A DNA stretch of 64,000 bases, from the IMG/VR virus record IMGVR_UViG_3300035180_001778, positions 186,001 through 250,000 of that record. One strand, 5' to 3'. How positions within the stretch are numbered: position 1 is the first letter of the stretch; every line of letters starts with the position of its first letter. The position numbers and the translations under genes were made by a program. The notes under the pieces are model-generated. The model had not been told where the DNA came from. It made no database searches and saw nothing but the letters and a program-made list of their open reading frames with translations. Below, piece by piece: positions 1-64,000 of the stretch.

Positions 1-109
1 CTCTGCCCCGGGATGTCCTTGTCAAGAGACAAACCGCGAGGCGAAGGACCCCCACCAGGGAGCTTGGACTCTCCAGTGGGACCCACCCAAGAGGACACAG
101 AGTATCGAC

Positions 110-430
110 TCACCATGCCGGCGGAGGCTTGAACTTCCGTAGCTTGTCCGCCAGAACTTCAGCGGAGCGAAATGCTTGACCGATTTGATGGTCAAGCTCG
201 TAGAGAACATCGCGGGTATCCTGAACCTGACGGTCGCCCGGACCAGGGTATCCGCTGACACCCTGAAAGTCCTCCTTCAGAGCTTGAACGTGATCGTTCA
301 CATCACGAAGAGGGCGACGCAATTCGATGCGTTTCTTCACGAGAGCTTCAAGCTCTCCGGCAAGCTTGTCCGGAGACACAGCATCGGATGCTTGAAGAAA
401 TCGCGCACTGACACGATCTTCAATAGACAT
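110..430 (-). CDS. Small putative virion (internal head) protein with N-terminal RVSARF motif
   Basis: ATG at 430 directly follows the upstream stop. Starts MSIEDRVSARFLQAS, a motif shared with other head-module proteins. Confidence 0.55.
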   Translation of the reverse strand: MSIEDRVSARFLQASDAVSPDKLAGELEALVKKRIELRRPLRDVNDHVQALKEDFQGVSGYPGPGDRQVQDTRDVLYELDHQIGQAFRSAEVLADKLRKFKPPPAW

Positions 431-431
431 C

Positions 432-1862
432 TCAGTGCTTGTCCTTGACGACGTTCTTGTTCTTCTCCCACTGGTCGGCGGCCTTCTCGGCATCCTCATC
501 CGACATGCTGGGGTTGGCCTTCTGGAAGCCCTTCATGACGTCCTCGCGGGAGTTGGCCTGCTGAAAGATGGCGGACTGCATGGTCGCCGCATCCATCTGC
601 ATCGAGTCGGCGAGCACCTTCCGAAGGACGGACGCGAGCTGCGTCCGGCTCGGGTTCTTCTGCGTCGACAGGGTCGTTGCCGCCTGTTGGAAGAAGCGTG
701 AAGCCTTCTTCGAGATGTCCCCAGCCTGACGCTGGTTCCCCTCCAGGTGGGCGATGAGAGAGACGAGACGAGCCATCGGGACCTTGCCCGTGGCATCGGC
801 AATCTCTGCCATCTTGAGGAGTTCCGCAGCCGCTTCTTTCGTGTTCTTCATGATCGTGTGCCTTTCTTGGGGGTGGTAACTTGCTTGTCTCGGTCCTGCA
901 CAGGCCTCACCAACAGCCCGTGCGAGATCCACCACCTGATCTCCCACGTAACTCAAGATGTTTTCGACAACCGCCTGTTTACCCAGATTGCCTTCAATCT
1001 GGTCAAGCGCGTTCTCAATGTCGCGGATGGCTTTGGGGAGCTTATCTCGACGAGGATTGGGGCTTTCAAGTCCCTGGTTGAAAGCGTTACCCATCTCCCG
1101 GAATGTTGCCGAGCCTGCCTGTTTTGTAGCCATTGTCGTGCTCTCATCTCTTGCGAAAAGCCCCAAAAACTTCGGGGGATTGATAGGCTTCAAGGGTTCA
1201 GGCCCATTGAACGGAGGCGGATCCTTGTTCAAGGCAGCCGTCATGCCCATCATCGACGCCAGGTTGTAACAGGCGTTGGCGAGCTTGTTGAGAAGAGGCT
1301 TGGGCTCTGCCTTCGGAGCGTTCTTCTTGGCGAATGCTTCGACTTCATTCAACACCGAGGTGCCTTCAGAGATCACCCCTCGGATGTCGACGTTGTCGGA
1401 GCCAAACCGACCCCCCGAATGGACCCCGCCCTCGTAAGAGGCGATCAGCTCCCGGAGAATCTTCTCCCCAACTTGAGCTTCCTTGTCTGTGGACCGGCGC
1501 TTCAAATAGGGCAGACGGATGTCCTGAAGAACACCTTCAAGTTCCTCCGCCTTTTCAGGCTTGAGATTCTGCTTGATTTCTTCGTAGTCGAGGCGAGCGG
1601 CAGCCATGGCCGATGCGTCCAAAGCCTTGTCGAGCTTGAACAGCATGTCGGGAATCCCGTGGATCAAATGCCCCGCCACCTCGAAGAGCTGATCCCGATT
1701 TTCGGCCTTGTCGATGAGGTCGACGGCTTCTTGAACGTACTTCTTGAGTTGTGCTGTACGGAGACGGGCGTCTCCCAGCTCTTCAATGAGGTACACGACG
1801 ACGCCGGAAGCGTTCTTTTCGTGTCCTGATCGACTCAGACAACCGCCGCTAGATTCTGTCAT
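432..1862 (-). CDS. Hypothetical virion/head-associated protein
   Basis: 476-aa ORF with GGAG upstream, several (K/R)xA motifs, located in the head module. Confidence 0.6.
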   Translation of the reverse strand: MTESSGGCLSRSGHEKNASGVVVYLIEELGDARLRTAQLKKYVQEAVDLIDKAENRDQLFEVAGHLIHGIPDMLFKLDKALDASAMAAARLDYEEIKQNLKPEKAEELEGVLQDIRLPYLKRRSTDKEAQVGEKILRELIASYEGGVHSGGRFGSDNVDIRGVISEGTSVLNEVEAFAKKNAPKAEPKPLLNKLANACYNLASMMGMTAALNKDPPPFNGPEPLKPINPPKFLGLFARDESTTMATKQAGSATFREMGNAFNQGLESPNPRRDKLPKAIRDIENALDQIEGNLGKQAVVENILSYVGDQVVDLARAVGEACAGPRQASYHPQERHTIMKNTKEAAAELLKMAEIADATGKVPMARLVSLIAHLEGNQRQAGDISKKASRFFQQAATTLSTQKNPSRTQLASVLRKVLADSMQMDAATMQSAIFQQANSREDVMKGFQKANPSMSDEDAEKAADQWEKNKNVVKDKH

Positions 1863-1908
1863 GAGCCATCTCCATCACCGGGAGACGGCTCACAAGAGAA
1901 CTATGGTT

Positions 1909-3138
1909 TCAGCCCTCGAAAGCCTGGGGGAACTCCGAGAGAAGCATCTGCTTCATGTCGTCGCCCTCGGCTGCGAAGACGGCCTTGAGGACATCGTGAC
2001 GATCCTCGTAGTCGGCCTGGAGGCGAGCGAGCTTCTTCCGGGGGGACACCGTGAAGTCGTAGTTGTCGGGGAAGTCCGCGCAGAACTGCTTGGCAACCAT
2101 CCGACGAACAGCCGCGGGGGCTTCCTTGACCGACACAGCCGGCGAAGGGTTGAGCGAAGCGACCACCCGAGTGGGGGCTCCCGAAGCTTCGGCCGAGAAA
2201 TGGACATCCTTCCGGGGACCGTTGGTGGTCCTGAAAGTCATCCCATCCTGGGTGAGAACCGAGGAGCGAGCCGGGGCCTGATCATATCCCGACATGTCAG
2301 CCGTCTCGGTCCCGCCGCCCGTGAAGAGGCTGGCGGTGATCCCCTCACGAGTCTCCGACCCACGGTTCTGAACGCGGCCCACGACACGCGAACCGCCGTT
2401 GTCCAGCATCGTCGGCTGGGAAGGACGGGGTTCCGAGACGTACTGCGAACGACGCATCTCGATCTGCGCGAGATACTCATCCCTCTGTCGAGGACTCATG
2501 CGAGCCAAGTACTCCTCTTCGGAGATACCCTCTCCCGGAGCGATCTGTCCCACGTTGTTCGCGTGATGCAGAAGACCACCGATGTTGTTGCCCGTGAGGT
2601 GAGCCCTGTTGAGGGCGTGCCGGTTTGCTTCATCTCCAGAGGGAGTCTGGAAACCAGAGCGAACCTCGACGCCGTCTTGCGGCTCGATGATGACCTGCCC
2701 CGTCACCCGCTGGCCGGGGACATACCCATTGTTGCGATCCCGAATCGAGTTCGCGTGGGCCGTGACGTTCCCCACCTCACGCTCATCGACATCTTCGCTC
2801 GTGGCCCGTGCGAAGTTCGACTGGTTCGGCCGTAGGGGGTTGCCACCATCCGCCGCGTGCTTGACCTGTATGTTCGCCGAACGAGGACGCTCCGACGTCG
2901 TGTCGAACTCGTCGTAGCTCGCCGCACGGATGAGCCAGCCCGCCTTGAATGCCCCTCGGAGCTGCGGCATCGGGTAGCGGCCCCCATTCACTTCCGCCGT
3001 GGTCCCATCGAACAGGACGTCCGTTCCCTTCGAGAGGGTCAAGGGCTGCCCGTTGCCGATGTTGCCGAGCGTGAAGCCCCGGGTCGTGATGAAGTGCTGG
3101 AGTTCGCCGTGCCGAAATGCAATCTGTTCCGATGCCAT
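1909..3138 (-). CDS. Hypothetical protein (head module)
   Basis: 409-aa ORF with an AGGAGA Shine-Dalgarno before the ATG. Confidence 0.65.
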   Translation of the reverse strand: MASEQIAFRHGELQHFITTRGFTLGNIGNGQPLTLSKGTDVLFDGTTAEVNGGRYPMPQLRGAFKAGWLIRAASYDEFDTTSERPRSANIQVKHAADGGNPLRPNQSNFARATSEDVDEREVGNVTAHANSIRDRNNGYVPGQRVTGQVIIEPQDGVEVRSGFQTPSGDEANRHALNRAHLTGNNIGGLLHHANNVGQIAPGEGISEEEYLARMSPRQRDEYLAQIEMRRSQYVSEPRPSQPTMLDNGGSRVVGRVQNRGSETREGITASLFTGGGTETADMSGYDQAPARSSVLTQDGMTFRTTNGPRKDVHFSAEASGAPTRVVASLNPSPAVSVKEAPAAVRRMVAKQFCADFPDNYDFTVSPRKKLARLQADYEDRHDVLKAVFAAEGDDMKQMLLSEFPQAFEG

Positions 3139-3212
3139 GTGTCCGCTCTCCTGAAGAAGATGTAGGTCCCCATCAAGAGCAAACGGATAAGTGTACTACC
3201 GCGTCCGAGAGG

Positions 3213-3240
3213 TTGATCTTGGAGCTGGTCGAGGTGTAGG
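3213..3240 (+). promoter_or_regulatory. Phage promoter TTGATC-N16-TGTAGG
   Basis: Exact match to a motif seen 9 times in the window. Precedes the GTG at 3248. Confidence 0.7.
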
Positions 3241-3247
3241 TAGAGGC

Positions 3248-3547
3248 GTGACTACCCCCAAAAAGTTCGTTGGCTATTGCGACCCCACCTCCTTCCAGGT
3301 GTGCAAAGGGCAATGGGTGACCATCCCCAAGGGCACCCTGCTGGGCTCTACTGGTCCAGGGAAACACGGACCAGCCGGTCGGACCTACAAGGTCCGGATC
3401 CACTCCATTACCAACGGCTGGAGCCGAGAGCAAAGGCACCCCGGGGATCCCGAGGCTATGGTGGTGAACCCCACCGTGCAGTGGGCCGGCGCTGGGGGCT
3501 ACTGGACGTGGGCCGACATGAACGACATCCCGGAAGCGGTCGGTTGA
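3248..3547 (+). CDS. Hypothetical protein
   Basis: In-frame GTG just after the promoter motif; Trp-rich C-terminus. Confidence 0.55.
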   Translation: MTTPKKFVGYCDPTSFQVCKGQWVTIPKGTLLGSTGPGKHGPAGRTYKVRIHSITNGWSREQRHPGDPEAMVVNPTVQWAGAGGYWTWADMNDIPEAVG

Positions 3548-3571
3548 TCCTCAACCCCTTCGCTCTGTAGA
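3544..3571 (+). promoter_or_regulatory. Phage promoter TTGATC-N16-TGTAGA
   Basis: Motif match, just upstream of the ATG at 3578. Confidence 0.7.
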
Positions 3572-3577
3572 GGTGAG

Positions 3578-3778
3578 ATGGACGCTCTCGATACAGTTCA
3601 AGAAGTTGCTCAAGCTCAGCTCGATTGCCTTGGTCAAGGAGATCAAGCCCCTGCGATCGACGGCGTGGCCACCACCCTCGAACTCTTGCTCATCTGTCTG
3701 AAGTACATCAAGACCTCGACGGGACCGATCGACACCATCAGTCTGGAGAAAGACTTCCAGGCAGTGCTTCAAGCGTAG
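3578..3778 (+). CDS. Hypothetical protein
   Basis: ORF downstream of the promoter motif, with GAGG upstream. Confidence 0.5.
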   Translation: MDALDTVQEVAQAQLDCLGQGDQAPAIDGVATTLELLLICLKYIKTSTGPIDTISLEKDFQAVLQA

Positions 3779-3785
3779 GAAGACC

Positions 3786-4064
3786 ATGGACAGCCTCCTC
3801 ACCATCATGCAGAAGAAGCGAGCCGAGGGGATCGAGGATCTGCGCGAGCTGGGACGAGCAGTTGCCAAGGTGGTCCCAGGCAACTGGAAGATCACGCTCT
3901 ACGCGTGCATGCGATCTGGGATTGCGAAGGAAGACTGCATCACGGTGATCCGCTCCTTCATCGAAGAGCAGCGTCAGAAACCCGTGAAGTTCAAGAAGGG
4001 CAAGGGCTCGAAGAAGGACGCCGTCATCGACGACGGACCGGAGCAGCTCGAACTCTTGGAGTAG
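3786..4064 (+). CDS. Hypothetical protein
   Basis: AGGA upstream; continues the small plus-strand operon. Confidence 0.55.
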   Translation: MDSLLTIMQKKRAEGIEDLRELGRAVAKVVPGNWKITLYACMRSGIAKEDCITVIRSFIEEQRQKPVKFKKGKGSKKDAVIDDGPEQLELLE

Positions 4065-4065
4065 C

Positions 4066-4380
4066 TCAGGCCAAGGTCTGCAAGTGTGCCTTCAGCCGGC
4101 GAAGCTCATCAAGAAGCGACTGGAGCTTGGAGAAGACTTCGTCGGCTGACCGTTCCTCTTCGGGGACGGTCGCTAGAATCCTCTCCCCAAGAGCGATGTC
4201 CATGTCCGTCCCTTCGAGGGACATGCTGAGATCCAGCATCCTGGTATTCATCTCTCGGAACTCCAACCTCTGTCGAGTGGGGTAGAGGAAGGCGTTGCTG
4301 AGCTTGCTCCTTCCTTCCGGAGTGCGGGTGTACACCTGGAAGATTTGCTCTTTGAGAGCTGAGAGGTCTTGTTCGGGCAT
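4066..4380 (-). CDS. Hypothetical protein
   Basis: ATG at 4380 lies 10 nt after a GGTGTA motif. Its TPEGRSKLS segment resembles the capsid N-terminal TAAGRAKLA. Confidence 0.55.
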   Translation of the reverse strand: MPEQDLSALKEQIFQVYTRTPEGRSKLSNAFLYPTRQRLEFREMNTRMLDLSMSLEGTDMDIALGERILATVPEEERSADEVFSKLQSLLDELRRLKAHLQTLA

Positions 4381-4399
4381 GGCCCGAATATACACCAAA

Positions 4400-4443
4400 G
4401 AAAAAGGCTCCACCCGGTTTCCCGAGCAGGGCCTTTTCTTTTC
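4400..4443 (-). terminator. Likely intrinsic terminator after the major capsid gene
   Basis: Imperfect hairpin flanked by A- and T-rich tracts on both sides. Confidence 0.5.
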
Positions 4444-4468
4444 AGGCCCTTTCAGGCCAGCTCAGCGA

Positions 4469-5350
4469 CTAGAAGCGCTGAACCACGACGCGGGTGAGAG
4501 CCTTCGGGTTGAAGGCGCCGATGCCCACGTTCTCGAAGCACGAGAAGCCGATCGTGCGTGCCTTGGGATCGTCGGCCGAGAGGACCGTCAGCTCCGTGCG
4601 GACCGGGAAGCGACCGAAGTTCTCGGGTTCCGCGCAGATGTAGACGAACCCGACGGGGACGAGCCTCGACGTGATGATCTGCGCGCCCCAGAGGACGGCC
4701 TGGAGGCCGGTCTTGAGGAGGGTGGCCTGGCTCTCGATGTCCAGGATGTCACGGCCGAACTTGCGGATGTCCGCGTAGTCGACCGCGTTCATGTAGATCC
4801 GGGCAACCCGGAGGTCGTGACGCTCGATCTCGGCGAACGCGTCCGCGAGGACGGCCGGAGAGATGGGAGCCACCACCGCGACGTCAGGGTTCGACTGCCC
4901 GGGGAGGGTGTCGAAGCCGGAGACGGCGATCGAGTCGAGAACCGTGAAGACGCGCTCGTCTTCCGCGGCCTGGATCTGGGCCTTCGCGAGGTCCTGCGAA
5001 CGCTCGATGAGGTCGAAGCGACGCTCCTTGATCTGCGTGAGCGGGATCTCGGGGTTCGAGGCGATCTCGAACAGCGGGAAGATGACCCGACGCGGCTTCT
5101 GGATCGCGAGGATGTTCTGACCCTCTTCGCCGACCACGAAGGCCGTGACGTCGGGATCCTTGTCGTAGATGGGCAGCGCTCCATCCGGTAGCTGCTCGAC
5201 GAGGAAGGTCTTGCGACCGACCGCGGTGTAGTCACGACGCAGCCGAAGGGGCTGGATCATCGATGCAGCGAGCTTTGCACGGCCGGCGGCCGTCTTGATG
5301 TACTCGCTGATGATTTGCTGCTTCAGCTCGTTGGAAACCTGGTTGTTCAT
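4469..5350 (-). CDS. Major capsid protein (HK97-fold, jumbo-phage type)
   Basis: GRAKLAASMIQPLRLRRDY...GRKTFLVEQLPDGALPIYDKD pattern; follows protease, scaffold and decoration genes; strong codon bias; GAGGA Shine-Dalgarno. Confidence 0.85.
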   Translation of the reverse strand: MNNQVSNELKQQIISEYIKTAAGRAKLAASMIQPLRLRRDYTAVGRKTFLVEQLPDGALPIYDKDPDVTAFVVGEEGQNILAIQKPRRVIFPLFEIASNPEIPLTQIKERRFDLIERSQDLAKAQIQAAEDERVFTVLDSIAVSGFDTLPGQSNPDVAVVAPISPAVLADAFAEIERHDLRVARIYMNAVDYADIRKFGRDILDIESQATLLKTGLQAVLWGAQIITSRLVPVGFVYICAEPENFGRFPVRTELTVLSADDPKARTIGFSCFENVGIGAFNPKALTRVVVQRF

Positions 5351-5387
5351 GTCGTCCTCTTTTGCTCCTCAGAAGTCCGGTGTTTGA

Positions 5388-6017
5388 TCAGACCCGCAGG
5401 TCGATCACGAGGAGCGACGAGTTGGCGTCCGGAGCCACCTTCACGATGCCGATCAGGGTCACGAAAGGCAGGCTGTTCTGCCCCGAGACGTTGTACTCGT
5501 AGGCGTCCGCGAGGACGTTGGTGACGAGTCCGTTGACCGAAGCGTAGACCGCATCCCCAGCCGCGTAGACGACCGCGGTCCCGGGAGAGCTGATCTGGGT
5601 CTTCGTCTCGTAGATCGAGAGACCCGCCGTGGTGCCCGAGCCACAGGCGTAGGGCCCACGGTTCGAGGCGACACCAGGGGTGTTCTCGAAGGCGTTCCCG
5701 AGGCTGTCGTTCAGGTAGATGCCCAGCGGCTTGATCTTGGCGTCGTAGGCAGCCGAGACCTTGACAGGCCCACCGTGGAACCCATTGCCGTAGTCGTAGC
5801 GAGTGAAGGCGATGGATCCGCCAAGCACTCCGAGCTTGCTGATGTTCGAGAGGGTGGCGGACTTCTGCGTGGTGACGACGGGGGGATTGGCCTGTGTGAA
5901 CGAATCCGGCGTCAGAACACCCACGGCATTGCGCGTGACGATGTTGAGAAGCTGGACCCGTGACGCGGTCTCCTTGAAGTCACCCGAAGACTGTCCGCCG
6001 ATGGCGAAGGAACTCAT
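5388..6017 (-). CDS. Head decoration/cement-like protein
   Basis: Beta-rich 209 aa directly upstream of the capsid gene; AAGGAG Shine-Dalgarno. Confidence 0.6.
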   Translation of the reverse strand: MSSFAIGGQSSGDFKETASRVQLLNIVTRNAVGVLTPDSFTQANPPVVTTQKSATLSNISKLGVLGGSIAFTRYDYGNGFHGGPVKVSAAYDAKIKPLGIYLNDSLGNAFENTPGVASNRGPYACGSGTTAGLSIYETKTQISSPGTAVVYAAGDAVYASVNGLVTNVLADAYEYNVSGQNSLPFVTLIGIVKVAPDANSSLLVIDLRV

Positions 6018-6113
6018 TTTGTATCTACTCCCTTAGCGTGGCGTGATTTCGGGTGTTAATTCGATTCGATCCCGCCCGTGAGGGCGTACCAGAGGTCCTT
6101 TCGGACGGCTGGT

Positions 6114-7370
6114 TCACTTCATGTTGAAGGCGTCGCGAACATCGGGAGCCGAGGGCCAGAGGGCCGAGAGCTTGTCGATGTCGTTGCCAGAGCGATTGCC
6201 CGAGCCAGCCACCCCGCCGCCGACCCGCGAGACACCGCCCGTGGGACGAGTCCCGACCGTGCGAGTCGAAGCCGTGCGGCCCATGCCAGCCTGCTTCTGC
6301 TGTTGCGCGCCCTGCTGAGCCTGCTGAGCCTGCTCCGCGTCCTGCGACTCCTGAGTTGCGAAGAGGGTCTTGAGGACGTCGTCCTCCGGACCGAGCTGCA
6401 TCTCCCCGCCATCGCCGAGGTCCATCGGAGGAGCGTCCAGCTCAATGTCCGATTCAGACATGTCGCCGCCGCCCATCCCGCCGCCCATGAGGTCGTCGAG
6501 GAGAGCGTCATCCGACTGCTGTTGCATCGGCATCTGCTGTTGCGAGACCTGCTGCTGTTGCGGCATCTGCTGCGACTGCTGCATCTGGGGCATCTGCTGC
6601 TGAGCCTGTTGCTGCTGCGGCATCTGCTGATCGTTCGCGCGAAGGACACCCGCCTGCTTGAGAGCAGCGGTGACAGCCGCCTGGACAACCTGCATGATGT
6701 CCGGAGACATCGCGGGAGCCTGGGTGGTCTGCGTGGCCGCGGGCGCAGCGACACTGGTCGATGAGGCCCTCGCCATGTCGACAGGAGCCGGCATGGCGAG
6801 GGCCTCATCGAGAGCCAGCTTGGCTCCAGCGAGGTCGCCAGCCTGGAAGGCCTTCTGAGCGCGGAGCTGAAGGGCAGCCTGCTTCTGCTGAGCCTTCTCC
6901 TTGTCCTGATCGTCCTGCGACTGACCCTGCTGAGCGAGACGCTCAGAGAGGCTGGCGTAGGTCGCGATGAGGGCCGCGTCCGGCACATGCATCAGATTGA
7001 CCGCCTGATCCTCGATGGCCAACTCGGGAGCCGTGTTGCCGAGCATCATTCGAGCGAGCTTGACGGTGAAATCTGCCTTCTTCATGTAGAACTTTTCAGA
7101 CGCAGCCGTCTTCTCAGGGTGGTTGTAGGTTTCGGGGCGCTTCTCCGGCATGCCGATCTCGTCACGCTTGGTCTGCCCACCCGAGTACTCCTTCTCCCAC
7201 TCATTGGGGGAGTGAATGTCCTCCGCCCACGAAGACGGATCTCCGTTGGTGTACTTGTCCGCCGAAGGCTGTTGGCTGAGGTGGTCCTGATTCATGGACC
7301 GGGGGTCCTCTGCCGTCCGCGACGACCCCTGCTTGATCTGATCTCGGTTCCAGGTGGTGCGTGTACGCAT
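6114..7370 (-). CDS. Putative scaffolding protein (Gln-rich)
   Basis: Lies between the protease and capsid genes; low-complexity Q/M/P tracts; many KQA/RTA motifs. Confidence 0.6.
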   Translation of the reverse strand: MRTRTTWNRDQIKQGSSRTAEDPRSMNQDHLSQQPSADKYTNGDPSSWAEDIHSPNEWEKEYSGGQTKRDEIGMPEKRPETYNHPEKTAASEKFYMKKADFTVKLARMMLGNTAPELAIEDQAVNLMHVPDAALIATYASLSERLAQQGQSQDDQDKEKAQQKQAALQLRAQKAFQAGDLAGAKLALDEALAMPAPVDMARASSTSVAAPAATQTTQAPAMSPDIMQVVQAAVTAALKQAGVLRANDQQMPQQQQAQQQMPQMQQSQQMPQQQQVSQQQMPMQQQSDDALLDDLMGGGMGGGDMSESDIELDAPPMDLGDGGEMQLGPEDDVLKTLFATQESQDAEQAQQAQQGAQQQKQAGMGRTASTRTVGTRPTGGVSRVGGGVAGSGNRSGNDIDKLSALWPSAPDVRDAFNMK

Positions 7371-7459
7371 GTCTTGACTCCCTATCGGGACAGCCTCCGA
7401 AGACGATGAGAAGAAGTTCTCGACCGTGTTTTACGTAGGCTGACGAAATATAAACAGAA

Positions 7460-8947
7460 TCACGCACCCAACGAGAAGAGTTGACCCTTGACCAAGAGTG
7501 CCTTCTTCTCGTCCTCGGAGGGCTCACGTCCGAGGGCATGACAGCAAGCCGTCATGTATTGCGTGACATCACGGTAGCGGGACGTCCCCCCAACCGCGAC
7601 CACGGCCCGATAGATCCGGCCTTCCCCTGCCATCATGGTTCGCTTGCTTGCGAGGTCCACAATGCGGGAAACAGCCAGGATTTCACGTCCGCTGAGCCTT
7701 TTTGAAGCTTGCACAGCACCCCAACCACCCGTCTTGAGGAGGATGAGACCCAAAAGGGTTTGCCGTGCAGACCTACCACCCCCAACAGTCGCCACCAAGG
7801 AACGAGCCACCTCTTTCCAGACGGGATTCCGGAGAGCGGACTTGATGAGGGTATCGTTGTCGTTCGCGTCCCCAATCGGGGAATCGCTCTTGGCCATATC
7901 CCCACGCACCTTCTCCAGAGCCTTCTCCTGGAGAGTTGCGGCAAGGTCATCGACGGCCTTGTCGAAGGGAGCCTTCTCCGGGGCCTTGGGGGCGGGAGTG
8001 GGAGGCTTGGTGACATCCTCCTTTTCCTGAGAATCGTCACCCCCAAATTGAGCTTTCCGAATGAGGCTGTAGGCAGCCTTCTGGAAGAGATCCGGATTTG
8101 CCACCCGAGTACCCCCAGCGAATGCCGCCTGAATCTGACCCCCATAAGTGGCAATCTCTTCGGGGGATAGGATGCTGCGAAGGACGGCGCCCGTGAAAGC
8201 TGGGTTTGCAACCCAGCTCGCCTCGATGAATTTGACACTCCCGGGCTCGTCTGCGATGTGCCCGCACAGCTCTGCGATCCGACGTTTGTTGCCGAAGTCG
8301 TCAACCCACTCGTTGCCCTTGGCGTAGCGAATGTCGGGACAGAGCTGCGTCTCGTCGTAGGCGACGTTGCCGCACTTCGTGCAGACGGTGAACTCGACCT
8401 GGCACCCCATCGAGAGGGTCTGAAGCTGGCCGCTCGTGATGGCCGAGATGAGGGGGCGGTGCTTCCGATCCGTGGCCACGAGGATGTCCACATAGATGGA
8501 GTCCCCGATATCCCGAGCCGCAGCGTCGATGATCTTCCCGCGAGACATCTCTGGGATCTGAATGTGCTCGACGTAGTTCTCCCCGCCAATGAACGTACGG
8601 AAGCACGACAGAAGGAGCTTCCGCTCCCAGGCATCGTGGTTGTTGTTGATGTACTTCGACGTCTTGGGGGCGATCAGCCAGTCCTTGTACTTGCGGGTGA
8701 TCGGGAAGCCCGCGACAACCTGTTCCCCAAGCTCTGCCGGGCTCTCTTCCGTGTCGACCGAGGCGATGATCGTACAGTGGGAGAGCATGAAGCTCGAAGG
8801 GTCATACTTCTGGAAGACGACCTTGGCAGCGGCACGATCAGCGAAGGGGTTCCCCTTCATCTGACTCTTGCTCTTGACTTCATCCCAGCCCGCGAACTTG
8901 ATGTCCGGCTTGACGATGGCTGCGTTTGCGTAGCGTAGGAAGGCCAT
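7460..8947 (-). CDS. Prohead maturation protease
   Basis: NNNHDAW, YVEH, TLSMGC, CTKCGN and FIEASWVANPAF motifs typical of large-phage head proteases. Confidence 0.75.
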   Translation of the reverse strand: MAFLRYANAAIVKPDIKFAGWDEVKSKSQMKGNPFADRAAAKVVFQKYDPSSFMLSHCTIIASVDTEESPAELGEQVVAGFPITRKYKDWLIAPKTSKYINNNHDAWERKLLLSCFRTFIGGENYVEHIQIPEMSRGKIIDAAARDIGDSIYVDILVATDRKHRPLISAITSGQLQTLSMGCQVEFTVCTKCGNVAYDETQLCPDIRYAKGNEWVDDFGNKRRIAELCGHIADEPGSVKFIEASWVANPAFTGAVLRSILSPEEIATYGGQIQAAFAGGTRVANPDLFQKAAYSLIRKAQFGGDDSQEKEDVTKPPTPAPKAPEKAPFDKAVDDLAATLQEKALEKVRGDMAKSDSPIGDANDNDTLIKSALRNPVWKEVARSLVATVGGGRSARQTLLGLILLKTGGWGAVQASKRLSGREILAVSRIVDLASKRTMMAGEGRIYRAVVAVGGTSRYRDVTQYMTACCHALGREPSEDEKKALLVKGQLFSLGA

Positions 8948-9493
8948 TCAGGGGCTCTTTTCTGAGTAGGAGCTGTGTAGCTTGGTCAACTCCCTTGACA
9001 GAGTTGAGACGACATTCGTGTCTCCACCAAGAGACACGAATGTCGAACCCAGAGGCAAGAGAATCCGATTTAGCTCTTGGAAGACGTTGTCGATATCCCC
9101 ATGGTGAGCTGCTTTTGCAGCATGCTCAAAACAAGAGGCAACTGCCTCCAGGCTATCCTTCAGGTCCCGCTCAAGGTGCTTGCCATCCTTCGATTCGGCT
9201 TGGAAACGAGCAAAGACCCGAGTCGCCATGACCCCCGTCATATACTCGTACTTCATGAAGTCGGCCTTGGAGAGAGCCAGTTTCTTGGCTTCCAAGAGGG
9301 TGGGCTCTACCCCCAGCTTGTCTCCAGCCTGTTGGACATGGAACAGACCGTCCTTCGCGTAGAAGTCGATCACGATCCCATGGTCAAACGGGTAGCGGAT
9401 ACCATTACGACCGGCGAGGTTGTAAGAGTTCCCCTCTCCATCCCCCAAGTCCTTCAGGTCCTTGTGGAACCACCCTGCATCGACAGCACTCAC
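8948..9493 (-). CDS. Hypothetical virion protein (internal RVFARF motif)
   Basis: Coupled ORF in the head operon. Confidence 0.55.
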   Translation of the reverse strand: MSAVDAGWFHKDLKDLGDGEGNSYNLAGRNGIRYPFDHGIVIDFYAKDGLFHVQQAGDKLGVEPTLLEAKKLALSKADFMKYEYMTGVMATRVFARFQAESKDGKHLERDLKDSLEAVASCFEHAAKAAHHGDIDNVFQELNRILLPLGSTFVSLGGDTNVVSTLSRELTKLHSSYSEKSP

Positions 9494-9756
9494 TTGGAGC
9501 CCTCCCCCTCAAAGGGAGCCTCACGGTCCAAGGCCATGACATGCTCAGCACGTTCGAGCTTCTGACGGTAGTCTCGGATCTTGGATCGAAGGCCATCGGC
9601 CCTACCGAGTTGTCCCGAGGCCTCAGCTTTTGAAGCCTGTCTTTGGGCCTTCTCAATAGCGCTCAACAGATCCTTGATCTGTTGAGCGAGGTCAGCAGAT
9701 TCGGAGGCTGCCTTCTCTTGGTAGAAGCGCTGGAGAACACGAGCACCTGTCACCAT
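9490..9756 (-). CDS. Small coiled-coil virion protein (RVLQRF motif)
   Basis: Overlaps neighbouring starts and stops; N-terminal motif. Confidence 0.55.
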   Translation of the reverse strand: MVTGARVLQRFYQEKAASESADLAQQIKDLLSAIEKAQRQASKAEASGQLGRADGLRSKIRDYRQKLERAEHVMALDREAPFEGEGSK

Positions 9757-10481
9757 TCGATGGGTTCTCCCCCAGGTCCGAGAAGGTCTGTCTGCTTGAC
9801 GAGGAAGAGATCCTTGGGACAGGCGAAGAGACGCATCCGTGCGCCCTTGTCCATCTTGTAGGTGGTCTTCCTCATCAAGCTACCGCACCGAGGGCAGAGA
9901 GGCTTCTGGCTGTTGTGCTCCTCGCTCGTCACCCGATACTGCCGGTTCTGCGAGACCCAGTACGCCGCGGTTTTGGTGGCGTGTTGCTGAATCCGAAGCT
10001 CCACAAGAGTTGAGGCGACGGTGTAGAACTTCTGCACCTCACTCTGTAGAACGGCGTCCGAGACCGAGGAGCCGTACTTCTTCCACAGCTCGTCGTAAGC
10101 CAAAACGTCGCTCGCCTTGCGAGCCCAGAGCTGCGCGAGGTTCCGATGGAAATCGGGAGGGACCTCCAGCGTGCGCCAGGTCCCAGCGGAGGCTTGCTTT
10201 TGGGTGTCGTACGAGGAGTACGACTGGTCGAGCGTCGGAGGAAGATACACGGACAGACGAGGGTCGACCCGAACGATGTCGTCTGGAAACATCCTGTCCA
10301 CACCATACGGCCACTGGACATCAAGCACCCCAAGACCAGGATGAACATGCGTCACTCGTCCCATAAACGGAGACAAGGAGAGCCCACCTAGCCCAGGAAC
10401 AAATCGTTGTACCGTGTCGCCGACACGGTAGTCTTTTGTGAGACTCCAATAGTCGATGCTCACGTCAACATCCCCCGCCAC
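9750..10481 (-). CDS. Hypothetical virion protein with C-terminal zinc ribbon
   Basis: CPRC...CPKD motif; KQAS and KTAA motifs. Confidence 0.6.
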   Translation of the reverse strand: MAGDVDVSIDYWSLTKDYRVGDTVQRFVPGLGGLSLSPFMGRVTHVHPGLGVLDVQWPYGVDRMFPDDIVRVDPRLSVYLPPTLDQSYSSYDTQKQASAGTWRTLEVPPDFHRNLAQLWARKASDVLAYDELWKKYGSSVSDAVLQSEVQKFYTVASTLVELRIQQHATKTAAYWVSQNRQYRVTSEEHNSQKPLCPRCGSLMRKTTYKMDKGARMRLFACPKDLFLVKQTDLLGPGGEPIEW

Positions 10482-10900
10482 TTCATCAGATAAGCGGCTG
10501 CTTGTTCCAACAGATGAGGGTCGTCCGAGCTGGCCCCCAAAACCCTATTGCACTTGCTGTGTATCAACCCTCGAACACAAGTGCCGCACGACTTAGGGCC
10601 GGCACAACAATTGTGGTCATGGTCGACGGCCACTGACATGGGGTGCTTCCCATTTGGAAGCATTGGGGTACTGCAAACAGCACAGAGACCACGTTGCTGA
10701 GCCCACATGGAGTTGAAGTCAATGGCGTACCTACCACGGTTCAGTAGAGATTGTGTGCTCTTGTGTGTCTTGACACATAGTTTGCACCAACTGTACCGGC
10801 CGTTTTGGTTGCGCGGCTCTTTGTAGAAATCGGACAGATCCTTGGGGTCTCCGCACTTCGTGCAGATTTTATCTTGCCCAATCTTCTGTCCGGTTTCCAC
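10460..10900 (-). CDS. HNH/endonuclease VII-like free-standing endonuclease
   Basis: CAVC, VDHDH and VRGLIHSKCNRVLG motifs; N-terminal CTKC/CKLC; visibly AT-richer than its neighbours. Confidence 0.8.
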   Translation of the reverse strand: METGQKIGQDKICTKCGDPKDLSDFYKEPRNQNGRYSWCKLCVKTHKSTQSLLNRGRYAIDFNSMWAQQRGLCAVCSTPMLPNGKHPMSVAVDHDHNCCAGPKSCGTCVRGLIHSKCNRVLGASSDDPHLLEQAAAYLMKWRGMLT

Positions 10901-10905
10901 GAGGA

Positions 10906-11283
10906 TCAGTGACCCTGTGCGAGAGGCCGACCGTTCTCCGCCTTGCCGTGGATCACAGCCGACGACTGGTCATCCCCGTAGGCCTTCATGTACGGCTCGT
11001 CGGACTCCGTCTGAATGGGGTACATGGGGTTCTTGAACGTCCCCATGTACCCCTCATCGGGCTCCTTCTGGATCACCTCCGCCTGGCGGGCGGTGAACGA
11101 CTCCTTGCCGAAGGAGTCGATCTCGACACGATCGGCCACCGTGTCGAGATCGTTGACCATCCCCTTGGCATCCTCGAAGGAGAACCCGAAGTCGGCGTAC
11201 TTCTCCTGTATGGTCTTGGCGAGGACGTCGAGACGCCCGAGGATACGGCTGGCGTCCTTGGACGCGAACTTCATGTTGCTCAT
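10906..11283 (-). CDS. Hypothetical virion protein
   Basis: GGAGA Shine-Dalgarno; KFAS and RQAE motifs. Confidence 0.6.
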   Translation of the reverse strand: MSNMKFASKDASRILGRLDVLAKTIQEKYADFGFSFEDAKGMVNDLDTVADRVEIDSFGKESFTARQAEVIQKEPDEGYMGTFKNPMYPIQTESDEPYMKAYGDDQSSAVIHGKAENGRPLAQGH

Positions 11284-11340
11284 TGAGAATTCTCCGGGGG
11301 TGGAAGGGGGTCGCTCAGAGGATCTGAGCGACTCAGGCCC

Positions 11341-14310
11341 TCAGCCGAGGTTCTTGATGGTCTGGAGAATCGGCCGGATGTGGGGACGCATCGCCGGGTT
11401 CTTCGTGGCGAAGTCGATGATCGACGCCTTCAGAGCACGGTAGGAGGCAGCCTGCTTCTGCTGTTCCTGACCCTGGTCCTTGTCGTCCTTCTTCTCGTCC
11501 TTCTTGTCGTCCCCCTTGCCCTTCATGTGCTCAAGGAACTGGGGAGGCACCTGTCCACCCTGCTTCTGCTGTTCCTGGGACTGCTGAGCCTTCTCCTGTT
11601 GCTCTTCCTGAGCAACCTTGTCCGCGAGGACGATGAAGTCGTACGCGGCGGAGGGGTTGGTGTATGCCATTTCGGCGGCCTGCTTGCGGATTACGGCGGA
11701 TGCGCTCATGGGTTCTTCTCCTGTAGCAACATAAACGGATCCGTGAGCAGCGGCTTCATGGACCGTCAACAGCGTTTCGTCTTCGGACTTCCCAGCCAAC
11801 CGAGCGAGAAGGGAATTGTACGTCTTGTGGTCGAAACCCGCAGAGTACCTCCCGTCTTCGAGCGTTTGAATGGCGAGGTCAAGAGCGGCCCGTAGCTGGG
11901 TGTCCCGCTCAATTCCCTCCACAGACTTCGACAACACAGGGGCCTTGAGCCACTCCCTTGCCGATTTGAGGACCTTCGTGTAGTCCTTCTCCCCAAGGTC
12001 ACGATCGTGGACTTGATTCCACTTCGTATAGGGGGCGAAGCCCTCATGCCCCTTCGGGTAGGGGGCAACCCCCCAATAGACAGCCTGGCGGTTCTGAGGA
12101 CCCATCGACTTGCACCCTGAATAAGAAGAAAACGAGGCTGTCACCTGGCGATTTTGCTCGTCCCAGAGCCGTTCCCGCTCCTCTTCCTGGTCCTCACCCC
12201 CCAAACCATACCGGACCGGCTTCGCCGGGGGCTCAGGGAGTTCAGGTTCCGGAGGCAGCTCAGGAGCTTCAGGCAAGTCCAGATCCGGCGGAGGCTTCGG
12301 AGCCACGGGGGGCTTCGGCGGTTCCATGCCCTCTGTGGGGGACTCGCGATAGTCCCCCACAGAGGGCATGGCTTCTTGCACGAGCTTCTGGTACTTGACC
12401 TTCTCCTTGACGTACTTTCGGTACTCCTTGTCGAACGCCTTTGCCTGCTCCTTGTACTCGTCGATGGTCCCCTCATGCTTCGAGCGGAGCTTCTCGATGA
12501 TCTTGTCGTGCTTGTCGATGACCTTCTGAACAACCTTCTCGTACCGATCCATGGTCCGCGTCACGAGCTTCTCATGACGGGCAGTCTCAGAATCGAAGAG
12601 CTGGCGCTCGTACTTGTCGACATGGTTCCGAACGAAGGGGTACTTCTCCGGGTTGAGAGTCTGAACATGCTTCAGAATTCGGGTCCGAAATGCCCCCGCC
12701 GGATCCTGAGTAATAGCCGTTGGCGGGTATAGCCGAGAGCGATCCATGAGGAACCGGCTGCCGTCGACCACCCCACGAGCAATGTCCGTAGGCCCCTGAT
12801 GCTCCGAGATGTGCTCAGGAGAGGAGGGGTCTAGAAAACGAGCACGAGCCGTCTGGTAGTCGCGAGCCTGGAAGTAGGAGACCGCAAGACGCTCGGCTGC
12901 CGGGTTGCTCTTCGTGAACTCCAGGACGTTCTTGATCGTCCCGGGGGCGATCTTCTCATCCTTGCCTTCCGTCAGAACCTTCTGGAATACCTTCGCGGCC
13001 AGCTCCTTCGACTGGGCGTTGTCCTTCTCAGGGTCGACCTGCTCGCCTTCCTTCGGCGGCTTCTGCTGTAGAAGGAAGGCAGAGAGGAAGTCGGCCAACG
13101 CCGGGGGAGCCCCCAACGTGCGGGTGAGCGACCGGGTCACCTGGTCATGCGCAGCAAGGCTCAAAGCCACCGTTCGATTTCGGTGTTGAGCCCCAGCTTC
13201 AGCCTGCTCTTCAGGTGAAAGCTCGGTGAACGGGATCTCATTTCCAGCCTGGTCCTTCCCTGTCTTCGGAAGAGGGACCTTCGTGGGATCCGGCTGAAAC
13301 CAATGTTGGGCCTTCCCAACCAGCTTCTCCGCCGCCTTTGCCCCCATGTCACCCGAGCGGGCAGCGTGGTAGGTCGCAAGGATATCCGCCACATCATCCG
13401 GATGGAGGTTCGCATCGAGCAAGCCCTCCCGCATGGCACCGCGGGGAAGGTTTTCGAGAATGGCTGACTTCGCAGCCATTTGCTCCCACTCTTCCGCTTG
13501 ACGCCTCTTCGGCTCAGGGGTCTTGCCCTTTTCCTTCGGAGCCTCTTCAGGGGCCTTCTCAGGCTCTTTCTCGTCTTCCTTGGGCTCCTCGTTGCCCTCA
13601 TCAGGTTCCGGAGGCGTACCAGGGTCTTCCCCCTTCGGAGCCTCGTCAGGGACCTTCTCAGCTTCCGGGGCCTTGGGACTCTCGGGGTCTTTGGGCGCTT
13701 CTTGAGTCTTGGGGGGGTTCTTCTTCCCCTGGTTCAGGACCTTGACGAGCTGCCCAAGCGTCTTGACGCCTTCAGGAAGAGGGCGCCCCCGCATCATGAT
13801 CTCGGCGGGCAGATTGGGAGTGCTCTTCGCCACGTACCCGCCACCTTGCGAGGTCGGGTTGAGCAGGTCCTTGAAGACAGACGCCAGCTCGGGATCCGCC
13901 TTCGAGGCGTCCCATAGCTTCTTGCCCTGTGCGTAGGATTCGTGATCCTCGGGCGCCCATGCCGGTCCCGAGTCCCCCTCTTCGGGCAAGGAGTACTCGT
14001 CGGAGCGTTGCTTCAACGTCTCCGGCTTGATGTAGGTGGTCTCCCCTGTCTCCTTGCGGACAACCTTGACTTTCCCGTTGTCCTTCGCGGCTTCGAGGAA
14101 GCGATCGAGGATACGGCCCCCCAAAGAACCCTTGTAGTTGAGTGACAAGTCCTTGTCGGACTCCTTCAAGTCAGGGTCGGCTTCAGGACGCATGTCTTCC
14201 CGACGACGATCCCGCCGAGGAGGCTTGATCTTCGGGGCGGGACGGACAAGGCGCTCAGCCTCTTCCTCTTCCCGCTCATGCGTATCCTTCGTCGCCCAAT
14301 GCAACATCAC
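11341..14310 (-). CDS. Large multi-segment virion protein with Pro/Glu-rich linkers; possible internal starts
   Basis: 989-aa ORF; the internal ATG at 11709 has an AGGAGA Shine-Dalgarno. Confidence 0.65.
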   Translation of the reverse strand: MMLHWATKDTHEREEEEAERLVRPAPKIKPPRRDRRREDMRPEADPDLKESDKDLSLNYKGSLGGRILDRFLEAAKDNGKVKVVRKETGETTYIKPETLKQRSDEYSLPEEGDSGPAWAPEDHESYAQGKKLWDASKADPELASVFKDLLNPTSQGGGYVAKSTPNLPAEIMMRGRPLPEGVKTLGQLVKVLNQGKKNPPKTQEAPKDPESPKAPEAEKVPDEAPKGEDPGTPPEPDEGNEEPKEDEKEPEKAPEEAPKEKGKTPEPKRRQAEEWEQMAAKSAILENLPRGAMREGLLDANLHPDDVADILATYHAARSGDMGAKAAEKLVGKAQHWFQPDPTKVPLPKTGKDQAGNEIPFTELSPEEQAEAGAQHRNRTVALSLAAHDQVTRSLTRTLGAPPALADFLSAFLLQQKPPKEGEQVDPEKDNAQSKELAAKVFQKVLTEGKDEKIAPGTIKNVLEFTKSNPAAERLAVSYFQARDYQTARARFLDPSSPEHISEHQGPTDIARGVVDGSRFLMDRSRLYPPTAITQDPAGAFRTRILKHVQTLNPEKYPFVRNHVDKYERQLFDSETARHEKLVTRTMDRYEKVVQKVIDKHDKIIEKLRSKHEGTIDEYKEQAKAFDKEYRKYVKEKVKYQKLVQEAMPSVGDYRESPTEGMEPPKPPVAPKPPPDLDLPEAPELPPEPELPEPPAKPVRYGLGGEDQEEERERLWDEQNRQVTASFSSYSGCKSMGPQNRQAVYWGVAPYPKGHEGFAPYTKWNQVHDRDLGEKDYTKVLKSAREWLKAPVLSKSVEGIERDTQLRAALDLAIQTLEDGRYSAGFDHKTYNSLLARLAGKSEDETLLTVHEAAAHGSVYVATGEEPMSASAVIRKQAAEMAYTNPSAAYDFIVLADKVAQEEQQEKAQQSQEQQKQGGQVPPQFLEHMKGKGDDKKDEKKDDKDQGQEQQKQAASYRALKASIIDFATKNPAMRPHIRPILQTIKNLG

Positions 14311-14337
14311 CAGACATGCCTGATAGAAGGATACACG

Positions 14338-16176
14338 TCAACCAAATCGATCCTCACCCTCAGCTTCAGGCGCAGCCGTCATCTTGAGCTTGAGGTAGGT
14401 GGCGATCTTCTCCGCGACGTCCGTCGAGTCCGCCAGCTTTTGACCCACCGCACCGTAGATGCCGCGCATGACCTCGTTGAAGGTCGCGTCGTTGGTGGTG
14501 AACATGTCCTTCTCGATCTTGAGCTTGGTGTCGTTCGGGTCGATGTTGAACATTTCCAGGATGACGTCGATCGAAATCGAGCCCTTTTGATAGAGGTTGA
14601 AGAGTGCGTCGTACGTGTCTTGGCTGTCCCGAAGCGGAAGGCGGGTGAACGACAGACGAGGGTAGAGCACGACCTCTTCGCCCCATTCGTCCTTCTCGAC
14701 GAAGCCCATGCGACGGGCAACAGGCTTGAATAGGTACTCCTCGACGTACTCCTGAAGGATCTCCCGAAGGAACAAGTAGCGGGTGTTGATGACCTCCAGC
14801 TTGAGGCGGTCCCCCGAGTAGAGAGACTCCCCCGAGAGGAGCGATTCCGTGACGCCAAGCCCCGCATGGAGCTGGCGATCCGTGATCTCGTACTCTCCCG
14901 AGAGGTCCAAGAGACGGTCCTTCGACCCCATCTCTTCCCAGTGGATCTCGTAGTTGGCCACGATCGAGTAGTCGGGGTCGACCAACGAAAGGTCGACCTG
15001 CTCGCGGAGCTGCTCGCAATCGTCATCCGAGATGTCTTCGGCCCACACGATACGCTTCGGGGTCATCGCCCGGCTGGCGATCTGCGTCTGAGCCTGGCGG
15101 AGCTTCTCTCGGTAGTAGAGGGTCCGGAGGCAGCGATCCAGGATGCTCGCCCCCAGCTCTTCCCCTGCTTGTTTGCGCCCCGTCAGGATGAACGCAAAGC
15201 TCCCCTCATCAGGGTCCGTTCCAAGAGGGATGAGGCGCCCATCCTCGATGTGCTCCCGAACCTCATCCGGAATGTCCGACGCCATTTCCTCAGCGTCAGG
15301 GTCACCCATGCGAGCTTGCTCGACGATGGCCCGATCACGATCCGACGGGATCAGCTCCACACGAAAGCGATCAGAGAACGACCACGCCGTGACTCGGATC
15401 TGATCGACGGGGACGACGATCAGCCGGTCCCACCCCTTGTAGTTCTTCTGGTAGTGCGCGAGTTCCTGCTCTTCACGATCAGGCCGCTCGACCCAGATGT
15501 CTTCCTTCGTTTCGATCGGGTTGCCTTCGTCATCAATCGAGCTTCGAAGCTCGACTTGACGGTCATACCCAATTTCAGACGGCACCTGGACATCGGAGTC
15601 CTCAGCGAAGATGCAGCATGTCCCGTCGAGCCAGTAGTGGTGGACAGCCGTGATGAGCCGCTGGAAGAGCTTCACCTTCTTGCACATCTTCTCGAAGCGC
15701 GAGAGGATGTACTTGCCGTAGTCCTCGGGGCTCTTGAAACCCTTCGGGGTCGTGGTGGGCTTCGGAGTCGCCAGACGAACCTTCGAGAGGGGAAGCTCCG
15801 TGTGCAGGTCGATTGCCTGCCCCACGATCGGATCCGAGTTGTAGAAGTGCTTGTATATCTCCCGCTTCTCTTGGATCGACTGAGGAAGCTCCAGGAAGTC
15901 CGTGGACATCTGGACGGAGAAAGTCTGCTGTGCCCCAGCTTGGACCGTGTTGGAGCCCCCGATGTTGTCCACCGAGAACGCGCCATTCATCGCCGCGGTG
16001 CGGTTGTTTTGACGAAGGGCACGTTGCTGCCGCCGGGCTTCACGCTCGTTGGGGGTGAGGGGGGTTCGACCCCCACCTTCACCCTGCGCAATATGCGGAG
16101 TCGTATGCCGTCGATTTTGCGACGGCATCGAAGTGAAGCGAGTGGTGGCGTTGGAAATTCTACCGCGGGCGGGCAT
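14338..16176 (-). CDS. Portal protein
   Basis: FYNSDPIVGQAIDLHTELPLS and GASILDRC motifs; about 610 aa; located between terminase and protease. Confidence 0.8.
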   Translation of the reverse strand: MPARGRISNATTRFTSMPSQNRRHTTPHIAQGEGGGRTPLTPNEREARRQQRALRQNNRTAAMNGAFSVDNIGGSNTVQAGAQQTFSVQMSTDFLELPQSIQEKREIYKHFYNSDPIVGQAIDLHTELPLSKVRLATPKPTTTPKGFKSPEDYGKYILSRFEKMCKKVKLFQRLITAVHHYWLDGTCCIFAEDSDVQVPSEIGYDRQVELRSSIDDEGNPIETKEDIWVERPDREEQELAHYQKNYKGWDRLIVVPVDQIRVTAWSFSDRFRVELIPSDRDRAIVEQARMGDPDAEEMASDIPDEVREHIEDGRLIPLGTDPDEGSFAFILTGRKQAGEELGASILDRCLRTLYYREKLRQAQTQIASRAMTPKRIVWAEDISDDDCEQLREQVDLSLVDPDYSIVANYEIHWEEMGSKDRLLDLSGEYEITDRQLHAGLGVTESLLSGESLYSGDRLKLEVINTRYLFLREILQEYVEEYLFKPVARRMGFVEKDEWGEEVVLYPRLSFTRLPLRDSQDTYDALFNLYQKGSISIDVILEMFNIDPNDTKLKIEKDMFTTNDATFNEVMRGIYGAVGQKLADSTDVAEKIATYLKLKMTAAPEAEGEDRFG

Positions 16177-16585
16177 CGTTCACGACCTCCCCACCATAGA
16201 GGGACACAAGGTCTTCCATCGGATCATCGTCCTCGAACTCCGGGGCCAAGACTGGAAGAACAGCGGGTCGTTCCCTCTTGGGGGTCTCTTCGAGGTCGGG
16301 GGTGGTGTGCCGAGTGAAGACCCGATCGGTGCGTGCCATTCGCTGCACGCCATTCCGAAGAGAGCTGGACATCCTCGCCCACGAGTTCGCGAACACGATG
16401 TAGGGAACCGTATCCTTCGGCTCCTCTTGCCCGGGTAGGGCAAGCTTCCGACGGCGAGCCCTGCTGTAGAGGGACAGGGACAACTCCGAGATCCGCATGG
16501 TGTGCTGCTCGATTCCACTCTGAAGGGTTCGGATCTCGCGAACAATCTCCTCGGGAGCCATACGAGCGGGATTTTGGTGCGGCAT
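16160..16585 (-). CDS. Hypothetical protein
   Basis: Fills the gap between the paralog cluster and the portal gene. Confidence 0.5.
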   Translation of the reverse strand: MPHQNPARMAPEEIVREIRTLQSGIEQHTMRISELSLSLYSRARRRKLALPGQEEPKDTVPYIVFANSWARMSSSLRNGVQRMARTDRVFTRHTTPDLEETPKRERPAVLPVLAPEFEDDDPMEDLVSLYGGEVVNDARPR

Positions 16586-16591
16586 CGAAAC

Positions 16592-17125
16592 TCACATGCT
16601 CGTCTGAATGCCGAGCTGGAATTGGTTGTTGACCTTCGGAACTTGAACCACGAATCCCGTGAAGAAGCAGGGGGCCAGAGGGTCGGAAGACAGCGTCAGC
16701 TCATCCTCGTTCGTCCAGTACCCTCGAAGGGACAAGTACAAGATGTCGTGCGGCATGTAGACGATGGGAACGAGTGGGCCCATCAATCGACTTGCATACG
16801 TGTACTTTTCATAAGCAAGAGTCGAGATGAGCCCACGGCCCACCATCATCACAGCCGTCGAGTAGACGAGCTGTTGCTGGGTCATGGCTGTGTAGCGATC
16901 CGCCTGCTCATCGGACCCCCAAATGAGAATCCCTCCGTACAGACCCTTGGAATACGTGACGACGCGCTCATCCGTATCCGAGTCCACCCACTGTACACCT
17001 TGACCCCCAACCCACCCGTTCGCGAGCATGGCAGGGTCCACGGTCACAGCGTAGGTATCCCCCTTGATGAAGATCGTGCAGTCACGACCCCGGATGATAT
17101 TGATCCCTCGGAAGTTGATGTCCAT
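16592..17125 (-). CDS. Virion protein, tandem paralog 3 (decoration-like)
   Basis: Start MDINFRG at 17125; shares GWxGGQ, WGSxE, EKYTYASR and SLRGYxT motifs with the next two genes. Confidence 0.7.
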   Translation of the reverse strand: MDINFRGINIIRGRDCTIFIKGDTYAVTVDPAMLANGWVGGQGVQWVDSDTDERVVTYSKGLYGGILIWGSDEQADRYTAMTQQQLVYSTAVMMVGRGLISTLAYEKYTYASRLMGPLVPIVYMPHDILYLSLRGYWTNEDELTLSSDPLAPCFFTGFVVQVPKVNNQFQLGIQTSM

Positions 17126-17127
17126 GG

Positions 17128-17643
17128 TCAGATCGAGGTTTGAACCGTCAAGTAGTTCTTGGTGATGAGGCTCGGAGCTTGAGCAACATACCCGATGAAG
17201 TAGTCGTTGGGAGCACGAGGGTCCCCAGAGAGCGTCCACTCGTCCTCGGGTGTGAAGTACCCTCGAAGCGAGAAGGTCAACCGCCCCCCTTCAACGTACA
17301 GGTTCTCGACAAGAGGGCCAGCCATTCGACTCGCGTATGTATACTTCTCGAAGGTGGAAGTCGAGATGATCCAGGTCCCCGAGCACAGGGTCGCGTATCT
17401 GTAGATCGACTGTTGACCCGTCATCGCCGTGAGCTGGTCGGCCGCCTCGTTCGACCCCCACAGCAAGAAGCCTCCGTAGGTCCCGTCCGAAAACGTGACC
17501 ATGAAGGTGTCGTCAGGGCTGTCTTTCCACGTTACGGCTTGTCCCCCAGGCCAGCCTTGAGAGGCCATCTGGGCGTCAACGACCACGGGATTGGCTGTGC
17601 CTGAAACGAGAACGATGACGTCACGAGTTCGTTCGATTTCCAT
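17128..17643 (-). CDS. Virion protein, tandem paralog 2
   Basis: Same shared motifs. Confidence 0.7.
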   Translation of the reverse strand: MEIERTRDVIVLVSGTANPVVVDAQMASQGWPGGQAVTWKDSPDDTFMVTFSDGTYGGFLLWGSNEAADQLTAMTGQQSIYRYATLCSGTWIISTSTFEKYTYASRMAGPLVENLYVEGGRLTFSLRGYFTPEDEWTLSGDPRAPNDYFIGYVAQAPSLITKNYLTVQTSI

Positions 17644-17649
17644 AGCCCC

Positions 17650-18171
17650 TCAGACGGACACCTGGAGTGTCATGTACTCGTTTCGAGCCGGAGTAGGGCG
17701 TTGGATCAGGAAGCCGATGTAGTAGTTGTTGGCTCCCCGCGGGTCCCCTGAGAGAGTCCACTCATCCTCGTTCGTCCAGTACCCCCGAAGCGAGAACACC
17801 ATCCGGTCGCTGGCGTGGTAATCAATGGGCACGTAAGGAGGGCCTGCCATGCGAGAGGCATAGGTGTACTTCTCGTAGGTTGTCGTCATGATGACCCAAC
17901 CCCCAGCTCCAACGACCACGAACTTGTACGCCGGCTGGTTCTGCGTCATGGCCGTGAACTTGTCCGAAGACTCGTCCGACCCCCAAAGCATGAACCCTGC
18001 GTAGAGCCCGTCCGAGTAGTCGACCGTCACCTCATCCTTGGCAGAGGAGATGTACTGAACCCCCTGTCCGCCCTTCCAGCCACCCACAGCCATACGGTCC
18101 GTGATCGTGACGGTGAATGTATCCCCCTTCGAGAGGATGTAGGAGTCTCGGGTACGAGGTAGCTCAGGCAT
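17650..18171 (-). CDS. Virion protein, tandem paralog 1
   Basis: Same shared motifs. Confidence 0.7.
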   Translation of the reverse strand: MPELPRTRDSYILSKGDTFTVTITDRMAVGGWKGGQGVQYISSAKDEVTVDYSDGLYAGFMLWGSDESSDKFTAMTQNQPAYKFVVVGAGGWVIMTTTYEKYTYASRMAGPPYVPIDYHASDRMVFSLRGYWTNEDEWTLSGDPRGANNYYIGFLIQRPTPARNEYMTLQVSV

Positions 18172-18425
18172 CAGATTTCCCTGTCCGATTCCTTCTCACG
18201 GTCGGGCATCTGCCCCCATTCGACGACAATGTCCTTGAGGATCCCCAGGTCCTTCGTCGACCCTTCCCCAATCTCACTCCACGACCCCCCTTTGGCTCGG
18301 AAGGCCGTCCGCATGGTGAGGTAGTCCTCGGGCTCTGCGATCATGTCCTCCGCCAGCATGTGATCAATCATCTGCCGGATGACACGATTCGCAAAGACAC
18401 GAGGGGGATCGGGGCGGTCGTTCAC
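18171..18425 (-). CDS. Hypothetical protein
   Basis: Coupled ORF between the terminase and the paralog cluster. Confidence 0.5.
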   Translation of the reverse strand: MNDRPDPPRVFANRVIRQMIDHMLAEDMIAEPEDYLTMRTAFRAKGGSWSEIGEGSTKDLGILKDIVVEWGQMPDREKESDREI

Positions 18426-20462
18426 CTACCGGCCTCCTCGCGACCGAGTCCCCATGCCGCTGCCCCTCGGCACGACCCTCTGAGAGAACCCTCCATGGTT
18501 GCGGGCTCGGGCCATCTGGTAGCGAGCGAGAGACATCCCCATCCCCGTCTGACCTCGGCTGTCCGAAGGCCCAAGAGCAAGCCGGGTATTCGTCATGCGC
18601 TGAGCAGACAGCCACACAGCTCGAACGAAGGCGTCCGCCATGTCGTCGTGCTGGCCAACCGTCTCGGAAGCCGAGACGATGACCAGGTTCCGAGAGACCT
18701 GTTCAGCCTGGAGGCCCAGCAACTCTTGAATGAAAGGAGAGTGCCGGTTCCCGACCTTCGCCTTGGGCCAGTCATAGAGACGGAGCTTCCGATCGAACAT
18801 CATGAGCTTCGTGTTCTGGTAAATCTGGCTCGACAAGTCGCGCTTGAAGTGCTCCGACTTGAACTGCTTGAGGCCCTTCTTGTTGAGGGCTTGCTCCAGC
18901 GGGATACCGTTCCAACGGTCGAAGATACCAGCGGTGATGAAGAACCTCTTGGTCAGGTTCTCGATCCAGTTCCCGATCTCCTCGAAGTCCAGACGCTCGA
19001 CGTCCTTCAGGCCGCGGGCATAGGCCATCGAAGGGGACCCCCCAAGATGGTCATTCGTCTCACGCCAGTCCACGCCAGCATACCACGACTCGTGATAGTC
19101 CAGAACGATCTCGTTGTTCTCGACGTGAGTGATGAAAATCGACGTCCCGTCCCCCATGAGCCCGATGTCGATCCCCATCTGGTGAGGTTCGCGAGGACGG
19201 CCCGACTCCTTGGGCCGTAGGTTGGCGTCGATGCAGTCCAGGAGATCCACCTCCCGCTCGATCCAACCACGGACGCGGTCAGAGAACTGCGCCCCGTGCT
19301 CGGTCATGAAGACCAGAGGATCGGCGTGGTACTTCTGCCGGTAGTAGTCGGCGGGGATCGTGGGATTGATCTCCCAGGTGGGAGCCTGAATCGCCAAGAT
19401 GTTCTCGGAGCTGGGACCCCCGCTCATTGCTTGGTGGTACAGCTCGTAGAACTTCCCCTGCTTGTTGAGGGGCGACGAAATGGCGATGATCCGAGACTCG
19501 ACGGGGCCAATCGGCTTCGTCGTATCGTTGGGGTCCTTTGGAGAGAAGGCGGCGGTCGAGGGAGTGACGGCGTCGTAGATGTCCTTCGCGCTCGACTGCC
19601 CCGTGTCCTTGAAGTGGGCCATCTCGTCCATGATGACGACGGCGTTACCCGCTCCACGAAGACCCTTCGCGATACAGGACTTGAAGGTGACCCTCATGGT
19701 CGCCTTGCCGTTGAACGAGGTGAACTTGCCGTTCTCGTGCCGGCTCGTCTGCCCGTACTTCTCGATGTCGTGTGGGGTCCTGAACTGAATGTGGCTCAGG
19801 GTGTTGTTGGCGATGTAGGGCTTGAAGTACTCGCAACGGCTCAAGTGGGAGGTCACCTCGTTGAAGAGGAGACCTGCCTGGTCCTTGTCCGTCGCGATGC
19901 TGACGATCTGAATCCGGTTACCGCCGGGGAGCCCGTAGTATCCCTGGGGGTGATGAAGGTTCAGAAGCCGGTAGACTTCGTAGCTCGCGAAGATGCCCGA
20001 CAGCGTCGTCTTGCCCCCACGACGGCCGATGGCCAGAAGCAGCTCGCGACGCATGTGATCCTGAACGCCGATGTTACAGCGGCCGTCTTCGTACAGGAAC
20101 TTGAGGTACTCCACTTCCGTGAGAAAGTGCGTTTGCACCGTGTTGAACATGTCCGTGACCTTGATGGTCTTGACCTTGCTCTCCAACGGAAGATGGTAGT
20201 AGAGCTTGACGATGAACTTCTGGACGGGATAGAGAGTGATCCCCAACCCCCAGGGCTGTTCGATGTAGTCGAGGATGCTGAAGATACGAGCCAGGGCGGG
20301 CCGTACTTGAGCCGGGGGCTCTCCCTCGACGACCTCGATTTGGGAGAGGGCCTCCTTTTCGAGGTTCTCGACAACCGTTGTCTTTGCGTGCTGTCCGGCT
20401 GTCCGGACGAGCGCTGCAAGGCTCGTCCCGGCGTTCTCAGCTTTGGTTTTGGGGGAGGCCAT
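18426..20462 (-). CDS. terL: Terminase large subunit
   Basis: Walker A GRRGGKT, Walker B VIMDE, motif III ISSP, nuclease motifs GIDIG and HDDMADA. Confidence 0.92.
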   Translation of the reverse strand: MASPKTKAENAGTSLAALVRTAGQHAKTTVVENLEKEALSQIEVVEGEPPAQVRPALARIFSILDYIEQPWGLGITLYPVQKFIVKLYYHLPLESKVKTIKVTDMFNTVQTHFLTEVEYLKFLYEDGRCNIGVQDHMRRELLLAIGRRGGKTTLSGIFASYEVYRLLNLHHPQGYYGLPGGNRIQIVSIATDKDQAGLLFNEVTSHLSRCEYFKPYIANNTLSHIQFRTPHDIEKYGQTSRHENGKFTSFNGKATMRVTFKSCIAKGLRGAGNAVVIMDEMAHFKDTGQSSAKDIYDAVTPSTAAFSPKDPNDTTKPIGPVESRIIAISSPLNKQGKFYELYHQAMSGGPSSENILAIQAPTWEINPTIPADYYRQKYHADPLVFMTEHGAQFSDRVRGWIEREVDLLDCIDANLRPKESGRPREPHQMGIDIGLMGDGTSIFITHVENNEIVLDYHESWYAGVDWRETNDHLGGSPSMAYARGLKDVERLDFEEIGNWIENLTKRFFITAGIFDRWNGIPLEQALNKKGLKQFKSEHFKRDLSSQIYQNTKLMMFDRKLRLYDWPKAKVGNRHSPFIQELLGLQAEQVSRNLVIVSASETVGQHDDMADAFVRAVWLSAQRMTNTRLALGPSDSRGQTGMGMSLARYQMARARNHGGFSQRVVPRGSGMGTRSRGGR

Positions 20463-20465
20463 GGG

Positions 20466-21155
20466 TCACCGTGCCACGCTTGAAGCGCGGTCCTCCCAAC
20501 CATCCATCTTCGTTGCGAAGCGGTTGAAGAAGAGATCGATCTGCTCCGGCGAGAGGATCTCCTCAGCGATCTCCTGTAGAGTCGAAACCCACAGTTGGAA
20601 GACCTTCTGGAACCGCTCCCCGCGGAAGTCGACGACGTCCCCGCCGAGCTTCTTCATCTCCAGCTCGATGTTGGCGATCTTCGTGAGAGCTTCGATCCGG
20701 CGGCTGGAGACTTGTGCCGTGTCCTTGCCGTACTTCTCGGTCTCACTCCGCTGGAAGGCCAGTGCAGCCTGCTCCTTCGCGATCTCGGAGCGAATGACAC
20801 GGAGCATGACCATCGCCTCGCCATGCCCACTGGCGGCAATGACGACGGGGTCCGTGGCGATGTACTTCCGCTTCTCCTCGCTCATCTCGGCGTGGTATTC
20901 GAGGTCCGAGATGTCCGGCTTCCGATTAACGGTGCGCGGACGACCTCGGCTCCTCTTGACCTTGATGATGCCGTCCTTGTCGGCGAGCGAGTGCAGAGGG
21001 AGCTTCCGCACGTTGTCCGGTAGGACCTCGGCTTCTTCTTCCTCCGCATCATCCGGCTCGACCGGATCCGCCCCCGGATCCGTCTCGTCATAGGCCTCAT
21101 CAACGGCGTCTTCGAGCGTCGCGTCCTTGATGGTTTCGTCGGTTGCAGTTGCCAT
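20466..21155 (-). CDS. Probable terminase small subunit
   Basis: Directly upstream of terL; AT-hook-like RGRPR; helical. Confidence 0.5.
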   Translation of the reverse strand: MATATDETIKDATLEDAVDEAYDETDPGADPVEPDDAEEEEAEVLPDNVRKLPLHSLADKDGIIKVKRSRGRPRTVNRKPDISDLEYHAEMSEEKRKYIATDPVVIAASGHGEAMVMLRVIRSEIAKEQAALAFQRSETEKYGKDTAQVSSRRIEALTKIANIELEMKKLGGDVVDFRGERFQKVFQLWVSTLQEIAEEILSPEQIDLFFNRFATKMDGWEDRASSVAR

Positions 21156-21156
21156 T

Positions 21157-21558
21157 TTACTTCAGGTTCTTCCCGGCTGGAGGGGTGTCCCCGCCGCCTT
21201 CGGTCCGAATGAGGTACTGAGAGAGGTTCTTGACGGTGTCCCAACCCTTGTCCTTGTGGACCTGAGTACGAAGCACCTTGTCCTGGTCTTCGCCGGTCTC
21301 AGCGAAGTTGAGGACGCTCATGCTGCGAGGCGAAGGAGAAAAGACATCCGAAGGCCGGATGTCCCGTCGATCCGGCTCCACAGCATCATCGTGGCTGTCA
21401 TCCGTCCTCGCGTTGTCCTTTTGAATCTTCTCGTCAATCCCCCGTGTACGGTTGATGGGGGTCGCAAGCTCGCGATCCCGCTTCCGTTGCCCGGCGGGTT
21501 GATCCGCCTGAGCAAGGAAGCGAGCCACGACCCGCCTGACAAGAGCAGGGCCAATCAC
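21157..21558 (-). CDS. Small virion protein (RVVARF motif)
   Basis: Starts MIGPALVRRVVARFLAQA. Confidence 0.6.
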   Translation of the reverse strand: MIGPALVRRVVARFLAQADQPAGQRKRDRELATPINRTRGIDEKIQKDNARTDDSHDDAVEPDRRDIRPSDVFSPSPRSMSVLNFAETGEDQDKVLRTQVHKDKGWDTVKNLSQYLIRTEGGGDTPPAGKNLK

Positions 21559-23810
21559 AACCTGAACCCCTGGTTGGCCGTCCCCAGCTCGACATCGACG
21601 TCAGCCGCCGTCGTGACAGGGTTGAGGTCGATGTCCATCGCGCTGTGCTGCATCTCGTACTCGACCATCATCGACTGACCGTTGTTCATGATCTGGCTGA
21701 ACGGGATCTCGGTCGCCGCTCCCGAAGCCATAATCTCCCGCTGTTGAGCGAGCTTGTCGTAGTAGGGCGGCTCCTCAACCAGAGGCTTGTTGAGCTTCGA
21801 GCAGAAGCCCGAACGAGTCTGAAGAACACACGACCCACAGCGTGAGCCGGTCTTCACATACTCGACCAGGCGAGCCCGATGCAGCCGGGAGGCCTCATCG
21901 CACCCCTTGCCGTAATCGTCGTAGATGCTCGGGTCGACGAAGTAGATCCCCTGGAGACCCTGCTCCGCAATGACCGGCCTCAAGTCCTCCGCTGATGCCG
22001 CCAAGTCCCGCGAATCGAACCGCCCCTTGAGGGCCATGAGAAGGTCCTTCCCGTAGAGGCCCTCATTCATGAAGCGGGAGGCCACCTTCACGATGTCGCG
22101 ACGGACCAGCGCGCTGGTCCGTACCGCCTGAGACCGGCTGTGGAAGGCCTTGACAATCTCCATTCGAGTAGGTGTCGAGGTGGCCCCGCTCTTCAGAGAA
22201 GCCGACCGATGCATCTTCTGGAGAGCCTCCCGAGGAGAAGCACCCCATTCCGAAGCCGGGGGCCCCCACGGCTGAATACGCCCCGATGCCTTGTGCTCCT
22301 GGAGCTGGCGCTCTGCCGTATCCCAGGTGAGGACCGCTTCCGCGGACGCCACCAAGGGCTTCCCGTACAGGAGGCACCGACCGATCTTGTTGTAGATACA
22401 GCCACCACACTTGGAGCCGGCGACCATCACCTTGATGCCAGGGTTGTGCTTCGCGAGGAAGTCATGCCCAGTTCGGCAATCGTCGAAGCTCTCCTGTGTG
22501 GCGTAGAGCACCCCAAAGACACCCGCCTCACGGAAGATGGGACCCCAGTGGTCCTTGGTTGCCTGGAGGTCCGTCGATTGGAAGGACTGCTTCAAGATGC
22601 TCGCCACATCTTCCGCAGTTCGACCCTTGAGCATCTCCCTCCGAAGCAGCTCCACAACCGGCCGGGCTCGATCCGTGGACAGCATCATCTTGGTGGCCGC
22701 CTCCCTCTTCTTCGTGAGGTTGGCGACGGAGATGAGCTGTGCTTCCGCTTCGGTCCTGTCGATGAGCTGAGGTTTCGCCTGCTCTCCCATCCCCTGGTAG
22801 ACACGAGGAGCCAGCTCGACATCTGCGAGATCGGCCATGCGCTCCGCCATCTTGAGGAGGAAGCTCTCATCTTGAGAGTGAGCGATTGCGAAGAAGGTGT
22901 CTTGGGCTTGCGCGACCGTGAGCCCGCCCTTGGTAAAGGCCTTTGCCGCCGTCTCCCGAGCCGTTGCCCGGATGTAGGTGAGGTCCACCGGAAGCTGGAG
23001 CTGAGGCGTCTCTTCGATCGGACGAAGAAGACGGCCCGTTGCCTCTACAGGCTTCTGCTGAGGAGCCGGGCCTTCGAGACGGACGTTCGGAGCCAGCATG
23101 GCAAGACGCACACGTTCACGAGGAACGGAAGCCAAGTGCTGAATATCCTTCCCCTTTGCTCGCTGCATCTGCTCGACTTCCGCCGCGAGAGCATCCGAGT
23201 ACGGGACCTCGATCTGGATCTCCTTGTGGAAGACAGAGCAGGTCTGCGAAGCTCCCACAGGGCTCTTCTGGGAATGAATGCAGCCCGAGCACGCAGGCTT
23301 CGCAAGGACGAACTGAGCATCCCCTGCGAATTTGCGGACGAACTCGATGGGCTTCTTGGAGCCGCGATGGCAACCAGGGAAGTCCTCGGCAGAGATGTAG
23401 AGCTTGCCCAGAAGACCCCGCTCGGCGAGGACTCCAGCAATGACCGCACGATTCGCTCGAAGCGTGTTCTGGTCAAAGCGTCCCACAAGGGCCGCACGGA
23501 ACTTCTGGGTGTCGCTCGACTGCATCAGCGCGAGCCGAGCAACCTTCACGACATCCTCCGGCCCCGCCCGCAAGTTCCCTTGCGCGCTGAGATCGCCAAC
23601 CGTTCGAGGAGCATCCCCACGATTGGGGACGAAGCTCGTCGGATTCGACCCGTCATGCCCCCAGAGAGCCTCCAGGTCAGGAGACACGTCGAGGTTCTGC
23701 TTGGGGAGGTTGTCGAGATCCCGGTAGTCCGACTCATTGACGTTGAGCCAGTCGAGATTTGCGAGAGAACCATCCTTCAGAAATGAACCGAGATCGCCAA
23801 GATCACCCAC
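21555..23810 (-). CDS. Virion-module protein with three Cys-rich repeats
   Basis: Three GxxGxxY/F...C...CxxC...CxxxxKx(I/L) units. Confidence 0.7.
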   Translation of the reverse strand: MGDLGDLGSFLKDGSLANLDWLNVNESDYRDLDNLPKQNLDVSPDLEALWGHDGSNPTSFVPNRGDAPRTVGDLSAQGNLRAGPEDVVKVARLALMQSSDTQKFRAALVGRFDQNTLRANRAVIAGVLAERGLLGKLYISAEDFPGCHRGSKKPIEFVRKFAGDAQFVLAKPACSGCIHSQKSPVGASQTCSVFHKEIQIEVPYSDALAAEVEQMQRAKGKDIQHLASVPRERVRLAMLAPNVRLEGPAPQQKPVEATGRLLRPIEETPQLQLPVDLTYIRATARETAAKAFTKGGLTVAQAQDTFFAIAHSQDESFLLKMAERMADLADVELAPRVYQGMGEQAKPQLIDRTEAEAQLISVANLTKKREAATKMMLSTDRARPVVELLRREMLKGRTAEDVASILKQSFQSTDLQATKDHWGPIFREAGVFGVLYATQESFDDCRTGHDFLAKHNPGIKVMVAGSKCGGCIYNKIGRCLLYGKPLVASAEAVLTWDTAERQLQEHKASGRIQPWGPPASEWGASPREALQKMHRSASLKSGATSTPTRMEIVKAFHSRSQAVRTSALVRRDIVKVASRFMNEGLYGKDLLMALKGRFDSRDLAASAEDLRPVIAEQGLQGIYFVDPSIYDDYGKGCDEASRLHRARLVEYVKTGSRCGSCVLQTRSGFCSKLNKPLVEEPPYYDKLAQQREIMASGAATEIPFSQIMNNGQSMMVEYEMQHSAMDIDLNPVTTAADVDVELGTANQGFRL

Positions 23811-25002
23811 GGGGAACCCTCCTCATCATCGAATCGTCGAGCCTCTGATAAGGGTCGCGAATGTACGTTTCGTGTACCGGAGAATCCCAGTTGGGATGGG
23901 GGTTGCTGGGGTCTTGCCCACGAAGACTGGTGTTGGGGAGGTCGATGTCCTCCGTCGGAGGACCGCCATCCGCAGACGGAAGCTCGGACTCCGACACGGG
24001 CCCTGTAGCAACCCCATTGCCCTTCGGTCCCCGGTAGTAATCGGACCGATCGACTGCATCCTCCCCATCATTCGGGAGTTCCGAACCCCCTGACAGGTGC
24101 GGCAAAGTCGAAGCCGACCCGCCGGGTTGCCCCCTTTGGGCAATACCGTCACCGTGTGCTCCGAACCCCAAACCGTAGTCATTCGCATCGGTCGGAGTGA
24201 GGTCCATACCCGAGTCAGGCATCCCCGATTCGGCCACAGGGCCGCCCGTGTAGTCGTAGGAGTAGCGTGAAGACGCCTGCTTTTTGCTCGGAGGCTTGGG
24301 GCCTCCTCTATGCAAAGTCTCCTGGTCACCGCCGGCAGGAACCGCAGAGGCAGGTTCCTGCTTGTCGAAACGATCATCCCCTCCGGGCTTCCAGGAGACA
24401 TCCTTGCCTTCTCCGGGAGGCTTGCCCCCACCTTCCCCGTGCTCGACAGCCGCCATGTCCTCTTCAGCTTCCTCTTCGGGATTCTGGAGATTGTCTTCGG
24501 CGTCGGTGAGCAGGCGCTTCAGGTCGTCCGCCTCATCCTTCTCCAGCTCGGCAAGCCGGGGCTTCCAGTGGGGAGCGTTGATCTCGTCGTGAATCGTGTC
24601 GCAGATGGCCGACAGAGCTTCGGACGCCTCGTAGAGACGCTGCCGAATGTCCTTGACCCCCATGACATAGCCTCGGCCCCCCAACATCCCATCCGGGGAC
24701 ACCGTTGCAGACTTCACCCGGGCGAACTGACGGTGTGCCGTCAAGGTGTGGCCAAGGGAGATCGACAAGGCCCAGAGGGTCTGCGCAAGAGGCTTGAGCG
24801 AATGGGGGTCGAACTTGAAGTTCGCCGGGATGGTCCGCTTCGCATTGTCCGCGAAAGGAGAGGGCGCCATCCCGCCAGGCGGGGCTCCCGGAGGGGCCCC
24901 GGATGTGTCAGGAGGCAATACAGGACCCGCCGCGAGCCTCATACGCTCGGTCTTTGCGAGAGCCGCCAACGTCTTCTTGTACGCCACCATGGATCCTCTC
25001 AC
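23803..25002 (-). CDS. Hypothetical virion protein with disordered C-terminal half
   Basis: 399-aa coupled ORF; RLAA and KQAS motifs. Confidence 0.6.
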   Translation of the reverse strand: MRGSMVAYKKTLAALAKTERMRLAAGPVLPPDTSGAPPGAPPGGMAPSPFADNAKRTIPANFKFDPHSLKPLAQTLWALSISLGHTLTAHRQFARVKSATVSPDGMLGGRGYVMGVKDIRQRLYEASEALSAICDTIHDEINAPHWKPRLAELEKDEADDLKRLLTDAEDNLQNPEEEAEEDMAAVEHGEGGGKPPGEGKDVSWKPGGDDRFDKQEPASAVPAGGDQETLHRGGPKPPSKKQASSRYSYDYTGGPVAESGMPDSGMDLTPTDANDYGLGFGAHGDGIAQRGQPGGSASTLPHLSGGSELPNDGEDAVDRSDYYRGPKGNGVATGPVSESELPSADGGPPTEDIDLPNTSLRGQDPSNPHPNWDSPVHETYIRDPYQRLDDSMMRRVPRG

Positions 25003-25265
25003 CCCTTCACAGGCTCGACATCATCGAACAAGCGCTCGATGTAGAAAGAACCGTTCGATTCCTTGCGGATCGCCCAGAGGTCGTTGTCGCTCTTTCGGAC
25101 CAGAGTGTCCTCCGAAACCCTTTGAAACCCCTTGAGGTCCTGAAGGGAAGCCACCCGGCGCCGGGTGGTCTTGAGGGGCTTCACGATCTGCGGTTCTCGA
25201 TCGAACAGAGAGTCGAAGCCAGATGCCCCGGAGATCTGAATTTGGCTGAGATCAAAATTGGCCAT
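24999..25265 (-). CDS. Hypothetical protein
   Basis: GAGGA Shine-Dalgarno; RVAS motif. Confidence 0.6.
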   Translation of the reverse strand: MANFDLSQIQISGASGFDSLFDREPQIVKPLKTTRRRVASLQDLKGFQRVSEDTLVRKSDNDLWAIRKESNGSFYIERLFDDVEPVKG

Positions 25266-25271
25266 AGATCC

Positions 25272-26174
25272 TCACGAAATGACAAGAGTCACAACGACGT
25301 CTTGAGTGTAGTTCTGGCTGTACCCACTCACACGTAGGGTCTCTGTATAGGTCCCCGAACACAAGGTATCCGGAGGCTGAACCATGACCGTTGTTGTTTG
25401 AGAGGCCCCAGCGGCAAGAGTGTTGTAAGGAGGGTTGAAGGATACCAACCAATCGGTACAACCACAGAGCTTCTGGATCTGGTAATCGAGAAGAGACCCC
25501 GTAGGACCTGTGTTGGTGATCTGGAAGGTTTGGGTAGGAACCCCAGGGAACGGTCCGCTGATCGGCTTCGTCACAGCGAAGTTGAGAACAGTGGGGTTGA
25601 GGCTGATGATGGCCAACGGTCGAACCACAATCGCGATCGAGACTGTCTGCGGATTGTTCACCGCCGAGGGGTCTTGAATCAGGATCGTGGCTGCATACGG
25701 GCTGTTCGCAGACACGAGGGTCGTCGAGTCCACCGCAACACTCGACACGCCGGCAGAACCCGAGGCCAAACCCCCCACTCGTTGAGGGTCCATTGTGACC
25801 CAAGGAGCGGAGGTTGTGAGCACCGTGCCGAGGAGGGACCCGAAGACCCCGTTGTTGGTGATCTGAAGGTCTTGGGGGAGACTGAAGCCTCGACCCTCAT
25901 CAACCACAAAAGTCAGACTCGACAACCCCAACAGAATCGACGGAGCGAACTGTTGCTGGAGCAGCGTAATCGAGTTGCCCATCTCCTGAACGACAGCGCC
26001 AGGAAGCGGGATGGAGTCTCGAAGCAGCCCATAGGGGGTGGTGATGTCACGGATCTGGTAGGCAGGGGTTGCCTGCGAAAGATCGACGCGAGTTGTCCAC
26101 CGCCACAGACCGGAGGGGGTCTGGACTTTGAACTGGTATTCTTGGGTCTGAAGATTGGACGCAGAGATAGGCAA
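25272..26174 (-). CDS. Ig-like/BACON-type domain protein (two repeats)
   Basis: Two beta-sandwich-like repeats (LTF...QITN...WV and LNF...QITN...WL...GTYT). Confidence 0.6.
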   Translation of the reverse strand: MPISASNLQTQEYQFKVQTPSGLWRWTTRVDLSQATPAYQIRDITTPYGLLRDSIPLPGAVVQEMGNSITLLQQQFAPSILLGLSSLTFVVDEGRGFSLPQDLQITNNGVFGSLLGTVLTTSAPWVTMDPQRVGGLASGSAGVSSVAVDSTTLVSANSPYAATILIQDPSAVNNPQTVSIAIVVRPLAIISLNPTVLNFAVTKPISGPFPGVPTQTFQITNTGPTGSLLDYQIQKLCGCTDWLVSFNPPYNTLAAGASQTTTVMVQPPDTLCSGTYTETLRVSGYSQNYTQDVVVTLVIS

Positions 26175-26423
26175 GGCTCGGCCTCATCTCTGCGTAAACG
26201 ATAAAAGAAAACACTGATGTTTGCTGGAAAACAGCCGTGTTTCGAGATTTGCTGCCTCAGTGAGGCAAGGTGCCGCGACAAGAGCACCCTTCAGACGAAG
26301 CGAAATACGAAAATGCCAGGCTACCCCGAGACCTCGGGACCTGGCATAGGGTCTGCTTTGAGAAGGGCATGGATCGTGGAGGCGATGTTCCGATGCGTAC
26401 CTTCCGCCCTCTCGGGGGGCTAC

Positions 26424-27134
26424 CTACCCGTCGAGAGCATCGCCTCCACGATCCGCCCACTGAGGGAGCTTCACTTCACGGAGGATGTTGAACTTCTTGT
26501 TCGAGATGGCAGCGAAGACCTTGTGGTAGCGAAGGAAGCGACCATCCTTCCCCGAAGCCTCTCCAAGAAGCTTCACCGCCTTGAAGAACCGATGCCGGAC
26601 TCGACCTTGGGTCAAGCCAAGTCGCATCGCCACTTCGCTCTGACAGGTCGTCGACCACATCCCCACCAGAATGTCCACATCGATAGCCTTGAACGCAGGC
26701 TTGAGATGGCCATCTTGAATGAGGGGAAGGTCCCGCCGAAGCTCGGTCTCAGTGACTTGGGGGATTGACAGGAGGAACTTGATCCTCTGAAGACCTCGAT
26801 CAAGACGATAGGAGATGGCAGCTTGGGTGACGTCGAAGATCTCGGCGATATCCGCCTGACGCTTCTTTTGAATGTAGTAGAGGTAGATGAGATCGGCTTC
26901 CCTTTTGGGGATGCGATCTAGGAGCGGAGCCAGACGATCTTCGTAGTCCCCCGAGTAGAGGAACTCTGCGATGGGGTCGTCATCGTCCTCTTCTTGAATG
27001 AGGCCCGCGGCCGTATCCTCAAGAACCTGGAGACGATCGAGAAGGAGATCCTCCTCCTCGTTCCCTCGACCAGAAGGAAAGCGGTTGGCCAAAGTAGCCG
27101 GGTCTACCGAAATCACGTATCCAGTCGACATCAT
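26424..27134 (-). CDS. Sigma70 region-4-like transcription factor with two tandem HTH domains
   Basis: LDRIPKREADLIYLYY...QADIAEIFDVTQAAISYRLDRG plus a second QSEVAMRLGLTQGRVRHRF. Confidence 0.75.
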   Translation of the reverse strand: MMSTGYVISVDPATLANRFPSGRGNEEEDLLLDRLQVLEDTAAGLIQEEDDDDPIAEFLYSGDYEDRLAPLLDRIPKREADLIYLYYIQKKRQADIAEIFDVTQAAISYRLDRGLQRIKFLLSIPQVTETELRRDLPLIQDGHLKPAFKAIDVDILVGMWSTTCQSEVAMRLGLTQGRVRHRFFKAVKLLGEASGKDGRFLRYHKVFAAISNKKFNILREVKLPQWADRGGDALDG

Positions 27135-27145
27135 TTTCCTTCCGC

Positions 27146-29122
27146 CTACGTTGTATTCGTAGAGGACTCCGCCAGACGGAAGAACGCCGTCAGCATCGGC
27201 TCGACCTTCACATCAACATCTTGGAGGTGCTTCGAGGCTGCCTCCGGGTTCGTCATCGGGTGGACGAAAGTGAGATCCAGGTTCGAGACGAGGGCCATGA
27301 GTCCCACGTTCTTCCTGACCTGTGCCTCCGAGGCACGAATCTTCTCCTGCTGAGATTTTGTCAACTCTGGCAGAGAAGATGAAAAAACGCCATCAATGGA
27401 TCCGTATGTACGAATCAAATGCACGATGGTCTTCTCCTGGAGCCTGAAAACACCAGGAATCTTGTCCGAGCTGTCTCCCGACATGGCCCGGAAGTAGACC
27501 ATCTTGCCCGGAGGAACCCCGTATTCCTCCTTCACGGCATCGACATCGAAGAGCTTCTCGGGGCGAAGACCACTCGAAGGAGCGAGGACAGTCGTCGTTG
27601 CGGTCACGAGCTGGAGAAGATCCCGGTCGTTCGAGAGGATGACGTTCACATCCTCCTTGAGGCGCCCCGTGACGAGAGTCGCGATGGCATCGTCGGCCTC
27701 TTCCACCTCGTTGTAGGCCTGGACGACCCCAAAAGACGGTAGGGCCGCCTTCAGCCATTCGATCTGATCGCGACCCTCGAAGGGGATCCTCCCTGCCTTG
27801 TACCCGGGGAAGACGCTCATCCGACGCTGCGAGGAGTAGTCCCAGCACACGTAGATGGTGGCCTTGGGGAACCTCTTGCGAAGAGATATCAGGCTCCGAA
27901 GGAACCCCGTCACCACCCCAGAAGGACGCCCCTGCTTGTCCTTGAGCTGGTCGAGTCCCGGTGCCCGGCCACAGCGGACCGCGAGGTTGTTGCCGTCGAT
28001 GATGAGATTTTGGGTCATTGCAGGGTCTTCCACATCGTCTTCGATGTCCGTCAACTTGTCGCTCAAGGCCTTCAACCGGAGCTGAATGTCTTGGAGCCAC
28101 TCCAATTCGAGATACCGAGATTCGATGGGGGTGAGAGAGGGGGTGGTGTTGAAGGCTCGGACGACCGTCACCAACTGGTTGACGTCCGCAGTCCACCGAG
28201 AGAGACGTTGGACCTCCTCACCAAGCTGGAGCAGATGCTCCGTGGAAGAAGTCGAGGACATCGCCCGAAGGAAGTTCACCTGCTTCTGCCCCACCGAGAT
28301 CCACGTTGAAAGCTTGGCGTGCTCCCCCCACAACAGCTCCAACCGGATGGGTTCGAGGTCGAGCGCGTAACCAGCAACCAGGTCTTGATCGAGAAGGGCT
28401 CGCTCCTTGGTGGTCCACACATCAAGCATTGTGTAGGACGCCAATACATCAAGGAGCCCGTCAAAACCCTCCGAAGACCACTGCATGACAGGGAAAGCCG
28501 CCTCTCCCCATTGCTGAAGGGTCATCCATCGGGTCTGGTAGGTCAGAGAACTCTTCTCCCCCTTCGCAACAAGCCGGAGTCCAGCTCGGGGGAAGGTGAT
28601 GAGAGACTCCTTTGAGCGGAGCTGAATGTAGACCTGGACTTCATCCTTCTCCGGGATGTCCTCGATGACCTTCGCCTTGACCAGCCGGTAGGGCCCCGAG
28701 AGAATGAGCACGAGGTCCCCCACCTCGATCCCCTGGTTCTCTTCTGCTTCAATCTGACGACGAAGCTTGAGCACATCCCGATCTGGAACGTAGGCGATTC
28801 TGCGTGTCGACCGAAAACGACTCCGGTCGACGTGGCTGATGACCCCCTGTACGTATTTGCTTCCTTCGAGCCGGTAGTACTTCTCTTCGGCATGAGCCCG
28901 CCGAATGAAGGCGTACCCTTCGAGGAGGTACTTGATGACCCTGTCCCCACCCACCTGAGTGACGGACGCGGGGATGAACACGTCCGCATCTCGAAGATGG
29001 TGCCGGATGGACTGCTTGATGAGATCCGGATCTTCCCCATCCGCCTTGGGCCCAAGCTCAAGAGCAACCCACTCCGACGGCTTTGCGGGGTCAATGACAG
29101 GTTTGATTTGGCGTGATGCCAT
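27146..29122 (-). CDS. NusG (NGN+KOW) fused to a Pol I-type 5'-3' exonuclease/flap nuclease
   Basis: N-terminal VFIP...LLEGYAFI...GDLVLILSGPY; C-terminal LIIDGNN, EADDAIATL, SNDRDLLQL and GDSSDKIPGV. Confidence 0.8.
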   Translation of the reverse strand: MASRQIKPVIDPAKPSEWVALELGPKADGEDPDLIKQSIRHHLRDADVFIPASVTQVGGDRVIKYLLEGYAFIRRAHAEEKYYRLEGSKYVQGVISHVDRSRFRSTRRIAYVPDRDVLKLRRQIEAEENQGIEVGDLVLILSGPYRLVKAKVIEDIPEKDEVQVYIQLRSKESLITFPRAGLRLVAKGEKSSLTYQTRWMTLQQWGEAAFPVMQWSSEGFDGLLDVLASYTMLDVWTTKERALLDQDLVAGYALDLEPIRLELLWGEHAKLSTWISVGQKQVNFLRAMSSTSSTEHLLQLGEEVQRLSRWTADVNQLVTVVRAFNTTPSLTPIESRYLELEWLQDIQLRLKALSDKLTDIEDDVEDPAMTQNLIIDGNNLAVRCGRAPGLDQLKDKQGRPSGVVTGFLRSLISLRKRFPKATIYVCWDYSSQRRMSVFPGYKAGRIPFEGRDQIEWLKAALPSFGVVQAYNEVEEADDAIATLVTGRLKEDVNVILSNDRDLLQLVTATTTVLAPSSGLRPEKLFDVDAVKEEYGVPPGKMVYFRAMSGDSSDKIPGVFRLQEKTIVHLIRTYGSIDGVFSSSLPELTKSQQEKIRASEAQVRKNVGLMALVSNLDLTFVHPMTNPEAASKHLQDVDVKVEPMLTAFFRLAESSTNTT

Positions 29123-29125
29123 GGA

Positions 29126-30586
29126 CTATCCTCGGCTGGGCCAAGTTCGCTCGAACTCTCGCCGCCATTCATCCGGAGTCAACATACGAAGGTCGTCTGC
29201 CGGATCCCCACGTCGGGGAAAAGAAACCGGGACATGGACGTGATCGCGACCCCGAGCTTTGTTCACAGGGACGCCCTTGTGATCCAGCTCAGTCAGGGCA
29301 CAGACATCGCCAGAACCAATGGGACCCACCCCATCGAATCGAGTACCGTCGGGCTTCTTCTCCGGCTTCTTCACTTCCGGCAAGACCTGGACTGCCGGCG
29401 GAATATACCCAGCCGGGGCCACCACACTGGGAGTGATCGAAGGGTCAACCGTCAAGCTGATCACAGGAGCTTGAACAGGAGCCGGAGCCTGAACGGGAGC
29501 TGCCGTGACCACCTGAATGGGAGCCGCCATGGGGACCCCCGCGACCGACGGAGCAGGAATGCCCCCTGCCAGATTGAGGATGTCGCAGAAGAGATTCACC
29601 CTTGTGGTGTTCCTCCGCTGAAGGAAGTACTCCGAGAGCTTGAGGGTGTTCACGCCGAACGCTTCGTAGACCTTCTGACCGAGTGCGCGGTCGACGTAGA
29701 CGAAGTCAGCGAACATGTTGTTCGCCATTCGGTATGAATTCATGGCCGCTTCGGCGAGGCCATCAGCCACATCTTGAGGAGAGACCTGCTCACAAGCCTG
29801 TCCTACCAACTCGATCGCACGCTGAGGAGTCCCGAGTGAGAGCATGATCTCGTAGTACGTCGAGACGAGCGGGAGGCGGAGGTACTCCCGCACATTGGCG
29901 AGATTGACATCCCCCATTTGCCCGATCATCTCCAGCCGGTTGAGGACATCCCGAACGTGCCCCCCGGAGTAGTCGATGACAGTGAGCACAGCGTCATCCT
30001 CGAAGGAGACCCCTTCCGCCGTGAGGATGGACTTCATCCTTCCGAGGATGTCCTCTCGGGTCACCTTTCGAATGGCGTAGTCTTCGCACCGGGACCGAAT
30101 CGTCGCCCGGATCTTCTCCACTTCCGTCGTGCAGAAGATCCCGACGAGCTTGTTCTCCTCCAAAGGCTTGAGGAGAACATCCTGTGCATCCCGGGTCATG
30201 CGATGCGCCTCATCGAAGAGGTGGATCCGCTTCGAGGCCCCATAGACCGCGAAGGGCAGCTCCTCGACGAGGGCTCGCATGTGGTCGACAGTCCCGCAGC
30301 TCGCCGCATCTCGCTCGACGAATGCGAGCGAGGTTTCGGAGAGAATATACAGGCAGTTGTCGCACTCGTTACAAGGCTCAGGGTTGGCCAAGTCGATCGC
30401 CTGGCAGAGCATGGCCCTTGCCATGATCCGAGCAAGCGTCGTCTTCCCCTGACCGTGACCCCCAGCGAAGATGTAGTTCTTGCTGAGGGCCGTTCCGTCA
30501 CGAAGGCGTGTCTGGAGGATCTGGACAGTGCCTCGCTGGCCGAGGACGTCCGAGAACTTACGGGGCCTGTACTTGGTGTCCCACAC
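29126..30586 (-). CDS. dnaX: DNA polymerase III gamma/tau (clamp loader)
   Basis: KYRP, GGHGQGKTT, PCNECDNC, DEAH and TIRSRC motifs. Confidence 0.9.
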   Translation of the reverse strand: MWDTKYRPRKFSDVLGQRGTVQILQTRLRDGTALSKNYIFAGGHGQGKTTLARIMARAMLCQAIDLANPEPCNECDNCLYILSETSLAFVERDAASCGTVDHMRALVEELPFAVYGASKRIHLFDEAHRMTRDAQDVLLKPLEENKLVGIFCTTEVEKIRATIRSRCEDYAIRKVTREDILGRMKSILTAEGVSFEDDAVLTVIDYSGGHVRDVLNRLEMIGQMGDVNLANVREYLRLPLVSTYYEIMLSLGTPQRAIELVGQACEQVSPQDVADGLAEAAMNSYRMANNMFADFVYVDRALGQKVYEAFGVNTLKLSEYFLQRRNTTRVNLFCDILNLAGGIPAPSVAGVPMAAPIQVVTAAPVQAPAPVQAPVISLTVDPSITPSVVAPAGYIPPAVQVLPEVKKPEKKPDGTRFDGVGPIGSGDVCALTELDHKGVPVNKARGRDHVHVPVSFPRRGDPADDLRMLTPDEWRREFERTWPSRG

Positions 30587-30592
30587 AGGTTT

Positions 30593-31084
30593 TCAGTGCG
30601 CCGTAGCGGACTCCCCCTCAGAGGACGACATCACGATATCGTCCACCATGTCTTCGATCTCGATGGCCTTGGCGACGCTCGCGAACGCAGATAGGGTCTC
30701 GTTCCAGGCACCGTGCCGACGGAGAATCGAGGTGAACTCCTCGACATCCGGCGTACGGAGAACCCAGACCATGTCCCCGGTCTTGTCGTCTTCCTCTCCC
30801 GTGCAGTGCTCCAGGAGGTGATCGACGAGCGCCGTTCGCTTGTTCTCCGTCAGCTCATTCCAGGTGTCCTCGGCGACCTCGATGATGAAGTCGCAGTCGA
30901 TGAAGAACTGCGAGATGCCCGATAGCTTTCGGGCCTTGCCGAGGACGGGACGGCCAGACTTCGTCGAGCCCTTGTCCACGAAGGCGTACTTCAACCGTGC
31001 GGTGGCCAGCTCCGGGTGATACCCGGGGATCAGGTTCTTCGCAATGGTTGCGATCGTCTCACTCTCACTGTAAATCTTACCCAT
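30593..31084 (-). CDS. Phage putative metallopeptidase-family protein with degenerate active site
   Basis: ALVDHLLEHC...PDVEEF...RRHG pattern. Confidence 0.6.
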   Translation of the reverse strand: MGKIYSESETIATIAKNLIPGYHPELATARLKYAFVDKGSTKSGRPVLGKARKLSGISQFFIDCDFIIEVAEDTWNELTENKRTALVDHLLEHCTGEEDDKTGDMVWVLRTPDVEEFTSILRRHGAWNETLSAFASVAKAIEIEDMVDDIVMSSSEGESATAH

Positions 31085-31808
31085 AGGGAAACTCCATCAG
31101 GCTACCCGACCTCACATGAGATCGGAGGTACTCTCCAAGTCGGGCATCTCCCCAGGCCTCCCAGAGGTCTCCAGGATCCTTGACCAGCTTGCCGCCAACC
31201 AAAGTGACCCGGGGGTAAACTACCCGACGAACATCGAATTCCCGGCCGTACTGTTGGCGAAACCTATCGTACGCCCTATTTCCGGCGGAATCCATATCAT
31301 ATCCGATCCACACGCGACGTACAAGACGTCGTAGGATCCGAACAAATCCCTCCGTGACCCGAGCAGTCAGCGTCGAAGCAATACCAGGAAGGAACCTCTG
31401 GAGGGGTAGAAGATCGAAGCCACCCTCGACCAGAAGGATCTCCCCCGTCTCCCACACTGTGGGCATTGCCTGAGCGAGCCCGAACCCCACAGCCTCATCC
31501 TGCGCGAGGATGAAGTCCATGTAGCCCCCACGCTCCCTATCGACGTGCCGAAACTGGAGGCCTCGAATCTCGCCGATGGTGTTCGTAATCGGAAGGACGT
31601 AGCAATCGTCGAGCTTCCCCCCATCCCCCGACCAAGACACGAAGTCTTGGGGGTAGTTGATTGCCGGTAGAACCCGGTCAACGTACCCAATTTGAAATTG
31701 ACTGATCTGTTCGTCAGTGACCCCGCGTCCCCACAAGGACTCACGAACACGCTCGGGTAGCTCAGCTCCAGATTCAGATTCAGCGACGAACTCGTCAAGC
31801 CAGGTCAC
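31077..31808 (-). CDS. DnaG-like primase catalytic core (TOPRIM) without zinc-binding domain
   Basis: RGVT...FQIGY, LVEGGFD, YDMDSAG and KDP motifs. Confidence 0.8.
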   Translation of the reverse strand: MTWLDEFVAESESGAELPERVRESLWGRGVTDEQISQFQIGYVDRVLPAINYPQDFVSWSGDGGKLDDCYVLPITNTIGEIRGLQFRHVDRERGGYMDFILAQDEAVGFGLAQAMPTVWETGEILLVEGGFDLLPLQRFLPGIASTLTARVTEGFVRILRRLVRRVWIGYDMDSAGNRAYDRFRQQYGREFDVRRVVYPRVTLVGGKLVKDPGDLWEAWGDARLGEYLRSHVRSGSLMEFPYG

Positions 31809-32394
31809 GGCCGACCACCATGATCGTCTGGTTGGCTCGCTGGATCATGACCCCCACGTAATCGCGGACTCGCGTGTAGAACCCCAACTTCTCCGGTGAA
31901 GGAAGCACGAGAGCTGCCCCATCAGGAAGAGCAGCCACGAAGACACGGAGGTCGCCCTCCAAGGTCGTCACGAACCCCCCCTTCACAGATGCCGCCTTCT
32001 CCCCGCAGACTTCCTTGAGGGTGGACGACGAGAGGATGAGGGACTTCGGTTCGAGTCCTGATCTTCGGAGACGCTCAACTGCCACGGGGACCGAGCTACA
32101 CCGATTTCCCCACTGGCTTCGAGTCGAAAGATCCAGAACATCCCGGTAGAGAGCAAGGACGAGCACATCCGGGTCCCCTTCCTCGGAGAGAGGGGAGAAG
32201 CCGTACCTGGCGTCCCCCTCCTTGGAAGGCCGTGTGCCGACGAAGCCACCCCGGGCATTGGTGACCACCAAGGGAACCGAGCTGGGGTTCACCTTCGCAG
32301 CACACAGGTAGGGGGTAGAGAACCCCTGCTTACCCGAAGCCCTCTGCCGATGCCGGTCGACAACCAGCACTTGCTCCAGGATTGAGAAGCTCAT
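31795..32394 (-). CDS. Hypothetical protein, possible degenerate capsid-protein paralog
   Basis: ATGA-coupled start at 32394. The C-terminal half aligns by eye with the capsid C-terminal half. Confidence 0.5.
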   Translation of the reverse strand: MSFSILEQVLVVDRHRQRASGKQGFSTPYLCAAKVNPSSVPLVVTNARGGFVGTRPSKEGDARYGFSPLSEEGDPDVLVLALYRDVLDLSTRSQWGNRCSSVPVAVERLRRSGLEPKSLILSSSTLKEVCGEKAASVKGGFVTTLEGDLRVFVAALPDGAALVLPSPEKLGFYTRVRDYVGVMIQRANQTIMVVGRDLA

Positions 32395-32948
32395 TGCAGG
32401 GAGTTGGGGTCCGGGAGGTACTTCACGAGGTCCGTGGGGATTCGGATGGGCTCGGGTCGAATCTGAGTCAGGCGAAACCACAGACGGGCCCACCAAGGAA
32501 TCCGAGGCATTCCTTCTCCCAGGGCCCACGCGAGGCCATGAACCTCGGGCATGTTCTCTCGAAGCCAATCGGGGCTATCGATCTGCTCCGCGTACTCCGT
32601 CCACAACTGGTGCTTGTTGAGGGTGGGCTCGAACAAGGGACACTGCTGTGCATCGGAGGGATCTTCACAGATCCGGATCGCGGCTGAGGTGATGTCCTCG
32701 ACCCCATACATGCAGAGACCGATCGTCTGAAGGACAGGAAGGTGGCGACCCCCAGGACCCGAGCCCATCGTGATTCGGTTGTAGTTCGGGTTGGGCTCGT
32801 CATCGATGGTCCGACGAACATCGAGGGGCTGCCTGTAGTTGTACGTGCAGCGGTGAGGCAACCTCTCCCTGGCAGCCTTCACGCGATCCTCCAGCTCCTT
32901 CACGAGCAGAAAACGAATGCGGCCCATGATTTCAGATTGCGTTCTCAC
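32391..32948 (-). CDS. Hypothetical Cys-containing protein
   Basis: GTGA-coupled start; four spaced Cys residues. Confidence 0.5.
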   Translation of the reverse strand: MRTQSEIMGRIRFLLVKELEDRVKAARERLPHRCTYNYRQPLDVRRTIDDEPNPNYNRITMGSGPGGRHLPVLQTIGLCMYGVEDITSAAIRICEDPSDAQQCPLFEPTLNKHQLWTEYAEQIDSPDWLRENMPEVHGLAWALGEGMPRIPWWARLWFRLTQIRPEPIRIPTDLVKYLPDPNSLQ

Positions 32949-33604
32949 CGATGACTCCGAAGGCGGCGAATGTCTAGCCACGTCGTCTCATCCGCACCCA
33001 GCTCTTCAGACCCTTGGTACGCGATGTCCGCGTGTTCGAGGAAGGCTTGCTTGTGGGTGACAAACAAAATGTCGATGTTGGTCGATTCCGCGAGACGCTG
33101 AAGGAAACGTCCGGCTGCATCCACGTACTCATCCGAGACTGCCGCAAGCGTCTCGTCGAGTAGGAGCACAGGGAACCGCTTCAAGCGGAGAAGAAGAAGG
33201 AGACGGAGGATCAGGGAGACGATGCTCGCGGGTCCACCCCCAAAAGAATCAAGGGGGTGTCCTCGAACGCCCGTCTCCTCGTCTCCCTGTCGAATGAAGA
33301 AGTCGATGGAGACCCTGTTCCGCGCCTGTCCGATCGCTGCCTCGAAAGATAGCTTCTGATCGAAGAAGATGGTCTTCAACCCCTCGGAGACAAGAGCCTC
33401 CAAAGTTTTGACGCGATCCGTGACGAGCTTGTCCAGAAGAACGCGAAGAAGCTCCCCAACCTTGAAGAGCTTCTCGATCTGGGCCGAGAGGGTCAACACT
33501 TCCGCGCTTTTCGACTCCAAGTCCGCCCGCTTTTGATCGCGGAGGGCCTGGAGTCGAGCTGCTTTCAACGCGAGAGCTTCGGTCCTCGCAACCCAGTCCT
33601 TCAT
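32945..33604 (-). CDS. SbcC/Rad50-like ATPase, C-terminal half
   Basis: Coiled coil, signature-like SFGGG, Walker B LLLDE, H-loop FVTH. Confidence 0.8.
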   Translation of the reverse strand: MKDWVARTEALALKAARLQALRDQKRADLESKSAEVLTLSAQIEKLFKVGELLRVLLDKLVTDRVKTLEALVSEGLKTIFFDQKLSFEAAIGQARNRVSIDFFIRQGDEETGVRGHPLDSFGGGPASIVSLILRLLLLLRLKRFPVLLLDETLAAVSDEYVDAAGRFLQRLAESTNIDILFVTHKQAFLEHADIAYQGSEELGADETTWLDIRRLRSHR

Positions 33605-33633
33605 GCTTCTGTCCTACACCCGTCCGCCCCGAA

Positions 33634-34914
33634 TCAGTCCTTCGAGGGCATGTACCGGGTCACGCGGCACTCGTGCGACCCTTCCGGCCGGTTCTCCGCC
33701 GTGATGTCCCCGACCACCTTGCCGTTGTCGTCCATGAGGAACTCGTCGATGGTGCGGAACATGGCCCGTTCCTTGGGGGACTTGTCGTCGGCCTTGATGA
33801 CCGCGATCCGAAGCTGGACGTCCATGCCCTTCACGCCGTCGATGAGGTCGATGAGCCGATCGATGTTGACGTTGAAGGTGATCTCTTGCTCCTCGGAGCC
33901 GTCGATGACGACAGCCGGGAGCGGGAAGCTCCGAGCCTTGCCCTTCGTCTCCGCGACCCGGAAGAGCATCGTGGCCTGGCGTTGCACCTTCTCGCCCACC
34001 TCGACGTCACGGAACTCGTTGACGACCAGAGTGATCTTGTCTTCCTTGGAATCCAGCTCCGAGCGCATGAAGCGGAGGGCGTCCACCGTCAGCGACTTGG
34101 GGAGCCCAAGGATGAGCTTGTCCATCGTCTTCGAGTAGTACGAGAACTTCCCGTGAACGGCCTCGTGCTTCGCCCACCCAAGGGCGTTCCCCTTGGAGTC
34201 GACGGCGAAGATCATGTTGTCGCCCGTCACGAGCTTCACTTCCCCGTCCGACTTCGCGAGGAAGCTCGTGAAGAAAGACATGTGCTGGACGTGGATCGAG
34301 AAACCCTTGTCCACGAAGGCAGCGCTGTAGAACCAGAACGCCTGGAAGGTGTTCGCAGCGAAGAGGTGCCCTGAGCCCTTCTCCCACTCGTGCTTGGACT
34401 TGTCGAAGAGCTGGAGCGTCTTGAAGTGCTCCGGGATCCGCGTGTCGTCGGCCTTCCCGAGGAAGGGCTTGGCCAGCGTCATCGCCTCCTTGAATAGGCC
34501 CACGGGGAAGGACCGCTCATCCTTGGCTCCGGCGAGATCCCGATCACACGAGGCCATGAGCTTCGGGTCGAAGCTCGCGCGATCGGCCCCAGCTCCCGAG
34601 TTCGTGCTCCAGGAGACCGTGAAGTTGTCCGCTTCCACCTTGGACTCGATCGTGATCTCGTCATCCCGAAGGAAGCGAAAGCCGCTCGTGAACTCCGAGG
34701 GGAAGATGAAGGATCCCTCGGTGTCCGTCTCGTCACAGGAGATCGTGGCGCGAGCGACGTGGAGAGCATCGCGGGAGTAGATCGAGCAGAGGCCTCCCGT
34801 TCGGATGACGAAGAGGTAGCCGGCCCCGCCCGCGGGGGTCAGGGGACGCGGAGGGACGATCGAAACGATTGCGAGGGCCTTGATCAGGTCGGCGAGCTTG
34901 AGCGTGATTTTCAT
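33634..34914 (-). CDS. Divergent DNA polymerase III beta sliding clamp-like protein
   Basis: Start MKITLKLADLIKAL resembles the DnaN N-terminus; clamp-like size; complete clamp-loader set nearby. Confidence 0.6.
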   Translation of the reverse strand: MKITLKLADLIKALAIVSIVPPRPLTPAGGAGYLFVIRTGGLCSIYSRDALHVARATISCDETDTEGSFIFPSEFTSGFRFLRDDEITIESKVEADNFTVSWSTNSGAGADRASFDPKLMASCDRDLAGAKDERSFPVGLFKEAMTLAKPFLGKADDTRIPEHFKTLQLFDKSKHEWEKGSGHLFAANTFQAFWFYSAAFVDKGFSIHVQHMSFFTSFLAKSDGEVKLVTGDNMIFAVDSKGNALGWAKHEAVHGKFSYYSKTMDKLILGLPKSLTVDALRFMRSELDSKEDKITLVVNEFRDVEVGEKVQRQATMLFRVAETKGKARSFPLPAVVIDGSEEQEITFNVNIDRLIDLIDGVKGMDVQLRIAVIKADDKSPKERAMFRTIDEFLMDDNGKVVGDITAENRPEGSHECRVTRYMPSKD

Positions 34915-34936
34915 TCCATCCTCATTTGGAGAGTCG

Positions 34937-35209
34937 TTACTTCTTGTCGTAGCCGGCCAAGGAAGTCTCCACGGCCAGCAACTTGGTCTCGTACTCGGCA
35001 ATCTCCTGAAGGAGACTTGCCTCCGCCTTGTCCCTCTCCGCCGAGAGGTTCTTGGGGTCGTAGCCCGCAGCCTTCACTTCGGTGACCAGATCCGCGAGGT
35101 CTTCCTTGACCTTCTGGAGCTGCCCCTCGTACTGCGACTTCTTCTTCTGGGCGACTTCGGTTCGCCTCGATAGGTCGTCGATCTTCTTCTTGATCTCGTC
35201 CGGAGTCAT
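34937..35209 (-). CDS. Small coiled-coil protein (possible SbcC arm segment)
   Basis: Heptad-rich 90 aa; AAGGA Shine-Dalgarno. Confidence 0.6.
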   Translation of the reverse strand: MTPDEIKKKIDDLSRRTEVAQKKKSQYEGQLQKVKEDLADLVTEVKAAGYDPKNLSAERDKAEASLLQEIAEYETKLLAVETSLAGYDKK

Positions 35210-35219
35210 ACGTGTCCTT

Positions 35220-36125
35220 TCAATCCCCGATGCCCACGTCTTCTACACCCTCTCCAGCGTAGACGGGGATCTGATGTTTCGCTGTGAAGCTCTGACCTTC
35301 AGGGCAAAGCGCGAGGTAGGAGCAGAGCTTGCACTTGCCCTGTCCAGGTTGAGCCTGGAACACATCCTCCATCACCTTTTTCTGAACTTCCCTGCTCCCC
35401 GAGATGAAGGTGTTGATACCCTCATCAATCTTCCGCACCGTGTTGAGGACATGGGCTAGGAGCCCATCGAGGTCCGCCGCGGTGAAGTTGATCCAGTCCA
35501 GGCTCTCCTCCGGCTCATACCGCCAGAAGACGAACCCCAAACGATCGGGGGGATATCCATGACGAATTCGATGAAGCATCGCGTACCACACGAGCTGGCG
35601 ATCATCGACGTATTTCTCTCGATGACGGGACCCCTTCCCATCGAGTAGAACGAGGTCTCGATGAGGGGCGACTCGACGTAGAACGAAGTCAGCACGACCC
35701 CCAATCGTGTGCCCCTCGATCATTGTGTCGTACTTGACCTCTGCCGCTGCATCAGCACCGATCAGCCGGTGGTGCCTGATGATGGCAATTCCTCGGGGAA
35801 TCGCCGCTCGGATGTCCGCAACAAGGAGGTCACGGGATGCGTAGTTCGACCTCTTGTCCGTGTAGTCGATGACCCCATTCCGCCGCTCTTTTTGAATGGT
35901 GTCGTCCAGCTCGGGCTCGACCATCCCCAAAAGAGTCTCGATGGTGTTCGACTGTTTCCAAATCTGGTTGACGTAGAACAGCTCGAACAGACGGCCCACT
36001 GTGCTGCCGTAGAGGGAGTTGACCTTGTTCTCCGGCTCGGAGAGAGGGGTCTTGCCCACGTAGCGATACCAGTACGACTTGGGACAGGAATCGTACGACT
36101 TGAACCCAGAATACGACAGATACAT
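35220..36125 (-). CDS. PD-(D/E)XK RecB/Cas4-like nuclease with Fe-S staple
   Basis: N-terminal CP, GRAD, LLDGK, QLVWYA and C-terminal CKLCSYLALC. Confidence 0.8.
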   Translation of the reverse strand: MYLSYSGFKSYDSCPKSYWYRYVGKTPLSEPENKVNSLYGSTVGRLFELFYVNQIWKQSNTIETLLGMVEPELDDTIQKERRNGVIDYTDKRSNYASRDLLVADIRAAIPRGIAIIRHHRLIGADAAAEVKYDTMIEGHTIGGRADFVLRRVAPHRDLVLLDGKGSRHREKYVDDRQLVWYAMLHRIRHGYPPDRLGFVFWRYEPEESLDWINFTAADLDGLLAHVLNTVRKIDEGINTFISGSREVQKKVMEDVFQAQPGQGKCKLCSYLALCPEGQSFTAKHQIPVYAGEGVEDVGIGD

Positions 36126-37111
36126 CAGCCCACCTCCGCCCGCGCTCGCTCCAAATACCCTTGTGCGAGATCACGCACATCACGGGCATAGTCAAGACTA
36201 TTCAGCGATTCCTCAATCCCCAAAGAGGGGTCGAACATCGCGTCGGCCTTGATACGAGCTGCAAAGGCATCGATTGCCGTATCCTCGGCTTCTTCTCGTT
36301 CCTTGCGTTCGATGTCGAAGACATCCTCCGCCGGGGCAACGATCAGGGGGACAGGCCAGACCCGAAGCACACCGTTTTCAATCACGATGTGGGACACCTG
36401 GGGGGTCCTCAAGGTGTTCTCTCGAACGAGAGCACCTCGGCTCACAGCCCCTTGGTTGACGAACTGCTTGCCCCCCACGGTCACGATGCCCTGGTCCTTG
36501 TGCCAGTGCCCGAAGCACCAAGCATCCGGACCATTCTCAGTCACGAGGTCGCCGTACCGGAAGACTGGCTCCCCGAAGAAACCCTCGACATTGGGAGGGG
36601 GCTCTTGAGCTGCGAGGGCGTGGACAACCGCTATGATGAAGTCGTCCCCCGGCTTCTTCTGGATCCTCTTCAGCTCCGCCACGGTTCGATGCGGGCTGTA
36701 GGGAACCCCCACCACCCGAACTCGAACCCCACCATCTTCGAAGACCTGCTCTCGAAGATGGTGGAAGACCCCCGTTGCGAGGAGCACGCCGAGAGGCTGC
36801 TTCGCCAGGGTGTCCAGGTTGTTGTAGGCGATGTCGTGGTTGCCTTCGACAGACCACACAGGACAGGGGTAGGCCTGATGGATCCGAGCGGCCCTCTCAA
36901 CGAGAGCGTGAGGATTCCGGCTTGCTGCCTTGACGTGGAAGAAGTCTCCCCCGTCAAGAACAGCCGTCACCTCGAACTGCTTCGCGAACTGCCCGATCTG
37001 TTCGAGATTCGACCAAATCTCCGACGGGTAGTCCGCTTTCCACGACGCCGGGCTCCGATCCGCTACGTGGGTGTCGGTCCTAAAAAGGAAAGATAGTCGA
37101 GACATCCACAC
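36125..37111 (-). CDS. SbcD/Mre11-like metallophosphoesterase nuclease
   Basis: DTH, GGDFFH, GNHD and FGHWH motifs. Confidence 0.85.
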   Translation of the reverse strand: MWMSRLSFLFRTDTHVADRSPASWKADYPSEIWSNLEQIGQFAKQFEVTAVLDGGDFFHVKAASRNPHALVERAARIHQAYPCPVWSVEGNHDIAYNNLDTLAKQPLGVLLATGVFHHLREQVFEDGGVRVRVVGVPYSPHRTVAELKRIQKKPGDDFIIAVVHALAAQEPPPNVEGFFGEPVFRYGDLVTENGPDAWCFGHWHKDQGIVTVGGKQFVNQGAVSRGALVRENTLRTPQVSHIVIENGVLRVWPVPLIVAPAEDVFDIERKEREEAEDTAIDAFAARIKADAMFDPSLGIEESLNSLDYARDVRDLAQGYLERARAEVG

Positions 37112-37116
37112 TCACT

Positions 37117-38340
37117 CTACACCTGTTCGGGGTGAGAATCGGAATGAAAAGGACGAGAACATGTCGAACAGACCCCCAGCTCAGCCCACTCCCGATTGAG
37201 GGCCTCTTCCTCCAGATAGATGAGGCTGCATCCTCGTTCAAAGGTGGCGAGATTACGAAGAGTCACCTCGTAATCTCGCGCGAACTCGACCAGGTCTTCG
37301 TGTTTCTCGTAGGCCGCACGGACTGAGGCAAGGGCTGGCACCTCAAGGGTCCTCACATCCTTGAGACGGCCCATGCTCTCCTTGAACCCCCGAAGGCGAG
37401 CGATCCACCCTTCGAGGAGCTGGAAGGTCACCTCCGCGAAGGTCCGAAGATCCGTCACACTCGGGATCTCGATCTTGTCCACCCCGTCGAGAGAAGCCAG
37501 GGCCGCCCTCCGGGTGTTGTTCTGAAGACAGAGCCTCTGGAGAAGAGCGAAGGTCTTCTGGCCTTCCTGTAGGTCAGAAGGATTTGGGGGTGTTTGAGCA
37601 ACGACACCCTCAAGACCCATGACCCGAGCTTCGAGAGCAGCTCGACCGTCGATGAAGTAGTCGAGCTGTGTGACCTTGGCTTGAGTCGCCTGGACAACCC
37701 CCAACTTCGTCTTGACGGTCTTGACGTCGCGAAGGGCTGTGTCGAGCCCTTCGTACGCAGCGAGCTGTGTCGTTGCCTCAATGACGTCCTTCTCCCGAAC
37801 CTTCCGTGTAGCTGTTGCCTCCCTCCGGTCCTTCTCGACCATCCTCATGGCGAGATTGACCTGATCGAGCTTGGCCATGTCCGAGAGGACATCCGCGACA
37901 ACCCCAGGGGATTGGTCGAGCAGGAAGATGGGGTTGAATTGATCGGAGACTTGTAGGAGGACGTTCCTATCCCCCACCTTGACCTCGTTGAAAGCCGCGG
38001 TCAGAAAGTCCGGCATCCCACGCTCGGCAGCGGGGTACTCCGCTCCATTGAAGACGTAGCGATTGATCGAATCGCCCTTCTCCCAAAGGAGATCGAAGTC
38101 CGCAGACTGGAGATGCACGGAGACGTGGCACTTGCACGTCTTCTGCTTCTTCAGCTTGCGGGCACAAGAAGGCCCGTGACGTACGAATGACGCCACGGGC
38201 GCTCCAGTGAGAGCACAACGAATCGCCCGAATGAGCGCGCTCTTTCCGATGTTCGACCGGCCCACAAGAGCCGTGAAGCCGTCAATCTGGAAAGAAACCC
38301 GCTCGATCGATTGAAAGTTGCAGACCTCGACCGAGATCAT
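37117..38340 (-). CDS. SbcC/Rad50-like ATPase, N-terminal half
   Basis: NFQS, Walker A GRSNIGKS, coiled coil, terminal CSTC (zinc hook). Confidence 0.8.
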   Translation of the reverse strand: MISVEVCNFQSIERVSFQIDGFTALVGRSNIGKSALIRAIRCALTGAPVASFVRHGPSCARKLKKQKTCKCHVSVHLQSADFDLLWEKGDSINRYVFNGAEYPAAERGMPDFLTAAFNEVKVGDRNVLLQVSDQFNPIFLLDQSPGVVADVLSDMAKLDQVNLAMRMVEKDRREATATRKVREKDVIEATTQLAAYEGLDTALRDVKTVKTKLGVVQATQAKVTQLDYFIDGRAALEARVMGLEGVVAQTPPNPSDLQEGQKTFALLQRLCLQNNTRRAALASLDGVDKIEIPSVTDLRTFAEVTFQLLEGWIARLRGFKESMGRLKDVRTLEVPALASVRAAYEKHEDLVEFARDYEVTLRNLATFERGCSLIYLEEEALNREWAELGVCSTCSRPFHSDSHPEQV

Positions 38341-39650
38341 TCGCCGTCGGACTCGTCCTCAGCCGAATCTTCCACGATCGGATCGTCAGTGTCGATCGTG
38401 ATTTCCTGCGTCCCCCCAGACGCATCGTCATCATCGTCCCCCAGCTCGCCACTGAGGTCCGCCTGCATCGCGTCCTCATCCGAGATCTCCTCGTCAGGGA
38501 TCGCCGTCGGGATGGCCGAAGAGATGGCCTCGACAACCTTCCCCTTGATCTCCGCTGCCAGCTTGGGGTTGGCGATCAAGTGCGCGCGCAGCTTGTCCTT
38601 CCCCATGAAGGCCTCGCCTGCACAGGTGTACTTCGAGCCCTCGCGCTTGATGATCCCGTTGGCCTCGGCTGCCATGATGATGCTGTAGAGGTCGTCGATT
38701 CCAAAGCCGTACCGAATGAAGATCGTCGCTTCGTGTCCCTGCTTGGCGTCGGCCTTTGCCTTGATGACCTTCACGGAGGTGAGGTTGCCGAAGGGGTACT
38801 TCTTGATCTTCCCCGTGGCGGGGTCCTTCCGCTCGACACGCTCCGAGAGAATCCGAGCGAGTCGCAGCCGAACGTAGGCGAAGTACTTGAGAGCCTTTCC
38901 ACCGGCCGTGTTGGCTTCCGGAGCACCGTGACCCCCACCCGTGCTGATGGTGGCTCGCTCCTGGTTGAGCAGGATGAGTGCCGTCCCGAGACGCTCGGGG
39001 TCGGAAATCTTGCTCTCCCCTGCTCCCTTCGTCGGGTACTTGGCGAGCCACAAGACGAGCTTGGGTAGGGTCTCGCTCATCTTCTTCGCCACAGCACCGA
39101 TCTTGGCGGTGTCCTCGATCTTCTTCTCCAGCTCCAGAGCAGGAACCATCGAGGCGACCGAGTCGACGACGATGATATCCACGCCGGCCATGATGCCGAC
39201 GAGAATCATCTTGAAACCATCTTCCATCGTGTCGGGAGCGTAGAGAAGGAGGTCTTCGAACTGAACCCCAATCTGCTTCGCGTAGCCGTGGTGAAGAGCG
39301 TGCTCGAAGTCGAGGAACATCGCCGTCCCCCCGTTCTTCTGGACGTTCGCGATGGCCGTGAGAGCCACCGTCGTCTTGCCACTCGACTCAGGACCGTAGA
39401 TTTCCGTGATGCGACGCCGGGGGTAGCCAGGGCAAACGAAGCCCTTCCCATCTGCCGTTCGCGAACCACCGATGCTCGTGTCGAGAATGACCGAGCCCGA
39501 AGGAACGTGAGGTAGGGTCGTTTGCTGGGCCGTCATCGGCCGCTGCTTGGTGGTCTTGAGGATCATGGCCCTGGCAAGGGTCGCCACTGCCGATGCATTG
39601 GTGACATGTGCCTTGGCCTTCTTGTCTTTCGTGGTCGTCGCAGTCGTCAT
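38337..39650 (-). CDS. recA: RecA recombinase
   Basis: EIYGPESSGKTT, VVDSVA and GGKALKY motifs; acidic tail. Confidence 0.93.
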   Translation of the reverse strand: MTTATTTKDKKAKAHVTNASAVATLARAMILKTTKQRPMTAQQTTLPHVPSGSVILDTSIGGSRTADGKGFVCPGYPRRRITEIYGPESSGKTTVALTAIANVQKNGGTAMFLDFEHALHHGYAKQIGVQFEDLLLYAPDTMEDGFKMILVGIMAGVDIIVVDSVASMVPALELEKKIEDTAKIGAVAKKMSETLPKLVLWLAKYPTKGAGESKISDPERLGTALILLNQERATISTGGGHGAPEANTAGGKALKYFAYVRLRLARILSERVERKDPATGKIKKYPFGNLTSVKVIKAKADAKQGHEATIFIRYGFGIDDLYSIIMAAEANGIIKREGSKYTCAGEAFMGKDKLRAHLIANPKLAAEIKGKVVEAISSAIPTAIPDEEISDEDAMQADLSGELGDDDDDASGGTQEITIDTDDPIVEDSAEDESDGE

Positions 39651-40108
39651 TTAGACTCCAGTTGGGAGAAGCTTGGCCATGCGTGTCTGCGTCGATGACA
39701 GGTTGCGCACAGCAAAACACATTTCAGAACCTCAGCTCGAACTTGCTCTTGGTTCTTTTTCAGAAGCATGGGACCTATCTCCATATCCTTGGCTTCTACC
39801 CCAAGATGATGGAAATCGAACACGTCAATAGGCCACTCACTACCAGGGGCAATCCCACAGTCTCTACACCGCCCTCCGAGGAGAGTTATGTATTCGTGTT
39901 TCCGTGCATCCCGAGTGTTTTTCATCCGAACTAGAATATTTGTTCGGCGCCTCTGGTAACTATCGCGTCCTTTTTGAGGGTCGTATGTTCCACGGCCTTT
40001 ATCACTGATGCACTGCTTACAGGTGACGCCAACCCCCAATTTCGTACGAGGGTGAGCGTAGAAAGCCTCCAGAGGCTTCCCCTCTCCACAAGACTTGCAA
40101 GTCTTCAC
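39647..40108 (-). CDS. HNH endonuclease (free-standing)
   Basis: CKSC/CKQC, LGGRCRDC, FDFHH and CVLLCATCHRRRH motifs; AT-richer. Confidence 0.8.
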   Translation of the reverse strand: MKTCKSCGEGKPLEAFYAHPRTKLGVGVTCKQCISDKGRGTYDPQKGRDSYQRRRTNILVRMKNTRDARKHEYITLLGGRCRDCGIAPGSEWPIDVFDFHHLGVEAKDMEIGPMLLKKNQEQVRAEVLKCVLLCATCHRRRHAWPSFSQLESK

Positions 40109-40758
40109 TTGGGGGTGTCAAGTTGAGAGAATCGGAAGAAACGACGATTCTCTTTGAAAGCCGCCCCCTGCATCACCGTTTGACCCGCCCGATCCCCTTT
40201 TGTGAAGGTGTGTATCTTGGCGAATGCTTGGTATTCTGCTGGAGATAGGCTGTCTTCGAGGATGGCCCCTTTGAGAAAGAGCCAGAAACGAGCGGCAAAC
40301 CGAGCCACATGATAGGCATCTGCTTCATCATGTGTGATACGCCCTTTGAGACCAGTGTCCGCTTTGGCAGCGTCCACCATATCTGCTTTGAACATCTTCC
40401 CCAATCTGATCTTGGGGTCGACCTTCGTGAGCATTTTCAAAGTGCCGGGATCGAAGTACACCACATCCTTGCGTCGAGTGTAGATCGCCTCGTTCACCAT
40501 GATGAAAAGGGCATAAGCCCCTGGAGACCACTGCTCTCCGAATGCAGGGGATTCCACGCCCACGGCTTCAATAGCGGAGTATCTGTCGAGCAGATCACCC
40601 ACGCCCTCACGAAGCGTCATGTAGCGTTGAACGAAGATGTCCTTCGCGACGGTCGAGATCAAACCTCGACCGACAATGCGTGCGGGACCTTCAGCCTCGG
40701 AGTCGTGGACACACCACCCGAGATTCGTCAGGGATGGGTCGAGCCCGAGGGTAATCAT
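40105..40758 (-). CDS. ruvC: RuvC-like Holliday junction resolvase
   Basis: LGLDPS, VGVE and HDEADA motifs. Confidence 0.8.
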   Translation of the reverse strand: MITLGLDPSLTNLGWCVHDSEAEGPARIVGRGLISTVAKDIFVQRYMTLREGVGDLLDRYSAIEAVGVESPAFGEQWSPGAYALFIMVNEAIYTRRKDVVYFDPGTLKMLTKVDPKIRLGKMFKADMVDAAKADTGLKGRITHDEADAYHVARFAARFWLFLKGAILEDSLSPAEYQAFAKIHTFTKGDRAGQTVMQGAAFKENRRFFRFSQLDTPK

Positions 40759-40763
40759 AAAGA

Positions 40764-40797
40764 GGACGGGGGAGGAACCGAAGCCCCTCCCCGTCTC
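40764..40797 (-). terminator. Hairpin, probable terminator after the SSB gene
   Basis: GAGACGGGGAGG-(ggc ttcg gtt)-CCTCCCCCGTCCTC followed by TTT. Confidence 0.5.
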
Positions 40798-40808
40798 CTA
40801 CCAGGGTA

Positions 40809-41699
40809 TCAGACCTGATCCAGAAGGTCGGTGAAGTCCCCGCCGCTGGCGTTGGCCGCACCGAGAGCCCCTGCCCCGATGTCCGACACCGACGACCCGC
40901 CCATCCCGAGCTTCGCACGGACCGCGTCCGTGGTCATGTCCCGGAACGGCATCAGCTTGTCGTACATGCTGACAGCCTTGTCCAGGACCGCAGCCTGGAA
41001 CTTGGGAACCTTCCGCCAGATGGCCTGACCGACGAACGAGACGTCGATGTTCTGGTACTGCGCGTCCTTGCACTCCAGCTTGAGATCCTGGGTGTGAAGG
41101 CCCATGCCGTTCTCGCGCAGACCCGCGTTCAGCTTCCAGATCATCTCGTAGGTCTTCTGGCCGAAGCGCCAGGGGATGATCTGCCAGTCGGTCGCGAGTG
41201 CGGGCTTGTTGATCTCACCCTTCCGATCGGTCGGGTAGAGAATCAGGAGGGTGGTGTACGCCGTCTTCGGCGCCTCCAGCCGCTTCCACACCGTATCCGC
41301 CTCCGACCCATCGAGGCCGAGACGGCTCAGCACGTAGCCCATGCCCTGCTGATAGTGGAACGACATGCGCTTGAACTTGCACTCGTCGAGGAAGAGCTTG
41401 TCGACCTGCGTGAGCTGATCGACGCTCTTGCCCAGACTCTCGGCACGCTCCGCCAGGATCTTCTGGCCGATCGCCCGCATCTGGTCGGGGGTGTTCTTCT
41501 CCCCCTTGTCCTTGGCGGCCTTGTTGGCCCGCTGGACCCCGACGATGTCGGCAGCGTGGAAGTACACGAAGGAGCCCCGTAGGACCTGACCCTTCGTCAT
41601 CTTCAGCCACTCTTCGCGCTGCTTGAAGTTGTTCTTGTCCTCCTCGCCCAGACCCACGTCATCGTCGAAGGACTCGTAAGAAACCGGATCGTTGCTCAT
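40809..41699 (-). CDS. Probable single-stranded DNA-binding protein
   Basis: Located in the recombination cluster; about 300 aa; flexible Gly-rich tail ending DFTDLLDQV; strong codon bias. Confidence 0.55.
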   Translation of the reverse strand: MSNDPVSYESFDDDVGLGEEDKNNFKQREEWLKMTKGQVLRGSFVYFHAADIVGVQRANKAAKDKGEKNTPDQMRAIGQKILAERAESLGKSVDQLTQVDKLFLDECKFKRMSFHYQQGMGYVLSRLGLDGSEADTVWKRLEAPKTAYTTLLILYPTDRKGEINKPALATDWQIIPWRFGQKTYEMIWKLNAGLRENGMGLHTQDLKLECKDAQYQNIDVSFVGQAIWRKVPKFQAAVLDKAVSMYDKLMPFRDMTTDAVRAKLGMGGSSVSDIGAGALGAANASGGDFTDLLDQV

Positions 41700-41851
41700 C
41701 GCTCTGCACTCTTTCGGTGTGAAATCGCCTTCACTGCTACATGTGTCGGTTACGACGGGTAGCGAAGGACGACGTTGGAACCCTTGATGTCGCCGACTCC
41801 GACTGAGAAGACTCAGTTTTTGCCGGTCGCCGATTGTACGCTACTGACGTA

Positions 41852-42625
41852 TCAAAGTCCTGAAAATACGTCCTCGTAATCGTCTTCAGTGACGATTGCC
41901 GGGGAGGCTCCGAGGAAGTTCTGAATGGCTTGCTCGTCGGAGGTCTCTGTGGCCGTGACCGAGGGGAGAACAGGAGACCGATTCGTCGTAGGAACCACGA
42001 CCACGGGCTCGGGCTCATCTGCTTCGGGCTCCACAGCCTTTGCAGTATCCCCCTCCAAGAGAAGAAGCAGCTCCTCTTCGTTGACGTCATCTCCCCCGAG
42101 AGGGGATGACGATCCACCACCGCTCCCAGGCAGCTTGTTGATCCGCTCGTCCCCGTAGAAGGACTTCGTATCAAGCTCATCCCTGATAAGCGATCGTTGC
42201 ACTTTGACGGCAGCCATGGTGTCCGACAGCTCCTTGTGGCGATGTCGGACGACCTTCTCCATCGACTCCAGGTCCTTCTGCTCAGCTTCGAGCCGAGCGA
42301 TGGCCTGGCGATCTTCACGAAGCATCACGTTGGCCGTCGCCTTGCGATCCTCGATGTTCGGGAGCCGGCTGACATGCTGGTTGTTTGCCAGAAGATCATC
42401 GAAGGAGACCTGGTAGGCAGACAGCCGTGTCTGAAGCTCTCGGGTGACGAGATGCTTCTGTTGCAGCAACTGAATGAGGATCCCCGAGACCTCATTCTTG
42501 TAGTTGTTGCAGGTAGCCGTGACGTCCTGTAGGTACTTCGGCCCCAGCGACGAAGGGTCCGAGTGGAGATCGATCGTCAACCTGGAGACGGTGCTGTAGA
42601 TGACCTTGATTTGCTCGGGTGTCAT
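41852..42625 (-). CDS. Coiled-coil protein (possible recombination mediator)
   Basis: Helical N-terminus, acidic tail, adjacent to the SSB candidate. Confidence 0.5.
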   Translation of the reverse strand: MTPEQIKVIYSTVSRLTIDLHSDPSSLGPKYLQDVTATCNNYKNEVSGILIQLLQQKHLVTRELQTRLSAYQVSFDDLLANNQHVSRLPNIEDRKATANVMLREDRQAIARLEAEQKDLESMEKVVRHRHKELSDTMAAVKVQRSLIRDELDTKSFYGDERINKLPGSGGGSSSPLGGDDVNEEELLLLLEGDTAKAVEPEADEPEPVVVVPTTNRSPVLPSVTATETSDEQAIQNFLGASPAIVTEDDYEDVFSGL

Positions 42626-43047
42626 GCCTTGGGCTCGTTGGGGGTGAGGATCTTGACGAGGGCCTCATCGTAGGAGTTGAGGATGGCCTCCGCTGCCTGC
42701 TTGCGACCAAGGATCCCTCGCTTGATCGCGTCGTCGTAGGTGACCGCCACGACGTGCTTGGCGAGAATGCACCGGACCACCCGAACCTCTTCGAGGTTGA
42801 AGCCCACCGAAGGGGAGTCGTCATGGAGCTGGGTCAACTCAGCTCCGTGTCCCCAGCTGGCCGTCGCGGAGTAGAAGGTGCTCTTCTTCCCGTTTTGAGT
42901 GCGTTCCTCGATCGAGAAGGAAGTCGTGAGCTTGTTGAGAGAGACTTCGGACTGAAGCTTCGTCAGTTTTGCCCTCAGCTCAGGAGTGAGGCTGTCCAGG
43001 GGGCTTCTCTGCTTCTGCGAGTCCGGTTCCGTCTTCGTTTCGTTCAT
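42622..43047 (-). CDS. Hypothetical protein
   Basis: GGTGTA-N10-ATG upstream. Confidence 0.55.
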   Translation of the reverse strand: MNETKTEPDSQKQRSPLDSLTPELRAKLTKLQSEVSLNKLTTSFSIEERTQNGKKSTFYSATASWGHGAELTQLHDDSPSVGFNLEEVRVVRCILAKHVVAVTYDDAIKRGILGRKQAAEAILNSYDEALVKILTPNEPKA

Positions 43048-43072
43048 GGCCCACAGCTACACCAACGAAAGC

Positions 43073-45262
43073 TCAAACAGCTTCAGCCACGGCGTTGCCG
43101 AAAACCGTGTTGCGGAAGACCACGCGATCGTTCGCCACAGCCCGCTCAACGGCATTGGCTTCCCCGATGAGCCACACCTTCCGCTTCGCTCGCGTGATGG
43201 CCGTGTAGAACAGCTCGCGTTGCAGCATCCTCCCCTGGCTCTTCACCACAGGAAGAATCACCGTGTCGTACTCCGAGCCCTGGCTCTTGTGGACCGTGGT
43301 CGCGTAGGCAAGCCGGAGCATCTCAGGAGCCTTCTCCTTCGGGATGTCGACGTACATATACACGCTGCCAGCTCCCACCCCATGGATCCGAACAACCAGC
43401 TCGTCTTTACGGACGTCATGGAGCTTGCCCATGTCGCCGTTGTAGACACTCAAGTCGTAGTTGTTCCGAATGACCATGAGACGATCCCCAACACGAAAAT
43501 GGGTATCGAAGAGCTTGTACTCCTTCTTGTTGTCATCCGCCGGGTTGAGGGCTTCCCTCAAGCAAGAGTTCAAGTTGTCGACTCCCACAGGGCCGGCATA
43601 CTTGGGGGACAACACCTGGAAATTGGCGTCTCGTTCCTTGAGCTTGACTGCCATCCTCACGATGAGGTCCGCGATCGTGCTCTCATCGGAGCAGTTCACG
43701 AACTGAAACTCAGACGGCGTGCTGTTGAGGGTCGGGGTCTCTCCCCGGTTGACCTTGTGGGCCGCCTGCACAATCTCACTCGTCAAAGCCTGACGATGGA
43801 TCTGCGTGAGCCGCACATGAGGGATCGCCGGACACGAGAGAAGCTCTCGTAGAACGTTGCCCGCCCCCACCGAAGGAAGCTGTGCGTCGTCACCCACAAG
43901 AACGAGCATGGCACTCGGGTCAAGGGCATCCAGGAGCCGATAGAACAGCTCTTGATCCACCATGCTCATCTCGTCGACAACCACGGCTCCGACGAGGAGC
44001 TTGTTGTAGCTGTTGTACCCCCAGCCCTCCCCATCGTACCGGAGCGATCGATGAATGGTCATTGCATCGGTCCCCGTGACGGCTGCCAGACGCTTCGCAG
44101 CAATCCCCGTGGGGGCCATGAGCATGTGGGAAAGCCCGGCCGCCTTGAAGAGGTGGACGAACGAGCGGACCAGCGTCGTCTTGCCCGTACCAGGGAGTCC
44201 CGTGAGAACCAGGACACGATTCTGAATGAGCTGGAAAACGCCCGCCTTTTGCGCCTCCGACAACCCAATCCGCTGATTCTTCTCGTACGTTTCGAGGAAT
44301 CCCCCAAGATCAATCTGGAGGTCGACGGGCGTCTTGAATCGAGCGAGCTTGTTCGCCGCCTCCCGTTCGTAGAGGAACGACTGAGGAAGGTAGACCCCAA
44401 CGCCCGGGTCAACGCGAACCGTCTTGCGGGCCTCCAGGCGAAGGAGACCCTCTGCCACGGTCGTGGGTAGGTCCTGCCCCTCAAAAGGCTCAGCATGCTC
44501 TTCCTGGAGCATCTCGTGAATGCTCTGGGGGATGTCTCCCCGGCGAAGAAAGAGGTGCCCCTGGTTCAGGGCCTTGCGAAGAACCCACAGGATGGCCCCC
44601 TCAACCCGGCGAGGATCCCCCATCGAGATCCCCAACCGAAGAGCGAAACGATCCGCTTTTGCGAAGTCGAAGCCCGCGATTTCGAGGAGGCGGTAGGGAT
44701 CCTGTAGAATCGTCTCCAGCGCCCCAACCCCAAAGGCTCGCGAAATCTGCTCCACGAGCTGGGAAGGGAGGTCGTAGTCCTTGAGGAAGGCCGCGAGCCC
44801 GCTCAACGAGCGGGACTGTGCCCACAAGAGTAGGGCGCGATCGAGCTTCTCTCGTAGGGGGTCGTCTTCCCCCGCGAGTAGGCGAACCCTGTCCGGTTCG
44901 TTCGAGAGGACCTGGTAGGTATCCATCCCGAAGCGATCCGAGACGAGCTTCGCAAGGCCCGGCTCAGCAAAGCCCTCGATGCAATCGGAGAGAAACCTCT
45001 CCACATCTTGGACTTGCCTCGTGTAGGGGAGCCACCCCGAAGGGACGAACTGACGGCCGTGCTTTTGATGAGACTTCCACTCACCTTGAAACCCGACCGT
45101 CGTTCCCGGACGCACCTGGACAAGACCGAACAGACGACCAGCAACCGTTGCCGTGGTCTCGGGGATACTGGGCTCCGCGTCGTTCACCACCATCTTGAAG
45201 ACCCAGAACCCGTTCTCTCCCCTGCATCGCATGGAGAGAACCACGCCACTGATCGTTGCCAT
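43073..45262 (-). CDS. recD2: RecD2-like SF1B helicase
   Basis: GLPGTGKTT, VVDEMSM, GDDAQLPSV, LAYATTVHKSQGSE and YTAITRA motifs. Confidence 0.92.
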   Translation of the reverse strand: MATISGVVLSMRCRGENGFWVFKMVVNDAEPSIPETTATVAGRLFGLVQVRPGTTVGFQGEWKSHQKHGRQFVPSGWLPYTRQVQDVERFLSDCIEGFAEPGLAKLVSDRFGMDTYQVLSNEPDRVRLLAGEDDPLREKLDRALLLWAQSRSLSGLAAFLKDYDLPSQLVEQISRAFGVGALETILQDPYRLLEIAGFDFAKADRFALRLGISMGDPRRVEGAILWVLRKALNQGHLFLRRGDIPQSIHEMLQEEHAEPFEGQDLPTTVAEGLLRLEARKTVRVDPGVGVYLPQSFLYEREAANKLARFKTPVDLQIDLGGFLETYEKNQRIGLSEAQKAGVFQLIQNRVLVLTGLPGTGKTTLVRSFVHLFKAAGLSHMLMAPTGIAAKRLAAVTGTDAMTIHRSLRYDGEGWGYNSYNKLLVGAVVVDEMSMVDQELFYRLLDALDPSAMLVLVGDDAQLPSVGAGNVLRELLSCPAIPHVRLTQIHRQALTSEIVQAAHKVNRGETPTLNSTPSEFQFVNCSDESTIADLIVRMAVKLKERDANFQVLSPKYAGPVGVDNLNSCLREALNPADDNKKEYKLFDTHFRVGDRLMVIRNNYDLSVYNGDMGKLHDVRKDELVVRIHGVGAGSVYMYVDIPKEKAPEMLRLAYATTVHKSQGSEYDTVILPVVKSQGRMLQRELFYTAITRAKRKVWLIGEANAVERAVANDRVVFRNTVFGNAVAEAV

Positions 45263-45267
45263 TCAGC

Positions 45268-45447
45268 TCATCCTTGTCGGTAACTGCCCTCGGGTTTATC
45301 GAAGGCTTTCTTCTCGTCCCTTGCCTTCAATTCAGCAAGAGCTTCATCCGCTTTCTCAGCGGCATCTTTGAGGGAGTGGGAATGCCTTGCGTAATACCCC
45401 GAAATGATAGCGGCGTAAAACTGGCACCAGAGATCGCGGTCGCTCAT
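45268..45447 (-). CDS. Small hypothetical protein
   Basis: ATGA-coupled to the ligase stop (MSDRDLWCQFY...). Confidence 0.5.
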   Translation of the reverse strand: MSDRDLWCQFYAAIISGYYARHSHSLKDAAEKADEALAELKARDEKKAFDKPEGSYRQG

Positions 45448-47432
45448 CGGCCAGCCATCTTGAGGAAGGCCTCTTCCGAGATGCACGAGACCCCCGCCTT
45501 CCGAGCTGCAACGGCCTTGGTGCTCGTCGAGTCCGGGTCGGCGATGACGAGGTAAGTGACCCCCTTGCCAGCCGAAGACTTTACCACACCGCCGTTGTCG
45601 GTGACGAGGGTTTCCAGCTCTTTTCGAGGAAGAGTGCTCTTGCCCGTGAAGCAGAAAGACTGCCCCGTGAGAGTCCCCTTGACCCGACCCCGAATCTCGA
45701 TTCCGAGGGTCAGAATCTCCTGGAGCATTGCTTCGTTCGTGGGGTTGGTGAACCACTTGGCGAGGTCGCCTGCCTTCACCGGACCGATGCCCGCGATGGA
45801 GTGGAAGGGGCCCGTACGGTTCCCCGCGATGGCCTTCGACGTCTCCAAGCTCCCCGCCTGAATCGCAGCCATCGTGTCGTAGCCCGCGTCCATCAACAGG
45901 AGGAAGGTCGAAGACCCGCAGCCCGAGATCGACATGGCCCCCAAGAACTCCTCCAGGGGGATCGGGTTCTTGGCCCAGAGGAGCTTGTGGACCTTGGCCG
46001 CGCTCTTGTCCCCCATGCGATCGATGCTGGAGAGCTGCTCGACCGTGAGCTTGTAGAGGTCCATGACCGTCTTGACGTGACCCCCATCCACGAGCTTCTC
46101 GATGAGGCCGTCACCCCATTCCTTGATGTCGAGGACCTGGACGTAGCGCTTGATCCGGCCCGCCGACTGAGCGGAGCATTCGAGGGTGTTCGGACAGATG
46201 AGGTACTCCCCCTCCATCTCCGTGCTCGTCCCGCACACAGGACACTTGAGCGGACCCTCCTCGACCTTCTCGGGCTTCTGGTGAACCGCAGCGACCCGCG
46301 GGATGACGTCGTTGGCCCTGACGATCATGACCTCGGCCCCGACGCCGATCCCCAGGTCTCGGATGTACTTGAGGTTGTAGACGCTCGCGTTGGTGATCGT
46401 CGCGCCCATGACGTGGACGGGAAGGAAGATGGCCACGGGCGTCACTCGACCCGTCCCCCCAACCTGCCACTCGATCTTGGTGATCGTCGTGAGCTTCCCC
46501 TCCGCCTCGAACTTGAAGGCGACAGCACCCTTGGGACGGCCGTCCTTCTCCCCCAGCTCGTGTTGCTTGGCGAGGTTGTTGATGCGGATCACGAGCCCGT
46601 CGATCTCGTAATCGAGACGAGCCCGCTCCGTCTCCTGGTAGACCTTCCAGTACTCGACCGGGCCCCGCGCGTCAGACCCGGGGGCGTAGGTGTTGTAGGG
46701 AGGCGTCACGAACCCCATCATCCGGAGCATCTTGAACTGCTCGTCTTCGGTCACGGGCTGGACGTTGCCTTCGACGATCTCGTAGGCCATGACCGAGAGG
46801 TGCTCGGAGCCGGTCCCATCGAACCGTTTCGAGATCCCCGAGGCTGCGTTCCTGGGGTTGGCGTAGGAGGGGAAGTGCTTCTTGAGGTCGCTCTTCAGGA
46901 GGACGATCTCCGCCCGAATCGCTCCCGTGAAGGGATGCTCGCTCCCCAGGGTGATGGAGCGATACACGGCCGACTTCGAGACGCCCTTCATACGCTGGAC
47001 GTTGGATGTAATGTCCTCGCCCTCGATTCCATCCCCACGGGTGATCGCCTGGATCAGCTTCCCGTCCTCGTACTTGAGGTCGATGCTGATCCCGTCCAGC
47101 TTCTCCGTGATGAACAGGACCTCGCTCTTGCCCGCCGTGGTGGCTGCCCAGAGCCTCATCTCGACCGGCGTGTTCACCTTGTCGAGGCTGCCCATCACGT
47201 ACCCGTGGGAAGCCTTCTTCCACTCCGAGACGACCGGCACGGGGGCTCCGATGGCCGTGATCGCTGTGCTATCGGGCTTGATCTCCCGAAGCTCGGCGAT
47301 CCAGCCATCGAAGACGGCGTCGAGGACCGTGGGGGTTCCGTTGAAGTAGTCGAGCCGGGCCTGGTTGATCTTCTTCTCCAGAGCGCCGGCCGCGAGGTCC
47401 TTCGCCTGGTCCATCATCTCGTCGAAATCCAT
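45444..47432 (-). CDS. ligA: NAD-dependent DNA ligase
   Basis: EKLDG, TRGDG, NPRN, DGLV, zinc finger, HhH and C-terminal BRCT (FCFTG). Confidence 0.93.
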   Translation of the reverse strand: MDFDEMMDQAKDLAAGALEKKINQARLDYFNGTPTVLDAVFDGWIAELREIKPDSTAITAIGAPVPVVSEWKKASHGYVMGSLDKVNTPVEMRLWAATTAGKSEVLFITEKLDGISIDLKYEDGKLIQAITRGDGIEGEDITSNVQRMKGVSKSAVYRSITLGSEHPFTGAIRAEIVLLKSDLKKHFPSYANPRNAASGISKRFDGTGSEHLSVMAYEIVEGNVQPVTEDEQFKMLRMMGFVTPPYNTYAPGSDARGPVEYWKVYQETERARLDYEIDGLVIRINNLAKQHELGEKDGRPKGAVAFKFEAEGKLTTITKIEWQVGGTGRVTPVAIFLPVHVMGATITNASVYNLKYIRDLGIGVGAEVMIVRANDVIPRVAAVHQKPEKVEEGPLKCPVCGTSTEMEGEYLICPNTLECSAQSAGRIKRYVQVLDIKEWGDGLIEKLVDGGHVKTVMDLYKLTVEQLSSIDRMGDKSAAKVHKLLWAKNPIPLEEFLGAMSISGCGSSTFLLLMDAGYDTMAAIQAGSLETSKAIAGNRTGPFHSIAGIGPVKAGDLAKWFTNPTNEAMLQEILTLGIEIRGRVKGTLTGQSFCFTGKSTLPRKELETLVTDNGGVVKSSAGKGVTYLVIADPDSTSTKAVAARKAGVSCISEEAFLKMAGR

Positions 47433-47846
47433 CCTCGACGAGTACACCAAGGACGCCTAATCCTCGAAGGAATCGTCGAGGTGTTCCCATGCAACTCTGT
47501 ACGAAACCTGTACTTGAGGGTCATGTTTTGGGGCCTCGATAGGAGGCGAAACCATGGGTGCCATCAACTGCTCTGCAAGCCGTGTTCTCCCTTCTACTGT
47601 ACGAAGAAAGTCGTGCAGTAGATCCCCTGCTGTCAGGGATATATTAGGGATGGATATGGTGGCCTGATAGGTTATTTCCCCAGGCTCCCCATTCACAGCA
47701 AGGGGCCCACGCCGCGTACCCCAAAAGGGGCGGGTCATCAGCGGGGATGACCTGCGCTCCAGGGTGAAGGACGACAAATGCTCGAACATCTACGAGCATT
47801 TGTCTGACGTCCGTATGTGTTGCAGGCATACGGACGTCTACACCAC

Positions 47847-50102
47847 CTAGATCAGGCAGGCACCGCCAGCACAGGCGAGTTCACTGCTGAGGGTGGTGTC
47901 GTCCGTGTTCTCGACGATCATCGTGTAGTCGACGGGCTTGTAGCCAGCCAAGATGGCATTCCACCTCGCCTCATCAACAGGCGTCGTGACAGCCTCGTTG
48001 GGGGCAAACGCGTAGTCCTTGTCTCCCGTGGCCGCGAGCATCGAGACCCCAGTGAAGTACTCCCGGTGCTCCCACACGTACTCCGCGACCTTGTCCCACT
48101 CCTCGGGGAGGACCGTCACCGTGTTGGAGACGTTGTGGGTCAGACCAGGTGAAGACTCGGGACGCGCCGTTCCAGGGATGACCCAGTTCTGTTGCGTCGA
48201 CCGGATCATGTCGAGGAAGGGTAGGGCCGTGATGTCGTCCTTCACCGTTGCCAGAGCAGGCGCCTCGACAGGGAACTCGATCACCCACTTCCCATCGGGC
48301 TTCCTCACACACATGTGGGGATTGATCGCCCGGAAGGCCTGGAAGACGTACTCCATCTCGTCCGCAGTCACCCGGCGGATGTAGCGGCGGGCGTGATGAG
48401 CGTGATGCCCAGAGGCAACGCAACCCAGCTCCAGGGAGGTCGTGCCCGAAGGCTTGACACACGTCGTTCGGGCCGCGGGCTCGATCCCCAGACGAGCCGC
48501 ATACTCGGCGTTCCACTGGACGACCTTCAGCGCCACTTCCCGCTGGTATTCCGGGTTGCAGGCGATGTGGGGAGCATCGAGCATCCCCGTCATCCCAATG
48601 CCAAGAAGAGCATCCCTCTTGGCAATCAGCTCGGAAATGGGCCCAAGGTAGGGCATGTTCGTGTAGGTGGCCTGAAGCGTCCCGATGAGGGTTGCTGCCT
48701 TTGCCGCTGCCAGGAAGTCTTCGAGACTCGTGAACTTGGCGGCATTGAGTTCACAGAGGTTGCAGAAGGCCCACCCCGTGACGGTGTCCCCCACTTCCTT
48801 GAAGGTGAACACACGGGCAAGGAGTTCTTGGATCGCGGGCGTGATCACGAGAAGGGGGTTGAGGCCGATCTCACAGCAGGGATTGGTCCCGTAGTCGTAG
48901 TCGCTCGTGAAGTAGAAGCCGGGCTCGCCCCATTGCTTCGTCATTTGGAAGATGCGCTTGAAGCTCTTCTTCCGGACATCATCCCTCTTGAGGACGACCG
49001 AGTTGTTGGAGTTCGCGAGCCAGGGCTCACGGACATACCAGTCACCCGTCTTGACGTTGATCATCTCCGAGTCGTCCAGGGAGAAGAGACAGATCATCGC
49101 CGATCGACGGATGCCCCCCGAGAGGACAGCATCCGCGGCGTGACACATGATCATGTGACACTCGACAGGACGCAGCTTCCGCCCCTGCACGGAGTTCAGA
49201 ACCCCACGGATGTACTCCAGGGAGGCCTTGAGCTTCACATGGCCGGGAGCACGTCCCCCAGAGGTCCGGAGAGGCGTCCCCGCCGGCCGGATCTTGTAGT
49301 AGCTGAGTTCGAGGTAGACCCCATCGATGTAGCTCCGAAGCAGAGCCTTGAGAGCGTCGGCCCAGCCCTCGATGGTATCCTCGACGACGTGATGCCGGAT
49401 CTTGGTGGGATCGATGTACGGGATCGTCGGGAGCTTCTCGACGTGATCGAACTGAACCGAGTAGCCCACACCACACCCCGAAAGGAGTAGGAAGAGAGCT
49501 TCGGAGAAGACGTCGAGCCGATCCACGAGGGAGAAGCTGCAATTGTAGATGCGGTTGTGGTTGGCCAGAATGGCGTCACCCCCAAACTGCATCGAGCGCA
49601 TCGACGGGAGCACACGCTTCTCCCGAACGAGGTCGAAGGCCTCCTTGATCTCCTCGGCGAAAGCAGGGTGCTGTTGGCTGTGCATGCCTTCCACCCGGGC
49701 CACCGTCTCAGCGTAGACTTCTCGCCGCCGTTGCTCCGGGAGATACCGAGCGTACTTGCTGGCGTGAATGTACCCTGAGATGGCCAGAGGATCCGGGCCC
49801 GTATGCTGGCGAGCCAGACGAGCCTCTGCCCGCTGATGCCGGTAGAGAATGAACGACTTTGCCACGGCGAACTGACTGTGGCGCATGAGGGCGGTCTCCA
49901 CAGCATCCTGAACCGTTTCGACGTCGACCGTCTCCTCGGTCAGAGCATCGGTCACGGTGTTCAAGACCTTGTTGAGGGCCTTCTCGTCCGTGGAGCCCGT
50001 GCTCTCTTTCCATGCTCGGCTGATGGCATTTTTCAGCTTCGAGACATCGAAGGGCTGAAGGGTCTTGCCATCCCGCTTCCGAGTTGTCTGCGTACGAATC
50101 AT
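47847..50102 (-). CDS. nrdJ: Class II (B12-dependent) ribonucleotide reductase with ATP cone
   Basis: N-terminal ATP cone KRDG, NPCCEI, CNLCE, KPSGT and C-terminal ACAGGAC; no small subunit in the window. Confidence 0.85.
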   Translation of the reverse strand: MIRTQTTRKRDGKTLQPFDVSKLKNAISRAWKESTGSTDEKALNKVLNTVTDALTEETVDVETVQDAVETALMRHSQFAVAKSFILYRHQRAEARLARQHTGPDPLAISGYIHASKYARYLPEQRRREVYAETVARVEGMHSQQHPAFAEEIKEAFDLVREKRVLPSMRSMQFGGDAILANHNRIYNCSFSLVDRLDVFSEALFLLLSGCGVGYSVQFDHVEKLPTIPYIDPTKIRHHVVEDTIEGWADALKALLRSYIDGVYLELSYYKIRPAGTPLRTSGGRAPGHVKLKASLEYIRGVLNSVQGRKLRPVECHMIMCHAADAVLSGGIRRSAMICLFSLDDSEMINVKTGDWYVREPWLANSNNSVVLKRDDVRKKSFKRIFQMTKQWGEPGFYFTSDYDYGTNPCCEIGLNPLLVITPAIQELLARVFTFKEVGDTVTGWAFCNLCELNAAKFTSLEDFLAAAKAATLIGTLQATYTNMPYLGPISELIAKRDALLGIGMTGMLDAPHIACNPEYQREVALKVVQWNAEYAARLGIEPAARTTCVKPSGTTSLELGCVASGHHAHHARRYIRRVTADEMEYVFQAFRAINPHMCVRKPDGKWVIEFPVEAPALATVKDDITALPFLDMIRSTQQNWVIPGTARPESSPGLTHNVSNTVTVLPEEWDKVAEYVWEHREYFTGVSMLAATGDKDYAFAPNEAVTTPVDEARWNAILAGYKPVDYTMIVENTDDTTLSSELACAGGACLI

Positions 50103-50115
50103 CTAGGGGAACTCC

Positions 50116-51084
50116 TCAAGCAGAAATCGACAGGACCGCGAGTTCGACATGTGTACGTTTGGAGCGCGCCGAACTCTTGACGTCAGCGTCCAATTTGCAG
50201 AGACGGCTCATGTGCCCGATGAGCTTCACCATCTCGTGCCGTCGCACGAGGGGGAGAAAGTGATTCTTGAATCGCCAGGGGTGCATCCCAAGAGCACCCG
50301 CGATGTCTTCTTCAGAAGCTCGTTGATCCAGCATCCGGCGAGCAACAACGAGCTTCTCGACCTGCTTCATGAGGGCATAGGTCAAGGGCACGTTGACCTC
50401 CTCACCCTGGTTCCGGTACAGAACCGAGAGGAGGTTCATCGCCTTCTTGGTGTTCTTCTCGATCGCAGCTTCAGCCACTTGCCAGGGCTCCGCAGCCGGC
50501 GAAGGAGAGACCACGATGTTGAGGTGTGCCCCTGTGACGGTCTCCCCTTTTTTGGTGATGACCCGGAGCTTCTCCAGCTCATTCGCCAAGCGGTGAAGGT
50601 CAGGCCCCACAAGCTGGAAGAGACCCGGAGCGATCCCCTTATCCAGGGTCAACCCCAACCTCTTCGCTTCACCCTCGACCCACTTGACGACCTCGTTGTT
50701 GGTGTCGAAGGTCTTGAGCTTCTTGTGCTCGATGAGGCGACCCTTCTTTGCCGCTGTGGCCCACAGCTCAGGAAGCTTTTCCCCTCGAATGATCGCCACA
50801 AGGACCACAGAGGTGTCCCCCGGGACCTTGTCCGCGATGTACCTCTTGAGGTACTTGTCCCCCTTGATCTTCCCTGCATCGTCAACGACGACAACTCGAT
50901 CTAGACCGTCGAAGGATCGTGACTCACAAAAAGACACGAGGTCATGATCAAGAAGGCCATCTCCGTCAAGAAGAGCAACGGACTTCCCTTCCCAATGCCG
51001 TGCTCGTTCGAGGTCCTTGTCCAGGAAGTAGGGCTCTCCCCCATAGGAGACAATGAATGACGCGACGTTCTTTGCGGCGGCCAT
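50116..51084 (-). CDS. holA: DNA polymerase III delta subunit
   Basis: YGGEPYFLD, LVGPDLHRLANELEKL and GMHPWR motifs. Confidence 0.8.
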   Translation of the reverse strand: MAAAKNVASFIVSYGGEPYFLDKDLERARHWEGKSVALLDGDGLLDHDLVSFCESRSFDGLDRVVVVDDAGKIKGDKYLKRYIADKVPGDTSVVLVAIIRGEKLPELWATAAKKGRLIEHKKLKTFDTNNEVVKWVEGEAKRLGLTLDKGIAPGLFQLVGPDLHRLANELEKLRVITKKGETVTGAHLNIVVSPSPAAEPWQVAEAAIEKNTKKAMNLLSVLYRNQGEEVNVPLTYALMKQVEKLVVARRMLDQRASEEDIAGALGMHPWRFKNHFLPLVRRHEMVKLIGHMSRLCKLDADVKSSARSKRTHVELAVLSISA

Positions 51085-51085
51085 G

Positions 51086-52048
51086 TCAGACTCCGAAGAC
51101 GTCGAGGAACAGAGACTTGACGTGAAAAGAGAGGTTGATAGACGTCGTCCAATGAAGAGTCTGAATCTCCCTCAACCCTTGCCGGAGCTTCTGCCAGACA
51201 GCATCACTCGACGCAGCGCGGATCTTCCCCAAGGTCTCCAGGATATCGGAGTTGATAGTGCTTTGGGGGTCCAAACGAAGCATGAGGATATCGTGCAGCA
51301 ATTGCCCTAGAAAACGGAGCGCCAAAACGAAGTCTTTGTCAATGGCGTCCACCATCGAGAACAAGCGAGGGTAGTCTTTTTCAAGACCCGTTTGAAGGAG
51401 CACAACGACTTTGTCGCGAAGCGCAAGTCGGCCAGCCCCGCAGAAGCGGACCGAACGACCCAACGATCCTTCACCCATCCGGGCATATACAAGAGCTTTA
51501 GTGGGGTCCTCCTCGAACTTCTGAACCACAGACAGCACGTAGGCCTCGGACAATCGCTTGTAGCGGATAAGGCCGCAGCGCGAACGGATCGTGGGGATGA
51601 CGTGATGAGCCTCTTCCGCGAGGAGAAAGAAACGCGCTCGACTCGGGGGCTCCTCCAGAGTCTTGAGGAGCGCGTTCGCGGCAGCATCCGTCAGACGGTC
51701 GGCCCCATCGATCATGAATACCCGATAGGGTGCCATGGTCGGGTAGGAGCCGGCGTTCACGATCATCTCCCGAATGGCGTCGATCCCGATGTCTCGATCA
51801 TCAATGGGAGCGAGAACCATGAAATCAGGGTGATTGCCCTGATCGATCTGCGTGCAGTCGAGACAGGTACAACCCGTGCGTTGGGTCCCCGTACAAAATA
51901 TCTCCTTGACTGCCTGGAGGACAGAGAAGCGACGTCCCACCCCTTCTTCCCCCACAAGAAGGAGCGGGGACGTCAACTTCCTTTCAACTGAGCGCCGGAG
52001 GTATAGAACCCCCTCGGTCTGCTCCCGTACCTCCTCCAACATCCTCAT
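51086..52048 (-). CDS. holB: DNA polymerase III delta' subunit
   Basis: Degenerate Walker A GEEGVGR, CTCLDC, NHPD, ANALLKTLEEP and TIRSRC. Confidence 0.88.
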   Translation of the reverse strand: MRMLEEVREQTEGVLYLRRSVERKLTSPLLLVGEEGVGRRFSVLQAVKEIFCTGTQRTGCTCLDCTQIDQGNHPDFMVLAPIDDRDIGIDAIREMIVNAGSYPTMAPYRVFMIDGADRLTDAAANALLKTLEEPPSRARFFLLAEEAHHVIPTIRSRCGLIRYKRLSEAYVLSVVQKFEEDPTKALVYARMGEGSLGRSVRFCGAGRLALRDKVVVLLQTGLEKDYPRLFSMVDAIDKDFVLALRFLGQLLHDILMLRLDPQSTINSDILETLGKIRAASSDAVWQKLRQGLREIQTLHWTTSINLSFHVKSLFLDVFGV

Positions 52049-52223
52049 GCTCCATCAGGGCAGCTCGCCGTAGAGGCTCGACAGGTTCGAGCCTCATGGC
52101 AGCGAGGAAGTTCTGCCCGCAGTCCTCGCAGATGAATCGATAGGGTTCTTGGCCACTCGGGCTCAACGTCCCACGGCATCGACTACACCGCATAAAACCG
52201 ACGGGCACTGAATCTTCAGGCAT
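51984..52223 (-). CDS. Small zinc-ribbon protein
   Basis: CSRC...CEDC motif. Confidence 0.45.
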   Translation of the reverse strand: MPEDSVPVGFMRCSRCRGTLSPSGQEPYRFICEDCGQNFLAAMRLEPVEPLRRAALMEHEDVGGGTGADRGGSIPPALS

Positions 52224-52227
52224 GGGC

Positions 52228-52446
52228 TCAGCCGAGGTTGAAGTTGCCACCCGTGGCAATACCCCACGTCGTCTTGCAAGCGACGCAGGCATACATGTGA
52301 GCCCCGACAGGATACCCAGGCGGAGTCACCTCCGTCACCTGGATCGAAGGGCAGTTCGGGGCCTTGCACTTCATGTGGACGACCTTCGGCTTCTCGTGCT
52401 CGACGGGGGGAAGTCCAGGAGTCGTTCCAGTGTAATCGATGGGCAT
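52228..52446 (-). CDS. Small zinc-ribbon protein
   Basis: CKAPNC...CVAC motif; TGTAGGAC upstream. Confidence 0.55.
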   Translation of the reverse strand: MPIDYTGTTPGLPPVEHEKPKVVHMKCKAPNCPSIQVTEVTPPGYPVGAHMYACVACKTTWGIATGGNFNLG

Positions 52447-52842
52447 GCTCGTCCTACAAATTTGAGAGAGGGAAAGCCGTGGTGAAGATCCCCTGAAGCG
52501 TCCTCAAGACCAGAGCGTAGAAAACGGGATCTTGAAAGTCCGCCACCGAAGCGTCTGAAACCATGGCCGAAGAAACAGCCGTGGGTTTGAACGTACCGTC
52601 TTGAAGGAAGGGGACGATGAGCTTCCAGTCCTCATTCAAAACGGTAACATCCACACCCAAGCCGACCAGGCGCACAAATCCTACACCATGGCGAAAGTAT
52701 TGTGCCGCTTTCGCTTTGCCCCGGACCTGAGCCACGATGGCCAAAGCCACCCCAGGCAGATCCGATGTTCGAAGCCTTGCCGGCAGTCGCCCATGTACGA
52801 AGAAGAGCCGCTCGTCCACGCCTGAGCTGGAGCACAAATGAA

Positions 52843-52876
52843 AAAGGCCGGACCCCCTTTCGGGAGCCCGGCCTTT
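52843..52876. terminator. Intrinsic terminator-like hairpin
   Basis: AAAGGCCGG...CCGGCCTTT with flanking A/T tracts. Confidence 0.6.
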
Positions 52877-52904
52877 GCTGGGGTCGATCAAAGAAACGAA
52901 AGGT

Positions 52905-53099
52905 CTACGGGAAGACCTGCGTCAGCGACGTCATCGAGAAGATGGCGTAGTAGTTCCCGTCCAGCTCGCTGGACTCGTGGGTGCCGCCGCCGGTATACGT
53001 GCTCCATTGAGCGTCCGCTTCCGGGCGGGTGAGAGGGTCAGTGGAAAGGACAGTCCACCCGTCGTAGATGTCCCAGTAGTAGATGGCAAAGGTTTCCAT
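52905..53099 (-). CDS. Small hypothetical protein
   Basis: ORF ends just before the terminator hairpin. Confidence 0.45.
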   Translation of the reverse strand: METFAIYYWDIYDGWTVLSTDPLTRPEADAQWSTYTGGGTHESSELDGNYYAIFSMTSLTQVFP

Positions 53100-53165
53100 G
53101 CTCTACGTGAGCTATAAAACCTTCCGTGATCTCGACTGAGAAATCAAGAATTTGCCACCCAGCAC

Positions 53166-53492
53166 TTAGGTCCATCGAGGGTCGTTCAGCTCAACCTTGT
53201 CTTCCGGCTCATGTTGGCAAGTCGAGAGCCCCGTGAACGTGGTCAGGCTCTCCTGTTGCGCATTCATGTGCGCTCCGAACTGCACTTGAATTTTGCGAAG
53301 AGCACCACCCTTGTAGATGGCCGCCAGCTTGTTCACATACGCGCCGTACTCACGAAGAAAAGCCTCGTCGTGGTAGAAATCGTCATGGTCCACAACATTA
53401 CGGACCACGATGTGTTGCACAGCGGTTTCGCTGTGCTTGCCCTTCTTGCCGTAGGTAGGGACGCGAAAACTGAATCGTAGGGAGATGTTCAT
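53166..53492 (-). CDS. Hypothetical protein
   Basis: Promoter motif and AGGAG directly upstream. Confidence 0.6.
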   Translation of the reverse strand: MNISLRFSFRVPTYGKKGKHSETAVQHIVVRNVVDHDDFYHDEAFLREYGAYVNKLAAIYKGGALRKIQVQFGAHMNAQQESLTTFTGLSTCQHEPEDKVELNDPRWT

Positions 53493-53498
53493 GTCTCT

Positions 53499-53526
53499 CC
53501 TACAAAGCGAAGAAGTCCCTGATCAA
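53499..53526 (-). promoter_or_regulatory. Phage promoter TTGATC-N16-TGTAGG
   Basis: Exact motif and spacing. Confidence 0.7.
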
Positions 53527-53753
53527 CCCCTTCTTTTCGTCCCTCTCCGCTTCATCCGGGCGGCAGCCGAAACAGCATCGGCCGCTGCGTACAGCTCGTG
53601 AAGGTCCTCAAACGCCAAGTATGTATCGGCAGCCCGCTCGGCACTCTCGGCGAACGCGTCCAGGTCCTCTTGCTCGAAAGAGGCGGCGAGATCAGGGGTT
53701 CTATGCCGGTAGGATGAGCGTGCTTCGCCCACCTCCGGCTGGAGATGGTTCAT
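53523..53753 (-). CDS. Hypothetical protein
   Basis: Promoter motif and AGGAG upstream. Confidence 0.55.
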   Translation of the reverse strand: MNHLQPEVGEARSSYRHRTPDLAASFEQEDLDAFAESAERAADTYLAFEDLHELYAAADAVSAAARMKRRGTKRRG

Positions 53754-53759
53754 GCCTCT

Positions 53760-53787
53760 CCTACATGAGCACCATGAACGGGATCAA
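53760..53787 (-). promoter_or_regulatory. Phage promoter TTGATC-N16-TGTAGG
   Basis: Exact motif and spacing. Confidence 0.7.
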
Positions 53788-54254
53788 CCGAGGGGAAGCG
53801 AGGCCACCCGAAGACAGGCCGTCGTGAGCTTCCGCACCCCTTCGAGAAGAGTCTCGGGGGTGAACGGCATGGGTCCGAGGTGAAGGAGCCCCAAGGGGTC
53901 GATCTCAACCCCAAATTCTCGAAGGACCACCATGGTGCCGGAAGGAAATGCCCAGGTCAAGCCATTGATGTTCCGGCGGTTGACCGCTGCTTGATTCGTC
54001 TCGGGCTCGACGAGGTGCAACAGGCCGTCCTCAACCCTTGCTTCGAGGTCGAGCCAGGCGCCTTGGGGGTACTTGCTGTGGGTGCGGATCGTCACCGGCC
54101 CGCCAGGTACGGCAGCCTCAAGCAGGCGGATTTGGGGGTGTTGGCAGATGACTGCTCTCTCTTTGCTGGAGAGAAAGCCTACCGGACCGACGCGAAGATC
54201 GTTGGTCCGGTGCGTGGGGAGGAAGAAGGAACGGAGAGCGTGTCCAAATCCCAT
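53784..54254 (-). CDS. Hypothetical protein
   Basis: GGTGTA-N9-ATG upstream. Confidence 0.55.
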   Translation of the reverse strand: MGFGHALRSFFLPTHRTNDLRVGPVGFLSSKERAVICQHPQIRLLEAAVPGGPVTIRTHSKYPQGAWLDLEARVEDGLLHLVEPETNQAAVNRRNINGLTWAFPSGTMVVLREFGVEIDPLGLLHLGPMPFTPETLLEGVRKLTTACLRVASLPLG

Positions 54255-54296
54255 ACCCCCAAATACACCGATTTGGAGATATGGGACGGAAGACGG

Positions 54297-56015
<1,719 letters not shown>

Positions 56016-56399
56016 TCAATTTCTCCGGTTGGTCTGCCCCGACCTATACACCACGGCGATCTCATCAGGGTCAAGATCCGCCGGGTCAGGCACAGGGATA
56101 CCAGGATGAGACATCGGACCGGGTTTCGGAGGGGGCGTCTCGAAGTGTCGAGGCCTCCAGAAGGGACGCGAGGCCTCATTCTTCCGCGCCCAGAGCCACC
56201 CATACGCATCGAGCAACACGATACGAAGGTCGGGGTTCTCGCGAGCCCAGACAACCTTCTCATCCGCGTCCGTGTAGGAGGCCCAGTAGAAGCTCTCAAC
56301 CAGCTCGAAGCTGAACCGCCAACCAGGAGGGAGGGCGGTATGTACCGCAGCCTCGATCTCCCCCGGAGTCCAGGCGGTCATCTCCTGGAGTGAGAACAT
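56016..56399 (-). CDS. Hypothetical protein
   Basis: ORF abuts the groEL start. Confidence 0.5.
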
Positions 56400-56623
56400 C
56401 TACTTCCAACGTCCGCGTTTTTCGCGAGGCACAGGCCAGAGTCCTTGTGCCTCCAAAACAGAACGAAGCTCCAAGATCCGGATCTTGGAGCTTCGTCTCC
56501 AACGTCGAAGTGACCAGCGTAGCTTCAGAGCTAGACGATGCGCTCGTGACTTCCCAATCGACAGAGCCCACTCGGCTTCGTGCTCTTTTGAGACTGCCCG
56601 AGATTTACGACTGGGGGTCATTT

Positions 56624-56698
56624 TGGAGCTGACGAGGGGAGTCGAACCCCTAACCAACAGTTTACAAAACTGCTGCACTTCCATTGTGCTACGCCAGC
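56624..56698 (-). tRNA. tRNA-Thr(UGU)
   Basis: Canonical cloverleaf, anticodon loop UUUGUAA, CCA encoded. Confidence 0.9.
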
Positions 56699-56775
56699 AT
56701 AGACCTCGCCCCACCTCGACCTAACATCTCTTTGATATGGTTTGTCGCCCCTTTGGGGAATGTGTGAAGAAAGGT

Positions 56776-56860
56776 TGGCGGAAGAAGGAGGATTCGAACC
56801 CCGAGGTTTTTAGGCCCCAACTGTTTAGCAAACAGCCCCCAGCCCTGCTGGTCATCTTCC
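56776..56860 (-). tRNA. tRNA-Ser(GCU), 8/4 fold
   Basis: Acceptor GGAAGAUG/CUUCUUCC, 4-bp T-stem, long variable region, G73, CCA encoded. Confidence 0.85.
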
Positions 56861-56934
56861 AAGTCCCATCCCGCAGACCGTACCAAGGGCCCGCTTGCTT
56901 TTTGGTGGAAAGCCAGGCCGATGGGGAGCCTGAG

Positions 56935-57021
56935 CGGAAGAAGGAGGTCTTGATCCCCACCCCCATTTCTGGGAGCACACTGTTTTCGAGGCAGGTCCGA
57001 CCCCCGGTCGGTTCTTCTTCC
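56935..57021 (-). tRNA. tRNA-Ser(CGA), 8/4 fold, atypical T-loop
   Basis: Perfect 8-bp acceptor, T-loop AUCAAGA, CCA not encoded. Confidence 0.7.
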
Positions 57022-57037
57022 AAAGTGACCTCCCTCT

Positions 57038-57065
57038 GTTACACCGAAGTGTGAGGGACGGTCAA
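57038..57065 (-). promoter_or_regulatory. Phage promoter TTGACC-N16-TGTAAC upstream of the tRNA cluster
   Basis: Motif variant with identical spacing. Confidence 0.65.
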
Positions 57066-57072
57066 GGGTTTT

Positions 57073-57300
57073 CTACTTCCCGGCGTCGAGAAGCATCTTG
57101 CCCGTGGAGCTGGACGAAGACGAGCTGGAGGCCGTCGAGCTACCCGAGCTGGACGAGACCGAGCTGGAAGCCGAGCCGCCCGTTCCCGTGCTGGTCGTCG
57201 CGGTCGGTTGAACCGACGAGCAGGCGGACAGGATGATGGCACAAGCCAGAAGAGCGAGGGACTGCGTGAAACCCTTGAAAAGCATCGGGAAAGTCTCCAA
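57073..57300 (-). CDS. Small Ser/Thr-rich lipoprotein
   Basis: Signal peptide with lipobox LSAC; poly-Ser body. Confidence 0.55.
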   Translation of the reverse strand: METFPMLFKGFTQSLALLACAIILSACSSVQPTATTSTGTGGSASSSVSSSSGSSTASSSSSSSSTGKMLLDAGK

Positions 57301-57321
57301 TTCCGTTCCAATAGAAGCGAA

Positions 57322-57407
57322 TGGCGGAAGGCGGAGGAGTCGAACCCCAACGTGTCTAGCGCTCCCTGGCGTTCAAAACCAGTTTGCCTCCAATGGCGGC
57401 GCCTTCC
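57322..57407 (-). tRNA. tRNA-Ser(UGA), 8/4 fold
   Basis: Acceptor GGAAGGCG/CGCCUUCC, T-stem GGGG/CCUC, G73, CCA encoded. Confidence 0.85.
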
Positions 57408-57444
57408 AAGCGGACGTACTACCTACGTCCTTTCTACAAATCGA

Positions 57445-58026
57445 TCAAGGGTTTGTAGACGGAATCTCGATGTAGCCCCGGAAGGTAAGAGAGATCCTCT
57501 CACCACACTGCACGGGGCTCTTGGGGATCCTGTGCATGTGCGTGTTCTGCATCCCGGGGGCCATGAGGGCGAGGGACCCGTGCTGGAGCTTCAGCCGCTC
57601 GGGATCGAGCTGAACCGGAAGCTCAGGGCGAGCTTCCATGATCTGCTTGAACCAAATCTCGCGCTCGAATACAAGCGACACGATCCCGATGGGACGGGCG
57701 TCGTCCATCTCGGGCGAGTCATCGGCGTGCCACCCAAGCTGGTCCTTCTGATCCAGGTAGCGGTTGAGGAAGCAGACCTCGAAGGTCGCCCCCGTGAGCG
57801 CTTCGAGGTCCTTCCTGATCTCCCGGATGACGGGATGGTACGGACGAGGCTCGTACAGCCGGCGTCCCTTGCCCCGTCCGTAGACGTAGGGGGTCGGGGT
57901 GTCGTTGCAGTAGTACTCGCACCTGGGAGCGTCACCACGGCGCTCCCAGTCCAGATCATTCCGAAGAGCCGCGAACGCCTTGTCAGGGTCCGAGACGAAC
58001 TTGTAGGTGACGGGGGCCTTTTCCAT
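57445..58026 (-). CDS. AlkB-family 2OG-Fe(II) dioxygenase
   Basis: LNRY, GWHAD, H and RISLTFR motifs. Confidence 0.88.
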   Translation of the reverse strand: MEKAPVTYKFVSDPDKAFAALRNDLDWERRGDAPRCEYYCNDTPTPYVYGRGKGRRLYEPRPYHPVIREIRKDLEALTGATFEVCFLNRYLDQKDQLGWHADDSPEMDDARPIGIVSLVFEREIWFKQIMEARPELPVQLDPERLKLQHGSLALMAPGMQNTHMHRIPKSPVQCGERISLTFRGYIEIPSTNP

Positions 58027-58044
58027 GGGGTCTAGATACACCGA

Positions 58045-58224
58045 AGCGCTCCCCTTTGGGAGGGAGCTTGGACTCGGCGTTTGGGGGTCGTGGCGAGGTG
58101 AAGCGCGAGATCCCCATCCTATGGTCGGGCGGAGAATCCTGTTCGAGGCCTTCCGCGCGACACCGACCGGGGTTCCTGGTTGAGGACTCCCGGCTGTCCA
58201 AGCTCCCTTCCAGAAGGGAGCGCT
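58045..58224 (-). ncRNA. Structured ncRNA A: 180-nt rod with 29-nt closing stem (6S-like shape)
   Basis: 58045-58073 pairs with 58196-58224 (26/29 Watson-Crick); nested inner helices; own promoter. Confidence 0.6.
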
Positions 58225-58232
58225 GTGATCAT

Positions 58233-58260
58233 CCTACAGGTTGATGCCGCTGGGGATCAA
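58233..58260 (-). promoter_or_regulatory. Phage promoter TTGATC-N16-TGTAGG (ncRNA A)
   Basis: Exact motif, ending a few nt before the 5' end of the closing stem. Confidence 0.7.
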
Positions 58261-58264
58261 CCCG

Positions 58265-58545
58265 TTCGTTCGTATTCTGAGAAGAGTCCCCGAACAACCC
58301 CTTGGGACCAGCCTCAAGGCTGTTCGGGACACCGGGATCTCACCCCCAATGCTCTCTTGCCACGTTTTTCCGTCAGAACACCTGGTCGCGTCCTTGCGGC
58401 ACTCTTCGGAAGTCAGCTCGGTTTACGCCGAGCTGCTCCTCTCCGTGGGGACTGCCTTGTATGGCTCCCATCCCCATTCGAGAGCATTTCATGCTGACCG
58501 TGGGGTTTCCACAGTCGAGAGGACTCTTCTCAGAATACGAACGAA
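58265..58545 (-). ncRNA. Structured ncRNA B: multi-hairpin domain closed by a perfect 25-bp stem
   Basis: 58265-58289 is the exact reverse complement of 58521-58545; several hairpins with GNRA-like loops inside. Confidence 0.6.
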
Positions 58546-58547
58546 AC

Positions 58548-58626
58548 AACCAAGGGCGGATTCGAACCGCCTACCAATGGCGACCCTTTTGGAGAGTGCC
58601 CACCGCACCATGCGATGTCCTTGGTT
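58548..58626 (-). ncRNA. Atypical tRNA-like RNA, identity unclear
   Basis: Acceptor AACCAAG/CUUGGUU, perfect T-arm GGCGG-UUCGAAU-CCGCC, long D-stem, irregular anticodon arm. Confidence 0.55.
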
Positions 58627-58632
58627 AAAAAA

Positions 58633-58695
58633 CTGGGCGTCCTATCACTTAGACGACTCTCGTGAGAGAGGAAGGTGTCGAACCTTCATACCCAA
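58633..58695 (-). ncRNA. Circularly permuted tRNA-like module (T-arm, capped acceptor, D-arm)
   Basis: UUGGG-UAU-GAAGG UUCGACA CCUUC-CUCUC UCAC GAGAG-UC-GUCU AAGUGAUA GGAC-G-CCCAG. Confidence 0.6.
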
Positions 58696-58829
58696 CGGGG
58701 TGCCCGATACCAACGGACAGATGGGACTCGAACCCACCTCGACCCCTACTCTAAGAAGTCCGAACACGTTGGAAATTCACAGGTCTGCTTTCCACCGCAG
58801 AGCAAGCTTTAATCGTGTTCAGTCTTCGG

Positions 58830-58914
58830 TCGCAAGCCAGGGAGTCGAACCCCGCTTCACATCGATCACCTTGGAAGGCTGGCCGCCCGGCCACTTTTCG
58901 TCGATGCCCTGCGA
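58830..58914 (-). ncRNA. tRNA-like RNA with acceptor-like stem, T-arm and branched arm, lacking a D-arm
   Basis: UCGCAGG/CUUGCGA closing stem and CGGGG-UUCGACU-CCCUG arm; begins right after a promoter motif. Confidence 0.5.
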
Positions 58915-58921
58915 TGAGGGT

Positions 58922-58949
58922 CCTACAACGGGAGGACCTGCCCGATCAA
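58922..58949 (-). promoter_or_regulatory. Phage promoter TTGATC-N16-TGTAGG
   Basis: Exact motif and spacing. Confidence 0.7.
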
Positions 58950-58961
58950 CCTCAAAGACTT

Positions 58962-59348
58962 CTGAATAGTCGATCTGTGTGGCCGCTCAGGTGCAATCAC
59001 GGTAGTCATGTACCGGAGGATTGCCGATCCCGCCGCCTGGGTCTTCGGTCCGGGGGTGCCAGTTCGCCCTCTACGCTGGCACCCTTGTCCTTCCACACAG
59101 AATCAGAAACCTCAAGTCAGACCTACGTGGTCTTGACGTTGGCCGTTCCGGTGAGTCATGTCACCGAGGCTGCTCCCGCGTTGGCGTTGGGGTCTTGGGT
59201 CAGTGTTGGCGTCGAGTATCTTACCCACCTTGGAGGCATGGGTACCTTCTGAGCGCGCTTCTGACTTGTCCCTGCCACGCAGGCCTGACTTGAGGCGTCG
59301 TACTATTCAGTTGTCAATGACCGAGTCGGCTTTCGTTCTCCGTCTCGT
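58962..59348 (-). ncRNA. Structured ncRNA C (about 390 nt)
   Basis: 21-bp helix 59110-59130/59275-59295 with two G-U pairs on the minus strand; closing helix 58962-58970/59302-59310; twin CAUGAC-loop hairpins. Confidence 0.6.
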
Positions 59349-59354
59349 AGTAGT

Positions 59355-59382
59355 TCTACAGTCTGAGTCGTTCCCTGATCAA
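59355..59382 (-). promoter_or_regulatory. Phage promoter TTGATC-N16-TGTAGA (ncRNA C)
   Basis: Exact motif and spacing. Confidence 0.7.
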
Positions 59383-59402
59383 CCTCGGGGTGTTTTTTCT
59401 TG

Positions 59403-59551
59403 AGGTTCGGGTTGAGCAGAGCACAACCTTCGTGCTGACTCGAACAGCCACACCCAACCTTGGGATACCGGACTCGAACCGGAATACAGAGGCTTATGCT
59501 GCCCCTGTGAGATACCCTTCTCTCCAGTTGTGCTCTGCTCAACCCGAACCT
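59403..59551 (-). ncRNA. Structured ncRNA D: perfect 25-bp stem enclosing tRNA-like arms
   Basis: 59403-59427 is the exact reverse complement of 59527-59551; two UUCGAGU T-loops inside. Confidence 0.6.
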
Positions 59552-59553
59552 AG

Positions 59554-59638
59554 CGGAAGATAGAGGCGTCGAACCCCGGCAGATAAATCCGCCACACCGT
59601 TTTCCAAACGGGCCTCGCTCCGAGCGAGAATATCTTCC
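59554..59638 (-). tRNA. tRNA-Ser(GGA), 8/4 fold
   Basis: Acceptor GGAAGAUA/UAUCUUCC, 6-bp D-stem, long variable arm. Confidence 0.8.
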
Positions 59639-59644
59639 AAAACG

Positions 59645-59762
59645 TGGGGGAGTGTCCAGGAATCGAACCTGGCTAGCTTTTCAGCAGGTCATTGAGAGAA
59701 GGAGCATGTGGCCACATGCTCAAACCTCATAAAAACCCTCGTCTTCCAAGACGAACACTCCC
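59645..59762 (-). ncRNA. tRNA-His-like RNA with greatly extended anticodon arm
   Basis: G-1:C73-type acceptor with CCA, perfect T-arm, 118 nt long. Confidence 0.55.
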
Positions 59763-59764
59763 TT

Positions 59765-59834
59765 TTTGCCGAGGGGAGTTGAACCCCCAACCTTCCCCTT
59801 GTGGGGGATGTTCTACCATTGGAACTACGGCTAC
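59765..59834 (-). pseudogene. Degenerate tRNA
   Basis: Intact D- and T-arms, only a 4-bp acceptor, 5-nt anticodon loop CACAA. Confidence 0.55.
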
Positions 59835-60186
59835 ATCTTGAGGGGGAAGCGACTCTGGCCTTACCCGCGGCCCCCAAGGGGGCGGGCCAGAGTCTTTTCA
59901 CCAAGGCCGGCGACCCTGGACTTCACGGCCCCGCTGCCTTTGGCAGATTCGGGGTAGTCTTACTCGCCTTCATCAGGGGAGCCCGTTTGAGTTTTCCTGT
60001 GGAGGGGTAACTCAGAAACCCAGGGATGTTTTGGACGGCCTTATCCCACCGAGCCGCCAAGCCTCGCATTGTAGCCCGGTATCACCCGGGGGCTTGGTCT
60101 ACGCGGTCTTTGTCCCGCATGGTCATCTGCATGTTTTCACTGTATCTCCTTCCGTCTCCTTTTCGTTTCAGCGTCTCGATGTAACC

Positions 60187-60214
60187 TCTACAGGCCGACC
60201 CCCAAGACGATCAA
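60187..60214 (-). promoter_or_regulatory. Phage promoter TTGATC-N16-TGTAGA at the head of the RNA island
   Basis: Exact motif and spacing. Confidence 0.7.
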
Positions 60215-60230
60215 CCGAATCGGATCTTTT

Positions 60231-61156
60231 CTACTGCGTCTCGGAAATGACGCGGAGCGTATGGTAGAACTGCGGTGCGTCATTCTCGTTCGGGATCCCG
60301 GCGGAGTTGCCGTCGTTGACCTCGATCACCCACCACTTCCCCTCGACATCCTGTGCAATGTCCAGGGCAGCGAAGGGGGTGCCCAGACGAGCCCCCACAG
60401 CTTGGAGCCAGGAAGCCGGGGATGCGCGTCGATGCTCTCGATGTAGGTAGCCCCCTCCGTCCAGTACCGATAGGTCGCGAAGGGCTGCCCCCTCAAGAAG
60501 AAGGTGCGGAACTCCTGAACCAGGGGCATCCGGCTCTTCGTGTGAATGCCCACTTGCTTGAGGTTCAAGAACTCGCGGAAGACCAAGCCTCCGTAGAAGT
60601 CGTCACCCTGCAACCGGATGAAGTTCGAAGCGACTCGGGTCACCTCCGTGGCGTCGCTCGCATCACGGATGAAGCAGGCGTCGAACCACTCGTGCTTCCG
60701 GCTCTTGAGGAAGTCCTTCACCATCACCGGCTTCGGGCCGAAGTTCATCTCCACAAGTGCGGCGACCTGCTCCATGGTCGGAGGCTTCTTCCACGAGATG
60801 ATCGAAGACCTCGGCGTCAGCTCCTTCAGATCGGCGTACCACCGAGGGAGGTCGTGCGACCACATGTAGTTCTCGGGGGTCGTGAGAAGACCCGGGACCA
60901 GCTCGACGAGCTGCTCGAACTCTTGGGGCTTGAGAATACACCCCCGGTAGAGAGCCGGACCCTTGATGCCGCTCCAGTGCTGTCGGTTGAGTGCCTCGTT
61001 TTCGGGAGTCACTCGGAAGGGCTCCCCGAAGACCCCGCCGCTCAAGAACGCGATCTGAAATCCAACCGAACGCGCAACTTCGATCTCGCCCACCCAGGAC
61101 GGGTCAGGAGTTCGGATCGTTCCGGGTTGTGCGGGGAATACCAGAGTGCAGTCCAT
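60231..61156 (-). pseudogene. ATP-grasp (R2K-like) protein, frameshifted near 60420
   Basis: VKDFLKSRKHEW and EFRTFF are in frame; the conserved tail LDIAQ...WWVIEVNDG is in the -1 frame and ends at TAG 60231-60233. Confidence 0.75.
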
Positions 61157-61163
61157 GGGAGCC

Positions 61164-61778
61164 TCAGCGGGGGTTCAGATTCTCGCAGAGCATGTTCATG
61201 AACATCTCGCCCTGCTCGATCGCATCGTCAATAGCGACGTGCGTGTGCCTCTTCTTCGAGAACCAGCGCTTCGGCATGGTCCTCTTGGTCGTCCCGCGGT
61301 AGGGCAGGCGTAGGACAGCGCTCGCGTAGGACTTCACGTCCATGGCCGAGAAGCTGAACGGGCTCATCCCACCGAAGTACATGAGGTACCAGTACACGAA
61401 CAGGAAGTCGAAGCCCGCCGGATACCCAACGAACACGAGGTTCGTCGAGGTCCCAGACGGAACCAAGAGGTTGACTCCCGGTAGCTTCTGGAGCCAGGTG
61501 CAATACCTGCCCATGGCCTCAAGAGGTTCCTCCTGATCCTTCTGGCAGGCATCCCACGCCGCGGGTTGCGTCTTCCACCAGGCCATCGTATCAGGATGGC
61601 CCGCAGCACCCAGTAGGGGTTTCAGGTTCGCGGAGAAGCCTCCGAGGAAAACCTTCTCGTAACGTCCGTTGGTCTCTCGAAGCACAAAGGCAGCGGAGCC
61701 GATGCTCAGCATCGAGTGAGGCCCGGGAATGGGGCCATCGGCCTCGATGTCGGTGCTGACGTAAATCTCAGTAGTCAT
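61164..61778 (-). CDS. DEDDh 3'-5' exoribonuclease (RNase AS/Rv2179c-like)
   Basis: STDIEADGP, GFDF and HVAIDDA motifs. Confidence 0.8.
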   Translation of the reverse strand: MTTEIYVSTDIEADGPIPGPHSMLSIGSAAFVLRETNGRYEKVFLGGFSANLKPLLGAAGHPDTMAWWKTQPAAWDACQKDQEEPLEAMGRYCTWLQKLPGVNLLVPSGTSTNLVFVGYPAGFDFLFVYWYLMYFGGMSPFSFSAMDVKSYASAVLRLPYRGTTKRTMPKRWFSKKRHTHVAIDDAIEQGEMFMNMLCENLNPR

Positions 61779-61785
61779 TGACCTG

Positions 61786-62064
61786 TCAGTACACCAAAAC
61801 ACCCGCCGCCTGAGCAAGCGCGATCAGAGCTTCATCGACCGTCCCAGCATGCTCGTGCGTCAGAACGATGGTCTCCGACTTGGGGGTGTTGAAGTCAGAG
61901 CCGTAGAGCCGCTCCTTCCGGACCACGGACGCGGACACAGTGTCACAGCCGTCGAAGTTCAGGGGGTGGGGTTCGCACTCAACACGAACGACATAATCTT
62001 CCGACCGCTCGCGCTTCAGGTAGAATGCGTTGACGATCTTTCGGCACAAAGCCATGTATTCCAT
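61786..62064 (-). CDS. Hypothetical protein
   Basis: GGTGTA-N9-ATG; the longer ORF would overlap a tRNA. Confidence 0.5.
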   Translation of the reverse strand: MEYMALCRKIVNAFYLKRERSEDYVVRVECEPHPLNFDGCDTVSASVVRKERLYGSDFNTPKSETIVLTHEHAGTVDEALIALAQAAGVLVY

Positions 62065-62081
62065 GGCTAGCCATACACCAG

Positions 62082-62168
62082 CGGAAGAAGGAGGAGTCGA
62101 ACCCCGGGCAGGTTTCCCCACCCACTTCGCTTTCCAAGCGAGCCCCGCTCCGAGCAGGAACATCTTCC
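62082..62168 (-). tRNA. tRNA-Ser(GGA), 8/4 fold (second copy)
   Basis: Acceptor GGAAGAUG/CUUCUUCC, T-stem GGGG/CCUC, long variable arm. Confidence 0.8.
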
Positions 62169-62243
62169 AAGTCTGCAACTACTGAATCCGTAACTGAAAT
62201 TCCCTACTGAGGCTCTTTCTATCCCCACTTTCAAGTGGGGGGT

Positions 62244-62504
62244 ATGACCATGAAACGCAGCAAGTCTCAAGACCGTCTACGCCTTCGAGCGACTCTCCCC
62301 CGAGAGCGCCAGGAGACCCTTCTTCCTTGCCCCGCGTGCGCTGGCAACAAGCTCCTCTTGAAAGAGACTCCCGACGGTCTCTACAAGATGAAGCCGTGCC
62401 GTTGGTGCGACGGTACAGGAGCGGTTGATCGCATCATTCAGCGCATGTGGGCCCGCTGGACCAAGATGCTCGCGTACAACCGCAACAAGGGTCACTGCGG
62501 CTAG
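62244..62504 (+). CDS. Small DnaJ-type zinc-finger protein
   Basis: CPACAG and CRWCDGTG motifs. Confidence 0.55.
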   Translation: MTMKRSKSQDRLRLRATLPRERQETLLPCPACAGNKLLLKETPDGLYKMKPCRWCDGTGAVDRIIQRMWARWTKMLAYNRNKGHCG

Positions 62505-62920
62505 TCGTCGTCAGCCAGGAGGTGCTCTTGCCAGGGACGACCCTCTACACGAGGAACATGCGGCCAGAGAAGAGCGAAGACACTCGGGCTGCACGTTGCC
62601 TTGCCGATGTCCCCGGTTGTGGCTGCCAACAAGTTCTTCTTCACCACGGCATCCCCATCCGAGTACACCTCTTCGATGTAGTACGCATGGTACAGCATGA
62701 CCTTGGGCAAGTTGACTCCAGGTCGCCTCCAGATTTGAAGACGACACAGATCGGGGTGTACACCCCAGTACACCCCCGAAAACATCTTGTTGAGCTTCTC
62801 GACTGCCTCAACTCGAAGGGGGGAGTCATAGGGAGTCTGCTCTTCTGGTCTTGAAAGAATGCTCAGAAGCACCCCCGCGCGCTTCGCTTTCTCTGCGTAC
62901 TGGACAGGATCTTCGGACAT
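62501..62920 (-). CDS. Hypothetical protein
   Basis: GGTGTA-N10-ATG upstream. Confidence 0.55.
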   Translation of the reverse strand: MSEDPVQYAEKAKRAGVLLSILSRPEEQTPYDSPLRVEAVEKLNKMFSGVYWGVHPDLCRLQIWRRPGVNLPKVMLYHAYYIEEVYSDGDAVVKKNLLAATTGDIGKATCSPSVFALLWPHVPRVEGRPWQEHLLADDD

Positions 62921-62964
62921 GAAAAAGGGGTACACCGACCCGAGAGTCAGCGTACCCCTTTCAG

Positions 62965-63525
62965 TCAGCCCGAGGCCTGGTTCTGCTGGAACCCCACGAG
63001 GAAGGGTTCCCAGAGGTCCGACTTGACGTCATGCCGGATCTGGGGAGCCCCCAACGGCAGAGTCTTCGGAGCGTGCGGATGCGCGATGCCCTTCCACGTT
63101 GCCGGGGGCTTGAGCCTCATGCCCGCTTCTGCCGGCGTGCGACCAGCCTTGCGGCCGTTGCACGGGTAGCAGCTCGTCACGATGTTCTCCCACACCGTCT
63201 TCCCACCCTGGCGCCTCGGAACCACATGGTCGTAGTTCAGGTCCTTCCGCGACTTGGTGGTGCCGCAGTAGCAGCACATGAAGTTGTCGCGAGCGAAGAC
63301 GTTCTCCCGTGAGAACTTGACGCCCCGCTTGCGATACGGGACGACCTTCTTGAGCATGGCGACCGCGGGCATCTTGACGACCTGCCCATCACGCTCGCAG
63401 AGGACCTCGTCGTACTCTTCCAGGATTTGGATTTTGCCGTTGCAGAAGTCGACCATTGCGACCTGCCACGGCACGACTCTGTGTGGGGCCATCCACGAGT
63501 TCAAGATCAGCGTATGCGAGTTCAT
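62965..63525 (-). CDS. HNH endonuclease (McrA-like)
   Basis: Start MNSH at 63525; FSRENVFARDNFMCCYCG, DHVVP and WENIVTSCYPCN motifs. Confidence 0.88.
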   Translation of the reverse strand: MNSHTLILNSWMAPHRVVPWQVAMVDFCNGKIQILEEYDEVLCERDGQVVKMPAVAMLKKVVPYRKRGVKFSRENVFARDNFMCCYCGTTKSRKDLNYDHVVPRRQGGKTVWENIVTSCYPCNGRKAGRTPAEAGMRLKPPATWKGIAHPHAPKTLPLGAPQIRHDVKSDLWEPFLVGFQQNQASG

Positions 63526-63577
63526 GGGACACCTTCGTGATGCGCCCCAACTTGGAGCGGCTACCGTTTCAATTGCA

Positions 63578-63654
63578 TGGTGCCCGCCGGGGGATTCGAA
63601 CCCCCAACCTTCCGTTTTTGAGGCGGACGCCGCTGCCAGTTGGGCTAGACGGGC
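63578..63654 (-). tRNA. tRNA-Leu(CAA) with short variable loop
   Basis: Acceptor GCCCGUC/GGCGGGC, A73, CCA, loop CUCAAAA, 5-nt variable region. Confidence 0.75.
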
Positions 63655-63708
63655 ATAATACAGGAAGGCCCTGGTTGCGATCAACCAAGGCCTTCCAATT
63701 CGAGAATT

Positions 63709-64000
63709 TGGAGCTGCCGGGAATCGAACCCGGGTCCGCAAAGCTTCCGTTCCGCTTTCGTTTACGTGCGTAGCCGCCATATCCCTGGCGGCTGGGTTCG
63801 CGGATTTGGCCGCGAACTATCTCGTCTGCTTGTCTCGAAGGGGTAGCCGCCGAGCACGCTTCCCCTTCCAGCCCTGTGGGTTGACACCGGAAATCCAGCT
63901 ACTAGGACGATCTTGCTGGCCGATGGTCACTACGCAGCCATCTGCATGGGGACGAGAGCGTTGTCGTTCGCAGGTATACGTCTCGATTGATTACGGCGGG
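63709..64000 (-). ncRNA. ssrA: tmRNA (5' end outside the window); tag ANDNALVPMQMAA
   Basis: 3' end GCGGACCCGGGUUCGAUUCCCGGCAGCUCCA; tag ORF 63971-63930 ends in AA followed by stop. Confidence 0.9.

What the first reader, a model, noticed from the sequence alone, without database searches (positions are those of the whole stretch)
110..21558. Shared RV-x-x-RF tag on five otherwise unrelated head-module proteins
Seen: RVSARFLQA (110-430), RVFARFQA (8948-9493), RVLQRFYQ (9490-9756), RILDRFLEA (11341-14310) and RVVARFLA (21157-21558), usually followed by an Ala site. Known: T4 internal proteins use a short cleavable capsid-targeting sequence. Inference: a prohead-targeting signal for cargo loading, possibly usable for protein packaging.
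Basis: partly seen in the sequence, partly recalled or inferred. Interest (0 to 1): 0.65.

Follow-up and report, generated by a model that had tools for sequence, protein, structure and literature searches.

The report
Shared peptide tag on megaphage head proteins
A huge uncultivated phage puts the same short helical peptide (consensus R-V-x-A-R-F-L) on at least 13 otherwise unrelated proteins, many of them in its head-assembly gene cluster. This most likely marks them for loading into the capsid, as phage T4 does with its internal proteins, but no experiment has tested that.

Summary
All five motifs are real and lie at the stated coordinates. They belong to a larger set. The window is part of a 350-kb phage G-like megaphage, and a genome-wide scan finds 13 strong copies, all in coding frames of the minus strand (shuffles give about 2).

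- **Position:** eight copies lie 4-14 residues after the start codon.
- **Level of selection:** third codon positions are random, so selection acts on the peptide, not on a DNA repeat.
- **Carriers:** they are unrelated outside the tag, apart from three weak HExxH paralogs.
- **Conservation:** the tag recurs in related IMG/VR megaphages. It is conserved in about 50 homologs of the 133-aa protein and in orthologs of the post-portal protein. It is absent from homologs of the 106-aa protein, so it is modular.
- **Location:** five of the 13 copies lie in the 21-kb head module. Other carriers are a topoisomerase IB and zincin-like enzymes.

A T4-like prohead-targeting signal is the best reading (about 0.5) but is unproven. 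No cleavage consensus follows the tag, and the one complex prediction gave no answer. The main rival is docking to a phage-encoded ClpX-like unfoldase, whose gene sits beside tagged genes in relatives.

The parts
110..430 (-). 106-aa carrier with the tag at residues 6-11 (tag codons 398-415). The start ATG lies directly after the stop of the upstream gene.
   Evidence: The upstream in-frame stretch is not coding in this frame. No Pfam or PHROG family matches. Homologs of the body in L042, L044 and L034 lack the tag.
8948..9493 (-). 181-aa carrier directly upstream of the protease gene, with an internal tag at residues 92-97 (tag codons 9203-9220). An in-frame ATG with a G-rich Shine-Dalgarno-like stretch lies 3 codons before the tag.
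   Evidence: The upstream half scores as coding in the same frame. Homologs were found only in L007 and L009.
9490..9756 (-). 88-aa carrier with the tag at residues 6-11 (tag codons 9724-9741).
   Evidence: Homologs were found only in L007 and L009; in L009 the tag differs only at an x position.
11341..14310 (-). 989-aa post-portal protein with the tag at residues 66-71 (tag codons 14098-14115). A conserved, charged pre-sequence of about 65 residues, ending in N-Y-K-x-x-G-G-S, precedes the tag. The rest is mostly low-complexity K/E/P-rich sequence.
   Evidence: Orthologs in more than 20 relatives keep the pre-sequence and a tag or tag variant ([RK]-[VI]-x-x-[RK]-[FYW]).
21157..21558 (-). 133-aa carrier beside the terminase genes, with the tag at residues 9-14 (tag codons 21517-21534). 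Its GTG start overlaps the stop of the upstream gene.
   Evidence: It has 73 homologs, and the N-terminal tag is conserved in the 50 that were aligned. AF2 places a helix at residues 4-18, though the model has low confidence.
7460..8947 (-). Prohead protease-like protein (495 aa) with a helical C-terminal extension of about 200 residues. It is a candidate processor or receptor for the tag.
   Evidence: phrog_18299 head maturation protease, E=1.5e-8, and phrog_2774, E=1.4e-20. It is 38% identical to Tunturi_5 gp331, which is annotated as head maturation protease. The AF2 model is confident only for residues ~370-495, which are all helical.
6114..7370 (-). Scaffold-like protein (418 aa, Gln-rich) lying between the protease and the decoration and capsid genes. 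It is a candidate receptor.
   Evidence: The assignment rests on position and composition. It is 43-64% identical in relatives. No family hit. The scaffold role is an inference.
4469..5350 (-). HK97-fold major capsid protein. It is 90-96% identical across relatives whose other head proteins are 43-81% identical. It is a candidate receptor.
   Evidence: phrog_2522, E=6e-52. PDB 6wkk, phage G gp27, E=1.5e-62. Conservation table.
14338..16176 (-). Portal protein.
   Evidence: phrog_16240, E=3.4e-21.
18426..20462 (-). Large terminase subunit.
   Evidence: phrog_2, E=2.1e-19.

Best explanation
The motif is a short linear peptide of about 13 residues that forms an amphipathic helix. Its extended consensus is [LI]-A-x-R-V-[AV]-A-R-F-[LQM]-x-A. 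It acts as a portable docking tag.

The tag is usually placed 4-14 residues after the start codon, and sometimes in an internal or C-terminal linker. I propose that it binds one conserved receptor inside the assembling prohead, either the scaffold core or the inner face of the capsid protein. That would recruit a changeable set of cargo proteins into the head: small head-module proteins, the post-portal protein, a topoisomerase IB and zincin-like enzymes. Part of this cargo would later be ejected with the DNA.

**Shown:** the tag exists, is selected at the protein level, is modular, is conserved across a clade, and is enriched in the head module.

**Inferred:** that it binds a prohead component, that its carriers are packaged, and that they are ejected.
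For: - **Enrichment:** 13 strong copies, all in coding frames, against about 2 expected.
- **Peptide-level selection:** the first and second codon positions of R, V, R and F are fixed, while third positions are 21-32% identical pairwise (F third position 62%).
- **Unrelated carriers:** they share nothing outside the tag apart from weak HExxH paralogy.
- **Position:** 8 of 13 copies lie 4-14 residues after a start codon.
- **Location:** 5 of 13 lie in the 21-kb module that holds terminase, portal, protease, scaffold and capsid genes.
- **Conservation:** the post-portal protein keeps the tag in more than 20 relatives. The 133-aa protein beside the terminase keeps it in about 50 homologs. In relatives the tag is found 40 times on the coding strand and 5 times on the other. 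Most of the pattern hits fetched from three other genomes also lie at N-termini.
- **Modularity:** homologs of the 106-aa body lack the tag.
- **Synteny:** in LR745208.1 the topoisomerase IB gene lies in the head module right after the portal gene and ends with a tag-like peptide.
- **Helical periodicity:** hydrophobic residues are enriched at positions -3, 2, 6 and 7, and AF2 puts a helix over the tag.
- **Precedents:** T4 CTS and P1 DarB N-terminal signals (PMC5694885, PMC9024508).
Against: - There are no virion proteome data for this phage or any close relative.
- No conserved cleavage site follows the tag, unlike the T4 CTS.
- Five tags are internal.
- Six strong copies lie at 50-77 kb among non-structural genes (Dam-like methylase, ClpX-like unfoldase, phosphoesterase), and one lies among large unannotated genes near 139 kb.
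- The folded trio of capsid protein, scaffold fragment and tag peptide gave no answer.
- The receptor is unknown.
Confidence: 0.5

Rival explanations
1. The tag docks proteins onto the phage-encoded ClpX-like unfoldase, through its N-terminal zinc-binding domain. Tagged proteins would then be unfolded, remodelled or degraded. This resembles how bacterial adaptors and substrates tether to ClpX by short terminal peptides.
For: - G000 encodes a ClpX-like protein with a CxxC..CxxC N-terminus (genome 71326-72576; phrog_4339, E=7.8e-91).
- The same gene is present in the seven clade relatives tested and in phage G. It is absent from LR745208.1 and Tunturi_5, which also lack an excess of tags.
- In G001, G006 and G007, genes just downstream of ClpX (directly adjacent in G001 and G007) begin with tags. 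In G000, tagged genes lie 1.8-4 kb downstream.
- SspB and RssB dock to the ClpX zinc-binding domain by a short C-terminal motif (PMC7226468). From my memory, SspB's motif ends L-R-V-V-K, which resembles part of the tag.
Against: - This reading does not explain the head-module enrichment, or the conserved tags on the post-portal protein and the protein beside the terminase.
- ClpX is a clade-wide trait and is also present in G003, which has no RVxARF copy.
- The co-occurrence rests on very few independent lineages.
- No ClpP was found in G000.
- The neighbours of phage G ClpX carry no G-type tag.
- In most copies the conserved Leu is at position -3, not directly before the Arg as in SspB.
Confidence: 0.15
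2. The tag is a generic amphipathic helix with some other shared role. It might let carriers self-associate into a common bundle, bind DNA or membrane, or bind a host hub protein. None of these involves capsid loading.
For: - The tag is a basic amphipathic helix.
- It can sit at N-terminal, internal or C-terminal positions.
- Its carriers include enzymes encoded outside the structural modules.
Against: - The two Arg, the Val and the aromatic residue are strictly conserved in unrelated proteins and across diverged genomes. This points to one specific partner rather than a general physical property.
- No hydrophobic stretch follows the tag.
- The tag is enriched in the head module.
Confidence: 0.2
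3. The pattern is due to chance, to composition, to a DNA-level repeat, or to common descent of the carriers (paralogous N-termini).
For: - The genome is GC-rich and Arg-rich.
- Three carriers are weak HExxH paralogs.
Against: - Shuffles give 1.9 copies against 12 observed.
- Third codon positions are random.
- There is no similarity outside the tag among the other ten carriers.
- The same body occurs with and without the tag.
- The strand bias is 40 to 5 in relatives.
Confidence: 0.03

Closest known systems
Phage T4 capsid targeting sequence (CTS) of the internal proteins IPI-III and Alt
   Same: - Both are short peptides shared by otherwise unrelated small internal proteins and an enzyme.
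- Both are mostly N-terminal.
- In both cases the genome also encodes a prohead protease and a scaffold core.
- The CTS is portable in T4 (PMC5694885, citing Mullaney and Black 1996).
   Different: - There is no sequence similarity to the T4 CTS.
- No Glu-type cleavage site is conserved after the tag.
- The tag also occurs at internal and C-terminal positions.
- Packaging has not been shown.
- The capsid lineage is phage G-like rather than T4-like.
Phage P1 DarB N-terminal packaging signal
   Same: An N-terminal stretch of fewer than 30 residues is enough to send a large enzyme, or a reporter, into the capsid (PMC9024508).
   Different: In P1 the signal is described for one protein. Here one consensus is shared by 13 or more proteins and across many genomes.
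Encapsulin cargo-loading (targeting) peptides
   Same: A short, conserved, position-tolerant peptide on diverse cargo docks onto the inner face of an HK97-fold shell protein (my own knowledge). Here the capsid protein is by far the most conserved head protein, as would be expected of a shared receptor.
   Different: Encapsulins have no portal, scaffold or protease, and their peptides are mostly C-terminal with a different consensus. Binding to the capsid protein was not supported or refuted here.
Long N-terminal propeptides of phiKZ-like / SPN3US head proteins
   Same: This is also a giant phage with many internal and ejection proteins. The identical N-termini of SPN3US gp53 and gp54 were proposed to act like a CTS (PMC5694885).
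   Different: Those propeptides are 80-130 residues long and end at an A/S/G-x-E cleavage site. Here the element is about 13 residues long and has no such site.
ClpX-docking peptides of SspB and RssB (XB region)
   Same: Both are short basic-hydrophobic peptides in a flexible terminal region, and the phage encodes a ClpX-like protein with a zinc-binding domain (PMC7226468).
   Different: The known XB peptides are C-terminal and shorter, and binding was not tested here.

Membership tests
T4-type capsid targeting sequence | A short peptide shared by otherwise unrelated head-internal proteins, at the N-terminus | tested here: met
   There are 13 copies on unrelated proteins, 8 of them 4-14 residues after the start codon. 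Five copies are internal, so the feature is met for most carriers but not all.
T4-type capsid targeting sequence | The tag is removed by the prohead protease at a conserved site just after it | tested here: not met
   No conserved residue pattern beyond Ala enrichment is seen at positions 9-22 in 42 unique instances. A protease homolog is present. Only mass spectrometry can settle whether cleavage occurs.
T4-type capsid targeting sequence | Carriers are found inside proheads or virions, and the tag is sufficient to package a foreign protein | not testable with these tools
   The phage is uncultivated and no proteome exists. This needs virion mass spectrometry and tag-reporter assays.
T4-type capsid targeting sequence | A prohead protease and a scaffold core are encoded in the same module | tested here: met
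   Protease hits phrog_18299 and phrog_2774. A scaffold-like Gln-rich protein lies between the protease and capsid genes; its role is inferred from position and composition.
Encapsulin-type cargo-loading peptide | The peptide binds the inner surface of the HK97-fold shell protein | tested here: inconclusive
   The complex of capsid protein, scaffold fragment and tag peptide scored 0.12 against a mark of 0.34. The tool reports this as no answer.
ClpX docking or degron peptide | A cognate ClpX with an N-terminal zinc-binding domain is present | tested here: met
   Genome 71326-72576: phrog_4339, E=7.8e-91, with a CxxC..CxxC N-terminus.
ClpX docking or degron peptide | The peptide binds ClpX, or its carriers are ClpX(P) substrates | not tested
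No ClpP was found in G000.
Tat (twin-arginine) signal peptide | Consecutive Arg-Arg, then x-F-L-K, followed by a hydrophobic h-region and an A-x-A site | tested here: not met
   The two Arg are four residues apart, and the 20 residues after the tag are polar or charged in all 13 carriers.

The most novel reading that the evidence does not exclude
A clade of soil megaphages uses one portable, position-tolerant peptide of about 13 residues as a general address label for capsid cargo. The cargo set, which includes injected zincin proteases and a topoisomerase IB, turns over quickly while the label and its receptor stay fixed. The phage's own ClpX-like unfoldase reads the same label, either to deliver tagged proteins or to clear those that were not packaged. 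Phage G would have an analogous but different label. If so, the system is general to phage G-like megaphages and could be used to load foreign proteins into very large capsids.
Probability: 0.12. Interest if true: 0.85.

Novelty: new variant of a known kind. Interest (0 to 1): 0.62.

Why it matters
How giant phages fill their heads with dozens of internal and ejected proteins is poorly understood. The only well-defined address labels are the T4 CTS and the P1 DarB signal.

A conserved, sequence-defined label in an abundant clade of uncultivated megaphages would do three things:
- It would let the injected protein arsenal be predicted from sequence alone.
- It would point to a conserved receptor in the prohead.
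- It would offer a handle for packaging foreign proteins into very large capsids.

The conserved adjacency of tagged genes to a phage ClpX-like gene adds a second hypothesis that can be tested.

Tried and rejected
- **Complex prediction:** I folded the capsid protein, scaffold residues 85-205 and the first 36 residues of the 106-aa carrier. The score was 0.12 against a mark of 0.34, which the tool reports as no answer. It is neither support nor evidence against.
- **AF2 of the protease with 17 orthologs:** the protease domain came out below pLDDT 50, so I ran no fold search and the protease clan remains unassigned. A sequence search of the PDB found nothing for it.
- **AF2 of the 133-aa family:** confidence was low (mean pLDDT 60). 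I use it only for the helix over the tag.
- **Raw DNA-pattern counts for R-V-x-x-R-F in relatives:** these are barely above the reversed-pattern control, because all six frames are counted. Context had to be read locus by locus.
- **LR745208.1 and Tunturi_5:** neither shows an excess. LR745208.1 has one internal and one C-terminal tag-like peptide. Tunturi_5 shows none in the head region.
- **Pfam and PHROG searches:** the small carriers and the post-portal protein gave nothing.
- **Phage G proteome:** supplementary tables are not held, and the 2020 structure paper is not held. I therefore could not check whether the G-tagged proteins are virion proteins.
- **Internal translation starts:** ATG or TTG codons with Shine-Dalgarno-like sequences lie 3-8 codons before four of the five internal tags. 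The Met is not conserved in orthologs of the post-portal protein, so I treat this as unproven.
- I re-ran it with the seeds taken from coordinates.
Full report
**What the window is.** The window is bases 186001-250000 of a single 350,469-bp virus contig with 59.7% GC.
- Its major capsid protein (window 4469-5350, minus strand) matches phrog_2522.
- It matches the solved phage G capsid protein gp27 (6wkk, E=1.5e-62).
- It is 82% identical to the 485-kb uncultured phage LR745208.1, 48% to Tunturiibacter phage Tunturi_5 and 39% to Bacillus phage G.

It holds the large terminase (18426-20462), the portal (14338-16176), a prohead protease-like protein (7460-8947), a Gln-rich scaffold-like protein (6114-7370), a decoration-like protein and the capsid protein.

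**The observation.** A six-frame scan of the window for R-[VIL]-x-x-R-F gives nine hits.

A six-frame scan of the whole genome, followed by a position matrix built from the copies, separates 13 strong copies from the background. All 13 are on the minus strand, in long open frames.
- Eight lie outside the window, with motif ends at genome positions 51213, 51710, 54826, 67831, 69465, 76577, 98641 and 139303.
- In a crude gene set of 421 genes, the strict motif occurs 12 times. Within-protein shuffles give a mean of 1.9 and a maximum of 5 in 200.
- Weaker variants with Lys for Arg or Tyr/Trp for Phe sit at the ends of neighbouring genes.

**Selection acts on the peptide.** Across the 13 copies, the first and second codon positions of the two Arg, the Val and the Phe are essentially fixed. 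The third positions of the first five codons are only 21-32% identical pairwise, which is what chance gives; that of the Phe codon, which has only two synonyms, is 62%. The motif is therefore not a DNA repeat or a regulatory site.

With the tag masked, an all-against-all BLAST of the carriers finds only weak similarity around the HExxH motif of three of them. The carriers are therefore not paralogs that share an inherited N-terminus.

**Position in the protein.** In eight carriers the tag begins 4-14 residues after a start codon, and the in-frame sequence further upstream is either closed by a stop or does not score as coding.

In five carriers the upstream in-frame sequence does score as coding, so the tag is internal:
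- window 8948-9493 (residue 92 of 181);
- window 11341-14310 (residue 66 of 989);
- the topoisomerase IB ORF;
- the ORFs containing genome positions 67831 and 98641.

In relatives the tag also occurs a few residues from a C-terminus (L027 and L049). In LR745208.1 a tag-like peptide ends the topoisomerase IB protein. The element is thus position-tolerant, with a strong preference for N-termini.

**Shape of the motif.** In 42 unique instances from this genome and its relatives, the unbiased flanking columns show Leu/Ile at position -3 (22 of 42), Ala at -2 (17 of 42) and Ala at +9 (15 of 42). Together with Val2, Phe6 and Leu7, this gives the i, i+4 spacing of an amphipathic helix, with both Arg on one side.

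AF2 on the 133-aa family places a helix over residues 4-18, though the model has low confidence. No further conserved pattern that could be a protease site appears within 14 residues after the tag.

**Conservation and modularity.** A capsid-protein search of IMG/VR returned 80 loci from a large clade whose capsid proteins are 90-100% identical to this one.
- In those loci the matrix finds the tag 40 times on the coding strand and 5 times on the other.
- Orthologs of the post-portal protein in more than 20 relatives share a charged pre-sequence of about 65 residues. A tag or tag variant follows it, sometimes two in tandem.
- The 133-aa protein beside the terminase has 73 homologs in the large protein collection. 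In the 50 I aligned, the N-terminal tag is conserved and its second Arg is at least 90% conserved. That search sees only proteins of 0.55-1.75 times the query length.
- Among the RVxxRF pattern hits fetched from three other genomes (G002, G004, G005), most lie 3-14 residues after a start codon.
- The small window carriers 8948-9493 and 9490-9756 have homologs only in L007 (100% identical throughout, probably the same phage) and the close relative L009.
- The body of 110-430 has homologs in L042, L044 and L034 that lack the tag.

The same tag thus sits on different bodies, and the same body occurs with and without the tag.

**Who carries it.** In the window:
- three small proteins of unknown family (88, 106 and 133 aa);
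- a 181-aa protein directly upstream of the protease gene;
- the 989-aa post-portal protein.

Outside the window:
- three zincin-like HExxH proteins (weak Pfam and Atlas leads to metallopeptidases);
- a protein with a eukaryotic/poxvirus-type topoisomerase IB core (PF01028, E=1.6e-25);
- four proteins with no family hit.

In LR745208.1 the topoisomerase IB gene lies in the head module directly after the portal gene.

Five of the 13 copies fall in the 21.4-kb head module, against about 0.8 expected. Six cluster at 50-77 kb among non-structural genes.

**Most likely mechanism.** I read the element as a docking label for the assembling prohead. The amphipathic helix would bind one conserved receptor in the scaffold core or on the inner face of the capsid protein, and so load a fast-changing cargo set, part of which is enzymes likely to be ejected with the DNA.
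- This follows the T4 CTS and P1 DarB precedents (PMC5694885, PMC9024508).
- It fits the head-module enrichment and the conserved tags on the post-portal and terminase-adjacent proteins.
- It fits the pattern of cargo turnover under a fixed label.
- The capsid protein is far more conserved (90-96%) than the portal (54-81%), protease (44-64%) or scaffold (43-64%). That makes it a natural fixed receptor, but this is only an inference.
- Binding, packaging and ejection are all unshown.

**The main rival.** The genome encodes a ClpX-like unfoldase with a zinc-binding N-terminus (genome 71326-72576).
- The gene is present in all seven clade relatives tested and in phage G. It is absent from LR745208.1 and Tunturi_5, which also lack an excess of tags.
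- In G001, G006 and G007, genes just downstream of ClpX begin with tags; they abut ClpX in G001 and G007, and two small ORFs intervene in G006. In this genome tagged genes lie 1.8-4 kb downstream.
- Bacterial adaptors dock to the ClpX zinc-binding domain through a short terminal peptide (PMC7226468).
- Against it, ClpX docking does not explain the head-module enrichment. The co-occurrence rests on few independent lineages. G003 has ClpX but no RVxARF copy. No ClpP was found here.

I give this rival 0.15. The two ideas could also be combined, which is the novel case.

**A parallel in phage G.** In the 40-kb head locus of phage G, 8 of 60 annotated proteins carry a different basic-hydrophobic peptide within their first 12 residues, matching [KR]-[LI]-[KI]-[KS]. 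About 1 would be expected. Seven of the eight are gp5 to gp20, between the packaging genes and the capsid gene. I wrote that pattern after seeing the data, so the enrichment is overstated. Still, it suggests that lineage-specific N-terminal labels on head-module proteins are a general habit of phage G-like megaphages. Because phage G can be grown, this is testable.

Noticed in passing
window 4469-5350 compared with the rest of the head module; loci L007-L086: The capsid protein is 90-96% identical across relatives whose portal (54-81%), protease (44-64%), scaffold (43-64%) and decoration protein (54-71%) have diverged far more. This is unusually strong constraint, or possibly exchange, on the shell protein alone.
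   Followed up: partly
genome 71326-72576 (L002:6326-7576, minus strand); L107, L108, L109: The phage encodes a ClpX-like unfoldase. It is conserved in all seven clade relatives tested and in phage G, and is absent from LR745208.1 and Tunturi_5. Tagged genes lie directly downstream of it in several relatives. In G002 and G005 the ClpX match is split inside an open frame of about 780 aa, which may reflect an intein or other insertion.
   Followed up: partly
L087 (phage G, NC_023719.1 3292-44134): Phage G gp5, gp9, gp10, gp12, gp13, gp17, gp20 and gp38 start with a shared basic-hydrophobic peptide of the form [KR]-[LI]-[KI]-[KS]. That is 8 of 60 proteins against about 1 expected, but I defined the pattern after seeing the data.
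   Followed up: partly
window 11341-11440 (C-terminus of the 989-aa protein); L005 18710-19114 and 26337-27392: A second shared peptide, roughly L-x-x-x-L-I-x-x-A-x-x-[ND]-P-x-[LM]-R-P-x-[LI]-x-P-[LI]-L, ends the window's post-portal protein. The same peptide begins two different proteins in LR745208.1. It is another short module that moves between head proteins.
   Followed up: partly
genome 67660-67830 (minus strand); L031 ~2615, L033 ~2597: In one G000 carrier, and in the post-portal proteins of L031 and L033, the tag is followed by a conserved stretch of about 30 residues containing H-P-x-A-D-P-x-x-H-x-V. Its function is unknown.
   Followed up: no
genome 51222-52985 (minus strand); L005 11558-13084: The phage encodes a topoisomerase IB core (PF01028, E=1.6e-25). 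In LR745208.1 the homologous core is preceded by an N-terminal extension absent from G000 (HAD-like by eye, not searched against families), and the gene sits right after the portal gene. The last ~45 residues of that protein align to residues 3-47 of the window's post-portal protein.
   Followed up: partly
window 16592-18171: Three tandem paralogous genes (171-215 aa) lie between the terminase and portal genes. The single homolog in LR745208.1 lies downstream of the capsid gene instead. No family hit.
   Followed up: no
window 10460-10900: An endonuclease VII gene (phrog_2633, E=1.6e-25) sits inside the head module. It is missing at this place in almost all relatives; only L007 and L023 have a match. 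It is probably a mobile nuclease insertion.
   Followed up: no
L017, L023, L032, L046 (protease orthologs): In four relatives the open frame containing the protease ortholog is 926-1034 aa, against about 495 aa elsewhere. This may be an in-frame upstream gene or an insertion. I did not examine it.
   Followed up: no
window 56624-63654: Five tRNA genes (Thr, Ser, Trp, Ser, Leu) lie on the minus strand.
   Followed up: no

What the first reader, a model, noticed from the sequence alone, without database searches (positions are those of the whole stretch)
27146..29122. NusG-KOW fused to a 5'-3' exonuclease/flap nuclease
Seen: one 658-aa ORF with NGN and KOW domains (about aa 15-185), a helical linker with regularly spaced Trp, and a Pol I-type 5' nuclease with its acidic motifs intact. 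It sits next to the sigma-4 protein and dnaX. Known: NusG rides on elongating RNA polymerase; 5' nucleases remove RNA primers and flaps. Inference: an RNA polymerase-tethered nuclease for R-loop or conflict removal, torpedo-like termination, or replication-coupled late transcription. I do not know this fusion from characterised proteins.
Basis: partly seen in the sequence, partly recalled or inferred. Interest (0 to 1): 0.7.

Follow-up and report, generated by a model that had tools for sequence, protein, structure and literature searches.

The report
Phage NusG-like factor fused to flap nuclease
A family of very large uncultivated phages encodes one protein that joins a module predicted to clamp onto the host's RNA polymerase to the phage's only flap/primer-removing DNA nuclease, a pairing not described in characterised proteins that hints at a physical link between transcription and DNA replication or repair.

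Summary
Window 27146-29122 (-) is one intact 658-aa ORF. It has a NusG-type NGN+KOW module (aa 17-186), a five-helix Trp-bearing spacer (aa 195-365) and a Pol I-type 5' nuclease (aa 370-650) with all acidic residues invariant. Contigs from four metagenome runs lie on it without a difference.

It is not an assembly accident. More than 1,000 metagenomic proteins share the architecture. In 54 IMG/VR phage loci, on contigs up to 452 kb, 51 have a single ORF and 3 are split. All 54 have a sigma-region-4 gene directly downstream, and 52 have a DnaX-like clamp loader upstream.

Smaller relatives carry a stand-alone 170-180-aa NusG-like gene in the same slot. One relative fuses the module to a full sigma factor.

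The fused nuclease is the only FEN in this genome and in three 94-100% complete relatives. The phage PolA has no 5' nuclease, and no phage RNA polymerase was detected.

A controlled complex prediction places the NGN on the tip of the beta' clamp helices (0.62; best control 0.01).

Best reading: an RNA-polymerase-tethered flap or RNA-DNA-hybrid nuclease that works with the sigma-4-like neighbour. The exact task is unproven. I found no paper describing it.

The parts
28739..29074 (-). NGN domain (aa 17-128) of the NusG-like module
   Evidence: AlphaFold strands and helices with pLDDT >90. Foldseek hits are NusG/RfaH/Spt5 only. The profile hits PDB NusG at 5e-10. The hallmark 'EGYAF' strand (G69, Y70, A71, F72) is 90-100% conserved (Y70 and F72 invariant). 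Predicted contacts to beta' 278-294 come from residues 20, 22, 66-70, 95, 108-123.
28565..28732 (-). KOW domain (aa 131-186)
   Evidence: Pfam KOW covers aa 134-163 at E 0.004, below the cut-off. It aligns to the NusG KOW of 2lq8 and 1nz9. The model shows a five-strand barrel. Invariant residues are G131, D136, G143, E158, R169, S170, P178 and R179.
28028..28540 (-). Lineage-specific helical spacer (aa 195-365): five long helices, each bearing a Trp
   Evidence: Helices 195-213, 217-251, 258-289, 294-325 and 330-365 have pLDDT 50-75. Identity among homologues is only 22% and length varies from 131 to 194 aa. No Pfam or NCBIfam family matches. The structure atlas gives only generic helical matches. 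The spacer stays with the NusG half in split relatives.
27518..28006 (-). 5' nuclease catalytic domain (aa 373-535, PF02739)
   Evidence: E 1.8e-27. Foldseek matches M. smegmatis FenA at 9e-18 with TM by target 0.77, and ExoIX at 0.84. The invariant residues are D376, D428, E474/E475, D477/D478, D499, D501, Y441, K442 and R445.
27266..27517 (-). H3TH DNA-binding domain of the 5' nuclease (aa 536-619, PF01367)
   Evidence: E 3e-13. The G549-D550-x-S552-D553 motif is invariant.
27146..27265 (-). C-terminal helices (aa 620-658) with the conserved [DE]x[IL]LxxFF motif at aa 640-648, plus the stop codon
   Evidence: The motif is seen in most of 23 homologues. It is a helix in the model. Whether it is structural or a clamp-binding peptide was not tested.
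26424..27134 (-). Sigma-region-4-like protein (236 aa, two HTH units, no region 2); obligate neighbour of the NusG-like gene
   Evidence: Pfam Sigma70_r4 covers aa 71-119 at E 2.5e-13, with a second weak r4-like stretch. The closest PDB matches are region 4 of SigF and FliA. It lies directly downstream in 54 of 54 IMG/VR loci, also next to stand-alone NusG-like genes.
29126..30586 (-). DnaX-like clamp-loader ATPase (486 aa), conserved upstream neighbour
   Evidence: Pfam DNA_pol3_delta2 at E 5e-24 and phrog_5846 clamp loader at 3e-52. It lies upstream in 52 of 54 loci.

Best explanation
The gene encodes a phage-specific member of the NusG/Spt5 family whose NGN domain docks on the beta' clamp helices of the host RNA polymerase. 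Through a KOW domain and a helical spacer of about 170 aa, this module carries a catalytically intact Pol I-type 5' flap / 5'-3' nuclease.

The nuclease is the only FEN the phage has, so it also has to mature lagging-strand fragments, working with the phage PolA, NAD-ligase, primase and clamp loader.

Tethering it to transcribing polymerase would place flap and RNA-DNA-hybrid cleavage where transcription meets replicating phage DNA. The candidate substrates are R-loops left behind the polymerase, and RNA primers, nicks or flaps in freshly replicated template. The protein acts together with the sigma-region-4-like protein encoded immediately downstream, at the boundary between the replication genes and the packaging and head genes.

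Shown: the architecture, its conservation, the synteny, that this is the sole FEN, and the absence of a detectable phage polymerase.
Predicted: NGN docking on beta'.
Inferred: the substrate and the biological purpose.
For: Domains and intact catalytic residues.

Conservation: more than 1,299 homologues, most of those listed covering about 96% of the query. 51 of 54 IMG/VR loci have one ORF. Fused forms fall in one part of the NusG-module tree, and split forms are nested inside it at two starred nodes.

RNA polymerase link: in the complex prediction with E. coli beta' 1-345 the score was 0.62 and the best of 3 controls 0.01. This mark was reached by 58 of 80 solved complexes and 2 of 110 mismatched pairs. 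The three runs share at least 86% of contacts and the partner pLDDT is at least 76. The interface is on beta' 278-294, the clamp-helix tip where NusG and sigma region 2 bind (PMC7892883).

Genetic link to sigma: a sigma-r4 gene is always adjacent. P0172 has sigma r2+r4 fused to this module at 39% identity. P0034 carries a one-off NusG-FEN-sigma4 fusion.

Host polymerase is used: no Rpb2_6 or T7-type RNAP was found in this genome or in three 94-100% complete relatives, and extra sigma r2 genes occur in those relatives.

Replication role of the FEN: there is a single PF02739 hit in this genome and in the complete genomes G003-G005. PolA is present and no second 5'-nuclease-domain match exists anywhere in the genome. 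No RNase HI or PolB was found. LigA, delta, delta', Toprim primase, RecA and RecD2 lie in the same module.

Linker and FEN travel together: stand-alone relatives of 171-180 aa lack both.
Against: There is no experimental datum and no RNA run.

The docking test used E. coli beta', not the unknown host's. Because NusG-RNAP complexes are solved, the pass may reflect likeness rather than retained binding.

The predicted contact residues are not more conserved than the rest of the NGN (0.61 against 0.65, permutation p 0.75).

Single-sequence NusG scores lie under the curated cut-offs.

Split forms in several lineages show that covalent linkage is dispensable.

Nothing here identifies the nuclease substrate or shows that the two halves act on the same complex.
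Confidence: 0.45

Rival explanations
1. Two jobs in one chain without mechanistic coupling. The NusG-like module plus the sigma-4-like protein form a late-transcription or antitermination pair. The FEN is simply the replisome's primer-removal enzyme. The two were joined only because their genes were neighbours in one operon.
For: Stand-alone NusG-like genes sit in the same slot, clamp loader - NusG-like - sigma4, in smaller relatives. The split has occurred at least twice, with a proper TTG start and an AGGAG Shine-Dalgarno motif for the FEN gene. The FEN is the sole 5' nuclease, so a replication role is needed anyway.
Against: The fusion is kept across relatives down to 35-57% identity and in 51 of 54 loci. 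A dedicated spacer of 131-194 aa appears only together with the FEN and is retained on the NusG half after fission. That pattern suggests an adaptor rather than an accident.
Confidence: 0.25
2. Replication-coupled late transcription, analogous to T4 gp55/gp33/gp45. The NGN occupies the beta' clamp helices (the sigma region 2 site). The sigma-4-like protein occupies the beta flap and upstream DNA. The FEN domain, a nick/flap binder from a family whose members often bind sliding clamps, senses replicating DNA. Late genes downstream would then be switched on only on replicated templates.
For: The order clamp loader - NusG-like - sigma4 is conserved at the replication/packaging boundary, with TerL, portal and protease downstream. 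The docking site equals the sigma R2 site. The neighbour has region 4 only. The module is fused to a complete sigma in P0172. A conserved LxxFF motif lies at the C-terminus.
Against: No NusG-family protein is known to support promoter opening (established knowledge). Stand-alone relatives lack the FEN altogether. The LxxFF motif lies in a modelled helix and may be structural. Clamp binding was not tested. The putative clamp at 33634-35001 is only a weak phrog_947 hit with no PDB relative. Conserved synteny may only reflect shared ancestry.
Confidence: 0.15
3. The NusG-like module no longer binds RNA polymerase. It serves as a nucleic-acid- or replisome-binding handle for an ordinary replication FEN.
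For: Scores against curated NusG models are below cut-off. The predicted contact residues show no extra conservation. The genomic setting is a replication module.
Against: The docking prediction passed with clean controls at the canonical site. The module is constantly adjacent to sigma modules and twice fused to them. All fold matches are NusG/Spt5.
Confidence: 0.1
4. A torpedo-like terminator: the nuclease degrades nascent RNA from its 5' end until it dislodges the polymerase.
For: A 5'-3' nuclease is attached to an elongation-factor module.
Against: Pol I-type FENs cleave flaps and RNA within hybrids, not free single-stranded RNA. Known torpedoes are Xrn- or RNase J-type enzymes (established knowledge). 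The H3TH duplex-binding motif is intact.
Confidence: 0.04
5. An artefact: two genes joined by an assembly or frameshift error.
For: Some relatives have two ORFs. One contig, L009, shows probable indel errors.
Against: Contigs of four runs match with 0 differences and 0 gaps. The protein is 100% and 95% identical in two other IMG/VR contigs. 51 of 54 loci have one ORF.
Confidence: 0.01

Closest known systems
NusG and its specialised paralogues (RfaH, LoaP, UpxY, ActX)
   Same: It has the two-domain NGN+KOW build. All Foldseek PDB hits with E <= 1e-3 belong to this family. The profile hits NusG chains. Docking is predicted on the beta' clamp helices, as for NusG and RfaH.
   Different: It scores below the curated cut-offs of every NusG/LoaP/UpxY model. 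It is phage-encoded. It carries a helical spacer of about 170 aa and a nuclease after the KOW domain. It is always paired with a sigma-region-4-like gene and a clamp loader. Only 3 matches were found in 185,579 species genomes, all on MAG contigs.
Pol I 5' nuclease domain and stand-alone bacterial or phage FENs (M. smegmatis FenA, E. coli ExoIX, T5 D15, T4 RNase H, SPO1 gp32.85)
   Same: It passes Pfam PF02739 and PF01367 above cut-off. TM by target is 0.77-0.84. All metal-binding acidic residues, the arch Lys/Arg and the H3TH motif are present. As in T4, T5 and T7, the 5' nuclease is not part of the phage polymerase chain.
   Different: The N-terminal 370 aa are a transcription-factor module plus spacer. 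None of the GenBank phage FENs matched aligns to the N-terminal part.
T4 late transcription machinery (gp55, gp33, gp45 sliding clamp)
   Same: Functional analogy only. Phage proteins occupy the clamp-helix site and the beta-flap site of host polymerase and link transcription to replication proteins (PMC7892883). Here an NGN and a sigma-4-like protein are encoded next to a clamp loader.
   Different: There is no sequence or fold relation to gp55 or gp33. No clamp interaction was tested. A nuclease, not a clamp, is the attached replication component.
Eukaryotic nucleases recruited to elongating Pol II (XPG of the FEN superfamily in transcription-coupled repair and R-loop processing; the Rat1/Xrn2 torpedo)
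   Same: The concept is the same: a structure-specific or 5'-3' nuclease brought to a transcribing polymerase whose universal elongation factor is Spt5/NusG (established knowledge).
   Different: In those systems recruitment is non-covalent and goes through other factors. Here the nuclease is part of the NusG-like polypeptide itself.

Membership tests
NusG/Spt5 family | NGN alpha/beta domain followed by a KOW beta-barrel | tested here: met
   AlphaFold model of aa 1-192 has pLDDT 89.7. All 48 Foldseek PDB hits with E <= 1e-3 are NusG, RfaH or Spt5, best 5e-8. A profile of 23 homologues hits only NusG chains, best 2lq8 at 5e-10.
NusG/Spt5 family | Score above the curated cut-offs of the family models (PF02357, PF00467, TIGR00922) | tested here: not met
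   PF02357 scores 14.3 bits against 22.2. KOW scores 17.3 against 22.3. TIGR00922 scores 24.3 against 135.7. More distant stand-alone relatives do pass PF02357 and/or KOW (P0204, P0195, P0222), which bridges this module to the family.
NusG/Spt5 family | NGN binds the beta' clamp helices of RNA polymerase | tested here: inconclusive
   Prediction only. Score 0.62 against best control 0.01; the mark was reached by 58 of 80 solved and 2 of 110 mismatched pairs; runs agree at 86% or more; partner pLDDT at least 76; interface on beta' 278-294. E. coli beta' was used, not the host's. Contact residues are not specially conserved.
NusG/Spt5 family | KOW domain recruits Rho, ribosomal S10 or another partner | not testable with these tools
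   The host is unknown.
RfaH/LoaP/UpxY specialised antiterminators | Match to the NCBIfam models for LoaP or UpxY above their cut-offs | tested here: not met
   LoaP scores 19.1 bits against 125. UpxY scores 13.9 against 100.
Pol I-type 5'-3' exonuclease / FEN | PIN-like N-terminal domain and H3TH domain above Pfam cut-offs | tested here: met
   PF02739 scores 96.5 bits against 34.3. PF01367 scores 50.5 against 40. Foldseek matches FenA at 9e-18 with TM by target 0.77.
Pol I-type 5'-3' exonuclease / FEN | Complete set of metal-binding carboxylates plus the arch Lys/Arg | tested here: met
   D376, D428, E474, E475, D477, D478, D499, D501, D550, D553, Y441, K442 and R445 are invariant or nearly so in 24 homologues.
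Pol I-type 5'-3' exonuclease / FEN | Flap and 5'-3' exonuclease activity | not testable with these tools
   This needs an enzyme assay.
T4-type clamp-activated late transcription | Factors bind the sliding clamp through a terminal hydrophobic peptide and activate late promoters | not tested
   Only a conserved C-terminal LxxFF motif and the synteny with the clamp loader are available. The putative clamp at 33634-35001 is a weak phrog_947 hit.

The most novel reading that the evidence does not exclude
The NusG-like NGN and the sigma-region-4-like neighbour together act as a two-piece substitute for sigma. The NGN sits on the clamp helices where sigma region 2 binds, and the sigma-4-like protein sits on the beta flap and upstream DNA. 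The attached FEN reads nicks or flaps, or the clamp, on replicating DNA. This would be a T4-like replication-coupled late switch built from an elongation factor and a nuclease, and it would show a NusG-family protein acting at initiation.
Probability: 0.12. Interest if true: 0.9.

Novelty: new variant of a known kind. Interest (0 to 1): 0.68.

Why it matters
NusG/Spt5 is the only transcription factor shared by all cellular life, and its known paralogues recruit ribosomes, Rho or nothing.

A paralogue that carries an active DNA-replication nuclease would be a natural, covalent bridge between RNA polymerase and lagging-strand or R-loop processing. It would give a direct handle on how transcription and replication are reconciled on a heavily used template.

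The family is large, with more than 1,000 sequence clusters. It is a hallmark of a clade of 350-450-kb phages from sediments and microbial mats. Its partners (clamp loader, sigma-4-like protein) are fixed, and natural split and sigma-fused variants exist. Together these make the hypothesis testable with recombinant proteins even though no host is cultured.

Tried and rejected
- Promoter and terminator scans of 20000-36000 gave counts at the shuffle expectation. No transcription unit could be defined.
- The helical spacer has no Pfam or NCBIfam family. The ESM Atlas gave no feature hit and only generic helical structure matches.
- I expected the predicted beta' contact residues to be the best conserved. 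They are not.
- Programmed frameshifting in the split relatives is rejected. The frame change is -1 in L010 and +1 in L012, and L010 has its own Shine-Dalgarno motif and TTG start.
- The split in L009 is probably due to assembly indels: the break lies inside the last spacer helix and neighbouring genes are also broken.
It does align with the start of the FEN gene in split relatives. It is neither supported nor excluded.
- Host assignment failed. Only three MAG contigs carry a relative, and MAG bin labels do not give reliable hosts.
- No RNA-seq run holds the locus.
- Seven literature searches found no paper on a NusG-nuclease fusion.
- C-terminal extensions of 200-400-aa NusG-like relatives have no Pfam domain.
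Linker-sigma4, linker-FEN and FEN-clamp pairs were not run.
Full report
**1. What is there**

The window lies in a 350,469-bp IMG/VR virus record with GC 0.60 and an estimated completeness of 73%. The ORF at 27146-29122 (-) is 658 aa.

Its C-terminal 290 aa are a Pol I-type 5' nuclease. PF02739 covers aa 373-535 (E 1.8e-27) and PF01367 covers aa 536-619 (E 3e-13), both above the curated cut-offs. NCBIfam aligns it to the 5' nuclease part of DNA polymerase I and to stand-alone 5'-3' exonucleases. The closest solved structures are M. smegmatis Pol1 and FenA, Taq, ExoIX and T5 FEN. Every carboxylate of the two-metal site, the arch Tyr/Lys/Arg and the GDxSD of the H3TH motif are invariant or nearly so in 24 homologues.

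The N-terminal 190 aa match NusG only weakly as a single sequence. A profile of 23 homologues, however, finds only NusG chains in the PDB (2lq8 at 5e-10). A confident model of aa 1-192 (pLDDT 89.7) retrieves only NusG, RfaH and Spt5. Between the two modules the full-length model (pLDDT 81) has five long helices at moderate confidence. This spacer is poorly conserved (22% identity, 131-194 aa long) and resembles no known domain. It has 8 Trp, roughly one per helix, of which two are conserved at 90% or more.

**2. It is real and conserved**

Contigs of four sediment and microbial-mat metagenome runs lie on 26400-30600 with no difference or gap. Two of those runs may be the source sample. Two other IMG/VR contigs encode the same protein at 100% and 95% identity.

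The word-index search found more than 1,299 relatives, most of those listed being 590-660 aa and covering about 96% of the query at 38-57% identity. They come from contigs of up to 490 kb. IMG's automatic name for several is '5'-3' exonuclease/transcription antitermination factor NusG'.

In 54 IMG/VR loci that hold both halves, 51 have one ORF and 3 have two. Two further split lineages were read in detail. In L010/L011 the NusG-plus-spacer gene encodes 369 aa and the FEN gene 294 aa; the FEN gene has its own AGGAG and TTG start, the two overlap by 10 nt, and the arrangement is seen on 6 contigs. In L012 the products are 386 and 297 aa.

On a FastTree of the N-terminal module (midpoint root, moderate support), all 53 fused forms fall in one part of the tree. 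The split forms nest inside fused groups at two starred nodes. The fissions therefore look secondary.

The architecture is absent from 50,697 GenBank phage records and from AlphaFold DB cellular fold clusters. It is nearly absent from 185,579 species genomes, with three MAG contigs.

**3. Context**

All genes around the ORF are on the minus strand. Upstream lies a replication and recombination module:
- RNR, NAD-ligase, delta and delta' subunits, and a RecD2-like helicase;
- RecA, SbcCD-like proteins, a PD-(D/E)XK nuclease, and a weak candidate sliding clamp;
- a Toprim primase, a phage metallopeptidase, and the DnaX-like clamp loader.

Downstream come the sigma-region-4-like protein, several unknowns, the large terminase, the portal and the prohead protease.

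The order Toprim - metallopeptidase - clamp loader - NusG-FEN - sigma4 recurs in every relative inspected. The sigma4 gene is directly downstream in 54 of 54 loci, and the clamp loader is upstream in 52 of 54.

Smaller or more distant relatives carry a stand-alone NusG-like gene of 171-180 aa, with no spacer and no FEN, in exactly this slot (L077 and L079). The conserved core is therefore the pair NusG-like plus sigma4-like. The spacer and nuclease were added in the huge-phage clade.

One relative (P0172, 541 aa) joins a complete sigma factor (regions 2 and 4) to this NusG-like module at 39% identity. One 6-kb contig reads NusG-FEN-sigma4 as a single 840-aa ORF.

**4. Replication side**

PF02739 occurs once in this genome. 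It also occurs once, at the same locus, in each of three 94-100% complete relatives of 437-452 kb. The genome has a family A polymerase (a 964-aa ORF) and no second 5'-nuclease-domain match anywhere, and no family B polymerase or RNase HI was detected. The fused nuclease is therefore the only phage-encoded candidate for primer and flap removal.

**5. Transcription side**

No multisubunit (Rpb2_6) or T7-type polymerase was detected in this genome or in the complete relatives. The T7-type search had no positive control, and very divergent jumbo-phage polymerases could escape Pfam. The relatives carry additional sigma region 2 genes. This fits the use of host polymerase.

I ran a controlled complex prediction of the N-terminal module (with its alignment) against E. 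coli beta' 1-345:
- Score 0.62 (runs 0.60, 0.67, 0.62); best of 3 controls 0.01.
- This mark was reached by 58 of 80 solved complexes and 2 of 110 mismatched pairs.
- The runs share at least 86% of contacts, and the partner pLDDT is at least 76.
- The confident contacts join NGN residues 20, 22, 66-70, 95 and 108-123 to beta' 278-294, the tip of the clamp helices.

This is the site used by sigma region 2 and by NusG (PMC7892883).

Three caveats apply. The tool's verdict is 'supports, does not show'. Solved NusG-polymerase complexes may be remembered by the model. The contact residues are not more conserved than the rest of the domain.

**6. Interpretation**

Most likely (0.45): the protein rides on host RNA polymerase through its NGN domain and brings the phage's flap / RNA-DNA-hybrid nuclease to places where transcription meets replicating DNA. 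It works together with the sigma-4-like neighbour. Whether it clears R-loops behind the polymerase, or trims primers and flaps in newly replicated template, or does both, is inference.

The rivals are:
- two independent functions joined by operon adjacency (0.25);
- a T4-like replication-coupled late-transcription switch in which the NGN and the sigma4-like protein occupy the two sigma sites (0.15);
- a repurposed module that no longer binds polymerase (0.10);
- a torpedo-like terminator (0.04);
- an artefact (0.01).

**7. Novelty**

Both domains are well known. The combination has been noticed only by automatic annotation. I found no paper on it, and the jumbo-phage comparative review listed contains no mention of NusG. 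I class it as a new variant of known kinds: a NusG paralogue with a nuclease effector, or equivalently a FEN with a polymerase-targeting module.

Noticed in passing
L008:3612-5237 (protein P0172): A 541-aa protein on an 18-kb phage-like contig joins Sigma70 region 2 and region 4 to the same NusG-like module (aa 321-491, 39% identical to the window's). This would tether sigma and an elongation-factor module that use the same site on the polymerase.
   Followed up: partly
L001:934-3456 (protein P0034): On one 6-kb contig the NusG-FEN ORF reads through into the sigma-4-like gene, giving an 840-aa triple fusion. Other relatives examined (e.g. L022, L023) keep a stop codon there. It may be a real fusion or a sequencing error.
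   Followed up: partly
window 26424-27134 (-): The sigma-4-like neighbour has an acidic N-terminal region with a conserved peptide (GYVIxVDPxxLANR, also present in P0034) and two region-4-like helix-turn-helix units, but no region 2. It is the only sigma-like gene detected in this 73%-complete genome.
   Followed up: partly
window 33634-35001 (-): A 455-aa protein kept in synteny upstream of the primase gives only a weak match to phrog_947 'DNA polymerase processivity factor' and has no PDB relative by sequence. It may be a divergent sliding clamp for the phage's DnaX/delta/delta' loader.
   Followed up: partly
window 45444-56015 (-): The phage carries bacterial-type replication and chaperone genes: NAD-dependent ligase with BRCT (45444-47450), RNR with ATP-cone (47847-50102), delta (50116-51084), delta' (51086-52048) and a GroEL-type chaperonin (54297-56015).
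   Followed up: no
window 29078-29139: In runs X3 and X4 some contigs replace 60 nt at the dnaX / NusG-FEN junction by 17 other letters. This is a strain variant affecting the unconserved first ~15 residues of the ORF and the end of dnaX.
   Followed up: no
window 27149-27205 (aa 640-648 of the ORF): A conserved [DE]x[IL]LxxFF motif near the C-terminus resembles PIP-like clamp-binding peptides, but it lies in a modelled helix.
   Followed up: no
G000:C1 last ~50 bases: The virus record ends in long runs of G and C, which looks like an assembly or read-end artefact. No terminal repeat was found.
   Followed up: no
proteins P0195, P0222, P0232, P0197, P0240 (one search hits): Several NusG-like relatives of 300-400 aa carry C-terminal extensions with no Pfam domain. 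The module may serve as a carrier for other unknown effectors in phages.
   Followed up: partly

Follow-up and report, generated by a model that had tools for sequence, protein, structure and literature searches.

Genetic-code engineering prizes the 8/4 fold and uses allo-tRNA as a chassis. In nature, an (8/4) tRNASer class is already on record: Mukai et al. (2017, PMC5389517) reported it from bacteria as well as phages. The 8/4 and 9/3 tRNAs of that study were active in translation in Escherichia coli, and its allo-tRNA(UAU) variants were inactive there. A second relevant system is the L-array, which Santamaria-Gomez et al. (2021, PMC8421152) present as a dense, horizontally transferred run of supernumerary tRNA genes, often accompanied by a homing-type (HNH) endonuclease. 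The locus described here is a clean new example of the known, if unusual, (8/4) tRNASer class and not a new kind of tRNA. What it offers is a complete natural 8/4 serine set: a single huge phage carries all four anticodon families, and four further huge phages carry relatives.

The window, a stretch of 64,000 nucleotides, comes from a 350-kb IMG/VR phage record (IMGVR_UViG_3300035180_001778) that is 73% complete and originates from microbial mats. In the phage, some 40-41 tRNA genes and a tmRNA form an array of about 23 kb, interspersed with protein genes. A first-pass annotation of this DNA had placed five tRNA-Ser genes here (GCU, CGA, UGA, and GGA twice), together covering all six serine codons, and the sequence confirms both the genes and their positions. 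When the 350-kb genome is searched with R1, a covariance model of the 8/4 structure, exactly these five are retrieved, at 58.7-75.4 bits and E values of 1e-9 to 1e-12, the next match scoring 29.5 bits. In the following list, tRNA coordinates span G1 to G73, plus CCA wherever it is encoded.

56776-56860, minus strand: tRNA-Ser(GCU); 8-position acceptor with a U7.U66 mismatch, 5-bp D-stem, G73, CCA encoded (ARAGORN, exact sequence, R1 70.8 bits, minimum-energy fold 8/4)
56935-57021, minus strand: tRNA-Ser(CGA); 8/8 Watson-Crick acceptor, 6-bp D-stem, G73, CCA not encoded (sequence, R1 58.7 bits, minimum-energy fold 8/4; missed by ARAGORN and Rfam)
57322-57407, minus strand: tRNA-Ser(UGA); 8/8 Watson-Crick acceptor, G73, CCA encoded (sequence, R1 75.4 bits, the genome's top match, tRNA-Sec model 25.4 bits)
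59554-59638, minus strand: tRNA-Ser(GGA) copy a; 8/8 Watson-Crick acceptor, 6-bp D-stem, G73, CCA not encoded (sequence, minimum-energy fold 8/4, R1 67.1 bits, tRNA-Sec model 35.6 bits)
62082-62168, minus strand: tRNA-Ser(GGA) copy b; U7.U66 mismatch, 6-bp D-stem, G73, CCA not encoded (ARAGORN, sequence, R1 69.3 bits)
62965-63525: HNH endonuclease, inside the tRNA array of the window

The five genes split the 12-bp acceptor/T helix as 8+4, not 7+5, as had been proposed from the letters alone. All of them share the acceptor ends 5' GGAAG and 3' CUUCC-G73 and a 4-bp T-stem, GGGG/CCUC. The 8:65 pair is present in 5/5 genes, as G-C in four and as a covarying A-U in GGA copy a, and the 49:65 pair is present in none (appositions C.C, U.C, U.C, C.U, and C.C). 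The longer D-stems noted in four genes are also borne out: minimum-energy folds give 5 bp in GCU and 6 bp in CGA and both GGA copies, with 3-nt loops. The exception is UGA, whose D-stem is short (about 3-4 bp, GCC/GGC type); given that stem, the UGA member is an (8/4) tRNASer outside the allo type. In four genes the folds include a variable-arm stem of 4-7 bp (7 bp in CGA), and the 4-bp stem of UGA was read by hand from the sequence. Unconstrained minimum-energy folding yields 8/4 for GCU, CGA, and GGA copy a; for UGA and GGA copy b it gives no full 8/4 cloverleaf.

Relatives carry the same signal. Among 136 distinct family members, the 8:65 pair occurs in all (GC in 88, AU in 30, UA in 13, CG in 4, and GU in 1), both sides having changed in 47 members, and the 49:65 pair occurs in 21; serine anticodons are found in 131 and G73 in 129. 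The covariation score for the whole 8/4 structure is 0.473, compared with 0.145 for shuffled controls and at most 0.115 for slid controls. An alignment of 23 sequences with a hand-given structure took the place of a MAFFT alignment of the five genes alone, which misaligned the 5' end of GCU.

By wobble, the four anticodons (GCU, CGA, UGA, and GGA) cover 6/6 serine codons. Their loops (UUGCUAA, CUCGAAA, UUUGAAC, and UUGGAAA) are ordinary, 7 nt each, and the same as, or one base off, the Polyangium housekeeping serine loops of matched anticodon. The CGA gene has a C31.A39 closing mismatch and an unusual T-loop, AUCAAGA (A54), that recurs in the CGA tRNA of G005, an unrelated phage with a complete genome of 393 kb. 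Pairwise identity among the five is 49-60%, except for the GGA pair at 72%, and every gene is nearer to a same-anticodon 8/4 tRNA elsewhere than to its siblings in the window; GGA copy b, for example, is 77% identical to the GGA tRNA of G005.

Standard tools see little of this set. ARAGORN calls two of the five genes, GCU and GGA copy b. The canonical Rfam model RF00005 scores the same two at 16.3 and 15.0 bits, respectively, and gives no match at E<=1 for CGA, UGA, or GGA copy a, so that all five lie under its gathering score of 29. The tRNA-Sec model RF01852 matches four of the five at 25.4-36.7 bits against a gathering score of 47, with CGA unmatched. With three of the five genes escaping standard tRNA finders, routine annotation under-counts the serine decoding capacity of phages.

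How widespread is the family? One sequence pattern matches at least 120 IMG/VR contigs, and complete 8/4 serine sets, of four or five genes, occur in four other huge-phage records (G004, G005, G006, and G007). The first-pass annotation was thus correct that 8/4 serine tRNAs are known from bacteria and phages, and it overstated the case in calling them rare. Among the long tRNAs of G005 detected by the canonical model, we found no canonical tRNASer. Not every phage serine tRNA is 8/4, since the tRNA-Ser of Aeromonas phage MQM1, a BLAST match, proved to be canonical 7/5. A scan of 185,579 species genomes finds the pattern in 107 stretches, which belong mostly to Myxococcota and Phycisphaerae, and the bacterial 8/4 serine copies, from several phyla, sit in arrays of 11-30 tRNA genes. 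In a tree of 131 family members, clustering by anticodon is weak (49 label changes, compared with about 65-70 when shuffled), and we therefore leave the order of isoacceptor divergence unclaimed.

The phage's tmRNA points to a Polyangia-like (Myxococcota) host, by inference rather than identification. The CGA tRNA of the phage shares 74-76% identity with Polyangiaceae and Polyangium array tRNAs. The likely host lineage does differ in fold from the phage set, as the earlier reading supposed: in Polyangium jinanense, Archangium gephyra, and a Phycisphaeraceae chromosome, the housekeeping serine sets are canonical 7/5, of the GGAGAG type, and the 8/4 genes are extra copies within tRNA arrays. Serine is represented in horizontally moving tRNA arrays by the 8/4 genes, and the cells that bear such arrays keep canonical 7/5 housekeeping genes. 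We found this contrast stated in neither PMC5389517 nor PMC8421152, and it makes one question directly testable: is the 8/4 fold neutral baggage, or is it a mark that separates mobile from host tRNAs?

The rest of the phage array puts the serine genes in context. The fold is essentially serine specific: it is shared by all five serine tRNAs, and of the 38 other phage tRNAs tested, 33 are compatible with 7/5 alone; an odd tRNA body is seen in serine only, perhaps also in Gly(UCC) and Trp. Most amino acids are served by near-complete tRNA sets, a breadth that tells against the suggestion of a special replacement of serine decoding. A canonical tRNASer could sit in the missing part of the 73%-complete phage record. 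Irregular tRNA-like RNAs are interspersed between the 8/4 serine genes. A structured noncoding stretch at 58.0-60.3 kb has no Rfam family match (at gathering scores or at E<=10) and no homologues in 2 Mb of compared loci, save in the identical record G004. An Rv2179c-like 3'-5' exoribonuclease and an AlkB-like dioxygenase are also encoded among the tRNA genes; the sole diverged relative of the AlkB-like gene (L285, 59% amino acid identity) is without nearby tRNAs. The phage also encodes a tRNA(UCA) at another site, on account of which a recoded genetic code was considered; since the standard code already gives 80% long-frame coverage and TGA is the most frequent frame end, an alternative code is not claimed. 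The 8/4 gene sequences are identical in four metagenome DNA runs and in a second IMG/VR record, and the four runs hold no informative variants or polymorphism in these genes.

In total, these observations make it probable that the five are working serine isoacceptor genes of the described (8/4) tRNASer/allo-tRNA class and that their fold is an inherited trait of a mobile family. In this model, all five would be charged with serine because the host SerRS is expected to read the variable arm and the discriminator and to ignore the anticodon and the 7/5 boundary; the three tRNAs whose genes lack an encoded CCA would receive it from a CCA-adding enzyme of the host. Searches of the 73%-complete phage record found no class II synthetase core (PF00587, SerRS-type), CCA-adding enzyme (PF01743), Ro60/TROVE (PF05731), or RtcB (PF01139), and because the first two were not found, host enzymes would be needed. 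EF-Tu and the ribosome would accept the tRNAs because the coaxial helix stays at its normal 12-bp length, as Mukai et al. found for 8/4 and 9/3 tRNAs in E. coli. By analogy with published assays on other family members (PMC5389517), the five would be charged and used on the ribosome, jointly supplying the decoding of all six serine codons during infection. Phage serine codon usage is TCG.31, TCC.22, AGC.22, TCT.13, TCA.07, and AGT.055, and UCC and UCU, 35% of the total, would be read by the pair of GGA tRNAs. Features that sit less easily with working genes are the A54 T-loop and C31.A39 of CGA and the U7.U66 of GCU and GGA copy b.

As for its origin, we posit that this tRNASer gene family spreads horizontally as part of tRNA arrays, phage and chromosomal alike (L-arrays), and that the 8/4 fold is tolerated because it makes no difference to SerRS. 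The fold is most simply inherited from the family and need not be a phage adaptation. The idea of a neutral family trait is argued from distribution, and the strict tie of 8/4 to mobile arrays could itself reflect selection.

Several other readings must be weighed against this one. Were the true fold 7/5 with mismatches, the 8/4 reading would be an artefact of inspection; the U.U at position 7 in two of the five genes and the incomplete unconstrained folds of UGA and GGA copy b lean that way, but a fifth T-stem pair is impossible in all five, and the eighth acceptor pair is kept throughout the relatives in four Watson-Crick types, which leaves this reading extremely improbable. Could the genes be decayed copies or regulatory tRNA-like RNAs outside translation, comparable to the inactive allo-tRNA(UAU) group? 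The odd CGA T-loop and the irregular RNAs lying between the serine genes would fit, yet every stem is intact, with covariation throughout the family, the anticodons are exactly the four required for serine, the odd T-loop is conserved in an unrelated complete phage, and the sequences do not vary between runs and records; we consider this highly unlikely. It is also very unlikely that the phage mirrors a host that itself decodes serine with 8/4 tRNAs. Such genes do exist in bacteria, above all in Myxococcota and Phycisphaerae, and the CGA tRNA resembles Polyangiaceae array tRNAs, but we reject the idea because the full housekeeping sets of all three genomes are 7/5, their 8/4 genes are extra array copies, and the pattern is confined to 107 stretches across the species genomes.

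Evasion of defence, the explanation that the first-pass annotation proposed in the form of serine tRNA-targeting toxins, takes two forms. In one, the 8/4 body and long D-stem make a poor substrate for a host or competitor nuclease or toxin that acts on 7/5 tRNASer; in the other, the phage itself makes an activity that destroys host tRNASer, and the 8/4 body protects the phage tRNAs from it. Neutralization of tRNA-targeting defences by phage tRNAs is known (PMC10264068, PMC11555353, PMC11464382), the 8/4 serine genes are bound to mobile arrays and the cellular set is 7/5, the entire phage serine set has the fold, and the exoribonuclease and dioxygenase lie amid the tRNA genes. Against this, no serine-specific tRNA toxin or defence gene is tied to phage or host, RtcB was not found in the phage record, the documented route of escape is alteration of the anticodon loop (PMC10264068) and the phage serine loops are ordinary, and a general body-recognizing nuclease should select on all tRNAs, not serine and perhaps two others. 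Taken jointly, the two forms are unlikely. Equally doubtful is that the 8/4 body and tRNASec-like D-arm are a selected "mobile-element signature," orthogonal to a factor acting on 7/5 tRNASer. If that were true, phages and transferable tRNA arrays would retain the fold across their entire serine set, and serine decoding would survive an attack on the host tRNASer set; the factor could be a nuclease or toxin of a defence system, or an activity made by the phage to eliminate host tRNASer. Inheritance within a mobile tRNASer gene family accounts for the fold better than toxin evasion does.

Set beside known systems, the phage genes share with canonical class II (7/5) tRNASer a GGAAG-type acceptor start, a long variable arm, and G73, and the anticodon loops are the same; in the canonical form, however, U8 is unpaired, the T-stem has 5 bp, and a D-stem of 3 bp closes a large loop. 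With bacterial tRNASec (RF01852) they share an 8-bp acceptor, a 6-bp D-stem with a short loop, a long variable arm, and expected charging by SerRS; tRNASec, however, has an 8/5 branch of 13 bp and a UCA anticodon, and the phage genes, with scores below 47 bits, serine anticodons, and a 12-bp 8/4 branch, fall outside it. The dense supernumerary tRNA run, the HNH endonuclease, and the relatives in bacterial arrays of 11-30 genes that adjoin a normal housekeeping set all resemble L-arrays, except that this array is phage borne and broken up by protein genes; term searches of PMC8421152 gave no mention of an 8/4 serine fold. The closest match is the class of Mukai et al. (PMC5389517), whose 8/4 branch, long variable arm, G73, and serine anticodon are all present, with the tRNASec-like D-arm in four of the five genes and a short D-stem retained in the UGA member. 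In that class, the long variable arm and a G73 or U73 discriminator make up the SerRS identity set. No (8/4) tRNAHis was found beside the phage serine genes. Nothing essential separates them from (8/4) tRNASer/allo-tRNA; what sets the locus apart is that all four serine anticodon families, as five genes, occur together in one 350-kb phage.

A search for the motif GGAAG...CUUCC-N4 confirms the proposal of the first-pass annotation that five tRNA-Ser genes, with anticodons GCU, CGA, UGA, GGA, and GGA, lie in the window at the following positions.

56776-56860, minus strand: tRNA-Ser(GCU)
56935-57021, minus strand: tRNA-Ser(CGA)
57322-57407, minus strand: tRNA-Ser(UGA)
59554-59638, minus strand: tRNA-Ser(GGA)a
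62082-62168, minus strand: tRNA-Ser(GGA)b

All five carry the discriminator G73, and CCA is encoded in two of them (GCU and UGA). ARAGORN detects two of the five; the canonical Rfam tRNA model gives these two 16.3 and 15.0 bits and does not match the other three, and the Rfam tRNA-Sec model gives four of the five 25-37 bits, below its threshold of 47, and misses the CGA gene. When the genome is searched with R1, a covariance model with an explicit 8/4 structure trained on the five genes and 18 diverse viral relatives, exactly five matches are returned (58.7-75.4 bits), and the next match scores 29.5 bits.

The 8/4 reading (an 8-bp acceptor and a 4-bp T-stem) and the canonical 7/5 reading differ solely in the partner of nucleotide 65, which is nucleotide 8 in the former and nucleotide 49 in the latter. 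Nucleotides 8 and 65 form a Watson-Crick pair in every one of the five genes (G-C in four, A-U in one), and 49:65 is a pyrimidine-pyrimidine clash in each; positions 6, 7, and 8 covary across the set, and three of the genes take the 8/4 cloverleaf in unconstrained minimum-energy folding. The family alignment comprises 150 R1 matches, 136 of them distinct, drawn from phage contigs and bacterial genomes. Every one of the 136 distinct relatives has a standard 8:65 pair (GC 88, AU 30, UA 13, CG 4, GU 1), which is changed on both sides in 47 of them, and just 21 have a 49:65 pair. The whole-structure covariation score is 0.473, versus 0.145 for shuffled controls and at most 0.115 for controls in which partners were slid by 1-3 columns. 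Thus, the comparative pairing and covariation evidence argues that the 8/4 fold of these genes is well supported.

Is this body shared by the other tRNAs of the phage? The fold check for which the first-pass annotation had called was run as an 8:65 versus 49:65 test, and 33 of the 38 other ARAGORN tRNAs fit 7/5 only. Trp(CCA), Gln(UUG), and one Phe(GAA) are compatible with either fold, and Glu(UUC) and one Tyr with neither. Gly(UCC), at genome 252866-252940 (minus strand, outside the window), reads as 8/4 only, in that C65 can pair with G8 but not with U49; minimum-energy folding gives 9/3, and this nonserine tRNA with a short variable arm is the genome's top match to the tRNA-Sec model (43 bits). 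Given these results on the 38 other tRNAs, the odd body is essentially confined to the serine genes in this phage.

Several other tRNAs are unusual in their own right. The tRNA-Trp(CCA) at 58546-58627 (minus strand) has a tRNASec-like body with a 6-7-bp D-stem, an acceptor/T branch that can be read as 7/5, 8/4, or 9/4, an A.G mismatch in the anticodon stem, and G73, and the tRNA-Sec model gives it 40.6 bits versus 20.8 from the tRNA model. Sizes unexpected for bacteria occur at genome 249578-252388 and 264640-264709 (mostly outside the window) and at window 63578-63654: the Leu genes (CAA, GAG, CAG, UAG, UAA) are 72-77 nt and have no long variable arm, a Tyr(GUA) gene measures 70 nt, and an Ile(GAU) gene of 84 nt combines A73 with a long variable region. 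A Polyangium tRNA array also contains short Leu(CAA/UAG) genes. A canonical tRNA of 73 nt at genome 302161-302233 (plus strand, outside the window) carries the anticodon UCA (64.7 bits on Rfam tRNA; labeled SeC by ARAGORN) and is a possible opal suppressor. We do not claim an alternative code on this account, since long frames already cover 80% under the standard code and end most often in TGA.

The source IMG/VR record is linear, 350,469 bp long, and 73% complete by CheckV, with a GC content of ~59%. Across it, ARAGORN counts 41 tRNA genes and one tmRNA; 40 of the 41 lie on the minus strand at genome 242.6-265.7 kb, and the Ser genes open this array. The window stretch is not an assembly artifact, because DNA identical at every base is found in four metagenome runs (sediment or microbial mat) and is also carried by a second IMG/VR record, G004. 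Genes for the following products are interleaved with the Ser tRNA genes.

HNH endonuclease
Rv2179c-like 3'-5' exoribonuclease
R2K ATP-grasp protein
AlkB-like 2OG-Fe(II) oxygenase
GroEL-like chaperonin

Between two of the Ser genes, at 57073-57285 (minus strand), is a 70-amino-acid open reading frame with a lipoprotein-like signal followed by a mostly Ser tract with some Thr and Gly; no Pfam family scores above threshold in it, and it may be a chance frame.

Also between Ser genes is an unusual 2.2-kb stretch (58,045-60,230) without convincing genes. It contains four long-range inverted repeats, each enclosing a highly structured domain of 150-280 nt; the arms measure 21-29 nt, and in two of the repeats they are perfect 25-mers. 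The domains, identified by inverted repeat and fold, are as follows.

58045-58224, minus strand: structured domain 1
58265-58545, minus strand: structured domain 2
59110-59295, minus strand: structured domain 3
59403-59551, minus strand: structured domain 4

The whole 350-kb genome has only four perfect inverted repeats whose arms reach 16 nt or more at a spacing of 40-450 nt, and this stretch accounts for two of them. The minimum free energies of the four domains are -82 to -150 kcal/mol (z-scores, -5.6 to -11.4); two domains begin 1-3 nt past the 3' ends of tRNA-Trp and tRNA-Ser(GGA)a, and the domain at 59403-59551 has a cloverleaf-like core with two T-arm-like hairpins. The domains match no Rfam family, no Ro60 gene was found in the phage record, and the 2 Mb of loci compared contain no homologue of the stretch except the near-identical G004. 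The domains may serve as processing stems of the RNase III type or represent a new tRNA-linked RNA.

The same stretch also has tRNA-like RNAs unable to decode. One, at 59645-59762 (minus strand), has an acceptor of 7-8 bp, a T-arm of 5 bp with the loop UUCGAUU, a D-stem of 6 bp closed by a 4-nt loop, and an encoded 3' CCA. In place of the anticodon loop it has an irregular arm of 43 nt, whose tip is a perfect palindromic hairpin of 8 bp, and as drawn the RNA cannot decode. Its neighbor at 59764-59834 (minus strand; Rfam tRNA, 37.3 bits; no ARAGORN call) has two acceptor-stem mismatches and an anticodon loop of just 5 nt (or CCACAAG with C33) and is possibly a decayed tRNA.

How did the serine set arise? 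Pairwise identity among the five genes is 49-60% (72% for the two GGA copies), and each has a closer same-anticodon relative elsewhere. The closest relative of GCU is a gene in a 132,885-bp IMG/VR record (identity, 0.74), that of GGA-b is the GGA gene of another huge-phage record, G005 (0.77), and those of CGA are tRNAs of Polyangiaceae arrays (0.76). The closer relatives elsewhere rule out recent local duplication and, with the low mutual identity, argue that the set is old and moves as a set. In a tree of 131 members, itself short and weak, anticodon labels cluster weakly (49 changes versus ~65-70 when shuffled), which would be compatible with easy anticodon switching under an anticodon-blind synthetase. 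The unusual T-loop AUCAAGA of the window CGA gene (56935-57021) also occurs in the G005 CGA gene, and this recurrence argues for conservation, not decay. AUCAAGA and AUCGAGA T-loops are kept in the CGA and UGA 8/4 Ser tRNAs of the two unrelated huge phages (G005:51848-51932 and 52906-52994); they have A54 in place of U54 and A60 in place of a pyrimidine, two positions that also set apart eukaryotic initiator tRNA.

The array's tmRNA bears on the likely host.

63709-64000, continuing to genome 250060, minus strand: tmRNA, tag ANDNALVPMQMAA

Its identity to the tmRNA of Polyangium jinanense (tag ANDNAYALAA) is 70%, versus 54-60% for the tmRNAs of Archangium, Acidobacteriaceae, Phycisphaeraceae, and Leptolyngbya. 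By BLAST, it has matches in 13 of 301 sampled Myxococcota genomes (best in Polyangium, 82% over 130 nt) and in 0 of 251 Planctomycetota genomes. Same-anticodon tRNA identity is 0.70 for Polyangium and Byssovorax arrays, slightly above the 0.64-0.65 of others. With moderate confidence, we propose a Polyangia-like host, a proposal that reflects likely gene origin and is not an identification.

The gene sequences directly show a cloverleaf with its identity elements and a full set of Ser anticodons. SerRS identity consists of the long variable arm plus G73/U73, and Escherichia coli translation accepts 8/4 and 9/3 tRNAs (PMC5389517). Thus, we posit that host SerRS would charge all five tRNAs, that the host CCA-adding enzyme would complete the three without an encoded CCA, and that the 12-bp coaxial helix would allow EF-Tu and the ribosome to use them as normal elongators. 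Neither a SerRS-type core nor a CCA enzyme of the phage was found in the 73%-complete record. The number of genes per codon group agrees with codon usage in the phage itself: UCG (31% of Ser codons) is read by CGA and UGA, UCC plus UCU (35%) by the two GGA genes, and AGC plus AGU (27%) by GCU.

Could the fold also protect? The first-pass annotation had suggested that it may evade toxins directed at tRNA-Ser. Defenses that target tRNA can be defeated by phage tRNAs (PMC10264068, PMC11555353, PMC11464382), but the usual target and usual site of escape is the anticodon loop, which is ordinary in these genes, and nothing in this analysis links the fold to any toxin; nor was RtcB found in the 73%-complete phage record. 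Mobile 8/4 and housekeeping 7/5 tRNASer do differ in structure; however, the 8/4 trait is common to phages and arrays of very different hosts, and inheritance fits this at least as well as adaptation. We consider evasion quite unlikely.

The T-arm/acceptor pattern common to the five Ser genes matches at least 120 IMG/VR contigs, one of the matches sitting in a 132,885-bp record; among the matches listed, 92 of the 117 parsed have the 8:65 pair without 49:65. R1 finds 8/4 Ser genes GCU, GGA, UGA, and CGA in G005 (393 kb, terminal repeats, 100% complete), four in G006 (416 kb), and five in G007 (182 kb), the last two also huge-phage records; none of the long tRNAs detected by the canonical model in G005 is a canonical Ser. 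By BLAST, the GCU gene matches an annotated tRNA-Ser of Streptomyces phage Bmoc. The tRNA-Ser of Aeromonas phage MQM1 is canonical, so phage tRNA-Ser is not always 8/4. A stricter pattern excluding the 49:65 pair finds just 107 stretches in 185,579 bacterial and archaeal species genomes, mostly Myxococcota and Phycisphaerae, with some Acidobacteriaceae, Actinomycetota, Cyanobacteria, and Armatimonadota. The bacterial 8/4 Ser genes sit within dense arrays of 11-30 tRNA genes, and a full canonical 7/5 housekeeping Ser set is also present in Archangium gephyra, a Phycisphaeraceae chromosome, and Polyangium jinanense.

Acceptor branches of the 8/4 and 9/3 types were described by Mukai et al. in 2017 (PMC5389517). 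The window genes have all the sequence-level features of the (8/4) class in that report and, judged on these, belong to an already published class. The bacterial arrays with 8/4 Ser genes, in turn, match the L-arrays, long tRNA arrays that spread horizontally, of Santamaria-Gomez et al. (2021, PMC8421152).

Follow-up and report, generated by a model that had tools for sequence, protein, structure and literature searches.

The window analysed here, a 64,000-nt stretch of DNA, comprises bases 186001–250000 of a 350-kb IMG/VR virus record from an uncultured jumbo phage; the record is 73% complete. Phage-type genes in the window encode a GroEL-like chaperonin, a ribonucleotide reductase, an exonuclease V-like protein and HNH endonucleases. 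No close cultured relative of the phage was found, and a blastn search with positions 57900–58700 against 50,697 phage records returned no match. DNA of this phage recurs in sediment and microbial-mat metagenomes. Four DNA runs from such samples contained near-identical strains, with zero variation within the element of interest, I1.

Nearly all genes of the region are carried on the minus strand. The same holds for a 23-kb block (242.6–265.7 kb of the genome) made up of about 40 tRNA genes plus one for a tmRNA, and I1 sits at the low-coordinate end of this block. Within the tRNA island, a gene-free stretch of 2.3 kb is flanked by genes for an R2K-type ATP-grasp protein and an AlkB-like protein. 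It holds four long-stem RNAs (I1–I4), with tRNA-like genes interspersed among them. For comparison, we fetched syntenic contigs with the AlkB-like protein as the handle; these are denoted by L and a number. The features of the stretch were as follows.

57445–58026, minus strand: gene for an AlkB-like 2OG-Fe(II) oxygenase (PHROG 21963 at 7.5e-63, and Pfam PF13532), the downstream neighbour of I1 and outside it
58037–58042, minus strand: GGTGTA of the AlkB-like gene, exactly 10 nt before the ATG at 58026, the modal class II arrangement
58045–58224, minus strand: I1, structured RNA with a fold z of −6.2, a 29-bp closing stem (90%) and covariance-model homologues in L009, L013 and L115
58233–58261, minus strand: class I promoter-like motif of I1 (GTTGATC at 58261–58255, 16 nt, TGTAGG at 58238–58233), ending 8 nt before helix P1
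58265–58545, minus strand: I2, 281 nt, fold z of −9.2, perfect 25-bp closing stem
58922–58950, 59355–59383, 60187–60215 and 63657–63685, minus strand: other class I copies, which precede other RNA units
59110–59295: I4, closing stem of 21 bp (90%)
59403–59551, minus strand: I3, perfect 25-bp closing stem; its counterpart at L009:4989–5146 has a perfect 32-bp stem
60326–61156: R2K-type ATP-grasp gene, bordering the gene-free 2.3-kb stretch

Long inverted repeats were rare in this phage. Exact repeats of at least 14 nt with a gap of 30–600 nt numbered only seven in the whole 350-kb genome, and two of the seven, together with the imperfect repeats of I1 and I4, all lay less than 1.5 kb from the I1 site. 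The arm sequences of I1–I4 were mutually unrelated, and none was repeated elsewhere in the genome.

The first-pass annotation of I1 had described a highly structured RNA of about 180 nt with paired termini. This description was borne out, and the strings it quoted proved to be those of the minus-strand RNA. The arms at 58045–58073 and 58196–58224 form a 29-nt inverted repeat that is 90% complementary. Folding energies of the 180-nt element were −99.4 kcal/mol for the minus strand (z = −6.2) and −114.2 kcal/mol for the plus strand (z = −7.6), and none of 200 shuffles folded as well as I1. The minimum-free-energy fold was branched, with the closing helix drawn around a multi-branch core. Read 5′ to 3′, the order was P1, H1, the 4-bp helix P3 (which carries an invariant GGUG/CGCC), H2, an AUAGG joint, H3, and then the returning strands of P3 and P1. 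The parts of I1 were placed as follows.

58196–58224, minus strand: P1 5′ arm, 29 nt; family-wide conservation covers only 58196–58206 (11 bp), with both-side changes in 6 of the 11 core pairs
58166–58194, minus strand: hairpin H1, GCCGGG..UCCU-loop-AGGA..CCCGGU; a C-G pair becomes U-A in L013 and L115
58124–58161, minus strand: hairpin H2; both-side changes in 6 of 9 stem pairs, apex identical in 4 of 4 members
58118–58122, minus strand: AUAGG joint between H2 and H3, single-stranded and invariant in the family alignment
58079–58119, minus strand: hairpin H3, of which the window phage and L009 have a long form and L013 and L115 a short one
58045–58073, minus strand: P1 3′ arm, 29 nt, with its conserved core at 58063–58073

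In hairpin H2, a 9–10 bp stem led through an AGG/AUUC internal loop to a 3-bp stem capped by a loop, and the invariant apical motif of H2 comprised AAGGCCUC (58152–58145) and AGGAUUCU (58140–58133). It had also been noted earlier that each arm of the closing stem could fold on itself, so that the RNA might switch conformation. Each P1 arm is indeed a near-palindrome by itself (GCUCCCUUCUGGAAGGGAGC; GCUCCCUCCCAAAGGGGAGC). However, a conformer with both arms self-folded reached −82 kcal/mol against −100 kcal/mol, that is, it was 18 kcal/mol less stable, so a spontaneous switch is unlikely.

A counterpart of I1 was found at L009:5818–5997, with 95% identity. This element is more constrained than its surroundings, since the AlkB coding sequence of the same contig was 86% identical to that of the window phage and the upstream spacer 87.5% identical. 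A covariance model of the core (R1) matched L013:5119–5243 (E = 1e-6) and L115:4106–4231 (E = 3e-8), and a model built from four sequences (R2) matched the same two contigs at 1e-21 and 6e-20, respectively. Contigs L099 and L104 carried the same sequence as L013; L007 and L015 were the window phage at 100% identity and were left out of the covariation analysis. The resulting alignment had four members (the window and the metagenomic relatives L009, L013 and L115) from three independent lineages. Beyond these, R1 detected no further family member in 80 GroEL-anchored loci, and R1 and R2 recovered only the window's own copy from 34 and 30 whole related jumbo-phage records. A scan of viral, metagenome and genome collections with the motif AAGGCCTC...AGGATTCT...ATAGG gave only copies from the window phage or L013, along with hits to which the models assigned no score. 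Two weak matches, at L010:3331–3419 (E = 0.024) and in G009 (E = 0.23), were dismissed as chance. I1 was single-copy, and the family was confined to a small subclade.

In the family alignment, 97% of cells at paired positions held standard pairs and 16 pairs had changes on both sides, values that are somewhat favourable to the branched fold because the alignment was model-guided and fitted to the model. None of 500 shuffles reached the alignment values, and sliding the partners by 1–3 columns yielded counts of 0–2. When L013 and L115 were each folded alone, the topology of the window RNA was recovered, and these independent folds thus point in the same direction as the model-fitted alignment. 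One exception to compensation was observed in H2 of L009, where a cluster of four substitutions opened two pairs. Indels between members were not multiples of three (one was a 19-nt difference in H3), and I1 is therefore non-coding. The members in L013 and L115 were only about 125 nt long with an 11-bp P1, compared with the 180-nt form and its 29-bp duplex in the window.

The pairs also told the strands apart. G-U or U-G pairs occurred at eleven pair positions on the minus strand, and an A.C or C.A mismatch occurred in no cell, indicating that the minus strand is the functional one. For example, after a C-to-U change in the P1 3′ arm of L009 the minus strand still pairs, as G-U, whereas the plus strand would have a C.A mismatch. 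This observation bears on whether the repeats act as DNA, that is, as a cruciform, as a protein-binding inverted repeat or as a miniature transposon with terminal inverted repeats. The perfect inverted repeats of I2 and I3 (25/25, and 32/32 for I3 in L009) would suit such an element, as would the presence or absence of I2 and I4 between close relatives. But many pairs of I1 are G-U and would be mismatches in DNA, its interior helices covary, and the arms of I1–I4 have neither sequence in common nor repeats elsewhere in the genome. We therefore regard a DNA-level element as highly improbable.

We also compared I1 against known RNA families. At the gathering score and at E ≤ 10, Rfam models matched only tRNAs, tmRNA and chance hairpins in the window, in the element alone and in its relatives. 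On the strength of these comparisons and the covariation described above, I1 is a conserved, branched, minus-strand RNA of a new and narrowly distributed family absent from Rfam. Two resemblances were considered and set aside. The likeness of GGGAAGUCCAG in L013 to conserved region I of RNase P was rejected, as the motifs come in a different order and the RNase P models gave no score; for 5S rRNA, the Rfam 5S models gave no score and the topology differed by eye. The 73%-complete record had no match to the reverse transcriptase family PF00078, a gene of which would be expected next to the inverted-repeat-flanked msr/msd RNA of a retron.

The reading offered first for this element was that of a 6S-like RNA, a rod whose central bubble would mimic an open promoter and sequester the host RNA polymerase holoenzyme. 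A length of about 180 nt, a long closing helix and independent promotion are what one would expect of such an RNA. The rod itself was not the favoured fold: forcing its four helices gave −87.8 kcal/mol, 11.6 kcal/mol worse than the branched structure at −99.4 kcal/mol. The three rod-specific helices showed zero compensatory changes and had pairs lost or gapped in L013, and covariation was seen only in the two helices that the rod has in common with the branched fold. The asymmetric central bubble was likewise not conserved in the homologues, an outcome that the first-pass annotation had itself named as evidence against its proposal. The Rfam 6S model gave no match at the gathering score or at E ≤ 10 in 8 kb of sequence, in the 206-nt element alone or in the relatives, and the length of the L013 and L115 members, only about 125 nt with 11-bp closing stems, also speaks against this reading. 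The joint AUAGG has only TAGG in common with the hexamer TGTAGG, which is too little for a match. Pfam searches for sigma-70 region 2 and RNA polymerase Rpb1 domain 2 found nothing in the 73%-complete record, although divergent proteins could escape such searches; if this absence is real, the phage would depend on the host polymerase, and a blanket sequestration of that enzyme would be less attractive. Of the sequence and fold features expected of a 6S-like polymerase trap, those tested were all missing from I1, and we consider this reading extremely unlikely. The two folds make different predictions, as the rod model would leave CUCAACCAG and its opposite strand reactive.

Counts of frequent words revealed a bipartite motif upstream of many genes in the phage. 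This class I motif, GTTGATC-N16-TGTAnn, occurred in 89 copies in the genome compared with 0–1 in shuffles, and its spacer was exactly 16 nt in 87 of them. In 66 of the 89 copies the hexamer was followed after 6–10 nt (6 nt in 45 cases) by an ATG opening an ORF of at least 40 aa. A second motif (class II), GGTGTA, occurred in 210 copies without a −35-like partner. An ATG lay exactly 10 nt downstream of 51 of these, and 49 of the 51 opened an ORF of at least 60 aa; GGTGTA was also present upstream of the gene at 53784–54254. Both classes were conserved in L009, L010, L013 and L115. Their architecture, orientation and position suggest that class I is probably, and class II may be, a promoter class giving rise to leaderless or very short-leader mRNAs.

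The class I copy ahead of I1 was kept in L009 as GTTGATC-N16-TGTAGA. The suggestion that I1 is independently promoted is thus supported by the presence of the phage's commonest upstream motif. A scan for consensus sigma-70 promoters did not list the I1 site, so support for an I1 promoter rests on the phage's own motif. Only 2 nt separate the mature 5′ end of tRNA-Leu(CAA), at 63654 on the minus strand, from the class I hexamer ahead of it; either transcripts would start inside the hexamer or immediately beyond it, or this tRNA would be made almost without a leader. The primary transcript of I1 probably starts at 58226–58234, 2–10 nt before P1. A tRNA-SeC(tca) gene at genome 302161–302233 was preceded by a class I motif. 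For an RNA unit at 58635–58943 on the minus strand (L009:5147–5364, L010:5408–5549, L013:4301–4406), five phages have the conserved sequence (AUCGCAGGGCAUCG...) beginning exactly 6 nt beyond a class I hexamer. This unit contained several T-arm-like hairpins that were left uncalled by tRNA finders.

The gene boundary downstream of I1 raises the question of a role in cis, either as a 5′ leader or riboswitch of AlkB or as a terminator or insulator stem that ends one unit before the next promoter. The spacing of the elements favours such a role: P1 ends 3 nt before the promoter-like motif of AlkB, I2 ends 3 nt before the motif of I1, and I3 ends 19 nt before the next motif. In addition, a search 3′ of P1 found no intrinsic terminator, and no separate terminator was visible. 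Against this, AlkB has its own canonical class II motif at the modal distance, and I1 is therefore not needed as a leader. Homologue N-termini placed the AlkB start at the ATG at 58026. A ribosome-binding site or leader hidden in P1 was rejected on the same grounds, the start not being the GTG at 58041. In L013 and L115, moreover, a tRNA-like gene and then a 209-aa ORF intervene between the I1 homologue and AlkB. Finally, the interior of I1 is also conserved and covarying, which a terminator would not require. A cis-acting function is, in our judgement, doubtful.

The arrangement in L013 and L115 differed from that in the window in other respects. Their homologues had no class I motif of their own, the promoter upstream of them being that of a tRNA-like unit (L013:4279). 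The tRNA-like gene began 5 nt after P1, had a CCA end and scored 25 bits against the tRNA model.

The neighbouring RNAs of the gene-free stretch included several oddities. The core of I3 was tRNA-like: it had a 7-nt loop resembling an anticodon loop with CAU, and two T-arm hairpins (GUUCGAGUC). When the window phage was compared with L009, the I3 stem showed many compensatory changes of the Watson-Crick type. I2 directly abutted a tRNA-like gene; at the corresponding place in L009 (5519–5780), homologous flanks enclosed a stretch that was unstructured and in which a 71-aa ORF is called. I4 was absent from L009. Judged from this pattern, I2 and I4 behave as exchangeable cassettes. An odd tRNA of about 82 nt (58546–58627, minus strand) had a CCA (Trp) anticodon and a score of the long-variable-arm type that was below the tRNA threshold; in its counterpart at L013:4610–4691, ARAGORN read a four-base anticodon, tcca. 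A 115-nt tRNA-like RNA (59648–59762, minus strand), kept in L009, combined a 7–8 bp acceptor-like stem, a D-arm and a canonical T-arm (CCAGGUUCGAUUCCUGG) with a greatly extended anticodon-arm hairpin. The phage-encoded tmRNA (63708–64000 of the window and beyond, minus strand) had the tag ANDNALVPMQMAA, and it was kept in L009, L010 and L013 with varying tags.

Such surroundings invite the idea that I1 is a mimic from the tRNA world or a Y-RNA-like module, which would act on defence nucleases that target tRNAs, or on enzymes of tRNA repair or modification (such as the AlkB-like protein, an Rv2179c-like exoribonuclease or the R2K ATP-grasp), as their decoy or cofactor. I1 is surrounded by tRNAs and by tRNA-like RNAs of aberrant form, its sibling I3 has the loop and T-arms described above, neighbouring genes act on nucleic acids, and AlkB lay within about 1 kb of I1 in all four contigs. 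This linkage may, however, be mere inherited gene order. I1 itself had no T-loop, no anticodon-like loop and no score with the tRNA model, and thus does not contain the tRNA-like module of Y RNAs of the YrlA type. In addition, neither TROVE/Ro60 (PF05731) nor RtcB was matched in the 350-kb, 73%-complete record. We consider a tRNA-mimic role unlikely.

The reading we prefer is that I1 encodes a small RNA which is stable and acts in trans, a member of a new family located in the tRNA/tmRNA island of a jumbo-phage clade; to this reading we assign a probability of roughly 55% on the basis of conservation, covariation and gene boundaries. In the window phage and L009, transcription from the element's own class I promoter would begin a few nucleotides ahead of P1 (2–10 nt), and locking of the 5′ and 3′ ends within P1 would shield the RNA from exonucleases. 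In the window lineage the RNA would have gained a promoter of its own, and P1 would have been lengthened by 18 bp, extra pairs that are seen in that lineage only. The extended P1 would be a duplex of at least two helical turns, and cutting by host RNase III is predicted; RNase III itself had no Pfam match in the 73%-complete record. Such a cut would trim read-through transcripts and leave a P1 of about 11 bp, as in L013 and L115. It would also define the 3′ end, because no terminator follows P1. In L013 and L115, the RNA would be made inside a tRNA-like precursor, and with the tRNA-like gene only 5 nt after P1, RNase P would set the 3′ side. We would guess that a protein or RNA from the machinery of translation or tRNA maintenance binds to a surface formed by the invariant apical loop of H2 and the AUAGG joint, with I1 acting as a scaffold or decoy.

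One variation on the stable small RNA would treat I1–I4 together as a battery of duplex RNAs of 21–29 bp (32 bp for I3 in L009), acting as decoys or competitive substrates for a host dsRNA-binding protein, whether RNase III or an RNA-sensing anti-phage defence, with the branched cores adding specific protein-binding surfaces. Its nearest parallel would be adenovirus VA RNA. We think this collective role very unlikely.

To our knowledge, a structure has been defined for very few small RNAs of phages, and the two classical RNAs of the T4 tRNA region have gone for decades without a function known to us. I1 adds a covariation-supported family outside Rfam with a clear gene boundary, set by a promoter motif upstream and by the motif of the following gene downstream. 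Its two natural versions, the 125-nt core and the 180-nt form with the extended duplex, provide a ready comparison for studies of function and processing. The reach of the family is narrow, at three lineages. With two classes of promoter-like motif mapped, the limits of other non-coding RNAs of this uncultured jumbo phage can be drawn as well.

Four known systems offer points of comparison with I1. In 6S RNA (RF00013), the similar size, paired ends and independent gene are matched by I1; I1 differs in being branched rather than a rod, in having no conserved central bubble and no covariance-model match, and in having relatives of only about 125 nt. Adenovirus VA RNA I is a viral, independently transcribed RNA of about 160 nt, with a terminal duplex and a branched central domain, that acts as a decoy for a host dsRNA-binding protein. 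It is a eukaryotic RNA made by Pol III and is not homologous to I1, for which a decoy role would be pure conjecture. Bacterial and phage Y RNAs of the YrlA type, which are bound by Ro60/Rsr, have their ends paired in a long stem that closes a structured module, and occur together with tRNA-related functions, in phages too. I1 resembles them in that its 5′ and 3′ ends pair in a long stem around a structured module; it differs from them in having no Ro60/TROVE gene found in the record, no tRNA-like T or D arms and no Rfam match.

The nearest parallel in setting is provided by RNAs C and D of phage T4 (the species 1 and 2 stable RNAs), which are made from the T4 tRNA region and whose biological role is still unknown (PMC3014915). 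Like them, I1 is a small non-tRNA RNA in a phage tRNA cluster, and its G-U pairs fix it on the tRNA strand; this places it in the same functional grouping, which is not a homology family. The likeness extends to L013 and L115, where the element is in one unit with tRNA-like genes. I1 is set apart from the T4 RNAs by its own fold, its own promoter-like motif and its 29-bp terminal duplex, and it comes from an unrelated phage clade and host.
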